A stretch of 64,000 nucleotides of DNA from Okamejei kenojei (Eukaryota): the NCBI GenBank assembly GCA_035221665.1, contig CM069151.1, positions 21,700,001 through 21,764,000 of the forward strand, in the 5' to 3' direction. Positions 1 to 64,000 of the stretch are shown piece after piece. Below the pieces are notes generated by a model, which did not search any database, was not told the DNA's origin, and saw only the letters and a list, made by a program, of their open reading frames with translations. Positions within the stretch are counted from its first letter, which is position 1, and each line of letters starts with the position of its first letter. The translations under genes were made by a program, and so were the position numbers.

Positions 1-670
1 TTCCCGCCCATTGGGTTCTCATTGTGACGTAGAAAACGCAGGTATTACTGCGCAGGCGCAGCTGACAGGTGTGAGGGAGGAGGGGTTGTGTGGGGGGTGT
101 GGGCAGGAAGCGTGTGGGGAGGAGGGGGTGTGGTGGAGGGGAGGGGATGTGTGTGTGTGTGGCAGGGGTTGTGTGGGTGGGGGTGTGTGTGGAGGGGGAG
201 GGGTGTGGTGAAGGGGGGTGGGGGGATGTGGAGTAGGAGGGGTGTGGGGGAGGGGAGGTGTGGGCAGGGGGTTTGTGGGGGCGGGGGGAGAGAGCTCAGA
301 GAAAATACTAGGGTTGTGGGGAATATTGCATTGCTCATTGCTCATTTAAATTGCTCATTTAAATGAGCTCCAGTAAAGACGTGATGGCGCAGGAAGGGGC
401 GGACCGTCCCGCGGAGTGACAGAGAAAAGACCATTCCACGAGGCGCTGAACGGCAGGAGAGGAGATCGATCTGCACACGCGCGGTTTTTTAGATTTTTAA
501 ACCTCGCTGAAGTTTACAGTAGACCACCGATCGGAACGATCGCAACGCACGAGAACGGTGAATAAGTTGGCGAAAAATCATAGCGCTATCGCGTAACATT
601 TTTGCGCAAATAGAATGACTGCGCAACCGGAAGATAATAAGATCAGAGCTTTAGTTATGTTTAGATAGAT
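1..670 (-). mobile_element. Probable non-autonomous Helitron-like element, 5' part (continues beyond window start)
   Basis: CpG-rich block in a CpG-poor background. On the minus strand it begins A|TCTATCTAAACATAACTAAAGCTCTG, resembling a Helitron 5'-TC terminus. Family assignment is inference only. Confidence 0.35.
66..290. repeat. G-rich low-complexity tract (GGGG/GTGTG units), G-quadruplex-prone
   Basis: Many G4-G6 runs separated by tgtgt/ga spacers; source of the spurious Pro/His/Gly ORFs at 11-366. Confidence 0.85.
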
Positions 671-784
671 TATTTAAAAAAAATCTGGTTAGCCATTGTC
701 CTTCAGGGGAGGGAATCTGTGTATCCAGACCTATCAATGTGGTTGATTCTTAAATTCCCTCTGAAATAGCCTTGCAAGAAATCA

Positions 785-1150
785 ATTCATAAAGTCATAA
801 GGTGATAAGGAATAGGTGTAGATAAACTGTTCGGCCCATCAATTCTACTCTGCCATTCATTCATGGTGATCTATCTCTCCCTCCTAACCCCATTCTTCTG
901 CCTTCTCCCCATAACCTCTGACACCTGTACTATTCAATAATCTATCTATGCCAAGACTTGGCCTACCCAGCATTCTGTGGCAATGAACTCCACAGATTCA
1001 CCACCTTCTGACCAAAATTAATTTCTCCTCACCTGCTTCCCAAAAGGACATCCTTTAATTCTGACGCTATGACATCAGGTCCTAGACTCACCCACTAGTG
1101 GAAACATCTTCTCCACATCCACTCTATCCAAGCCTTTCACTAATTCAACG
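785..1150 (-). mobile_element. CR1 LINE 3' fragment
   Basis: Same 3' sequence (gccattca...ctatctctccctcctaaccccattct...cacagattcaccacc) as the other CR1 3' ends in the window, e.g. 27815-28175. Confidence 0.8.
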
Positions 1151-1717
1151 ACTATTAGTGATAGACCAAGAATGCTTACCAAGAAAGCTACAACCAGATC
1201 CCCCCCAAAATGGCTGTGTGTGAGTTGTTCTCTGCATATCAAAATCTTTACCAAAGGTTTGCAGCCTGATGGTGCCTTGAATAAAGCTATGTCAACGTCA
1301 ATATGCCCAGTTTACATAAACCAAACTCTACCTACATTTATACTGCATCCTTCACAGCCTCAGGCACGGCCATGCTATTTTGCAGCTATGTAGTTATATT
1401 TCATTGCTACTGGTAGTTGAAGTATTACCAATGAGGCAACCTGAAGAAGGAAAATCAAACTAAAACTATTGATAAAATATCAATATGCCTAATCTTCCAC
1501 CAAGGTCCATCCTGATCTAACTGCAGGCAACTCTATACCTGATCTATTCGCTCGCGTGAATATTAATGTGGCCTTCGACTCAGGAAAACACTGGTGCCTT
1601 CACACCTGCACAGTGATGGTGGACTCTTCATGGAGCCTCCCAGAGTAACGTCCACATTATTCCCAGCTCTCGACTGCAGCTCAAGTGCCGGTGGCAGGTG
1701 AACCTGCTCCAAGTACA

Positions 1718-1924
1718 CAAAATATGTAGGAAGGAACAGCAGAGGCTGGTTTAAACCGAGGATAGACACAAAAAACTGGAGTAACTCAGCGGGTCAGGCA
1801 GCATCTCTGGAGAAAATGAATAGGTGGCGTTTCAGATCAAAGTCTGAAGTCTCGACCCAAAACATCACCTATTCCTTTTCTCCTGACCCGCTGAGTCACT
1901 CCAGTTTTTTGTGTCAAAAATCTT
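1718..1924. mobile_element. Fold-back PLE-derived short element
   Basis: Inverted arms (gacacaaaaaactggagtaactcagcgggtcagg / cctgacccgctgagtcactccagttttttgtgtc); flanking near-duplication ctgctccaagtaca 1704-1717 / ctgcttcaagtaca 1925-1938. Confidence 0.8.
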
Positions 1925-2654
1925 CTGCTTCAAGTACAGCCACCCATTCAACTGTAAGGAAATCAACGGGGTAGAGTTTGTTTTAAAATATTTATATTAT
2001 TTTTTACATGTGCATGCACATATGTATGTGTGCGTGTTGTGTGTGTACGCAAACATATGTTTGGGGCATATGGGCTTTTTCCCCGTACAACAAATTAATC
2101 ATTTTTATTATTTAATATTATTTTTGATTATGAAGATGCCTGGAGCAATCTTCAATATTTATGAATTGTTAAACCTCATCACAAAGCATTGGGGGAGAAG
2201 TCTGCCTGGGTGATAAAACTGTTCATGTGAGATGTCCCGTGCCGTGTAATCCTGATTACGGCATCACTAATGTGCTGGGAGGGGAGTCCCACCAGAGGCT
2301 GCACCTCAAACCACACAAGAAGCAGCATGGTTAATGATCAGACAACCCACTATCTCGGCTTATGGGAAGAAGGGCCCTATGAAAGCCTTGAGAAGCAACA
2401 GCCAGTGAAGTGTATAGAAACGCTTCAAGGACGAGAAGAATATGATGAGTGAGAACAGACAACATTGAAACAAAGAGCTCTTGACAGGGTCGATATTAAC
2501 AGGATGTTTTCCAGTGGGGGAATTCAAGAACTGGGAATCTCTGTTAAATAAGGGTTGCTCGTTTCAGACAAGTATGAGCTAAAAACGTTACTCGCAGTGA
2601 ATCATGAGTTTTTGGGACTCTGCCTCAAATAGCAATGAAAGTTCATCCTGAGCA

Positions 2655-3012
2655 ATACAGCTCACCCCCTCCATGACACACTGGTCTATCTGAGGAGTAC
2701 CTTCAGCAACTGACTGGTTCCACCAAGATGCAGGACAGAACGCCACAGGAGATCCTTCTTCCCTGTAGCTATCTAACTTTACAACTCCAGCCCCCTCTGT
2801 CGTGAGGGAGACTGACTCGCCTCCCCCCCTCCCCCCCCCCCTCCCCCCTCCCCCTCCCCCATCTTTGCACATGCCCCCAAGCCTTTCCCCTCGTCACTTT
2901 AATTTCATGTTTCATGTATTTAGATTATTGTGTATTTGGTGTTTTTTATGACTGTTTGGCAGATCAATTTCCCTCCTGGGATAAATAAAGTTCTATCGTA
3001 CCTTATCGTAAG
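2655..3012 (+). mobile_element. Rex1/Babar-type LINE 3' end, inserted in a degraded CR1 (CR1 pieces ~2470-2650 and ~3015-3140)
   Basis: Translates as HPLHDTL...STFSN..VPPRCRTERHRRSFFPVAI, a Rex1/Babar-like C-terminus, followed by AATAAA and a (TATCG)-like tail. Confidence 0.65.
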
Positions 3013-3458
3013 TAAAGTCTGAATATATTTGGACAGAAGCAGGGGGAAAATGTTATGGGGGAGATGGGAATGCAGAATTGAGTTTACAATCAGATCAGCC
3101 ATCATTTTCTTAAAGGTTGGACAGATCAATGAGTCTCTACTGATTTGTATGTTTGGGGAGCAGGTTAATTTATGAAAAAGGATGATAGGGAAATGGAGCA
3201 CAATTTTAATGAGATACAATTGCTGCTGTACAATCCTGCCCCTAAGAACTGTTATATTTTCATCAACATTTATTGTGCAATAACTCTCAATAGTTTCTTA
3301 ACTGTTAAAAAACAGTGGCCATGAATATACGTGGTGTCTTTCCTGATCTTGGGTCAACTCAAGAACATGGGAGTCTGTGAAACACATTTGAAGCATTATC
3401 ATCATTCTTAAGTATGTACAAACAGAAATGTGATCTAGACCAGATAGTGCAATGATGT

Positions 3459-3685
3459 GTAGGAAGGAACTGCAGTTGCTGGTTTATACTGAAGAAATAA
3501 ATACTGGAGTAACTTAGACACTAAATACTGGAGTAACTCAGCAGGTCAGGCAGCAACTCTGGAGAAAAGGAATAGGTGGATGTTTGGGTTGAGGCCCTTC
3601 TTCAGACTGGGTCGACTCGAAACGTCACCTATTCCTTTCCTCCAGTGATGTTGCCTGACCCACTGAGTTGCTCCAGCATTTTGTA
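3459..3685. mobile_element. Fold-back PLE-derived short element
   Basis: Inverted arms joined at cttcttcagac|tgggtcgactcgaaacgtc; perfect 10-bp TSD gcaatgatgt at 3449-3458 and 3686-3695. Confidence 0.85.
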
Positions 3686-4507
3686 GCAATGATGTCAGAT
3701 GAGGGACAAATATTGACTAGGGGAGTACATCAGGAGACTTTGTGAGATGCAGGAAAAAGGTCATAGGGATAGCAGAATTAGGCCATTTGGCCCATTGTCT
3801 TCTTCGCCATTCAATCTTGGCTGGTCTATCACTCCCTCCTCACCCTATTCTCCTGCTTTCTCCCCATAACCCCGGACAGCCGTACTTCTCAAGCTGTCAC
3901 ATGAGATGGAGGATTAGATTGGTGGATTTGTCATCTTCTTTGAGAAGTACCAGTAAAAGACACACTCTCCCAAGGAGGGTCAGAGGCATGCAAGCTGTCC
4001 ATGGAGCTAGCATCTGCTGCCTCTGGATGTGTGCCACTTTATGCTGCAATACAGACATAAGTGAGTGCCATGCTATCTATTTGGTTTTTACAGTTGGAAA
4101 AAATGACAGCGTGTACAACAATGCTAAGTGAGTGCTGGTGCAACAGAGACATTTTTGTTAAAAAAAATTGAGTATTTGATGCGGCATCACTGATGTTGCA
4201 GCATAAATAGGAGAAGGAAGAGAGGGCCTGACTACTTGAAAGGCAGGGGAAGGAGGGGTGAATGTGGCTGCTCGGGACACCTGCCTGGCCCGAGCTCAGG
4301 AAGCATGTCCTTGGTAGCTGAAGAGAAAGAAGGAACCCAGTCGAAAAATCTGCCAAGAAGTTGTTACTGAAATCTGTCACATACTCCAGACACTCGTTGC
4401 AGACAGTACTCCAACTAAAATGTAAGGTTATATCTACACGACTCCATCTATGCCATTGAACATCTAAGTTGTCCTAAATTATATTGCCTCCATATCACTC
4501 CTGTGAG

Positions 4508-4736
4508 CAGGGCCGTCTTAACAGCATTATAGGCCCCCGGGCAAAGCAGTGCACTGGGGCCCCTACACTTCCAGTTTCTTTATGCCAAATCAAATTTGCC
4601 GTCATGCACTTGCGATGTTCTTCTCCGTTTTCATGTTCTACAATAACATTCTACAATACATAGAGTAGCATGGGGCCCCTATGCTCGTGGGGCCCCCGGC
4701 AACTGCCCAGCGTGCCCCTGCGTTAAGACGTCCTTG
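4508..4736. mobile_element. hAT-superfamily MITE (229 bp)
   Basis: TIRs CAGGGCCGTCTTAAC / GTTAAGACGTCCTTG; 8-bp TSD cctgtgag at 4500-4507 and 4737-4744; repeated subterminal GGGGCCCC motifs. Confidence 0.88.
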
Positions 4737-5169
4737 CCTGTGAGATCTAGTAGACTTCGTCTCCTAGTTTGCAGCCACTGCTGCTTCCAGGGAGTTATGA
4801 AAGCTCTCGACTTAACACGAAGCAACATGGACATTTGGTTTTGCTGAAACAGTGGGAAACATTGACTCTACACGTATGCCATTACAGGTTTCACGGAGAA
4901 ATCTGACCCATGAAGCTTTCTAATCCTGAGCGTTTAAACAATGACCAGCACAGAAATTGGAACTCCTACATTCTCATGCCATCTCTCTGCAAGTCAAAGT
5001 TCAGACCAAGAGGTAACCTTTTGGGGATGAATGTTATCCCCTGAATCCCAGAATCCAGGGCTCCAGCAATTATAGAGGGGTACGCCAGCAATTAAGTAGG
5101 GTCCCAAAGTACAGATCATTTCCCTTCCATTAGAGTCGAGAGAAAGTCTTTCTATCTCTCGTCACATGC

Positions 5170-5930
5170 TATCGAACACAATCATAGAGTTATAGTGTAA
5201 CCCCAACTCAACAAAGATGCCCCAGCTTGTCCCATCTGCCTATGTTTGGATCAAATCCCTCGAAACCTTTCCTATCTATGATCCTGTAAATGTCATTTTA
5301 ATGTTGCTATTTTACCTGCACCTCAGCTACTTCCACTGGCAACTCGTTCCATTTACCCACCAGCCTCTGCGTGAAAAAATTGCCCCCATGTTTGCATTAA
5401 TCTTTCCCCTCTCACCTTAAACTTATGCCCTCTCGTTCCTCTTTCCCCTATCCTGGAAAAATACTCTGCACATTCACTCTGCTTATTACCCTCATGATGT
5501 TTTACATCAATAATATCAATCCTCAGCCTCCTGTGCTCCAGGGAAAAAGTCCTAGCTTGTCCAGCCTTTCCCTATAGCTCAGTCCTGGCTTCATCCTCAT
5601 AAATGTTCTCTGCACCCTTTCCTGCTTAATGACATGTTTCATATAGCAAGGTGTCCAAAGCTGAACACAATACTCCAAGTGCAATCTCATAAATAGCTTG
5701 TACATTAGTAACATAACACCCAACTTCTATATTCAATGCCCTGATGGATCAAAGCTAGCGTTCCAAAAGCCTTCTTCACCACTCTATCCACCTGCAATGC
5801 CACTTTCAGGGAACTGTGCACCTGTGACGTCTAGATTCCTCAATTCCTTTGCTCTACAACACTCCCCAGGGCCCTGCCATTCAATGTGAAGGTACTGCCC
5901 TGTTTCGACTTCCCAAAATGCAACACCTCG
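5170..5930 (-). mobile_element. CR1 LINE 3' fragment (ORF2 C-terminus)
   Basis: ORF 5523-5723 LMYKLFMRLHLEYCVQLWTP...ERVQRTFMRMKPGLSYRERLDKLGLF is the CR1 ORF2 C-terminal signature. Confidence 0.88.
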
Positions 5931-6519
5931 CACTAATGAGACGGCTATGTAAACACACCTCTTCCCTGTAATGTCAGGGTAGGTGGAGGATAATAAATGC
6001 AGGAGACAACAATGAGAGACGGCTTCTTTGGATCAACCTGGTTAAATCTTCCTCACACAAAGGGGCAATTCACCATAAGTGATGAGCCTGATCAACATTT
6101 CAAACCATATTAATACGTCAAATGATTATTATTCTGTATATCCTTTATGTATGTCCTTCACATGCCTTTCTTTGTCCCACTACTTTTACACCATTAGTTA
6201 CAGCTCAGCTGGTGAAAGGCAGGGAGGTGGCTACAGATATCATGTACAATAGCTTCAAACAGCTTCTGGCCTAGGTGACCATTTCACCATATGCAGCAAC
6301 AGTCTGGGCCAGCTCACACACTGGTCGACTGGCAAGGTTGATAATGGATTATGTGATTATGAGAAAGAGCAGCTAATTCATGCTCCACACAGCTACTGCC
6401 AACACCCTGAGTGGTGCCTTGGTAATCCTAATAATCTGTTAGAGGACGGATGGCTGGAGTGCCATGTCACAAACAAAACCCCTTTGAACCCATGTCTAGA
6501 GTTATGGAGTTTTGTTTGA

Positions 6520-6651
6520 CTTAAAGGAAAGAAGGGAAAGATGCAGAAAAAAGAATTGGAAAAAGAGAATGAGGAGAAAAGAGACAACAGAAAAAGGGAC
6601 AAAGGAAACAGTGAAGTGCAGAGAATAGAGAATGATAAAGAGAGGGAGAGG

Positions 6652-6686
<35 letters not shown>

Positions 6687-6700
6687 CGAAAGAGAGAAAA
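6520..6700. repeat. Purine-rich / (GA)n microsatellite
   Basis: agagggagagggagagagagaaagagagagagagagagag and AG-rich flanks. Confidence 0.9.
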
Positions 6701-7529
6701 AGTAGGGGGATTTCCCCAACATGTAATATTCAATGTCACAGGTAATCTGTTACTCACGTTCTAAAAATCTGAACTTTCTGCTTATAAACTAACCTAGCAA
6801 AGTTCAAAATTTACAAATAGTGAAAAAAAAATCCACACATTACAGTGAATTACGATATAATAATTTAAAATAATGCCCTTTTCTTCCATGAGGCATCATG
6901 CAGAATCAAATCTCCCAGGAGATACCATGTCATGGAAATGAAAGAGACTAAATGGATCACTGGTTGTTTGTTCTCTCTCGAAATGACAGCTTCCCCAATC
7001 CCACCACTGCCAGTCCATCAGTTGTCTGAAGCAGCAAGGCAGCCAGCCCAAGCTGCTGTCACTTGTGACAAAACAACAGTCTAAAGCTGGACCACTTTGA
7101 CCCGGAGTTGTTCAAAGCCACCCCTGTTCCATCTGCAACCTACTCCACAAGCTGCCTTCTACCGATTTGGCTTCAGCTGCTGAAGGACCAAAGCAGAAGA
7201 TAAGTGGGATATGCAGGGGTGACAGATGGCAGGTGCTGAGGATATACACAGATGTGATTCATCAATGTTTGTGCACTTTTTTCCTTGATGGAATGTACAA
7301 GTATGATTTTGAATGGTGGTTGGATTGATCAAGAATTAAAATCAAGTTGACAAAAAGACGATGCCACTGCCTTATCCCCAGGGTAGGGAGTCAAAATTTA
7401 AAGGCATAGATTTAAGGTGAGAGGGGAGAGATTTAAAAGGAAGCCAAGGGCCAACTTTCTCACACAGAAGGTGTCTACATGGAATGAGCTGTCAGAGGAA
7501 ATGACAGAGACAGGTACAATTCCTTATAT

Positions 7530-8955
7530 TGTCTATTATCCACTATTGTCTCTGTACCCAAAACGGCAAGGATTGCTTGTCTTAATGACTACAGGCCTGT
7601 CGTACTGACCTCTGTAGTCATGAAGACATTCGAAAGGCTTGTGCTGGCCAAGCTGAAAAATGTCACAAACTCCCTGCTGGACCCTCTGCAGTTTGCATAT
7701 CGGGCCAATAGATCTGTGGATGATGCAGTCAACCTGGGCCTGCACTTCATCCTACAGCACCTAGACCGCCAGGGGACCTATGCAAGGATCCTGTTTGTTG
7801 ATTTTAGCTCAGCATTCAACACCATTGTGCCAGAGCTACTACACTCCAAACTTTCCAAGTTGACTGTGCCTGAACCCCTCTGTCAGTGGATCACCAACTT
7901 CCTGACAGACAGGAAGCAGCATGTGAGGCTGGGAAAGCACATCTCGGACCTGCAAATGCTCAGCATAGGAGCACCGCAAGGCTGCGTACTCTCTCCTCTC
8001 CTCTACTCTCTCTACACCAACGACTGCACCTCCACAGGCACCTCTCAAGCTTGTCACGTTTGCAGACGACACAACCTTGATTGGACTGATCCAGGATGGG
8101 GAGGAATCTGCCTACAGACAGGAAGTGTCACAGCTGGCGTCCTGGTGCCGTAGCAACAACCTAGAGCTCAATGCTCTTAAGACAGTGGAATTGATTGTAG
8201 ACTTTAGGAGAGCTCCCCCTCCCCTCACCCCACTCACCATCAACAACACCACAGTCACATCTGTGGAGTCTTTTAAGTTCCTGGGAACCATCAGCTCCAA
8301 GAACCTTAAGTGGGGGGCGACCATCGACTCCACAGTCAAAAAGGCACAACAGAGGATGTACTTCCTGCGGCAGCTGATGAAGGTCAATCTGCCACAGGTA
8401 ATGATGGTCCAATTCTACAAAGCCATTGTAGAATCTGTTCTCACCTTCTCCATCATGGTCTGGTTTGGATCAGCCACCAAGCACGACACCTGGAGGCTGC
8501 AGCGAATCGTCCGATCAGCAGTGAAGGTTATTGGCTGCAACCTTCCCTCCATTGATGAACTGTACACTGCAAGGGCCAGGAAGCGAGTGGGCAAGATCTT
8601 CTCTGTCCCTGGCCACACACTCTTTGAATCACTTCCCTCTGGAAGGCGACTCCGGACTGTCAAACTGCCACAGCCAGACATAAAAACAGTTTATATCCAC
8701 GAGTAGTTGCTCTACTCAACAGCCAAAAATCTGTAGCCTCCCTTTGATCTGGTATTTTGTTGGTTCACATGCTTGATCAATGGTGTTTTATCATTAATGT
8801 TTTATTATTATTAATGTTTAGTGTTTCTGAGTCATTCGTATCTGTCACTGTATTTCATGTTGTTACTTGTGGGCGGAGCACCAGGGCAAATTCCTTGTAT
8901 GTGACTACTTGGCCAATAAAGTTACGTACTTACGCACTTACTGGCTGACTGACTG
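7530..8955 (+). mobile_element. 5'-truncated Rex1/Babar non-LTR retrotransposon (RT pseudogene)
   Basis: ORFs 7620-8153 and 8077-8706: LDPLQFAYR, ILFVDFSSAFNTI, GAPQGCVLSPLLYSLYTNDC, FADD (across a frameshift near 8040), LELNALKTVELIVDFR, VESFKFLGT; 3' AATAAA and short-repeat tail. Confidence 0.92.
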
Positions 8956-9274
8956 AAGAAACTGAATATCAAACAAGCAATTGACATGGAAACCTGAGAA
9001 CCACAGAAGCTGGAAATCTGAAATGAAAACAGAAAATTCTGGAAAAATTCAGATGTTCAGGCAGCATCTGTGGAGAGAAAAGTGGTAAACATTTCAGTGC
9101 CAGGATCTACCATCAAATTGCTGAAACCTAAAGGGGGTCATAATTTAGGTGAAAGCACTTTGTTAGCTAAGAGCTTCTCTTTGAGCGGAGCTCCTCTGTC
9201 CTGTCGTATATTCAGTAGTTGATTGCAAACTGAGAGAACGGATAAGGTTTAACGGATGTCCCATGGGATTTGTT

Positions 9275-9545
9275 TAATTCAGAGATTCAGCATGGAAGCA
9301 GCCCCTTTGCCACATCGAATTCATGCAGACCATCGACCACCCGTTCACACTAATACTGTGTCATCCCACTTTTGCATCCACTCCGTAAACACTCGGGCAA
9401 TTTAGAGGCCAATTAGCCTACAAACCCGCACGTCTTTGGGATGTGGGAGGAAACCAGAGCAACCGGTGGGAACCCACATGGAGATCGTGCAAAGTCCGCA
9501 CAGACATCACCCAGGGTCTGTGGCGTTGCGAGAAAGCAGCTCCAC
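9275..9545 (-). mobile_element. tRNA-derived SINE (HE1/V-SINE-like)
   Basis: ggcaatttagaggccaattagcctacaaacccgcacgtctttgggatgtgggaggaaaccagagc is shared with the copies at 11640, 14830, 42510, 56560 and 62362. Confidence 0.75.
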
Positions 9546-9572
9546 CAGCTAATAACCAAAAACCAATAACAA

Positions 9573-9795
9573 AGTGTACGAAGGAACTGCAGATGCTGGT
9601 TATAACCGAATATAGACACAAAATGCTGGAGTAACTCAGCGGGTCAGACAGCATCTCTGGAGAAAAGGAACAGGTGACATTTAGGATTGTGATCCTTCTT
9701 CGGACAGGGTCTCGACCTGAAACATCACCTGTTCCTTTTCTCCAGAGATGCTGTCTGACCCGCTGAGTTACTCCAGCTTTTTGTGTCTGTCTTCG
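9573..9795. mobile_element. Fold-back PLE-derived short element
   Basis: Near-perfect ~90-bp inverted arms; TSD ccaataacaa at 9563-9572 and 9796-9805. Confidence 0.88.
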
Positions 9796-10285
9796 CCAAT
9801 AACAATGTGACCTTTGCTGCAACAGGGTGAATGGGCAGAGCCCAGCACTGTGGCTGGAATTCTGACTCCAATAGGCGACAGATCTCATTGACCACCTCCT
9901 TGATGAGTCGTAACTCTCAAGCACATTATTCTCAATCGGGTGGACGTTGGACAGTTACTCATGAAAGATTCTTCAAAGATAAGTTCTCTCCCCTAGTCAG
10001 GTTTCCTTCCATTCAGGCCACATTTTCCTGATTCCAGCATGCTGATGCCCCAACTCATCAAAAACCAAAGTCTCCATTTCATGGCTTGATGATATCAATT
10101 GGAAACAAATATCATAATTTCCTTGTTAACATAAATATAACACATTTACCTATGAGCTATCAGATCCCCCAGTCAATGCTCAAGAAACCAGCAAGTAATT
10201 GAGTACAACCTCAAAAAGTACAGGTTAGGTTTTCCATTTGCTTGGACTAGTTTACCTTCACATGATACACATTGTGCATTAGCTT

Positions 10286-10669
10286 CAAAATGCTGGAGTA
10301 CCTCAGCAGGTCAGGCAACATCTCTGGAGAAAAGGGATGGATGACGTTTCAGGTCAGGACTCTTCTTCAGACTGAAAGTAGGGGGTGTGGGGGTGAAGAG
10401 CTGGAGGCAAGAAAAGACCAGGACCAATCAGGGCCGGCCACAAATGACCCCAGGCAGGTTTGTGCCTCGTAGGGCCATTGTTGGCTGGGAAAGGTGTGAC
10501 CTCAAGAGGAATAAAATGTGGAGAACTGTGGAACTGGTAAAATTACTACCCGACCCAAAATGTCACCCTTCCTTTTTCACCAGTGATGCAGCTTGACCTG
10601 CGGAGATATTTCAGCATTTTGTGTCTATCTTTGGTATAAACCAGCATCTGCAGTTCCTGTTTCTACGAC
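10286..10669. mobile_element. Fold-back PLE-derived element with internal PLE 3' sequence
   Basis: Inverted arms; hammerhead-like core on the minus strand at ~10343-10372; 12-bp TSD gtgcattagctt at 10274-10285 and 10670-10681. Confidence 0.85.
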
Positions 10670-11639
10670 GTGCATTAGCTTGACAGAAATGGTCAAAATT
10701 TGGCAAAGGCAAATGTAAAATAAGCATTGCAGGAAGGACTAACTTCACCAAGTCCTCGCTCTGCAGTGTGTTCCACAATGCACATAACCACACCTTTCAG
10801 GAATCTGCACGCAACTTTGCCTCATGGAACACCACAGACAGGAAATTCTGGATAGATTAGTTCCTTTATTGATGAAAAGAATGGCGTTAGAACAGCCAAG
10901 TTCAAGGGCAGAATGTTTTTACTTTCTGGACTTCCCATTTCTGATTTAATCTAACCTGCTTCAGATCAGCCTGAAGAATCCTCTCACAGTGTGTTGTTTA
11001 TTTTATTTTCAAGGTTGAGGGAATCAGTTCCCATTCTCCGGCCTTTGATTTTGGTGTGAATTGCCATCATTGTGTGGAGGAAACGTTTTATTAGCAGCCA
11101 CTAATGCAAGTTTCCCTGCATTAAAAAATCTTGGGAAAAGAACATCCCTAAATAAGTGAACGTTCTTTTTCGCTACTGCATAATGGAAGTTGATTTTACT
11201 GAGAGTGAAATGCAACATCAATCATTTCTGGGGCATTTCACGTGACTGGAAATCTGAGCATGCACTTGTAGACACAATGGACCTTTCCTTTTGCCGGGAG
11301 CGAGATCCATGTCAGCTGAAGGCAAGATAATGTTGTAATTCACACACATTCATTTCGAATCATTAGAGGGGAAATTAGATCAAGTTGTCCCAGGACTGTG
11401 GACAATCAGAGCTTCACAACAGAGTGTTGCACTGGGACCCTGTCGGACCTTTATTTATTTCCATCACTTTGGATCTATCCCCACTTCCCAATCTTAATCC
11501 TGGCCGGTGGACCTCAAGACCCAGCCTCATGACAGAGTCCCTGATCTGCCTATCCATCACCCTGCGCCCCCACCCCTCCAACCCTGATGTTGCTTGTGGA
11601 ACCTCAGCCTGCACCATCCATGTGCCTCTTTGTTTGGAG

Positions 11640-11910
11640 CTGCTGCATGGAAGCAGGCCCTTCAGCCCACCAACAGGTGCTTCAGCCCATGCCGAACAAC
11701 AATCACCCATATACTAGTTCTACCCTCCACACTTTTACAGAAGCCAATTGACTTGCAAAACTGTTGTGTCATTAGGATGTGGGAAGAAACCGAAGCACCT
11801 GGAGAAAACCCACATGGTTACACAGAGAACGAACAAACTCCATGCTAGTTGGGATTGAACCCAAGTCTCTGGTGATGTAAGGGGCACCTCTACCGCTGCA
11901 CCACTGCCCT
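11640..11910 (-). mobile_element. tRNA-derived SINE (HE1/V-SINE-like)
   Basis: B-box-like gggattgaacccaag read on the minus strand, plus the shared central domain. Confidence 0.72.
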
Positions 11911-12434
11911 ACCCTTGTTTGGCCATAGAATGCCAAGCCTGAGGATTCGGCGTGTAGGTGTCAGCCTCAATCCCCAACTCGTCGGACCTGGCCTCAGTCC
12001 CAGCTGGCAAACCTTCAACATGAAAATATGCAACTCCCACTCAGTAGTGCCTAAAGATATTTGCCTTTTGCTTTGTTAAGTTTTAATTTAATTGGATCTC
12101 TTTCCTGCATTTTTGGTGCTGGCTGTTTAGCTCTGTGGTCATCATTTTTCATGCCTAGTCTGTGAATGCTAGTTTTAAAACCCAGGTATGTGGGTAAAAT
12201 TATTTTTCCATCATAGCTTTATTTAAGTTCCTGTGGCATGCTGGCTCTCCGTACATTTACCGTGTTGTATAATATAAGCGGGATGCACCAGTTCCATTGC
12301 CTTGTGTCCATGGATTTCCCATCAAATCCTTTTTTGAAGAACGTGCGTATCATAGCATTCGGTCATGGAAAGGATAGGGCACCAAAGCATGACCGTTCAG
12401 CCTATCAAGTCCATGCTGGCTCTATGCAAGCCGG

Positions 12435-12787
12435 TATCCAGTCTTCTCGATGTGGACCCCTGTATATCGGCGAGACCAAGTGCAGGCCGGGCAACTGTAT
12501 CGCTGAACACCTGCGCTCAGTCCACCTTGGCCTATGCGATCTCCCAGTCACCAAATATTTTAACTCACCTTCCCACTCCCATACTGACCTTTCCAGCCAA
12601 CAATGGGCCATTGTGGGTTCCACCTTTCCTGGCTCTGCTTTGTTCTGTATGCTCCTATACCTCCAGTGTCTCCCTCCCTGATTCTCAGTCTGAAGAAGTG
12701 TCTCAACCCGAAACGTCACCTATTCTTTTTCTCCAGGGATGCTGCCTGACCCACTGCATTACTCCAGATTTTTGTGCCTATCTTCAG
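12435..12787 (+). mobile_element. Penelope-like element 3' fragment: GIY-YIG endonuclease remnant plus pLTR
   Basis: CGPLYIGETKCRPGNCIAEHLRSVH...LPVTKYFNSPSHSHTDLS (YIGET..R..EH of the PLE GIY-YIG domain), followed on the same strand by the terminal repeat shared with the fold-back elements. Confidence 0.88.
12688..12720 (+). ncRNA. Minimal hammerhead ribozyme motif in PLE pLTR (stem II partly mutated)
   Basis: GT-CTGAAGA(12690-12696)-A-GTGT-CTCA-ACCC-GAAA(12710-12713)-CGTC-ACC. Confidence 0.6.
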
Positions 12788-14829
12788 CTGGGAAACAACT
12801 TGCCAATGTCGACCAAGATGCCCCATCTATGCTCAGCCCACCAGCCCATGTTCTTCAAAACGGTTCCTTTCCATTAACCCGTCCAAATGTCTTTTAAACG
12901 TAATGACAGTTCCTGCCCCAACTACCTCCTCTGGCAGTTCTTTCCACATACCCATCATCTTCTGTGTGAAAAGGTTGCAACTCAGGTTCCTATTAAATCT
13001 TTTCAGGGTAGCCCTGAAAACTATTTCTTTTCAGAATCTTGTCCCTTTTGAATCCAATTGTATTCCTCCACTCCTACCCCTAGCAACGCATTCCATATCC
13101 TCACCACTCATTATGTTAGAAACATTTCCCTTGTGTCACTTTTAAATCTTGTGCCAACCAGCTTCATACTATGTCCCTGTGTTGTTGACCACTCTCTTAA
13201 CGACAACTGCTTGTCTCTATTTGCTCAGTTTATATCATTTGTAAAAAAAAACATCTGTCCTATCTTGACATATCATCCTTTAACACGTCCAATACAAAAA
13301 CAGATGATCCATTCCTTGCCCTGTTAACTATAATTAACAATAACATTAATTACCACTTTCAGCTACATTAGTTAACATTTACCTTCGGCTAAATTACCTA
13401 TTGTCTGCTGCCCACTAGACACAAGTTGAAACACAATTGTGACATGGCAGAAAATGCCTTCTTATTGTGCAATACTTTTAAAATGCTATTACATCTTTAC
13501 AACTTTTACATTCAAGTTCACAATACTTTGTATAATTTGGCTATCCTCTCCACATTCAAGTAACAGAAAGGCACTTTCTGTAAGGCTTAATAATTCTCCA
13601 TAATTCTTAAGCAGGATTTTCCCAAGTTTGCATTGATACTTTTCAGGTTCCTCTGTTGTAGAACAGCTGCTGCCTGATACCAGACGTGGTCCAATTTGTT
13701 TCTATTGCAACCCAAGCACATTTGTGAACAAGCTTTGTTAATGCTAAATGAACAAGTCTTTTTGGATCTGCTCTTTGTCAGAGGTTTCCAGTTAACTGGG
13801 TTGCTTGCTCTCATCAGCAGTGAATATAACAGAAAGCGATTTTCTAACAAATGCTATTCTGTGCTTAGAACAACTGTAATGAAAGCCCAGATCTCTAAGA
13901 AGCTCTTTATAAACACACTCTCTTCAGCTTCCTCTGTGCTGATTTCACGAAGGCGATTGGCCTGAAAGCCACAGCTCAGAGAGGAAGCCAAGAGGGCCGA
14001 CCGGTTTGTACCAAATCAGCTCTCTCACGCGGAGTCTCATTTACTTAGGAGAAAAAAAACAGACTTAAAAGGGAATATCGCTGAGCTTTTTAAAACAATG
14101 ATGGGGTCGAATAATGTCCAGGCAGTTATGTAGGTCACCATATTCTTTGACTCACACCTGCGGTTTGTTTTTCAGTCCGGGCTCCACCTCTGGGGGCAGT
14201 GTCGGCATCTCCTGCAGCACCACTTTGTGCAAACTGGGCAACGCTCCGTCACACTCCTTCATCCCCTCCCTCTTCAAACTTGCCTGAAGACTTCTACAAA
14301 AACTTGGTGCACAGATCTGTGGCTTTACACAGCTTGGAAAAATGGAAGTGTCAGGGGAAAGTTTAGCAATCATGAAAGAGATGAACATGCGCACTTAAAC
14401 CAGCAGGGAATTCCAACTTCAGTCTGGGACTAAAAAGGAAGCACAATTTCCATCTGTGGCAGACTTTGCATTCTCTCAATCTCTCCTCCTGCCAATGCCA
14501 ATAGTGGGGAAAAGAGCACCATTTCTGGTCGGTATATCTCTTCCTACCCACCATTCTTTAGCCAGTCACATAGAAAGCCAGAACTGTACCTTCCCCATCT
14601 CAAAGTGACAGCAGCTGAAAAATGTGTTTACTTACATTTGAAAAGGACACCAAATCTTCTTTTCCATTGCCCTGTAATTGGCTTACTTTGGGACACTTTG
14701 ATCTGAGGTGCACCCTCTGGGGCAGAATGCTGAGATGCAATGCTCTACTGGGAGATTTGAGGCTTTGGCTCATGAGGAGGGCAGCACGAGAACACATCTA
14801 CCATTGCAACAGTATTCATAAAAGTGGGT

Positions 14830-15110
14830 TTGGAGTTTAGTGTTTAGAGATGCAGTGTGGATACAGCCCTTTCGACCCACTGAGTCCATGCTGACATCGC
14901 ACAACCACACTAGTTCTATGCTATCCCACTTTTGTATCATACACTCTAGGGGCAATTTACAGAGGCCAATTAACTTCCAAACCTGCACGTCTTCGGAATG
15001 TGGGAGGAAACTGGAACACCCGAAGAAAATCAAAACAGTCACAGGTAGATCGTACAAACTCCGTGCAGGTATGACCTGTAGTCAGGATTGAACCCGGATC
15101 TCTAAGTCTG
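14830..15110 (-). mobile_element. tRNA-derived SINE (HE1/V-SINE-like)
   Basis: Minus strand reads ggttcaatcctgactac (B box)...ggagtttgtacg...ctctaaacactaaac tail. Confidence 0.8.
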
Positions 15111-15639
15111 ATAGTTTTGACCAGGTCTTGGGACCAGGCTCAGAAATTACGGGAACTGATATCAAAATCAAGGATGCGGTCAGGACAAAGGATTACGGGG
15201 TCAGGGGTATGGGATCAGTCACAGATGCGGGCTTTGGGCTTTGGCTGAAATTAGGGGTGGGATCACAGTACTGGGGTCAGGAGATCACAGGAGCAGTGAT
15301 CCACAGGCATGGGAACCGGTAACAGCAACAGCAAAAGTCAATAGCCGGAAATCAGCTGAGAATCACAGAACACTCATTCTTAAATTCTTACTTTCCTTTA
15401 GACTTTGAACTTCAGATATATTACCCTTATTTATATTTCTTTCCACCAGTTAGCATCCAAGTCATTCTATGAAGTACCTTGTCCTTTGTCCCATTCATTA
15501 TCCCATAATCTATGCACCTTCCAACCATGTGTTAATATATGTCCAGCCTTGAATCTCAATAAAAGCACAATAATCGGTGACTTTGACCACCCACCTAGAA
15601 GGTGCGGTATATAATGATTTAATCTGTAATGAAATGAGT

Positions 15640-17290
15640 TTTCTTCTAAAACACATACAGGATTATTTTCTGGATTAGGAAAAAGACATCACTGTATCTG
15701 GAAATGAAACAAGGGAAGTGGATATAAGAGTACATCATGAAAGTAGCAGCTACACAATAATATAAAAATCAAAACAGAGAAGGAACGATCGAATCTATAT
15801 ATGTTTGACTGGCAAAAAGCCAGTTTCCAATCACATGAAAAGGGAACTATCCAGATATAGTGGAAAGAAAAATTGGCAGAAAAGTCGATGTATAAGCAAT
15901 AGCAAATGTTCAAAGATTAGTTGTTTAGGGAACAGGATGGAAATTGTCTCATAAGGATAAGAAAGGTACTAGAACAAAAGATAGAGTTACCTGGATACGT
16001 TAGAAATGTAAAATTATATATAAAGCAGAGGCTTATTGCAAATATTGCTTCATGTTTATTGTACAAAGTAATGGCGGAGGTGGAAGATGAAGGGGAAAAG
16101 TTTAGTGGCTGTGAACGATCTGCTTGATCACCTCTCTTGCCCTCAGAAAATGCTCAGATGTTTTTTTATGTGGGACATGGTAACCTCAGAGCACGGAGGC
16201 CAAGGGGCAGTGACGGGGAGCAACAGACAGTGTGGTTACAGTGACCATGGGTCGTGGTGTGGGTGGAGTTGGATGCTGGAGGTCTTATATGAGCCGGGTG
16301 CGGGAGCAGATCCAGTGCAGACTGTAGATGGACTCAAAAAGCTGGAGTAACGCAATGGATCAAGCAGCATCTACGAAGACTAGAGCAGCTGTACAGAGCG
16401 GTGGTGAAAAGGACCAACAACATGGAGCTGGGCCAGGCTGATCCCGACATCATTGATCCACTGTTGCCGGGGCACTGGGCCTTGGTGAGGAAATAAGAAA
16501 TTACAATCTCCTTAAGGCGAAGATCAGACTTTACAGGGACTTGAAACTTGCCAGATGGCGTAGGAACATGGCGACCTTTTAGATGCTGTTCTAGGAAAGC
16601 ATCTACAATTATCCACTGCAATTATTTCACTCTTACTTGTGTATGATTCTACTCTTGTGTCTAGTAGGCTGCACTGGATAGCATGCAAAATCAACTTTTC
16701 ACTGTATCTCAGTGCATGTCATAATTACTAAATTAAACTAAAACAAATGAAAATCCATGTAGAATATATAAAATATAAAGAAGGCCAAAAAGTGGAAAAG
16801 GACAGTTAATTAAGAATGTGAGCTCCTTGGTCAAGTTGAGACACAATTTGTACAAAAGGCAATTATAGCCTACAAAGAAGAAGAAGGAGCAATTAAATGA
16901 CATGATTATAGAGATGAATTATACTGAAAAAGTCATTGGAAGTTTTTGCCAAGATTTGCCAAACTTACTTCAGGAAGACTGTTGTGCCAGTATAGAATTA
17001 TGAAGGTGTTTCCAGGAATGAGAGGCTTTAGATATGAAGACCATCAGAATGAGAAAGGTTAAATGAGAATCTGACATTCAACATTAAAGAATGTTTACAA
17101 ATCTGGTAGGGGGTAACTATTTACATTATTTAGTACATTAGTAACCATGCAAATGGAAGCAGGGGATATGGGGAAAAGGCAGGAACTTGGTACTGATTGG
17201 GGATGATCAGCCATGATCACATTGAATGGCGGTGCTGGCTCGAAGGGCCAAATGGCCTACTCCTGCACCTATTGTCTATTGTCTATTGTC
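15640..17290 (+). mobile_element. Old degraded CR1 remnants with insertions (LINE-tail/PLE pieces ~16140-16745) and a younger CR1 tail at 17155-17290
   Basis: Degenerate CR1-like sequence; terminal (ATTGTCT)n tail after ggtgctggctcgaagggccaaatggcctactcctgcacct. Confidence 0.6.
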
Positions 17291-19601
17291 AAACAGGGGC
17301 TATTAGCAAGGAATGGGAGCATACATTAATAAAAGTGCATGTCTCTAGAAATTCAATATCTCTATTTTGAAAGATGTAATATAATGGTGTGTTGCTCCAT
17401 GCCAAATGGACTTCAATGAAAATGATTGTGATAATGATGTATGCTTTTTTAGAGAGTTGCTTCAAGATATGGTTGTGGTTCACAATATATGTCTTGCAGC
17501 CAAATCCAGGTTGTGGCACGGCTCTGTGTGGCTAGAACAGTCAGCAACCTCCCACATACGATATAGCAGGGATGGGTGGCTTGCATGTCAGGCAGGTGGC
17601 AAAGTGCATTTGGTGCAACAACTCAATGAAGGGAATACCACAGATTTGCACATTGGCAACTCCCCAGCTTAGGTGTGGTAGACCCATCCCATTCCATCCG
17701 TGCAGCTTCATGTTGTTCAACTAACATCGACGTGTGTGTGTTGTTGGACCTCTGATGGCACTGCATGTGCCTGGTACATATTGGACATTTGGCTTCATAC
17801 ACATGAAAGATCTTTGAATTTGAAGAAATGCATAACACAATCAAATTTCAGATGACATAATTTGATCAACGCACAAAAATTTGTGTTACATAAGAGAGCT
17901 TCTAACCACTCGTGAATAAGGGAAGGATATAATTCAGTGAAGAACCATACATGGTCAGCATGCTCTCAGTCTGAGAACATTAAAAATCCTCCGAGGCACT
18001 TTCAATTTCTGCCCTGAAGATTAATATCAATTTATTGCATCAATTGTGGGCACACCAAAGCAGAACTGCATCTACAAGGTTAAAGCAGATATAATGGTAG
18101 TAGGATATTTCTTGAAGAAATAGGTAGCTATTTTGCAGTGTGCCTGATTTCAGCTTAAATGTGCACAACTATCTTTCCATAAATCACAGCTGAATTTAAT
18201 TCTTTCCTGTGATTGTGTGAGACAGTTTCTGTGTAATACTGGACACCCTTGCTAATATAAGAAGGCAGGTTCTCCTTAAAATAAGTCATCTGCCTAAAAA
18301 CATTTGTCTTCACTTGCAGCAATTTTCCCTTAACTGCCCAGTGTTGAAACGCTGAATTTATGCACAGCACAAATGAGTCAGACTTGCCATTTATATTTTG
18401 TGACCTAGCAAGATAACGGCATATTGGAAAGAATTTCGGAGGCTGCCCCATTTCAAGGAATGTACGAGGGAGTCTAATCGCATAACAAATTGTTAGAGAG
18501 AACCGTCATTCATAAACCTTAAATGACCCAGTGGTTAGAATTATCTTGTAGCGAGCATGTTGCTGTTCTATAAAAAGATTTAAAAACAGTATAAGCAATT
18601 GTTTTTCAAAGCATTTGAAAATAAATCTATTAATCAGCTTGAAACTTAGATGTGATGGCGAAGATATGAGTTGTAATCATAGTCATCAAAGTTATAACCT
18701 AATATGCAGAGATCAACTATTTTGCAGAAATCTAATTTTACATTACATGCAGCAAGAGTAAAATCAGGTTCAATTTGATGGTGCAGGACCTATCTGGTTC
18801 AAATTAGAGAACAATTCTGTGACTCTCTTGCTTATGCAGTGAGGCACCACGTTTGGATTAAGAATTATATTTAGTCACCTCCAGGGAACTGAAATGTTTT
18901 ACTGGTAGACAGGAACCTATCCATAACATGCAATGTATTAGGCTACTGCTTGGGCTTTCCCAGTTCAATCAACCAGATGCCACCTTCCTGCTGCTGCCTT
19001 TGCCATAAGCATGTGTCTTCGAACATCCTTTGGATTAATGCAAGGAAATCCATTGAAGTGCAGGAGGAAATTCTTGAGATAAACCCCACATGTTACTCCA
19101 GAGGGTTTGAGGCCCAGGCTGAATGTTGACCCTGCTGAACAGATCTGGAACAAACCAAGTGACCAGTGCAGTCAATTTTCACTGTTGGGGTTCTCGTGCA
19201 CTTTTAGTATGTGTAGAGATGCACACTACATGTATATTGGCAAGGATTGTCCTCTAACCAAATTCAACAGTGGTGTAACAACACAGAACTCATCCAATAA
19301 AGGGGTTGTCATCCAGCTGCATGAATATGCAGTCAGTAAACAAATCACTTATTATGGATATGTAGGTATTAGACCACATGCATGAAACAAAAACCAGTAT
19401 TATTTAGGAAGTTGTTTCTCCTGTTCCTTCAGCCTGTTCGACTAAATTCATATTTATATTTAATTGGTATATTATTGTCATATATGCCCAGATATGCTGC
19501 ACATGGTTCTTGGTTTACTCCAAATCTGTTCAGCAGGATCACATTCAATATGGGACTCAAACTCTCTGAAACAATGTGTGGAATCAGTCTCAAGAAACTG
19601 C

Positions 19602-19697
19602 GTCTGAAGAAGGGTTTTGGCCCGAAACGTTGCCTATTTCCTTCACTCCATAGATGCTGCTGCACCCGCTGAGTTTCTCCAGCACTTTTGTCTACCT
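19602..19697 (+). mobile_element. 96-nt solo PLE pLTR unit containing an intact hammerhead core
   Basis: Perfect 12-bp TSD tcaagaaactgc at 19590-19601 and 19698-19709; CTGAAGA 19604-19610, stem II GGGT/GCCC, GAAA 19624-19627, CGTT. Confidence 0.85.
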
Positions 19698-21304
19698 TCA
19701 AGAAACTGCAGTTTAGTGCATATCTCCCCATTACTGAGAGCTGCAGTTAAAGGAGAGAGCATTTGAGATGTTCAGCAGGAGGTTGAGCCTGATGCATCTG
19801 GATACCCTGGATAAATTACCATTTGGTAAAAAGACAATTTCCATCAATCTATGGGGCTCTTTAGCCTGCATGCCAGGTCCTTCCTGTGTTGAGGGATTGC
19901 CAATATGGTGGTCACCTTCCTGGAACTTCCCCCATCCTTTCCCGAGGTTGAAGCAGGGCCAGGAGATACACTTCCTATCCTTCCTGGTGTTTCAGCGCTT
20001 GGCCTAAACTTGTAGCAGGCGTCGGCCAAGCCCGGTCTCAGAAGTGGGAGTTGGGGGAGAGAAAAGGTGTTAAGGTAAAGTGGCATACATATGTATGTCC
20101 TTATAGTGTAAATATTTATATTTACACACATGACGTCAGGACATCCCAAAGCACTTACACCGCTGAAGCATTTTGTAATGTGGCCAATAATGTACCAGGG
20201 GAAATGCAGCAGCCAATGCACAAGCAGGAAGCTCCCATAAAAAGCAAATTGATAAGAATAAATTCATTAATTTATTTTTATGATGTTAATCAAACAATAA
20301 ATTCATCAGAGGGAACTTCTTTGCTCTATGAGAAGATAAGTGCAATAAGACATTTTTCAGCCTAGAAGAGATGAGTAGCTGAAGGGTCAGTTAGAATGCG
20401 CAGAGGTAAATGGAAAGTCATCATTTCACGTCATGATAGTTGATGGGTCTCAGGAATAAACATAAACTATCAATTTCCCTGGCCCATTAAATTCCTCCAC
20501 TTGCTCTCTTTTTTTGCTACAGATTCAAGCATCTGCAGTCTCCTGTGCCTACATTTTTCATGCACTTTAGAGAGAGGAAGGTGCCTCATTTGATGTTCTC
20601 ATGTGAAGTACCACACCTGATTGTGCTCCAACAGGATAAAGCAATGCAAAAAAAAAACACATTATCAATTCCTTTCTGATGCATTCCAAAAACACGATTG
20701 CATTGTATTTGACTACGCAACGCCTGATAGTAGGACAACCGCTTTCATGGCATCTGCAAATATTATCAGAGAATCCCATTCTCTCCTGTTGAATCCCAAT
20801 TACCTAGGTTCCTTAGTTCACCAATCCCTTACCCCCCCAATCCCTTATCTCACCGCTCCTTAGCCAACTCTCTCTACCTATCCTTCAACACCAGTCCCTT
20901 ACCTTCTTGGTCCATCATCATCGTCTTTCAATCCCCTTTTTGGATTGGAGAAGAGTAACTAGTCTTCGAGGTGGAGTTGGGGGTGTGGTTGTATTTGCGG
21001 AGGAATTAACTGTTTTAAAATGTTGAATTTTGTTGGTCCATAAACAACAGTCCCCTGTCCCCTGGTGTTTTGAACTTTATTCTAGAAAACATCTGGGAAG
21101 CCTGGGAGAGATGAAAATCTTTCTTCCTCCATTCACATATCCTTTGTGCTCAGGGATTGGGAATTTCCAGGACACAATAACAGAAAATAAGATTCCATCT
21201 GCTATTCTCAACTGTATATGTGCGTAACAGAAAGTATGAACATTATGTGAATAGGTGCAGCATGTCCATAAAAATGTTTATTAACGCATTCAATGGAGAT
21301 TGAA

Positions 21305-21530
21305 TGAATCAGTGGAATATTTTGCCACAGAAGGTTGTGGAGGCTGTCAGTGGTTATTTTTAAGGCAGAGAAAGATGGTTTCTTGATTAGTACAGGTGTC
21401 TGAGGTTATGGGGTTATGGGCAGGAGAATGGAGTTAGGGGGGAAGAATAGATCAGCCATGATTGAATAATGGAGTAGACCTGATGGGCCGAAAGGCCTAA
21501 TTCTGCTCCTATCACGTGATCTTATGAGGT
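21305..21530 (+). mobile_element. CR1 LINE 3' end
   Basis: gtggaat...gccacagaaggttgtggaggc...gatcagccatgattgaat...gggccgaaaggcctaattctgctcct. Confidence 0.8.
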
Positions 21531-22631
21531 GCCAGGCTAGGAAGCCCTGGTAACCTACACCAAATACCTTGTCTGGTAACCAGGAACATTTTCAAGGATT
21601 AATCAAATGAAAATTGTTGAGAAGAATTTAATTACAGAGTCACACGGGGCTCGTAGTCCACATTGAGCCTGCAGAGGCTCATCCACCTTCAATTACTCAT
21701 GACTGCAGCTCCTGAGGAGATACCGGTTAAAGCCATGTTCCTGTGGGATAGGGCAACCTGGAATCCCAGAGGCTGTCAGTCATTTATTTCACTCACTGGA
21801 GTGGGGAGTTTTCTCTGACAGAGCTTATGATTAATTTTCTTTAGGATGGGGTAGAGGTGAATGGAAATCTCTTTTCTAAGGCCCACAATATTTACCACCA
21901 TCGCTGGAGATGGGCAATGTCTATGCTTTCATTCACTTGCAATGGGTCACAATTTCACTTCCCAAACCACAGCGTTTAAAATAGCATTTTCTTCTGGGCA
22001 GAGAAGATGAAATGGCTGCAGAAAACTAGACTTTATCCTCATTTATGTTTGGAAGTCCTCTCACACCAAAAACCCTTAATCTTTGGTGTAAACATAAGGG
22101 TGCTTAAAATAAGTGTGAGGGTTAGTACAATTCTAAACATCCAGTTCAGCTAAAATGTGAAGCCAACAAGGGAATAATATTTAAACACAGAAGGTCAGAA
22201 GGTGCGCAGCTGACCCACACTGTCTTTGGCACCTTTGCTTGCAAATATTAAAAACATACCTGACTAGCCTGGTTTCTCCCCGTCATCCTGTGCTCTCTTT
22301 CATGTAAATCAGTAGAGCAGTTGTGGTGTTTGCATCACTGCCTCTCCAATCACTTTGGATCTCCTTAACACTGGACCAAGATGTTGCTCTAGCACTACCA
22401 AGTGGGAGCTGGCATGCAACAGACCTCCAACCTGAAAGGAAACCATGAATCAGCATCTTCCACACCTCTAAGGGATCCATCAGCCAACTCAGAGCCCACA
22501 AACCTGCAGCAGAAGCAAGCTATGATTGCCTCCAACAGATTGCCTAAAATGAAGAATATACTTACCTGCACTTCCCTCAACAGCTGCATCTTAACTATTC
22601 CCTGTGGCAAATCATTCCATGCTCTGCATAT

Positions 22632-22885
22632 TTTCAAGTTCAAGTTCAAGTGAGTTTATTGTCGTGTGTCCCTGATAGGACAATGACATTCTTGCTTGGC
22701 TTCAGCACAACAGAACATAGTAGGCATTGACTACAAAACAGATCAGTGTGTTCATATACCATTATATAAACATATACACACATGAATAAATAAACTGATA
22801 AAGTGCAAATAACAGAATATGGGTTATTAATGTTCAGAGTTTTGTCTGAGCCAGGTTTAATAGCCTGATGGCTGTGGGGAAGAAA
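22632..22885 (-). mobile_element. Rex/Babar-type LINE 3' tail
   Basis: Minus strand ends gacaataaactcacttgaacttgaacttgaa; the other end tagcctgatggctgtggggaagaa matches the Rex copies near 31800 and 32820. Confidence 0.65.
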
Positions 22886-24439
22886 TGATATTTCTATTCC
22901 TATTCATTTTTCACCTTCAGTGATAATTTAAACCTGATGGCCTTTTGTGATTAGCTATGTAATCAGTAAAGCTATGTACAAAGTATGGGAGGTGTGGGAT
23001 CAATAGCTGCTGAGACACTATACCCACCATATCAGGTGCAAAGGCAAAGTGTACAATTCCTGAGCAGTCGTTTTATGGGTGGCTCAGAATATTGTGTCAG
23101 ATGCTTTGCAACTTCTGGAGAAACACCAACAAGACCTGATGGCTGCACATTACCGCTGATTGAGAAAGTCAGTCCTTCCTTGCCTCAGGCATTCGAAGGG
23201 TCTGCCGGCGACATTTGCAGATTTCATAGTTGGCAGCACAGCGGTGAATAAGACACGGAGTTGATGCCTTGTTTGCCAATGCTGACATTGGCATCAATTT
23301 CGCTTATGGTGAAATTCGTCAGAATAAACAAGTGCTTTTGGTTTCAACTCTGTTTGGCCTCACAAGGATGCTGGGTAGCACTGACCACACACTTATGCCT
23401 ATCAAAGCCGTAAACTCATCAATCACGAGGACTTTCACTTCATCAATATGCAGCTGGTGCATACCCACAAGAGGATCTTTATGCCACTGTGCACAAGGTT
23501 CCTCAGCAGCTGCATAATTCTTTGGCAGTCATCTCTCTATAAATCTTTCTGCACCTTAAAGGAAAAGCTGACTGGCTGCTCGGAGACAGAGCACATCCCT
23601 TAAAATGTGGCTGATTGTACCAGTAAGGAACGTAATCAATAAAACTCAGACATTGTACCAGATAAAGGAAAAAGTATGCAAGCCATCAGCATGCTGCAAA
23701 TGAATCATTGGTCTTCAGCCGATTGGGATTTACGATCTACCAGCCTGGGTCCGCAGGGGGTGGTGGTGTTCTGCTCTGCAGCAGACACAGTGAAGTCCAC
23801 AGGAGGTACAAACAACAGAGTTAAGATGACGATGAGTAGAAAGCATGCATTTAAATTGGAACACATTTAAAGTGGTACCATAAAATGGAGCCACATTACA
23901 CAGATGCACACATTACGCAACACTTTAATAACACATAGACACATTGCGCATATAGAGTATTCATACACACACTGCACTAATTCACTCATATTGCACATAC
24001 ACACATTACCTTAATGGATCAGGTCCTAATGGATCAAAAAACTCCAAATACAAAACATCAAGGAATATAATATCCCTTCAAGAAATTCAAGTAAATCATA
24101 GAACAGTTAGCCAGATATCAATATCCTTGTTTATGAAACACAGAAAATGAGCGTGTAGGCACAGCCTGCAATTCAGAAGCTAATTGAAATATTAGTCTTT
24201 ATTGCAAAATTGATGAAGTATAAAAGTAAGGAGGTTTTCCATAGGCATACATGAGACTCTATATGAAGAATTACAAACATTTTTCATCTCCACATTTGAG
24301 GAAGGATACATTTGCATTTAAGATAGTTAATTGAAGGTTGACTCGGGTTGAGTCCTGCGATGGTAAAGTTGACTTATGATGACAGCTTGAGGAGGATGTG
24401 GCTATGGTCATCAGAGTTTGGAAGATTGCGGGGGCATTT

Positions 24440-25225
24440 TTATTGTCACAGGCAATAAACTCACAGACAACTTTCTAAATGGGAAGAGGACTCAGAAATC
24501 ACAGGTGCAAAAGGACATGGATGCAGGTTGCTGCAGGATGCCCAAAGGTTAATTTGCAGGTGGTGTTGATGGTAAGGAGGTCAAATGCAATGCAACACAG
24601 CTTTTATTTTTTAGGGAACTTGAATATATAACAAGGATGTTATGCTGAGGCTTTATAAGGGACTGGTGAGGCCACTTTTGGTATATTGTGCGCAGTTTTG
24701 GACCCGATACCTGAAGAAGGATATTCTGGAGAGAGGGTCCAGAGAGGATTTTGGAGAATGATGCTGGGGATGGTTGGGTTAACATATAAGGAGCGTTTGA
24801 AAGCTCTTGACCTACATCCGCTGGAGTTTAGAAGGATGAAGGTGGATCTCATTGAAACCTACCAGATGATGAAAGGCCTAGATATAGTGAATGTGGAATG
24901 GATGTTTCCAGCAATGGGAGAGTCGAGAACCAGAGGCTACAGCCTCAGAATAAAAGGACAAACCTTTAGAATGAAGATGAAGAGGAATTTCTATAGTGAG
25001 AGGGTGGTGAATGTATTGAATTCATTGCCATAGATGTTGTGGAGACCAAGACTGGGTATTTTTAAGGAGATTGATCCGTTCTTGATTAGAAATGGTGTCA
25101 AAGGTTATGGGGAGAGGCAGAAAAATGGGGATGTGAGGGAAAAAATAGATCTGCCATGATTAAATGGCGGACTAGACTCGATATGCTGAAAGGCCTAAAT
25201 CTGCTCTGATGGTTTTATGGTCTTT
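24440..25225 (+). mobile_element. CR1 LINE 3' fragment within older CR1 debris (~24000-25560)
   Basis: ORF 24686-25033 ERVQRGFWRMMLGMVGLTYKERLKALDLHPLEFRRMKVDLIETYQMMKG...RNFYSERVVNVLNSLP. Confidence 0.88.
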
Positions 25226-26837
25226 TTCGAATAATGGTGGAACATTTGCAATACAGTTTTCCCTCTATCCATAGATGTTTGGAAAATTATGGTCTCTGCA
25301 ATTTCCTCCTTTCCTCCCTGTAGCATTTGGACCAGATGATTTATGCAGAAAGCTTATCTAGAACTTCATCTTTGTCAATTTTACTCCATTCAAGATCACA
25401 GCTACTTTTGCTGTGACCTCTGAAACACCTTCTTTCTTGCTAAAAGTTAAATTTGAGGGACTAATTCATCGCTTCCTTCTTGAGGAGATTGTCTTTTTTG
25501 TCTCAGGTACATTTTTTCCACTCTACATGTTGAAAGAATGTTTTTGGATGCCCTGCAATGTTGTGCATTGATGGGGTAGATTGCGAATTATCCTCCTTTA
25601 ACTGTTGATGAATATCAAAATATGTATTGTTGTTAAATATACTGTGAGGTACTTATTGAATGTTACACAAACTGCTATATGAGATTAGATGAAATGCAAT
25701 GATCAAGTAATGTTGGAGATGATTGCATGTTACTAACTGAGAGAATCAAAGCAAACAGATGAAATCAGCTCACAATCAAGTGACTGTTTCTGTGCAGACA
25801 ATAAAGCATAGTAAACCATCATACACACATTATACCTAAAACCAAATTAGAAATGGCACCCAAGAGAAGGAAGTACGTTAGCAGCTACCCAGATCAAACA
25901 TTACAATACAATGCTTACTATGATTTGTAACACCTTTCATATATCTCAACAAGTACCACAGATGAAGATAACCCACACAGCAGGAACAACGTGAGAGGAA
26001 GCATAAATAATGAGTGGGAATAATACAGTCGAAATTGAACCTGTTTATGATGGCAAACAAAAATAGTTTTGCTTTGAAACTAAAATATGTATTGTATTTT
26101 TGATGAAATGCCCATTATTTCCTCAAGGGATGAACAGATCAGTTACAGTAAGTTTGACAAAAGGATGAACAGAAACAACATTGACAACAAATGAGTGGGT
26201 TGCCTGTGTTGATATTGGCTTATTATTGTCATGTGCACTGAGATATGGTGGCAACCAGTGTGCATATCACCCAGCATACAAACCACACATGAGTGCATCA
26301 GGTAATGAAAAGGAGAAAGCAACAAAGTGCAGAATATGGTGCTACAGTTACGGGGAAAGTGCAGGTAAAAAAAAAAGGCAAGGCCCACATGAGGTAGATT
26401 GATAGACTGTCCATTGGATATAACCTTACAAAGACTGGGGGCAATTGTTTGTTTAGAGAACAGAATTATCCAAATTGATTCAACTTATCTGTAATGCATC
26501 TCCAAATGAACTATTATTGTTTTATGTTCTTGCTGGATATATATTATTGCCACCTGCAATGCCTCGGTAGGTCTTTCTTTGTTAAAATTACTATATCAAT
26601 ACAAGTTGTCAACAGAGGAGCACTTTTTAATTAGTTTATTAGATTCCTATCTCATTTATCTTCATTCTTGTGTCTTGTTGCAGAAAGGTTTGGTTCTTCT
26701 TTCCCTCACTCTTATTCGTTAATGTAGATATCTACCTTCCCCAAAATGGAATGAATAATGAAAGAAAAGGTACATCTGGGAATCACTCTCTCCATTCTGC
26801 ACAGGGATGCTGGGGTAGCTTCTTCATTCATTCATCA

Positions 26838-26910
26838 TCAGGGAGCTGTATATTCAAACTCTGCCTCATCAAAGGTTGATGAGGCAGAGTTTGAATATAC
26901 AGCTCCCTGA
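26838..26910. repeat. Perfect inverted repeat: 35-bp arms, 3-nt loop
   Basis: tcagggagctgtatattcaaactctgcctcatcaa-agg-ttgatgaggcagagtttgaatatacagctccctga. Confidence 0.97.
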
Positions 26911-27814
26911 CTCTGGGTCTGACACAAAGGTTCAGCTGACATTCCACCCTTTACATTTTTTTTCCACCAATTGGACACTTATGAGGGGAAGCCTGGTACC
27001 GTTGAGGAAATGCTCCAAGGTTAACTTCAAAACTGAAATCCAGCAGATGCTGTAAATGCAGAAGCTGTTGGAAATACACAGCATATCAGCACATCATGTA
27101 TTGGTGAAGGGAGAAGTAGAGTTGAGGTGCCAGATAATGTCATAACATGGAAATGTTGGCAATACCCAGGCTTTAAGATGAGGAGGGGGAAATAAAAGGA
27201 ATGATCTGTGATATAGTGAAAGGCAGAAGAACTCACAAGACAAAAAATGAGTGAGGGGGCACTTTCCGTGTACCAACAAGTGTATCCATGTTACCATATT
27301 TATTCCATGGGATAAAAGGAACATTATTTGAAAGCATGCCAAAACAGAACATTTGATACTACCAAATCTATTTTGTATCTGATAATTCGGGCAGATGTGC
27401 TTGTGTTAAGGTAACAAAGAGGGTATTATTATAAATGACTTTAGGGTCCCATCTCTGCAGGAACTCACTGGAAAATGAATGGAAAAAATGTCTAAACTGT
27501 ATGGAATGGAAACATTGCATTATGTCGGCAAACATTATTCAAACACTACATGAACTTGTTCGGGTTTTCTTTGCTTTAAAATTACATATTTCAATGGATA
27601 TTTCAGAAATGCTGCACACTGTGTTTGTTACATCTGTGGCGTTAATACAAGGTACTTTACCACGACCGTGACATATTATATGTGAGGATTCAATAAAGAT
27701 CATATGAGCCTATGACTGTAAACGTTACCTCAGCTAAAGTTTCAAATGGCCAACAAGGTGCCACATGAACCTCTGACCAACAACTTGTCTGGGCTGGAAT
27801 CACTCAACTCAAAA

Positions 27815-28175
27815 GTTCATAGGTTATATGAGCAGGATTAGGCCATTCGTACCATCAAGTCTCCTCTGCCATTCAAACGTGGCTGATCTATAGTTCCTTC
27901 TTAACACCATTCTCCAGCCTTCTCCCAATAACCCCTGACATCCTTACTAATCAAGAATCTATTAAACTATGCCTTAAAAAATATCCATTGACTTGGCCAC
28001 CACAACCTTCTGTGGCAAATCATTCCACAGATTCACCACCCTCTGACTATAGAAATTCCTCCTCATCTCCTTCCTAAAGAAAAGTCCTTTAATTCTGAGG
28101 CTATGACCTCTGGTCCCAGACTCCCCATCCTCTCCACACCCACCCTAACCAAACCTTTCACTGTGGGAAAGTTTC
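27815..28175 (-). mobile_element. CR1 LINE 3' end
   Basis: Reverse complement of the CR1 3' region seen at 24950-25220. Confidence 0.82.
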
Positions 28176-29614
28176 AATGAGCCCCCCCGCCCCCGCACCT
28201 CACAAACTCACTTGCTCCCGCACCAGTCTGCGGGCGGACTAAAAGGAGAAGAGACAAATCGAGATGGAGACAAATAATGCAGCAAGCAATCCTCATTTGC
28301 CATGTGGCAAGCTGGACAGTCAGATTCAGGGCAATTCCACATCTGCTGCCTGTAATTGCCACCAGAATATGATTCTTTGGCTATTATGCTATTATGATAA
28401 AGTTGGCAGCTTTACTTCGGTTCGATTTAATGTGGGTAATTTACTAGGTGCCTTGTTCATTAAAAAAAAAGGCTCATTGCGCGGGGTTAGTTGAGTGCGA
28501 GGTTGGGTTCGATGCCTATCAAAGTTACCCGGTTCTATTTAGCGGGGGAAATGTTTTTGGGAGCCAGGTTTTTAATGATAACCGGAAGATAGTGGAAAGT
28601 GATTATTCACAGAAACAATGCTGCGGTTATGTTTCCGTATTTCGCGACAGAAATATACAGGGCAGCTTTCACACACAAAAACGTGTCAATAATGCAAGTG
28701 TTCACATTCAGTACTTTAATTCCACTGAATGTCAGGCTCTAGCTCTAGAATGCTTTCTGTTAGTATTCTTTTCCCAGTTTCCAGTTGCTATCTCGTCGAT
28801 AACAATAATTTTAAAGGACTTCGGCGATAAAAATGAATGAAATTTGAGTAAAATTATCGATTAAATTATCGGTTATTAAAATTATCAATGTTGAAACTCC
28901 AACAGTGAGTTTTGAGGAGAGTGAATAACGCACCAAACTTAATTAACATTGAGCCAAAGATTTCAATCTCAATTACCCACTCTTAAAAAAACACACAAAG
29001 TGCTGGAGTAACTCAGCGGGTCAGGCAGCATCTCTGGGGACAGGCCGGGTGACATTTCGAGTCGGGGCCTTTCTGTCAACGTTGCGAGCATCGTTCAGGA
29101 ACAAAAGACAAAACAGCGGCAGCTTGATTTGGACCATGTGCCATTGATGTCAATATAAATCACAAATCGTGGACGACCTGAACAATTTATATTCGGATAA
29201 CAGCAGTCTGTCATTCGGTTAAATGCAAATGCACGTTGCAATGTTAGACACTTAACAAAGAACGATGGGTTTAAACGTCTTGCAATTAATATTTTCACAA
29301 CACGTCCTGTCTAAATCCGGAAATTCTGGGTGTCAGACAGAAACAGCGGAAGATCCTAGGTCTGATCTGGACTGACTTTTGGAGCAGACATGTTTCCCGG
29401 TATTCCTGCTACAACTGCATGTGTCCCTCCCCCCCTAAGACTTACTCAGTCGTTGCACCGAGTTACCCACCCCCAGCGCGCAGTATGAAACACACACATG
29501 TATGAAGCACATGGACAAATGCGCCAGCGATTAGCAGCGCGGAATTCAGAGAGAACGGCTTGTCCATGTGCCCCGCACAAAGAGTGGGGCAAGTAGCAAA
29601 GTGCCCACGTGTTG

Positions 29615-29800
29615 GAGACACAAGGAATTGCAGATGCTGGTTTACAAAAAAAACACACACACACAAAGAGCTGGAGTAACTGAGCGGGCCAGGCAGCATC
29701 TCTGGTGAAGGTGAAGGTTCCCGACCCAAAATGTCACCTGTTCGTGTTCTCCACCGATGCTGCTTGACCCGCTGAGTTACTCCAGCACTTCGCTTATTTC
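29615..29800. mobile_element. Fold-back PLE-derived short element (further partial arms at ~28990-29075, ~29990-30140, ~30465-30560)
   Basis: ctggagtaactgagcgggccaggcagcatc ... gatgctgcttgacccgctgagttactccagc. Confidence 0.78.
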
Positions 29801-31899
29801 TATGTCAAACGTTTTGTCTCCACGTCATAAGGTCATAAGTGATAGGAGCAGAATTAAGCCACTCGGCCCATTCAATCGTGGCTGCTCTATCTCTCTCTCC
29901 TGACCCCTTCTCCTGCCACCCGCCAACAACCGCGGACACCCGCCCCGCACCTGCATGACTTGGCCAGCATTAAAATAGAGATGGGGCGAGTCGAAATACT
30001 CAGCACGTAGGGCAGAACTTGTGGAGACAGAAACATTGTCGACGTTTCAGTTCAATGACTGTAATGGAAAGCAGAAAGGTGCCGTTATTCCCCCAGTGAT
30101 GCTGCATGGCCCGCTGAGTTACTCCGGCACGTTGTGTCTATCGTCAACGGAATAAAACATAGTTTCCCTGTGTTCACACGCATTTCAGCTGGCTCAAGTG
30201 GCGGTGTTTTTATTTGTACTTCTGTGTTTACGTTGTTTGTGCCATCAACTCAAACACATTCGCGTCACTTTAACCCGACAACCTACAGGGCCGGGGGGGA
30301 CGTGGCGACGGTGGGATATTCTGCATGTTCCCGTCGCTGTGGAGAGTATTCCAACGCCAGTCGGCAGACATGTGGAAAGTTTTACGTTACTACGTTAAAT
30401 TGTCTGGATAGAAGTGTGCAGGTGATGTGGAAAGATGCTAGCAAATCTCCAGACGTTGAAGACAAGACGCAAGATGCTGGAGTAACTCAGCGGGACAGGC
30501 AGCGTCTCTGGAGAAAAGAAATAGGTGACGTTTTGGTTAGAGACCCTTCTTCCTCAGACCGGTTTCCAGAGACGTTGGGTATTTCTTCGGTCACGGAAGA
30601 AGAGCCTGGATTCCTAGGAGGGTGTTGGCGTGTCATCTGCAGCAGAGAAGCGCCTGACAGTATCTTGCAAGCCAGTTGGTTTTTTTTTCAATAGGAAACA
30701 ATTGGGAGACGTATGCCTATCAAACAGGGGGAGTTGGCGAAACTAATGGCCAACTGGATGAGGGATTAGGGCAGCAGTCCCGCAACATTACGCTTTGGAT
30801 CCGGTGTTGCCCGGTTCGTGTTCAACGCCGGTCACGGTCGGCTGAGGGCGGGACTGTGCGGGGTTCCCACCCCGGCAGAGGCTCACCCCGAACGGAGCCA
30901 ATCCCCCACTGAACTGCGCTCGCTGCCCACCACTTCGGAGTTAGCTCATATCCTTTCCAACAACTAAAATGCTGTCGCAGAACTAAGACTAGCATGCTGT
31001 GGCTGTGCTTGCCAAGTGCAGGCGATCATCTACCAGCAAACTACCAGCGACCACCTGCTCGCCGATGCCCAGCTCGGGTGACGGCTCCAGGTGTCCGTAC
31101 GGTTTGGGTTGAATTCCTGTAGCGAGGTCAGAGAAAATCAACTTGAAATCTCTTTTAGGCGATGTTCCTACATCCAAATCTGTATAAACATCAACAACTT
31201 TCAATATCTCAATATTTGAAAAAATATTCCATCTACTTTACGAGCAAAATAGGTAGGCGTATTTATTTCCATTTGGTATATCTTCTACCCATTCATTTAG
31301 CCTGTCTGCAGCCCCTGAAACCTCTCTGCATCCTCCTCACAGCCCACACTACCCGGTAGCTTTGCATCCTCAGCTGATACGGGCAGCCGATGTGTTACTG
31401 GGATGTGCGGGGTAAGTTTCCAGTAAACGTGTTTTTACATAAAGCTATCAGTACACCAGTCAGGAAACACGAGTTGAATTTTTTTTAAAAACTGATTTAC
31501 CTATTATCACATAAATACTATGAGACCGAACTTTGATTCTTTATCTTAGATTTTTGGGTAGTGATTTATGAAATCTGTAAGGTGGAATTTCTGGTGCCCG
31601 AACAGTGATAATGTTGTTGTTGTTCATGAGTATAGTTTGTGGGGTTAGGGTTGGAGTTTATTTCTGTCTTTACTTTGAGCAGTAGGACAAGAGTCAAGAC
31701 TTCATATATAAAACAATAACAAGATAACAATAATAGTGCAAAGCCATAGACAATGTCCCCAGTCTATGCAGTTCAGAGTTTATTTGGATATTGTGGTGTT
31801 TATTAGCCTGATGGTTGTAGGGAAGAAGCTGCACCTGAACCTGGAGGTTGCAGTTTGCAGGCCCCTGTACCGATGACAGGAGATGAGATTGTGGCAAGG

Positions 31900-32035
31900 G
31901 TGTGTAGGAAAGAACTGCAGATGCTGGTTTAAATCGAAGGTAGACACAAAATGCTGGAGTAACTCAACGGGACAGGCAGCATCTCTGGAGAGAAGGAATG
32001 GGTGACGTTTCGGGTCGAGACCATTTCTTCAGATC
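31900..32035 (-). mobile_element. PLE pLTR arm with hammerhead-like core
   Basis: Minus strand: ctgaagaaatggtctcgacccgaaacgtcacccattcc...ccagcatctgcagttctttcctacac. Confidence 0.8.
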
Positions 32036-32325
32036 GACAAGTTGGTAAGGTTCAAGATTGACAGGTTGGCAAGGGTGGTATGGCTGATGATGCTGGCTGC
32101 CTTTTTTGAGGCAGCGACTCATGTAGATCCCTTCCAGCCTGATCTCTGTCTCCAGAAAGTTAAGAGTCAAGAGTCAAGAGTGTTTTATTGTCATGTGTCC
32201 CAGAGAGAACAATGAAATTCTTATTTGCTGCAGCACAACAGAATATGCAAACATAGTATGATATGACAAACAAGAGAGAGAAAAGAAAAGCCCAGTGTGT
32301 ATATATACACATACTCACAACATGC

Positions 32326-32327
<2 letters not shown>

Positions 32328-32410
<83 letters not shown>
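32328..32410. repeat. (TA)n microsatellite
   Basis: Long interrupted TA run. Confidence 0.95.
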
Positions 32411-32411
<1 letters not shown>

Positions 32412-34361
32412 TACACATACTCACAACATACCCATAATATATATACATATGCATAAAAAACAAACAAAACAGTGCAACGATAATAATAATTGTCTATTGT
32501 AGTTCAGAGCCTATGAGGTTGTAGTGTTTAATGTTCCTGAACCTGGACCTTACGGTTATCTTGCTCCTGTACCTTCTTCCCGATGGCAGTGGTGTAATGA
32601 GTGTGAGGCGAGGATGGTTCAGTTCACTTTTATTTGTCATATGTAGGTTAACTTAGGGTCAACGGTACAATGAAATGTGTTTGACAAGACAAGGGGTCAC
32701 CTCAGCAATGATATTACAAAGATAAAATTAATGTAACAAAAGATAAGATAAAAGTGACATTTGTAGGTAAAAGACTATAATAAATAAAATAATCAACATA
32801 TATGATGTGTTAATGAGTTCAGAAGCCTGATGGCATGATGATAAAAACTGTTCTTAAGTCTGGTGGTGCGTGCAGCCACGCTCCTGTATCGTCTGCCTGA
32901 CGGTAACAAGGAGAACAGTCTGCGTGCTGGGTGGCTGTGGTCCTTGATGATGCTGTGTGCCTTCCGCAGGCCTACCGCCTGTGGAAAATTTCCTGAATGG
33001 CCAGGAGATAGTTGCCAGTGATGTGCTGTGCTGCCTTCTCCACTCTCTGTAGTGATTTGCGGCTGTGGGCAGAACAGTTCCCGTACCAGACTGTGATGCA
33101 GCCCGTCAGCTGGCTCGCGATGGTGCAACTGTAGAAGTTTGTGAGGATGCTGGCGTTCATGCCAAACTTCCTCAGTCTTCTCAGAAAAAAAGAGCCGCTG
33201 GCGGGATTTCTTAGTTATTGTGTCCATGTGCAGAGTCTAAGAGAAGTCCTCAGTGATGTGCACACCGAGGAACTTGTTGCTGCTGACCCTTTCAAGCTCA
33301 GCATCACTGATGTGGATGGTGTGGGTCTCTGATGATGTTGGCTGCCTTTTTGAGGCATCGATTCTGATAAATCCCTTCGATGGTGGGGAGGTCAGAGCCG
33401 TTGATGGACTGGGCAGTGTTCATCACTTTTTTGAAGTCTTTTCCACTCCCGGGAGTTCAAGTTGCTGAACAGACAGATTTGTAATTCATGATTAATTGCT
33501 TCAACTTCAGTGCCCTTTGAGGAATTCTATACTGTATAGGCCTCTGTAAATTCTTATCAATAACATCTGTAGGCATACCTCCATTCACCTCATCTTCAAA
33601 AATGTAATTAGTTTCCCAGGGCTGATCTACCTTTACAAATGGTGGGAATTGAGGCCTTAAGTGTGAAACAGATCCATAGCACTTTCCGTGAAAAGTAGAA
33701 GTTAAACAGCCAGTTAATCATCAGCTGTAGCGAGAGGGCTGTATGTGGATTGTTCCTCAGTCAATGGCACTGGCCAGAGACCATGCAGTCAATCAGTTGA
33801 TCAGGAGAAGCATGGTATCTCGTCCTTAGCTGGAGTGCGGCTACTGTGGACTAGCTGGGGGAAGGAATAGGAAAGGTGAACAAAAGGAGAATAAACTCAG
33901 GAATTAAGGTACGGATGATGGACAGATGGAATCACAATGAGGAGTCCAAGTTACAAAGTTGGAGGAAAAGCTGAACAAGGGGAAAGAGAACATGGGTGGA
34001 CTGGTGGATTTAGGAAAGGAACACAGTGGGTGTTAGTGACCTGAAACTGGAAAATTAAATTACCATACCATTAGGTTGTAGGCGTTTTACATGGAATGTG
34101 AGGTGTTATTTTTCTGCTTTGCATTTGGCCTCACTGTTTCAGTAGAGAAGGCTGGGGACAGACAGGTTGGTGTGGGATGGGAACGGAAGTCAAAATAACA
34201 TGCAACTGGAAGCTCCAGATGGCCAATGTAGACAGAGAACAGCTGCTCTGCAAACCTGTCGCTTAATGTACACATGGTCTCGCTGATGTAGAGGAAGCTA
34301 CATCACAAGCTCCACATTCAATAGACTAGGCTGAATCTCTGCCTCACCTGGCAGGACTGAT

Positions 34362-35040
34362 AATGATAGACAATAGGCAATAGGTGCAGGAGTAGGCCAT
34401 TCGGCCCTTCGAGCCAGCACTGCCATTCAATGTGATCATGGCTGATCATCCACAATCAGTACCCCGTTCCTGCCTTCTCCCCATATCCCCTGACTCTGTT
34501 ATCTTTAAGAGCACTATCAAGTTCGCTCTTGAAAGTATGCAGAGGACCAGCCTCCACCGCCCTCTGAGGCAGAGAATTCCACAGACTCACAACTTTCTGT
34601 GTGAAAAAGTGTTTCCTCATCTCTGTTCTAAATGCCTTACTCCTTATTCTTAAACTGTGGCTCCTGGTTCTTTACTCCCCCAATATCGGGAACATGTTTC
34701 CTGCCTCTAGCATGTCCAAACCCTTAATAATCTTAAATGTTTCAATCTGACCCCCTCTCATCCTTCTAAATTACAGAGTATACAAGCCCAGCCACTCCAT
34801 TCTCTCAGCATATGACAGTTCCATCATCCCGGGAATTAACCTTGTGAAACTGTGCTGCACTCCCTCAATAGCAATAATGTCCTTCCTCAAATTAGGGGAC
34901 CAAAACTGCACCCAATACTCCAGGTGTGGTCTCACTAGGGCCCTGTGCAACTGCAGAAGGACCTCTTTGCTCCTATACTCAACTCCTCTTGTTACAAAGG
35001 CCAACATGTCATCCGTTGCCTGTTGTACCTGCATGTTAAC
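34362..35040 (-). mobile_element. CR1 LINE 3' fragment
   Basis: GVEYRSKEVLLQLHRALVRPHLEYWVQFWSPNLRKDIIAIEGVQ; (ATTGTCT)-like tail at ~34365-34385. Confidence 0.9.
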
Positions 35041-35425
35041 GACCGTAAATTGTGCTGAAGAGGGAAATGAAAGGACAAGCTTTAGTCCCTTACTGTCGCA
35101 GGCATGGGTGGGTGGGAGGGATGAGTGAACAAGGAGAGTCACAGAGAGAGTGGTCCCTACTGAATGTGAAAAGGCAGTAGGGAGAGGGGAAGATACGACG
35201 TGGTGTGATCCCATTTGAGCTGACAGAAATGATTGGATGCAGAGGCTGGTGGGATGTTAGGTGAGAACAAAGGGAACTCTATCTCAATTCTACCTGGAGC
35301 CAAGAGGGTTGAGTGTAAATGTGCAAGAAATGGAGGGAATGTGTGTGGGTCATCAACAATGGTAGAGGGAAAGCCACGTTTCTGGAAGGAGGACATATCA
35401 GAAGTACTAGAACTGAAAGCGTCAT

Positions 35426-35610
35426 GTAACTCAGCGGGACAGGCAGCATCTCTGGAGAGAAGGAATGGGTGACATTTCGGGTCGAGACCCTTCTTCAGAC
35501 TAGTTAGGGATGAGGGAAACGAGAGATATAGATGCCTGTCCCGCTGAGTTACGTCAGCTTTTTGTGTCTATCTTCAGTTTAAACTAGCATCTGCCGCTCC
35601 TTCCTACACA
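35426..35610. mobile_element. Fold-back PLE-derived short element
   Basis: Minus-strand core gtctgaagaagggtctcgacccgaaatgtcaccc with perfect stem II; the sense arm ends ttcctacaca. Confidence 0.82.
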
Positions 35611-35859
35611 TATTGAGGATGGAAGCAGTGGAGACAGAGAAACGGATGATGTCCTCAGAGCAGTCAAGGTGGGAGGAGGTTTAGCCAAGATAGCTTTGGG
35701 ACTCCATGAGTGTATAGTGGATATCAGTGGTTAGATTGTCTCCTGAGATGGAGACAGAGCAATCCAGAAACGGAAGTATCAGAGATAATCCAAGTAAATT
35801 TGAGGGCAAAGAGAACATGAAGGATAAATTGTCACTTTTTTGCACATCTTAAATTAATT

Positions 35860-36000
35860 TGTTCTATATCTCTCTATTTCACCGCTCTCGATTCCCTGTC
35901 CCCTGACTCTTAGTCTGAAGAACGGCCTCCTCCCGAAATGTCACCTATTCTTCTCTCCAGAGACGCTGCCTGAGCCGCTGAGTTACTCCAGCATTTGGTC
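35860..36000 (+). mobile_element. PLE pLTR arm directly upstream of the ccnd2 CpG island
   Basis: tagtctgaagaacggcctcctcccgaaatgtcacctattc...gagttactccagcattt. Confidence 0.75.
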
Positions 36001-36135
36001 TTTTATTTGTAGAACTTGGTGGCAAAGGAGATAGAATTGCTGAGTTCCGGAGACCCCGTTTCACATCCACAGCCCTCAGTGACTGGGAAGGCGGACTCAG
36101 TGACAGACCCTGGCAGCAGCAGCAGGTGGAGGGGC

Positions 36136-36385
36136 TGTCACTCACCGAGCAGGGGGCGGGTCTAGTGCCGCCGACGCGGCCGAGCGGTAGGCGGGACAAT
36201 GCCGCCGGCTCGTCCAATGGCAGCAGTGGGTCTCATGTCATTCACCGAGCAGGGGACGGGTCTAGTGCTGCCGACGCGTCCGAGCGGTAGGCGGGACAAT
36301 GCCGCCGGCTCGTCCAATGGCAGCAGCAGGTCCCATGTCACTCATCGTGTAGGGGCGGGTCCAGCCGCGCAGACGCGTCCAATGA
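36136..36385. repeat. 100-bp tandem duplication (2 full copies plus a diverged third) in the promoter
   Basis: Units start tgtca at 36136, 36236 and 36336; the first two are nearly identical. Confidence 0.9.
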
Positions 36386-37136
36386 CAGCGGCTGATCGTC
36401 CGTCACGCAGCTCTTGCAGGCGGGCCCGGTTACGTCAGCGCGTCCGATGACCGCAGTCGCGTGGCTTTTCCTCCCGCCTTCCGCGCCAGGAGTCCTGAAG
36501 GCGGGACAATGCTGACGACTGGTCCAATGAGGGAGGCGGAGCCGAGCCGAGCCGAGCGCGTGGAGGCGGGACACTGCCGCTGGTTCGGCCTGAGGGCGGC
36601 TGACGCGTCCAATGACGGAGGCCGGTCAGCCGCTGAAGGACGGGCGGGGGGCGGGTGCGGTGACGGTGACGCAGCGCCTGTGGCAGCGGCCGGGCCGGGC
36701 CGGGCCGAGCCGGGCGGGGCGGGGCCGGGCCGGGCGGGGCGGGGCAGTGCGGGGGCCGTTGAGCGCCAGCCGCGGAGAGGCGGACTCCACTTCTAATCTC
36801 CATTAAACCCCCACTTGGAGCTTCAGCCCCATTCCCAGCGGCTGCCTGCCTGCCCGCCCGCCCCGCCTGCCGACCAGTGGCGGCGATGAGAGGAGCCGGG
36901 GCTGCGGGCCGCGGCCGAGCGGGAGGCCTGTGATGTGTTTGTGCTGCCGCCGCCGGCCTCCCTCGTCCCCGCTTCCCCCCGCCGGCCGTTGATGCTGCAC
37001 GGCACCGCCTCTGCGTCTGCCCACAGCCGCTCTGCACGACCACGGGCCTCGGCCTCTCCCGCTCCCGCCCGCCGCCCGGCTCCGGAACCGATAGTGTGAG
37101 GCCAGGCCGCCAGCGGGCCGCCAGGCTCGGTCGGCC

Positions 37137-37334
37137 ATGGAGCTGCTGCTGTGCTGCGAGGTGGCGACGGTGAGGAGGGCGCTGCCCGACCCCAACCTGC
37201 TGTGCGACGAGCGGGTGCTGCACAACCTGCTGACGCTGGAGGAGCGCTCCCTTCCCGCCTGCTCCTACTTCAAGTGCGTCCAGCAGGACATCAAGCCCTT
37301 CATGCGGAGGATGCTGGCCACCTGGATGCTGGAG
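37137..37334 (+). CDS. ccnd2: Cyclin D2 coding exon 1 (66 codons)
   Basis: MELLLCCEV (LxCxE Rb-binding motif)...[24 protein letters not shown]; GT donor at 37335, phase 0. Confidence 0.97.
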
Positions 37335-37447
37335 GTTCGTGTCTCAACGCCGCCCCCCTTCTCCTCCCCGGTATCGGACCTCTCCCGCCCCGCGGATCCT
37401 CTCCTGTCCCCAGACCCTCTCCACTCCCCCGCGGTATCCGACCTCTT

Positions 37448-37448
<1 letters not shown>

Positions 37449-37483
<35 letters not shown>
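37449..37483. repeat. Poly-C run within the C-rich start of intron 1
   Basis: About 35 consecutive C; exact length may be an assembly estimate. Confidence 0.9.
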
Positions 37484-37484
<1 letters not shown>

Positions 37485-38617
37485 TCCACCCTCTCCGGTC
37501 CCAGACTCCCTTCCGCTTCACGCCCCCTCAGATCCCCTCCACTCTCTCTCCCGTCCCCCCAAAACCTTTCCACCCCCGCCACCGGTATCCGACCCCTTTA
37601 CCACCCTCTCGCCCCCCCCTCCTCAGTTCCTCTCCCATGTCCGTCCCCAAACCCCCCTCCAATCCCCAGCCCTAAGCCCCCTCAATTCCCCCGCTATCCG
37701 ACCCTTTTTCCCCCACTCCCGTCCCCGATCCTCACTATTATCCCTTATCGGTAACGGAGCTTGCCCCCCTCCAGGACCCGACCATACCTCCCTCGCCCCC
37801 CACCAGGATCCTCTCTAGTTACCGACCCCAGAAGCCAGCCTTCCTCCCCCGCCTGTGTCCCCCGATTTCCCTGTTCCCCTCCCCCCCGGATCATTGCCCA
37901 GCGCCTTCCTCCCCATCCATTCTCGGTCACCCCCCCCCCTCACTTCCCCTTGCCTTGGTCGGCGCGGTGTCCCGGGGACCTTCCCCCTCCATCAGCCCTC
38001 TGCCGCAGGCCGGGGATCACGAGGGTTTTACTTGAGTAGCTGTGGCAAGTTGACACAGGCCCGAAAGTGTGTGGTCCCGAGTTTGCCCGGTGTGAGGGGG
38101 CTCCTTGCCGGAGTGAGGGAGGCGAGGGGATTTCTTTCCCGGTATGTGGCCCCGAGTTTGCCCTGGGCGATGGAGCTCTCCCAAGCTGCTCCTGAGGCCA
38201 TCTTTCCTTGATTTTGTGGGAAGTCGGACTGCAGTCTGCCAGGGAGTGGGGGACCGGGGTTGTGCGTGGGCGTGGGGCTGAGTGGAAGTAGACTACAGAT
38301 GTGTGGGCTCTGATGAGGACTTGCATCAAGTGAGTGGGTGACCTGACCTTAATTGTGAGAGCTGGAATTGGACTGGCTCTCAAGGTTAAATTTCACTGAC
38401 GTTTTGGTTGACCGCAATGTTTCAGATGTGAGTATAATTTTTATTTTTATTATTGTTCAGAAATTGCCTAAACTGCCTGTTGGTGCTGTGGTTGTGACTG
38501 AATCATTTCTTGCAGACTAAACCTGAAGTATGTTACTATTGAAGGCTGTTACCAGGGCCTTGCTCTCTGATTATATTACCTTGCTATTCCTAATATTTTA
38601 GCCCATTTTCTTCCCAG

Positions 38618-38833
38618 GTCTGTGAGGAGCAGAAATGTGAGGAGGAAGTCTTTCCTTTGGCAATGAATTACCTGGACAGATTCTTATCAATTGAACGGAC
38701 AACCAAATGCCATCTGCAGCTGCTTGGAGCTGTCTGTATGTTCCTTGCATCCAAGTTCAAAGAAACCATTCCTCTAACAGCAGAAAAACTTTGCATTTTC
38801 ACTGATAACTCCATCAGACCATGCGAGCTTCTG
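38618..38833 (+). CDS. ccnd2: Cyclin D2 exon 2 (216 nt, cyclin box)
   Basis: ttcccag| [23 protein letters not shown]...[40 protein letters not shown] |gtaaat. Confidence 0.98.
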
Positions 38834-39793
38834 GTAAATTTCACTGTCTATTGCTGTCTGAATGCAAAAATTCAAACAATGTTACAACATTTTATTTGGG
38901 ACCAGTTATTCCACTGTTTAATATTTGCATTTTGTAGGCAATTGTGAAGGTGATCAAAATTTAATTTGGAATTTTAAGCTATATCCAAATGTCCAGTAAT
39001 TCATATGTTTTATTCTGAGCACAATTGAAAATGTAGAAGTTTTTTAAAGTTAGTTTCCCTCAGATACATGTTTGGGTAAATGTTTTCTTAAAACTGCCGA
39101 AGAATAACAGAACAAAACAGAGGCCATATGGTCCCTCAAGTCTATTCTGCAATACAGAAAGGGCACTGTTGAACCATTGCTGAATTCACTTTCCTGCGGG
39201 ATTCCATACTTTCCATGTTAATCTTGGTGTATGTATTATACAACTAAGCATCCATACCTGTCACAATAAATTTGAAATCCTTTGACCTAGAGATATTTTA
39301 CCTCTCTTTTGTCCAAAATGATCAATATTCACCTTCAGCCTATGCACCCTGGTTCTTAACGACAGCTGGGGAAATAACTGCAAGAGGTATTGAGGCACAG
39401 AAATTATAATGAGAGATGAGTATGTGCTATTGTGATTGACATATGTTCTGTAGCAGTGTGCTTTCAGCAGCTGGCTTTGTCATTGTTTGCTAAATTAAAT
39501 AAAAAAGCTGAGTCCAAACTTTGAAGTATATTGAAGTGCTGTATGTGCTAAAATCTGTCCCCTTTTAACAATGAAATCAATGATCTAAATGGGCTGTAGC
39601 TCCCTCTGGAGGGAGATATTCAATATTTAGTCCAAAAAGATAATCTGACAAAAAGCCAGCCATATGTCCATCACACTTTTTATTTAGTTCAAAATGTCTC
39701 CCCCTTTGAGATTCCTGGGCATTGTTTATTTTGTTCTCAAATGTTGCCTTTATTAAATGTTAATATTGCCCATTGTATGTCTTTATTTGTCAG

Positions 39794-39953
39794 GAGTGGG
39801 AGTTGGTAGTTTTGGGAAAGTTGAAGTGGAACCTTGCAGCAGTGACCCCACATGACTTTATTGAACACATTCTGAGGAAACTTACCCTGCCTAACGACAA
39901 GCTGCCATTGATCAGAAAGCACGCACAGACCTTCATTGCCCTTTGTGCCACAG
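39794..39953 (+). CDS. ccnd2: Cyclin D2 exon 3 (160 nt)
   Basis: tgtcag| [30 protein letters not shown]...[15 protein letters not shown] |gtatga, phase 1. Confidence 0.98.
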
Positions 39954-40594
39954 GTATGAGCACCTGCAACAGATACTGTATGAATATGAGGTACCTGTGG
40001 GAGAAAGTTGCCCTTGAGATTGCCTATATAAATCAGACTGAACCTCTTGTGCTTGGAAGGTATGGAGGAAAATATGAAATACAAATGGTGCTCCTGCTGA
40101 TGGAGCAAAATTGTTTTTGTTGGAAGAGAATTGGGATTTGTGTACATAGCCCCTTAGCAACATATCAACATTTTTTCCTGGATTTTTTTTTTCAGCCAGG
40201 TCTTATGTTCGAGATCTTAACATTTATTTCTTCAATTTTGTATGGTATTTAGTTATTCATCTATGTATGAAAAATATGTCATTGGGCAGTTCCAGTTAAC
40301 TTGTTCAATTTCAAATTCCTGCATCCTTGTCGATAATGGAGACTCGGTGTAAACCTGTCTGTAATTATGCTGTTAGGTTTTGTAATGCCCTCGAGTGGAA
40401 GGGAATAATTTCTAAGCAGCATGTTTACATGGGCAATTTTAATTCAACATTTAGACATAAATTTCATAAGAAAACTACAAATAAAAATGTAGGTAAAATT
40501 AATTACACCAGCATACTTTGGTCTCGTTCTTTTCTAATGGATTTAATTGAAGACTGGTTGATTTTCACTATTTGAACTAGATGTATTAGAAAAT

Positions 40595-40769
40595 AAGATG
40601 GTCACAAATTGTTTAAGTAACTCGGTGGGACAGGCAGCATCTCTGGAGAGAAGGAATCGGTGAGGTTTCGGGTCCAGACCCTTCTTCTCGGCATTTGTTT
40701 AATTGAGTTACTCCAGCATTTTGTGCCTATCTTTTGGTTTAAACCAGAATCTGTAGTTCCTTCCTACAC
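40595..40769. mobile_element. Fold-back PLE-derived element in intron 3
   Basis: Inverted arms; 19-bp TSD with one mismatch, actagat(g/a)tattagaaaat at 40576-40594 and 40770-40788. Confidence 0.82.
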
Positions 40770-42509
40770 ACTAGATATATTAGAAAATTGGTTTATTCAT
40801 GTTTATTTTAAGATTTATTTACTGAATGGATGTTTAACTAAGTTGGAATTTAATAGAATCCTTGAGTGTTTTCACTTTAATTTAAAAAAAAAAAGCAATT
40901 TGATTAATCCAATTCCAAAGCAGACTGCGAACCATGAAGGCAACTATACCATTAGCTTTTATTCATACAATGCAATAAACAAAGTTCAACGATCACTGCA
41001 GTAACTATTACAATAGGGGATGTGTTCAATAACCTGGTGATGTGTTGAATAACCTGGTTACAGAAGGTGGATCCCTGTTCAGGGAGTTAACATATTAATT
41101 ATTCATATCTTTAAAGCCACCTGTCAGTTATTGTCTGTAAGTCAAAGAAACTTGAGCTTTAATAAAAGTAATTAATTGTGAAGCTTCACAAAATTAATGT
41201 TGCCAAGGGATGATATTTGGGCCCTCTAGTTTGTCCTTGTGCTGAAAACTACAATTCTCTTCTATATACTAACAGCCCAAAAGTATGAAATGTGTAGTTC
41301 ATGAGGTAATTATAGCATTGCAGAATATCTCCATTAGGAAAGCAGTTTACCTTTTAACACCATTTCTCTCACTGCAATTGCAGTTTCTAGAGCACTTTTT
41401 CCATTTGTATTTAAGTCTAAACCAAAAATGACTGGTCATTTCAATAAAATTCTTAAAATGTAGGATTTTAGTGTCAAATGATCACTGAACAGCATTATAA
41501 TCTGTAATTGTCATGATAATGTGAAGTTTACAGTTTTAGCTATTTTAGCTGCAAATAAATTCTTAATTTGCTTTCTGTTGGATATGTATAAAATAATTCA
41601 ACTCAATAAAAATGTGCTAGGCAGGTTTGGTTTCCGGTTTAAAAACGGGTCCAGAGAAAATGTTGCGTCCATTGCAGATTACTCGGGTGAAAAGTATTTC
41701 ATATTCCCTGGCATTAACTTTGTACTGTGCTGACATTAGCAAATTTCAAATATTAACACTAATTTAGCCTTGCGGATATTTCCTGCTGAAGATACTGTTT
41801 ACATTGTGATTTCATGTTCATAAGCCACTAAGTATTGCTAGTCTCATTAGTAGTTCTGTAAATACCTGATGATTATTGTGTTTTAGGTTGGTTTACAAAA
41901 TCTAAGCATAATTATTGTTTAGGCAAGTCGCTAAATCCATCTTAATTAATTCATCCCAAGGCTTCTAATCTATTGTCTGTTTTGCAACATTAAATTGTTT
42001 CTTGAATGTTAATATGCATGTTTTCATGTCAATTTCCTGTGTCCCGTTCATAATTTTATTTATAACATCCAACTAACGATCATTTTTTGGCTGTATTACA
42101 ACAACAAAAAATTCTCCATCTGAATTAATAATACACATCACAGTACAGTTTGTAACCTTCTATGACTTGATTCTATAATGTAACCCATGTATCTCAATGT
42201 TTTGTGACTTCACTTTTATATTGATTGGCTGTATTTTCTTTCATGTATAAAAAGACCTAGATTTCTTAGGTATTCATCTCCACCTAATTTAATTAATGAT
42301 GGTGATGGGTCTTGTGGTGTGGATAGAATATAGTTGGCCTTAAGGTTCAGAGTATTTAATTTCATATTTTAATATTAGTCTTGCATAATAGACGTCTCTT
42401 AGCTCACTAATTTTATGCTGGCAACACCACCAATTCTTTTCCTCCACTTATTTCCCTGTAACCAATTCGCACAACATGCCCATCAACTTGAATCTGGTAT
42501 TTCAGTCGC

Positions 42510-42700
42510 CCAGTCATACAAGGGATAATTTACAGTGACAAATTTACCAACCAACCTATATATCTTTGACATGTGGAAGGAAAACAGAATTGGGCAGATC
42601 CCCATGTGGTCACTGTGTGAACATGCAAACTCCACACAAACAGCACTTGCGGTCGATCCAACCAAAGTTCCTGGCACATTGCAGCTGTGTGCTGCCCTCT
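42510..42700 (-). mobile_element. Degraded tRNA-derived SINE
   Basis: agggataatttacagtgacaaatttacc...atgtggaaggaaaacag...catgcaaactccacaca. Confidence 0.6.
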
Positions 42701-43344
42701 TGAAAAGGGGCTTGTATTTACTTGCTTATCTTCACTCCTTGTGGTCTTCCAAAGATGTCCCATTTGATTTATAGCAGGCAAATGCAGCAGTGAATTTGCA
42801 CAATGCAAGTTCCCAATTTAACTGAATAATCTATAAAGCATTTTGTGCAGGTTGATATAGAATTTGAGCATTGGCTTCTATAATTTTCATAGTCAGATTT
42901 AAAAAAAAACTTTTTGTTGCAAGAAATAAGAGAAGTCTAATACATTAATTGAAATTATTACACAAATTATTGTGCCAAAATAATTTTTAGCTGTGAGTGC
43001 ATTTTAAGTACTTATTTTTTCTTTCTTTCCGACTTATGGGTGAAACAGATGGGCCTCTATCCGACCTGAAATTTGATAAATACAAATACATGATTAAGAA
43101 TGCTACACTCATCTGCAACATAGTTGCTTTTTGGCAAATAATGGAATTGCAACTTATTGGTTTATGATGATGGTACTAGAGCAGCAGGAAGATTTTATTC
43201 ATCCAAACTTGAAGGAACCAAACTTTGCAGATTGCCAATGGGGATTTTTATTTTTTGCTAAATTATCCCCATCAAAGTGATTTGAAATGTTCCAACTCTT
43301 TTTGTTGAAGAAAATTCTCTCCTAGCTTGGTCGGTGAGCTGGCA

Positions 43345-43346
<2 letters not shown>

Positions 43347-43378
<32 letters not shown>
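43347..43378. repeat. (GT)n microsatellite
   Basis: Perfect GT run. Confidence 0.95.
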
Positions 43379-43381
<3 letters not shown>

Positions 43382-44193
43382 TAAATGCCCTGCCCTCAGG
43401 CCTTTTGTGAGCTTGTCGATTTGAATTCGTATCAGTTGGAAGGTCATTTCCATGATTTTCAATACGAAAAGATGAGGAGGTGGCTCCAGACAATGGTGCC
43501 ACACTCTCCTGTTGGAGACACTTGCCTCCCCATTTGCAGTAGTTAATTAATATGCTAAAAATAGAAGCCTTTGATACAAATCACTCCCTGTTGCACAACA
43601 AAGAAAGAACACGTGGAGCTTTGATAGCCAAGTTTATGGTGCTTGCTGTGGAGGAAAGCAAGAGTGGAGATAGAAGCTATGCAACACTTTTTAAGAAACA
43701 TTAGTCACTAGGTCTTTGGCTGTTTGCTAGCTGTCCGTATTTATATTGTGAATGGCATTTAAAGGAACCTACAATGTTATTCGGCATTGAAATTGTGATT
43801 ACATGTGGAAGCAGACCTACCACAGTGTTGGTTGGCAGGAGTACTGTGGTTCTTTATTCAGATTTTCATGATCATTTGCTTCTGGGATGCCATTTTACTG
43901 AAAAGGGAACCATATGTTCTGATTTCAAATGTTGGAATTCATCTGAGTTCTATTTGAATCAGTCTGCTCAGATGTTGATTTATGTAGAAAGTGTGTTTAT
44001 AACATACATAGAAAATAGGTGCAGGAGTAGGCCATTCGGTCCTTTAAGCCAGCACCATCATTCAATGTGATCATGGCTGATCATCCACAATCATTTTTTT
44101 CAGCATGAAGACTGTATTTTAGAAATTTAATTTAAAATCATATACAAGTGTATGATTGAAGCTTTGAAGATTTTCTGGTATTTATCCATATAG

Positions 44194-44342
44194 ATTTCAA
44201 ATTTGCCATGTATCCACCATCAATGATTGCGACTGGAAGTGTGGGGGCAGCAATATGTGGACTTCAGCTCGATATTGGCTACTATTCACTTTTAAATGAC
44301 AACTTGACAGATCTCTTGGCCAGCATCACACACACAGATGTG
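44194..44342 (+). CDS. ccnd2: Cyclin D2 exon 4 (149 nt)
   Basis: atatag| (D)[24 protein letters not shown]...[13 protein letters not shown] |gtgagt. Confidence 0.98.
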
Positions 44343-47123
44343 GTGAGTACTCCATTCAAAGGCTCTGACGCAAGGTTGGCAACCTACAGCTTGTCGGTGG
44401 GCATTCTCAGTTTTGGAACTCGTATCCATTTTCAATTAATTTCGCTGTTATTGCTAACATTTCTTGAATATTAATACTTAAATTTATGTAACGTGAAAAT
44501 TAGTCAGTTGGGAAAGATTGAGGTTTAATTTTATGCAGCATCAACATCTCAATATTTAAAGTACCTGGATTATATAATCTGAGTGATATCTCAATTCGGG
44601 TTTTATAAATGAAAGTGTAGCAGTCAGAAGTAGCACAGTTATTACTGTTTCATAAAAAATAAAATTGGAAATATATTAATCAATGGTGCTATGTTTTTTT
44701 GAGTAGGAGTGCATGTTCAGAGTTAAACATACCTGTATTTTTTGACTACTTGGTATTATTTTTCATGTAGCTTTATCTTTAATAGTATTTCATTTGTGTA
44801 ATTGGTATGGAAATAGAGAATGTTGCAATCTTTATATTTATGAAATTAAATCCTGAATGCTTAATATTGAATATATATTACCAATTATAAGTCATTTAAA
44901 TAAATTAAACCAAGAGTGGTTGATGTTCATTTTGCCATGGATTTTTTTAAATTGCATCCATTTTGGAAAATCTCTTGAACATGGTGTATTGTCTAAATAT
45001 TTACTTTTGTTAAATTTATATGGTCATGCAAATTGTTCAAATGGACTGTTTTACTGGACGGTAGTATTGTCATTGGTGGGGAGGGAATGATAATGCACAG
45101 AGGATGGCTGAGAATCAACTTATTACATCAGTGGAAAAGTCCATTGAGAAAGGAGAGTAATAAACTTCAGCTGTTATTACTCAAGTTTTTAACATTCAGC
45201 TGTTATATTTGAGGATTTCAGCCTTTCAAACATTGATCTATTTCAAACCTCAAGTACGTTGTGATAAATTAATAAGTCTCTTTATCATGATGTTGCTATG
45301 TTATCCATCAATTGGTAAGTGTTTGATTTTCTGAAAACATCTTATTTGGCATGAAGACAGATTGTCATGAATGCTGCTGTAGACTTGGTGGTCTTAATCA
45401 TGCCTTTACCATGATGTTTATTTACCACACATGGTACACTACATTCAGCACGCTGTGTGACACTAAGCGACAAGTGCAATACTAAGCTTACCACAATGAG
45501 ATGGGGAAATTAATTGAGTCTTTTTATGCAAAAAAAAATCATACATTTTCTCTTTTGATAGAGGAGCATTTGTGTATGAAGACATTTCAAAGTTCTTGAA
45601 GAACAGAGGATATGTTTTCTAATTTTGCTAATTTTAATGAATAATTTTTAATGTTTGAATTCTGGCCTAGTAGATTAAGGCCTGGTCTTAAAATATTCTG
45701 TTTAGTTTAGTTTATTGTCCCATGTACCGGGGTACAGTGAAGAGCTTTTGTTGCGTGCTAACCTGGAAAATATCATTTTGTTTGCATCAATTGATGTTGC
45801 ACAACTACAATAATGATTCCTTCACAACTTGCACAAGTAATAAAACATTCAAATCCATCCAATAAATATCCACAAAATTGTTAATGCTTGGTGACAATTG
45901 AGAAAAGACAATGCTATCACTTTGATAAGGGCTTTGCAAATATTGGTATCTTTTATTGGGTCATCACAAACCTATCCTGCAGGCGATACACTGCTTTCCC
46001 ACAATAGGCTGGCCCATTGCAATTTGGGACTGCTACCCCCTGTGTCCCCCAAATGCAGAATATGGGACTGAAACATTTGACAGTGAGATATAAAAAAGAA
46101 TAGTTTTGGTGAGAAGGTGATAGGGGTTGTTAAATAATATTTTCAAATATTTAGATTCAACGAGAGAACACCTGGACCCCATGGAACTACATAGGACCTG
46201 GTAGTCAATTTGGAGGAAGCTGTATAGAGTGAGACATAAAACAAAACACAGCAAATGCTTGCAATCTAAAATAGAAACAGAGGACATTGAAAACACAACA
46301 GGTCAGAGAGCATTTGTGTTTGCAGTTCATGATATTTTTATTAAGAGCAGAAAGATATTAGAATTAATTTTAGTGAACTTTAAATTTTCAATAAGCACAT
46401 TGAATGTTAATATTGACTGTTAAATGTATATTGTGAAAAGGTTGGACAGAAGTGAATGTGAGTGTAAGATACTAAGATGTACCAGGTTATGAAAATTACT
46501 TTTTTGTTTCATAATGGAAACGATAAATATTGCACAATGGTGCATCCTTTCGTAAAATCACAGACTAAATCTTGTTGCTTTTTGAAGACAAATCTGGCCC
46601 ATAGTGCAGCCAATTTCATGCACAATAACAAACATAACCCCAGACATGTAAGAAAGCAATTCTTATTTATTTGGAAATTGGTAGCTAAAAGGCATTGGAG
46701 AGTGGAACCTTGAGCTATTGGTATGTAGCATGTGTGTATCGATAATGTGTTATTTATCATTGCAAAACTACACGTTTACAAGTAATGAAACTCATAGGTA
46801 AGTGTGCTTATTCTGGGGCTAAAGGCCACTTGATCTACTTGCAGGTAATCCAGTGATCAGTCAAGCACAACCAAAGCGTACTGGGTCACCTGTGCACCAG
46901 TCATCACTCCCATTTGAAGCGTGTATCAGTGCAGATACACCATGTTGGGAGAAGTTTATCATAATGTTATGCAGGAAGTACAAGGGAAAGTACTGAGCAC
47001 TGATTAGAACAACATTGGAGGGCCAACAGGAACAGGGTACCGATCCAGTATGCTTTAAGTCCCCTTTAATGATTTTTAGGGATTAAAGATCTCGGTGGAC
47101 CTGCAGTTGAATGTGATAGAGGA

Positions 47124-47224
47124 GGATGCTGAAGTCTGAAGGGTCTTGACCCGAAACATCACCCATTCCTTCCCTGATACTGCCTGCCCTGCTGAGTTAC
47201 TCCAGCATTTTGTGTCTACCTTCA
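47124..47224 (+). mobile_element. Solo PLE pLTR unit in intron 4 (hammerhead core damaged)
   Basis: gtctgaa-gggtcttgacccgaaacatc...tgtgtctaccttc; 10-bp TSD tgatagagga at 47114-47123 and 47225-47234. Confidence 0.78.
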
Positions 47225-48264
47225 TGATAGAGGATGAGGTTTATGCAGAAGAATGACATCTGAGAAACTGAGATTTGTGGGTGCTTAATTTAGACAGCTC
47301 GTCAGCCTGATGTTGAGTACACAGAAACACTGGCAGTTTAAATCTCAATTACATTGACTATAACTGCAATCTTCAAGTAAACTGCTGCTTTTAAACAATA
47401 TGCTGGCTTCAACTTTAAAGTAAATCCAGCTGAGGGAAATGTTTTCAAACCATTTTGTATACTGGGCTAGGTATGTGTCCGCCATGTGTACACACACAGT
47501 GTAACTAGTGAGGGCAGGATTGGACAGTCAGCATTATAGCATGACATTGCACATAATGGAAAATCCTACTTGGGAAGGTTGAATTCACGAAGGCTGCAGC
47601 AATTGTGTATCCTCGCACTAAACCAGCTCTATGCAGGTTATCGCAAATGTCTACATGGAATTCCTGTGCAATTGGCATGCATGCTTCCGTAAAATCAAAT
47701 AAAAAAGACAGCTTAGTAATAAGTCAACTGATATACATGGTCTATTGAGGGCATTATTGCACTGAGAAAAATATTAATTGTAACCTATCTTTTCTCATCA
47801 ATTGGGGACAACCTTCCTAAGTTCCTAATATATGTTTTTTTCTGAGTATGCAATGCACATCAAATTTGGTGAAGTAGAAGGTGAAACCTTTACCCACCAG
47901 AGCCTTTGCCAATCATGATTCTGGGCCATGTTCTTTTATGGATTGGAGGATGTATTCCTGGCAATTTCTATCACTGACTTCTGGTTCAAGCTTTCCTAGC
48001 AAGTCAAGTAGTATATTTTCCTATCTGATACTTCTGTCACTGTAAACAGGTGTTCAAAGAAAATAACAATAAACTTTTAAATTCCTCCACTATTTTTCTC
48101 CGTGGTATGCAGTAGTATCAATCACTTTATTCACAGTGCAAGCCAATGTTAGAGTTAGAAATTTAAACATTTGTAGGTCAGTCTCAAGTGTGGATGATGT
48201 TGCACATGTGTTAACGATCAAAAATTTTGAAGTGGTTTGCCATGGCTTGATATAGCTTAGTGGT

Positions 48265-48740
48265 AATTAAAAGGAACTGTAGATGCTGGTTTATATCAAA
48301 GATGCAAAATGTTCGAATAATTCAGCGTGTCAGGCAGGAAACATGTTCCCGATGTTGGGGAGTCCAGAACCAGGGGCCACATTTTAAGAATATGGGTAAG
48401 CCATTTAGAAGGGAGACGAGGAAACACTTTTTCTTACAGGGTTGTGAGTCTGTGGAATTCTCTGCCTCAGAGGGCGGTGGTGGCTGGTTCTCTGGATACT
48501 TTCAAGATAGGGCTCTTAAAGATAGTGGAGTCGGGGGATATGGGGAGAAGACAGGAACGGGGTACTGATTGGGGATGATCAGCCATGATCACATTGAATG
48601 GCGGTGCTGGCTTGAAGGGCTCCTGCACCTATTGTCTATTGTCATATCTGGAAATATCAGGACCCGACCATAACCGTCACCTATCCATTTTCTCCAGAGA
48701 GGTTGCCTGACCTGAGTTACTCCAGCATTTTGTGTCTATC
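48265..48740. mobile_element. Fold-back PLE-derived element with a CR1 3' fragment (~48337-48643, +) inserted in it
   Basis: 14-bp TSD tatagcttagtggt at 48251-48264 and 48741-48754; the inner CR1 ends in attgtctattgtc. Confidence 0.85.
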
Positions 48741-49049
48741 TATAGCTTAGTGGTGTATACCAAAGGTTTGAAAACGTGCCAGGCTTTAATATTTATCTGT
48801 CAGTTTGAGGTTTGAATATTATCTCCACTGATTTTTCTTTTGAGAATAAGCTGTGGCAGTTTACTCAACTTCCTAATTCAGACAATGTTAGATTTAATTC
48901 TGTAAAATAACTTATGCATTGTAACATATGCATGGAAGCAGCTTTGTATATTTGGTGGGACAATACAAGAGGTCCATTGCAGCACTGAACGTTATGAACT
49001 CTCCACATGAACCAGAAGACTGACTTGGGCATTTTGAATTGTCGTATGT

Positions 49050-51590
49050 TAGAAACATAGAAGCATAGAAAAATAGATGCAGGCGTAGGCCATTTGGCCC
49101 TTTGAGCCTGCACCGCCATTCAATATGATCATGGCTGATCATCCAACTCGGTATCCTGTACCTGCCTTCTCTCCATACCCCCGATCCCTTTAGCCACAAG
49201 GACCACATCTAACTCCCTCTTAAATATAGCCAATGAACTGGCCTCAACTACCTTCTGTTACATAGAAACATTGAAAATAGGTGCAGGAGTAGGCCCTTCG
49301 AGCCAACACGGCCATTCAATATGATCACAGATGATCATCCAAAATCAGTACCCCATTCTGGCTTTTTCCCCATATCCCATGATTCCTGTAGCCCTAAGAG
49401 CTAGATTTAACTCTCTCTTGAAAACATCCAGTGACTTGTCTTCCACGGCGTTCTGTGGCAGAGAATTCCACAGATTCACAACTCTTTGGGTGAAAAAGAT
49501 TTTTCTCATCTCATTCCAAAATGGCCTACTCCTTCTTAAACTGTGACCCCTGGTTCTGGACTCCCCAAACATTGGGATTTTTTTTTTCCTGCATCTACCC
49601 TGTCCAATCTAAGAATTTGATATGTTTCTATAGGATCCCCTCTCATCCTTCTAAATTCCAGTGAATACACGCCCAGTTGACCCATTCTTTCATCATGCAT
49701 CAGCCCTGCCATTCCAGGAATTAACCTATGCACGACTCCCTCAATAGCAATAATGTCCTTCCTCAAATAAGGAGACCAAATTTGTGCACAATACTCCAGG
49801 TGCGGTCTCGCCATGGCCCTGTTCAACTGCAGTAGGGCCTCCTTGCTCCCAAACTCGCATCCTCTCGCAATGAAGGGCAACATGGCTTTCTTCACTACCT
49901 GCTGTACCTGCATGCTTACTTTCAGTGACTGATGTACAAGCACACCCCGGTCTCATTGCACTTCCCCTTCTCCCCTTGCCCTTATCCATTCTACTTGTTA
50001 CATCCTCAAAAAATTCCAAAAGATTAAGCAAGCACGACTTCCCCTTCATAAATCCATGCTGACTTTGACCGATCCTGTCGCTGCTTTGCAAATGCGCTGC
50101 TATAACATCTTTAATAATCAACTCCAGCATCTTCCCCGCTGTTTTCTCTCTCCTTCCTTTCTTAAAGTGGAGTTGTATTGTCTACCCTCCAGTTCACAGG
50201 AACTGATCCAGAATTGAGAAAACATTGGAAAATGATCACTAATGCATCCATGATTTATAGGGCCACCTCCTTGAGTACCCTGGAATGCAGACCATCTGGC
50301 CCTAGGGATTTATCTGCCTTCAGTCCCAACAATTTACCTAACACCATTTTCTGAATGGATTCCCTACAGTTCCTCCCTCCCACTAGATCCTCGGTCCCCT
50401 TGTATTTCCAGGAGATTGTTTATCTTCCTTAATGAAGACAGAACCAAAGTACTCGTTTAACTGTTAAGCCATTTCCTTGTTTCCCCATTATAAATTCACC
50501 TGTCTCCGACTGTAAGCGACCTACATTTGTCTTCACTAATCTTTTCCTTTTTAAATACCAATAGAAAATTTTAGTGTTTTATATTTCCTGCAAGCTTTCT
50601 TTCATGCTCCTTTATCCCCCTCTTAACTCCTTTGTCCTCAGTTCTAAATTTCTTCCAGTCGTCTAGTTTGCCACTTCTGGCCAATTTATACGCCTCTTCC
50701 TTGGCTTTAACACTATCCTTGACTTCCCTCGTCAGCCGCCTTCCCAATTTAATTTTTTCGCAAGATATGGATGAACAATTTCTGGAGTTCATCCATGTGG
50801 TCTTTAAATCTTTGCCATTGCATCTCCACTTTCAACCCTTGAAGTATAATTTGCCCGTCTATCCTAGCTAATTCCTATCTTACATCTTTAAAGTCTCCTT
50901 TGTTCAAGTTCAGGACCCTAGTCTCTTTATTAACTGTCACTCTCCATCCTAATGCAGAATTCCACCATATTATGGTCACTGTTGCCCAAGGGGCCTTGCA
51001 TAACAAGATCGTTAACTAATCCTTCCTCATTACACAATACCCAATCTAGAATGGCCTGCCCTCTAGTCTGTTCCTCTACATATTGGTTTAAAAACCTATC
51101 CCATGTACATTCCACGAAATCCTCCTCTACACTGTTCCCAATTTGGTTGGCTCAATCTATGTAGATTAAAGTCACCCATGATAACCGCCTGTACCTTTGC
51201 TACACACATACGTAAATTCCTGCTTGATGCTATCCCCAAACTCCCTACTGCTGTTTGATGGTCTGTATACAACTCCAACAAGCGTTTTCTGCCCTTGGCT
51301 ATTTCGAAGTTCTACCCATATCGATTCTACAACATCCAATCAAATGTCTCTCCTTGCTATTGCATTAATCTCCTCTTTAACCAGCAATGAAACCCCACCT
51401 CCTCTTCCTTTATGTCTATCCGTCCTGGATATCGAATACCCCTGCATGTTAAGCTCCCAGCCTTGGTCACCCTGGAGCCATGTCTTCCAACTATATCATA
51501 TCCCTTAACTACTAACTGGCCATTCAACTCATCCACCTTATTTCGAGTGCTCCTTGCATTAAGGCACAATTCATTCAAGTTAGTTTTTCT
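49050..51590 (-). mobile_element. CR1 LINE, internally deleted ORF2 (APE endonuclease plus RT remnants), with a second 3' tail
   Basis: LCLNARSTRNKVDEL, VIMGDFN, ILDWVLCNEE, LGNSDHNMVEF (APE); SQHGFMKGKSCLLNLLEFFEDVT (RT); RPHLEYCAQIWSP; two agaaacatag tails at ~49050 and ~49260. Confidence 0.92.

Positions 51591-64000: not shown

Follow-up and report, generated by a model that had tools for sequence, protein, structure and literature searches.

The hammerhead-bearing repeats of the 64-kb window, the whole stretch of DNA that was analysed, are very probably the 3'-terminal pLTR of an EN+ Penelope-like retrotransposon (PLE), presumably of the Neptune type and from a cartilaginous fish, left behind as very short, dead and decaying insertions. 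In all likelihood, the unit of about 100 nt (tail-less) or 135 nt (tailed) corresponds to the pLTR from its minimal hammerhead to the element 3' end. Truncated PLE ends, often joined head to head, were the best explanation overall, with a probability of roughly 0.7 when the insertion scheme is included. These hammerhead-bearing PLE ends most likely represent an already known kind of sequence and not a new ribozyme-driven element.

Extent of the repeat family and organisation of its arms

Using an iterated nhmmer profile, 26 arms were detected in the 64-kb window at E ≤ 0.01 and none in the reversed window. Hand grouping resolved them into 18 insertions (Table 1), which covered about 2,975 bp or 4.6% of the window with hand-set ends. 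This agreed with the first-pass annotation of the same DNA, which had described a dispersed family of more than a dozen copies. Its unit of about 130 nt was rare in that form, as three of the 26 arms (3459-, 9573- and 31903-) spanned the ribozyme 5' edge through the tail. Truncation was extreme, with 22 arms shorter than 140 nt. Arms were numbered from hammerhead C3 as +1, which places the cleavage site at +29. Two classes of 3' ends lay about 35 nt apart, tail-less ends at +85 to +97 and tailed ends at +128 to +132. A clear 3' tail of about 35 nt was present on nine arms and a degraded tail on one old arm; 16 arms were tail-less. Among 80 CpG cells, 41 were retained, 32 read TG or CA and seven were other, a pattern of neutral decay. 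No head-to-tail array of the hammerhead unit was present among 27 TRF rows or the 26 arms.

Table 1. Insertions of the hammerhead-bearing unit and PLE coding remnants in the window. Starts are in arm numbering.
Feature	Position	Strand	Description	TSD
Two-armed insertion	1718..1924	both	Tail arm - (~1725-1841, starts near +14/+16), head-to-head with tail-less arm + (1842-1924, starts -2, two internal deletions)	1704-1717 / 1925-1938; 14 bp, 1 mismatch
Two-armed insertion	3459..3685	both	Tail arm - starts -2, small internal duplication; tail-less arm + starts in stem II	3449-3458 / 3686-3695; 10 bp exact
Old diverged single arm	8995..9107	-	Degraded tail, 15/29 tail matches	not found
Two-armed insertion	9573..9795	both	Tail arm - starts -2; tail-less arm + starts +8; private variants common to both arms	9563 / 9796; 10 bp exact, 14 with one mismatch
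Two-armed insertion	10286..10669	both	Tail arm + starts in stem II; tail-less arm - extends ~190 nt upstream of ribozyme, upstream part PLE 3'UTR/pLTR sequence with 22/24 nt common with 12435 copy	10274-10285 / 10670-10681; 12 bp exact
5'-truncated PLE piece	12435..12787	+	GIY-YIG remnant 12436-12594, followed by internal deletion and upstream pLTR sequence; hammerhead unit begins at 12688, no tail	not found
Short old tail-less single arm	16322..16375	-	Starts ~+41	not found
Solo tail-less arm, divergent subtype	19602..19697	+	Starts -2; no other arm combines an intact core and stem II with the palindromic helix III	19590-19601 / 19698-19709; 12 bp exact
Solo tail-less arm	28985..29080	-	5' edge degraded	not found
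Two-armed insertion	29615..29805	both	Tail arm - starts ~+40; tail-less arm + starts +6	6-bp flanking repeat only, not scored
Short tail-less single arm	30091..30148	+	Starts ~+39	not found
Solo tail-less arm	30458..30559	-	Starts -2	6-bp flanking repeat only, not scored
Solo tailed arm	31903..32066	-	Arm 31903-32035 starts -1, plus ~30 nt other 5' sequence	31892-31902 / 32067-32077; 11 bp exact; absent from first-pass list
GIY-YIG endonuclease remnant of larger PLE body	34040..34359	-	Reaches ORF end; frameshifted, stops	
RT-EN linker remnant, same PLE body	35042..35425	-	Includes degraded Cys-rich stretch	
Two-armed short insertion nested in PLE ORF remnant	35426..35611	both	Arm - ~-25 to +73, lacks its 3' end, intact core and stem II but disrupted helix III palindrome; arm + tailed, starts +46	none left
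C-terminal RT remnant, larger PLE body	35636..35819	-	5'-truncated near 35820-35830; ~60 degraded RT residues	
Inverted 5'-truncated pLTR arm	35858..36005	+	Starts ~-58, tail-less; adjoins 5' end of PLE body	
Two-armed insertion, cyclin D intron	40595..40769	both	Tail-less arm - starts ~+3; tail arm + starts +66	40576-40594 / 40770-40788; 19 bp, 1 mismatch
Solo tail-less arm, intronic	47124..47224	+	10 extra nt, then start at -2	47114 / 47225; 10 bp exact, 13 with one mismatch
Two-armed insertion, intronic	48265..48740	both	Tail arm - 48265-48340; tail-less arm + 48660-48740; 310-bp LINE 3' fragment at arm junction	48251-48264 / 48741-48754; 14 bp exact

Target site duplications (TSDs) of 10-19 bp with at most one mismatch flanked nine of the 17 loci tested, the arm at 35858 being left out of that count, and one of 1,500 random intervals scored equally well. 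All eight copies for which TSDs had been reported before carry such direct repeats, and the ninth belongs to 31903-32066. Independent insertion, also proposed previously, was supported by endonuclease-type events each with its own TSD. However, six of those eight copies (1718, 3459, 9573, 10286, 40595 and 48265) were two inverted arms per TSD pair, an arrangement absent from the first-pass annotation. The TSDs showed no clear AT preference (61% vs 58% AT). For the large PLE body no TSD was found, and three 9-10-bp candidates were judged to be chance.

Eight of the 18 insertions were two-armed and head-to-head. The other ten were single arms, three of them with their own TSD. In all eight pairs the tail was present on exactly one arm; leaving aside the insertion at 35426, whose tail-less arm is cut short, the count was seven of seven (0.5^7 = 0.008). 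The junctions differed in all eight two-armed insertions. The tail-less arm reached further 5' in six of the eight pairs, which was not significant (p = 0.29). Arms of the same insertion were each other's closest match in no more than three of the eight pairs, a result that is not decisive and speaks only weakly for a shared single template. In three insertions (1718, 3459 and 9573) the junction lies inside the hammerhead. Transcripts across six paired insertions were predicted to form long hairpins of -58 to -152 kcal/mol, and intronic palindromic copies, for example at 40595, would yield double-stranded RNA in the host pre-mRNA.

The 5' starts of the 26 arms were placed in our own classes: four ran upstream, nine started at -2 to +3, seven at +6 to +21 and six at +39 to +66. 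The nine starts, among 22 short arms, fell into one 5-nt window at the ribozyme 5' edge (P = 0.0003 under a uniform null; P = 0.018 without two degraded arms). None of the arms began at the cleavage site ± 5 nt, and there was no permutation of the ribozyme across the arm ends. In all four long arms, the ribozyme edge coincided exactly with an initiator-like YYANWYY and with a YAG preceded by a pyrimidine run, motifs present at 1.2% and 0.3% of background positions; this is one homologous observation and not four. In D. virilis, an intron ends at the ribozyme; here, the acceptor-like signal at this position had no convincing splice donor by eye. A tree of 20 arms (six under 60 nt dropped; no starred branch) mixed the long, UTR- or ORF-attached arms with the short ones, with 4 label changes vs 3.6 when shuffled. 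One group (88/91) comprised one long and two short arms. A single clade of the nine short-start arms was not rejected (p-AU 0.07). The first-pass annotation had named randomly truncated PLEs as the finding that would speak against a separate family. The truncated-PLE layout fits, but the truncation is only partly random because the 5' ends pile up at the ribozyme edge, and this pile-up leaves a short non-autonomous master a small share of the probability.

Penelope-like coding remnants and the hammerhead motif

A GIY-YIG remnant at 12436-12594 and a remnant of RT end, linker and GIY-YIG at 35819-34040 touch the unit and match RT/GIY-YIG proteins in the expected order, in agreement with the PLE origin proposed earlier. 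Pfam assigned no family to the window's own PLE pieces and their identity was obtained through relatives. The 55-aa piece of the 12435 copy, in which the end of the GIY-YIG domain is missing, had 71 relatives at E ≤ 1e-3; a word-seeded search with this piece gave two candidates, neither of them significant. Eight relatives were scanned. Six matched GIY-YIG, and P0017 contained RT followed by GIY-YIG, both below the Pfam cut-offs. The earlier statement that the unit at 12435-12787 lies in sense and downstream of a GIY-YIG remnant was confirmed.

A second PLE remnant comprising RT end, linker and GIY-YIG (34040-35819) was absent from the first-pass annotation. A LINE-type element that inserted later (34365-35035) splits its linker from the EN part. 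Among 120 RT/GIY-YIG relatives, P0164, a named whale-shark protein, had the top score for the RT end and for each of the two EN remnants. Of the 107 relatives that contain the EN motif, 103 have a Cys-rich motif, P0164 among them, and its copy in the window (~35050-35090) is degraded and frameshifted. Between RT and EN, this motif is present in Nematis besides Neptune (Craig 2021, PMC8557442). The arm at 35858-36005 has the arrangement of the canonical PLE 5' inversion. No hammerhead unit was present downstream of the 34040-34359 remnant, after its stop, and the 64-kb window held no direct (tandem) pLTR pair or full-length element, which were expected to be rare. The parent element was therefore pieced together from fragments.

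The motif is a minimal type I hammerhead in the column majority, as had been described. It was intact in two of nine spanning arms and the palindrome was kept in four of nine. Non-CpG core columns were better conserved than the rest (0.967 vs 0.871; 0 in 20,000 resamplings of columns), with 0.975 for four interior columns of the core. Covariation in stem II did not exceed that of shuffles: the value of 0.124 compared with 0.116 in shuffles, 138 of 500 shuffles were as high, and with 16 of 26 arms aligned the test was low-powered because the copies are decayed and the subtypes few. In the same alignment 79% of helix II cells were paired, with one two-sided change. Helix II measured 4-5 bp. Helix I, for which 2-3 bp had been given, was 2 bp long (24 of 26 cells paired). 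Our own hammerhead descriptor matched the window twice (19604 + and 35498 -), compared with three matches across 30 Markov shuffles. A scan with Rfam gave no hammerhead match up to E = 1 and seven weak matches to other models, an outcome that we attribute to the limited reach of these models for minimal variants and do not take as disproof. Single arms did not fold more stably than shuffles (seven sequences, z -1.2 to +1.0). A 26-nt hammerhead stretch had no exact match in a prokaryotic genome collection, which was expected and uninformative.

Insertion scheme and alternative explanations

The inverted arms with a one-sided tail match what has been published for PLE insertions truncated at the 5' end. 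PLEs were reported to be strongly 5'-truncated, to lie next to an inverted copy that is itself 5'-truncated and to carry a tail of 30-40 bp at just one of their ends (Craig 2021, PMC8557442). Also on record are inverted pLTRs with a tail on one, 8-10-bp TSDs and head-to-head as the commonest arrangement (Arkhipova 2013, PMC3846280). The origin of inverted, one-tailed PLE insertions has been described as unresolved (Craig 2021, PMC8557442; Frangieh 2024, PMC11167929). The details of the following scheme have slightly better than even odds. The PLE protein would cut both target strands with a 10-19-nt stagger, consistent with the TSDs observed here. Reverse transcription would begin inside the RNA at either of two sites about 35 nt apart, giving tail-less or tailed ends. 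Both target ends would be primed, one per start site, and the two short cDNAs joined head to head; inverted pairs, exactly one tail and varying junctions would result from this. With priming in the first pLTR of the transcript, the cDNA would run off the RNA 5' end at the ribozyme edge, so that many copies of about 100-135 nt starting at -2 to +3 would arise with no separate master needed. The 5'-edge pile-up is best read as such run-off copies of the first pLTR. The hammerhead would act, if at all, on the tandem transcript of the parent PLE, as a dimer or protein-aided, and the present copies would be templated by uncleaved RNA. Support in vitro comes from the anole Poseidon element, which belongs to another clade than the present PLE: two internal RT start sites bracket the tail, both strands are cut and extended, a dimer is predicted and unprocessed RNA is the main template (Frangieh 2024, PMC11167929).

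The defensible core of the first-pass idea is a separate non-autonomous SINE-like family, in which transcripts of one or more short masters (-2 to +96/+131) would be retroposed by the PLE protein acting in trans. We consider this unlikely. The sharp 5' boundary of nine of the 22 short arms, their excess over ORF-linked arms (22 vs 4) and the short-start clade that was not formally rejected point towards it. An element needs no more than pLTRs in cis to be mobilised in trans (Arkhipova 2013, PMC3846280), non-autonomous PLE derivatives are known (Craig 2021, PMC8557442), and the nurse-shark repeat NSRE1, a probable dispersed homologue of about 100 nt, is abundant. However, the eight two-armed insertions have no common junction and 13 of the 22 short arms start elsewhere. 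Subtype variants were common to long and short arms, which interleave on an unresolved tree, and the possible promoter region upstream of -2 is missing from the short copies. Runs of at least four T are expected to terminate Pol III. Such a run was kept in 21 of 26 arms, no tRNA head was present (no tRNA gene was found) and the 5' part of the unit had no Rfam match, and the Pol III SINE reading was rejected on these grounds. A wider and equally doubtful suggestion is that an RNA of about 100-135 nt starting at the minimal hammerhead is the mobile unit across elasmobranchs, NSRE1 included. It would be Pol II-transcribed, PLE-driven and SINE-like but without a tRNA head, and a dimeric PLE protein would prime the two cut ends of the target. 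A CCAGCA motif occurs twice (+75, +105), and each of the two start sites would lie 22-27 nt downstream of one copy. If true, the very many one-tailed palindromes would have recorded the PLE integration step in the genome, where statistics on the sequences alone could recover it.

The inversion of PLE ends could also be due to self-priming by fold-back, or to an antisense transcript being copied, with no need to prime the target at both ends. Palindromes at head-to-head junctions led to a proposal of self-priming on antisense templates (Arkhipova 2013, PMC3846280), and the three junctions within the hammerhead could favour fold-back. On its own, fold-back leaves unexplained that all eight pairs are one-tailed with both ends abutting the TSD, and by eye no simple snap-back pairing was fitted to the 9573 junction, making this route improbable in our view. 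The proposal of a retrozyme-like separate family was not supported by the analysis. In a non-LTR retrozyme, a hammerhead-released monomer circularises and is then reverse transcribed to tandem copies. In agreement with this, the repeat is short and non-coding, carries a type I hammerhead and has TSDs longer than 4 bp, and a preprint derives vertebrate retrozymes from PLE pLTRs, with some in its one chondrichthyan genome (bioRxiv 10.64898/2026.07.22.740005). The missing arrays and the missing ends at the cleavage site contradict it in the window, along with the differing junctions, the mixed tree, a helix I of 2 bp vs the canonical 6 and the two intact arms among nine. The paired copies face each other, and their transcript would therefore fold to a long hairpin and not to a dimeric ribozyme; a retrozyme is very improbable here. 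The least credible candidate was a MITE-like DNA transposon with long terminal inverted repeats. Short, abundant, inverted-repeat elements with flanking TSDs resemble one, but the arm ends are unequal with the tail on one side, the TSD length varies, ten of the 18 insertions are single-armed, three of these flanked by a TSD, and RT/GIY-YIG remnants are joined to the unit. The asymmetric ends and variable TSD length led to its rejection.

Relation to known elements

In common with EN+ PLEs (Neptune/Poseidon), the window contains RT-linker-GIY-YIG remnants, a terminal-repeat hammerhead, 5' truncation, adjacent inverted copies, a tail at one end and TSDs. Differences from published EN+ PLEs were the large share of arms below 140 nt, the 18 insertions in 64 kb, the clustering of 5' ends at the ribozyme edge and the lack of tandem pLTRs in the window; TSDs reached 19 bp vs 8-10 bp in rotifer PLE examples. 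As in metazoan PLE minimal hammerheads, the type I core has an extra base between A9 and helix II, a G10.1-C11.1 pair and a palindromic helix III stub. A helix I of 2 bp is also known from the D. virilis variant, whereas helix II has 4-5 bp vs 7-8 bp in Schistosoma. Most minimal hammerheads are single, probably truncated PLE copies, with some opposite-strand pairs 100-700 bp apart, and thousands per genome occur in coelacanth and Xenopus (Cervera and de la Pena 2014, PMC4209133). The present copies are likewise mostly single and dispersed, some in opposite-strand pairs. Two supplement files of that study contained no shark or skate terms. A literature search on Penelope elements or hammerheads in chondrichthyans or skates, or on PLE twin priming, returned nothing on topic. 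The anole Poseidon PAc (PMC11167929) shares two 3' end classes bracketing the tail downstream of the hammerhead and an uncleaved RNA template, the latter deduced here. It belongs to another clade and its ORF starts at stem II; the present unit had no N-terminal ORF match in a local blastx against the 120 relatives. Non-LTR retrozymes are also short non-coding type I hammerhead repeats related to PLE pLTRs (Cervera 2020, PMC7229834; Li, Clavereau, Pollet 2026). They form head-to-tail arrays of 150-450 bp giving circular RNAs, whereas the present units are solo or head-to-head and not bounded by the cleavage site.

According to the available part of its description, NSRE1 is a very abundant dispersed repeat of about 100 nt, found in 24 of 177 BAC ends and 17 times in ~170 kb. 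When the probe primer printed for NSRE1 was cut to its first 18 nt, it matched the window seven times with up to 3 mismatches, all in the hammerhead of the unit, and 100 shuffles gave no match; the full 24-nt primer had no window match at 3 mismatches. Judging by this one primer, NSRE1 looks like a homologue of the present unit. The same part of the NSRE1 paper reports it as nurse-shark specific, little skate and two sharks giving no hybridisation signal, and makes no link to PLEs or ribozymes. A probable identity is thereby offered for this unclassified repeat. PLE ends, about 4.6% of the window, could be mislabelled as SINE, MITE or unclassified repeat. Extrapolated from this one window, the genome should hold very many such events, and these would therefore provide a dataset in which two-ended priming, the tail rule and the 5' boundary can be examined without bench work.

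Truncated, often inverted insertions of a PLE-derived unit

Arms, the single copies of a unit of ~100 nt (or ~135 nt with its 3' tail) that runs from a minimal hammerhead to the 3' end of Penelope-like elements (PLEs), were identified by an iterated profile search, with 26 arms in the window and none in the reversed window. Grouping by hand gave 18 insertions covering ~2,975 bp, and the search detected no arm past 48742. The eight target site duplications (TSDs) claimed in the first-pass annotation were all present, with 10-19 bp and at most one mismatch, and an additional one was found at 31892/32067. With insertion boundaries placed by eye, TSDs were present at nine of 17 loci tested, compared with one of 1,500 random intervals. 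At 32036-32066, 30 extra nucleotides precede the 31903 arm on its 5' side and appear by eye as a degenerate tandem duplication of ~24 nt that overlaps both the TSD and the beginning of the arm.

Six of the eight TSD-flanked copies were pairs of inverted arms, which had gone unmentioned. Together with 29615 and 35426, they make up eight head-to-head two-arm insertions. The ~35-nt tail was present on exactly one arm in all eight pairs (7/7 without the pair having a cut-short arm), and the eight junctions were all different. The two arms of a pair were mutual best matches in three of eight pairs; a single shared template per pair is weakly supported. The tail-less arm extended further in 6/8 pairs, a trend that was not significant. 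This layout matches the typical PLE insertion outlined in Craig 2021 (PMC8557442), with strong 5' truncation, a neighbouring inverted copy and a tail often at a single end. Inverted pLTRs, one of them tailed, with 8-10-bp TSDs and head-to-head junctions were described by Arkhipova 2013 (PMC3846280). Minimal hammerheads were reported as mostly single, probably truncated PLE copies with some opposite-strand pairs (Cervera 2014, PMC4209133). The repeats are real, PLE-derived and hammerhead-bearing; they are best classed as PLE insertions that are very severely truncated and in many cases inverted.

A second, larger PLE body, absent from the first-pass annotation, was located on the minus strand. 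An inverted pLTR arm adjoins its 5' end, a short arm pair is nested inside, and the body is split by a LINE piece. Relatives of the PLE remnants showed the domain order RT then GIY-YIG, with a Cys-rich linker in 103 of 107, a mark of Neptune and Nematis according to Craig 2021 (PMC8557442). The best scorer against the PLE remnants among 120 relatives was a whale-shark protein; together with the nurse-shark primer match described below, this suggests that the window, which is vertebrate DNA, comes from a cartilaginous fish. In the related database proteins P0006, P0012, P0022, P0111 and P0153, PLE pieces were combined with domains (DUF4518, Zn ribbon, zinc fingers) or a name (XIAP) that have nothing to do with PLEs; these are probably gene-prediction chimeras.

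The family may well be catalogued somewhere already. NSRE1 is an abundant, unclassified ~100-nt repeat of the nurse shark (Luo 2006, PMC1513397), with its source region at nt 2-103 of AF357922. Shortened to 18 nt from its 5' end, a length chosen post hoc, the primer printed for it gave seven matches in the window, all within the hammerhead of the unit, and none in 100 shuffles; the full 24-nt primer had no match in the window. No link of NSRE1 or chondrichthyan repeats to PLE hammerheads was found in the literature searched, which covered few subscription papers.

Coordinates of PLE remnants, cyclin D gene and dispersed repeats in the window
Feature	Position	Strand	Basis or remark
RT end of larger PLE body	35819-35636	-	similarity to PLE relatives
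Linker of larger PLE body	35425-35042	-	similarity to PLE relatives
GIY-YIG to ORF end of larger PLE body	34359-34040	-	similarity to PLE relatives
Inverted pLTR arm	35858-36005		adjoins 5' end of larger PLE body
Cyclin D gene	37137-57800	+	exon 1 from 37137
Further cyclin D exon motifs	38621, 39824, 44214, 57741	+
LINE 3' end family	34365-35035, 48340-48650, 49055-49914, 17154-17286, 44006-44093		75-94% alike
Second dispersed repeat, ~230 bp	9278-9511, 14843-15076, 11700-11910, 56690-56744, 62394-62451		SINE-like by appearance; first two ~70% alike; third placed by eye

Arm ends and hammerhead conservation

Unit positions were numbered from hammerhead C3 as +1, with predicted cleavage between +28 and +29. 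By our classing of the 26 arms, four started upstream, nine at -2..+3, seven at +6..+21 and six at +39..+66, the late start at 48340 resulting from a nested LINE piece. If starts were uniformly distributed, nine of 22 within five positions would have P = 0.0003, and seven would have P = 0.018. The first-pass annotation had set a separate family against randomly truncated PLE copies; the arms are best read as truncated PLE ends, but their 5' ends are non-random and pile up at -2..+3.

At the -2..+3 edge, all four long arms, which run upstream of the ribozyme, had a heptamer resembling an initiator, as well as a YAG preceded by a stretch of pyrimidines; as these arms are homologous, this counts as one observation. 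Either signal would place an RNA 5' end or a splice junction at that edge. In D. virilis Penelope, an intron ends at helix I (Cervera 2014, PMC4209133; PMC2377424). Helix I has 2 bp in the unit, which a start at -3 would account for. By eye, the sequence where the ORF of the large remnant ends (34030-34050, minus strand) resembles a splice donor context, and an intron spanning the 3' UTR, from this donor-like end to the acceptor-like signal before the hammerhead, is speculative.

The hammerhead motif agreed with its earlier description. Non-CpG core columns were conserved at 0.967 versus 0.871 elsewhere, a value that none of 20,000 column resamples reached. The local alignment favours the 5' edge and conceals insertions in three arms, but conservation in the four interior core columns was 0.975. 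The intact motif was present in two of nine arms spanning the hammerhead; G12, which sits in a CpG, was retained in 13 of 20. Stem II covariation, proposed as a check, showed no excess in the 16 of 26 arms aligned, with 138 of 500 shuffles as high, and an Rfam scan of the window gave no hammerhead match. CpG decay (32 TG/CA versus 7 other changes) indicates that the copies are neutral relics. Most simply, the selection behind the conserved core acted on the parents of the copies and not on the copies.

Insertion mechanism and alternative readings

The window itself shows a staggered cut and two classes of 3' end; each pair has a single tail, no two junctions are alike, and the ribozyme had not cleaved the templates. 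Frangieh 2024 (PMC11167929) reports two internal RT start sites flanking the tail, cutting and extension of both strands, and uncleaved RNA as template. Both target ends would be primed, one per start site, followed by end joining. Run-off would occur at the RNA 5' end, and ribozyme activity would be limited to the tandem transcript of the parent. Each 3' end lies 22-27 nt past a CCAGCA copy (+75, +105), except in three tail-less arms ending at +85/+86; CCAGCA is a candidate positioning signal.

The 5' pile-up is most simply read as the product of run-off copying in the first pLTR of the transcript; a short non-autonomous master would be expected to produce the same pile-up. In a tree of 20 of the 26 arms, poorly resolved overall, long and short arms interleaved, with one mixed group at 88/91; a single clade of short-start arms was not rejected (p-AU 0.07), and the tree appears to lean against such a master. 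A bolder reading, in which a short RNA headed by the hammerhead is itself what moves and is inserted by two-ended priming, is unlikely. The published alternative to two-ended priming is fold-back self-priming on an antisense template (Arkhipova 2013, PMC3846280). Retrozymes are defined as head-to-tail arrays in PMC7229834 and bioRxiv 10.64898/2026.07.22.740005. The retrozyme-like reading of the first-pass annotation did not hold in the window, where the unit formed no head-to-tail array and no arm started at the cleavage site. The family might be listed among the chondrichthyan repeats of bioRxiv 10.64898/2026.07.22.740005.

The cyclin D gene and other repeats

The cyclin D gene begins in a CpG island with an exon 1 resembling cyclin D3/D1 (E ~1e-20), and the insertions at 40595, 47124 and 48265 are intronic in it. 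Shortly 5' of its start, a GC-rich 100-bp tandem repeat was present with 2.3 copies of 89% (36136-36361).

The window also contains LINE RT remnants. We take its LINE pieces to be CR1-like or L2/Rex-like, with the LINE 3' end family CR1-like. Two copies of this family break up PLE insertions, and at the 48340 junction LINE and PLE arm have a short microhomology in common. At 7488-8706 (plus strand), a frameshifted non-LTR RT remnant matched RVT_1 above the cut-off as well as ALKBH8_N; it is not a PLE. Two further repeats were unrelated to the PLE unit. A 157-bp inverted repeat pair of 88%, 60790-60946 and 62185-62341, is separated by 1.2 kb. The lone, near-perfect 73-bp palindrome at 26838-26910, 95.9% self-complementary and single-copy in the window, is possibly a small MITE-like element; it showed a weak Rfam match to mir-1954, far under the cut-off.
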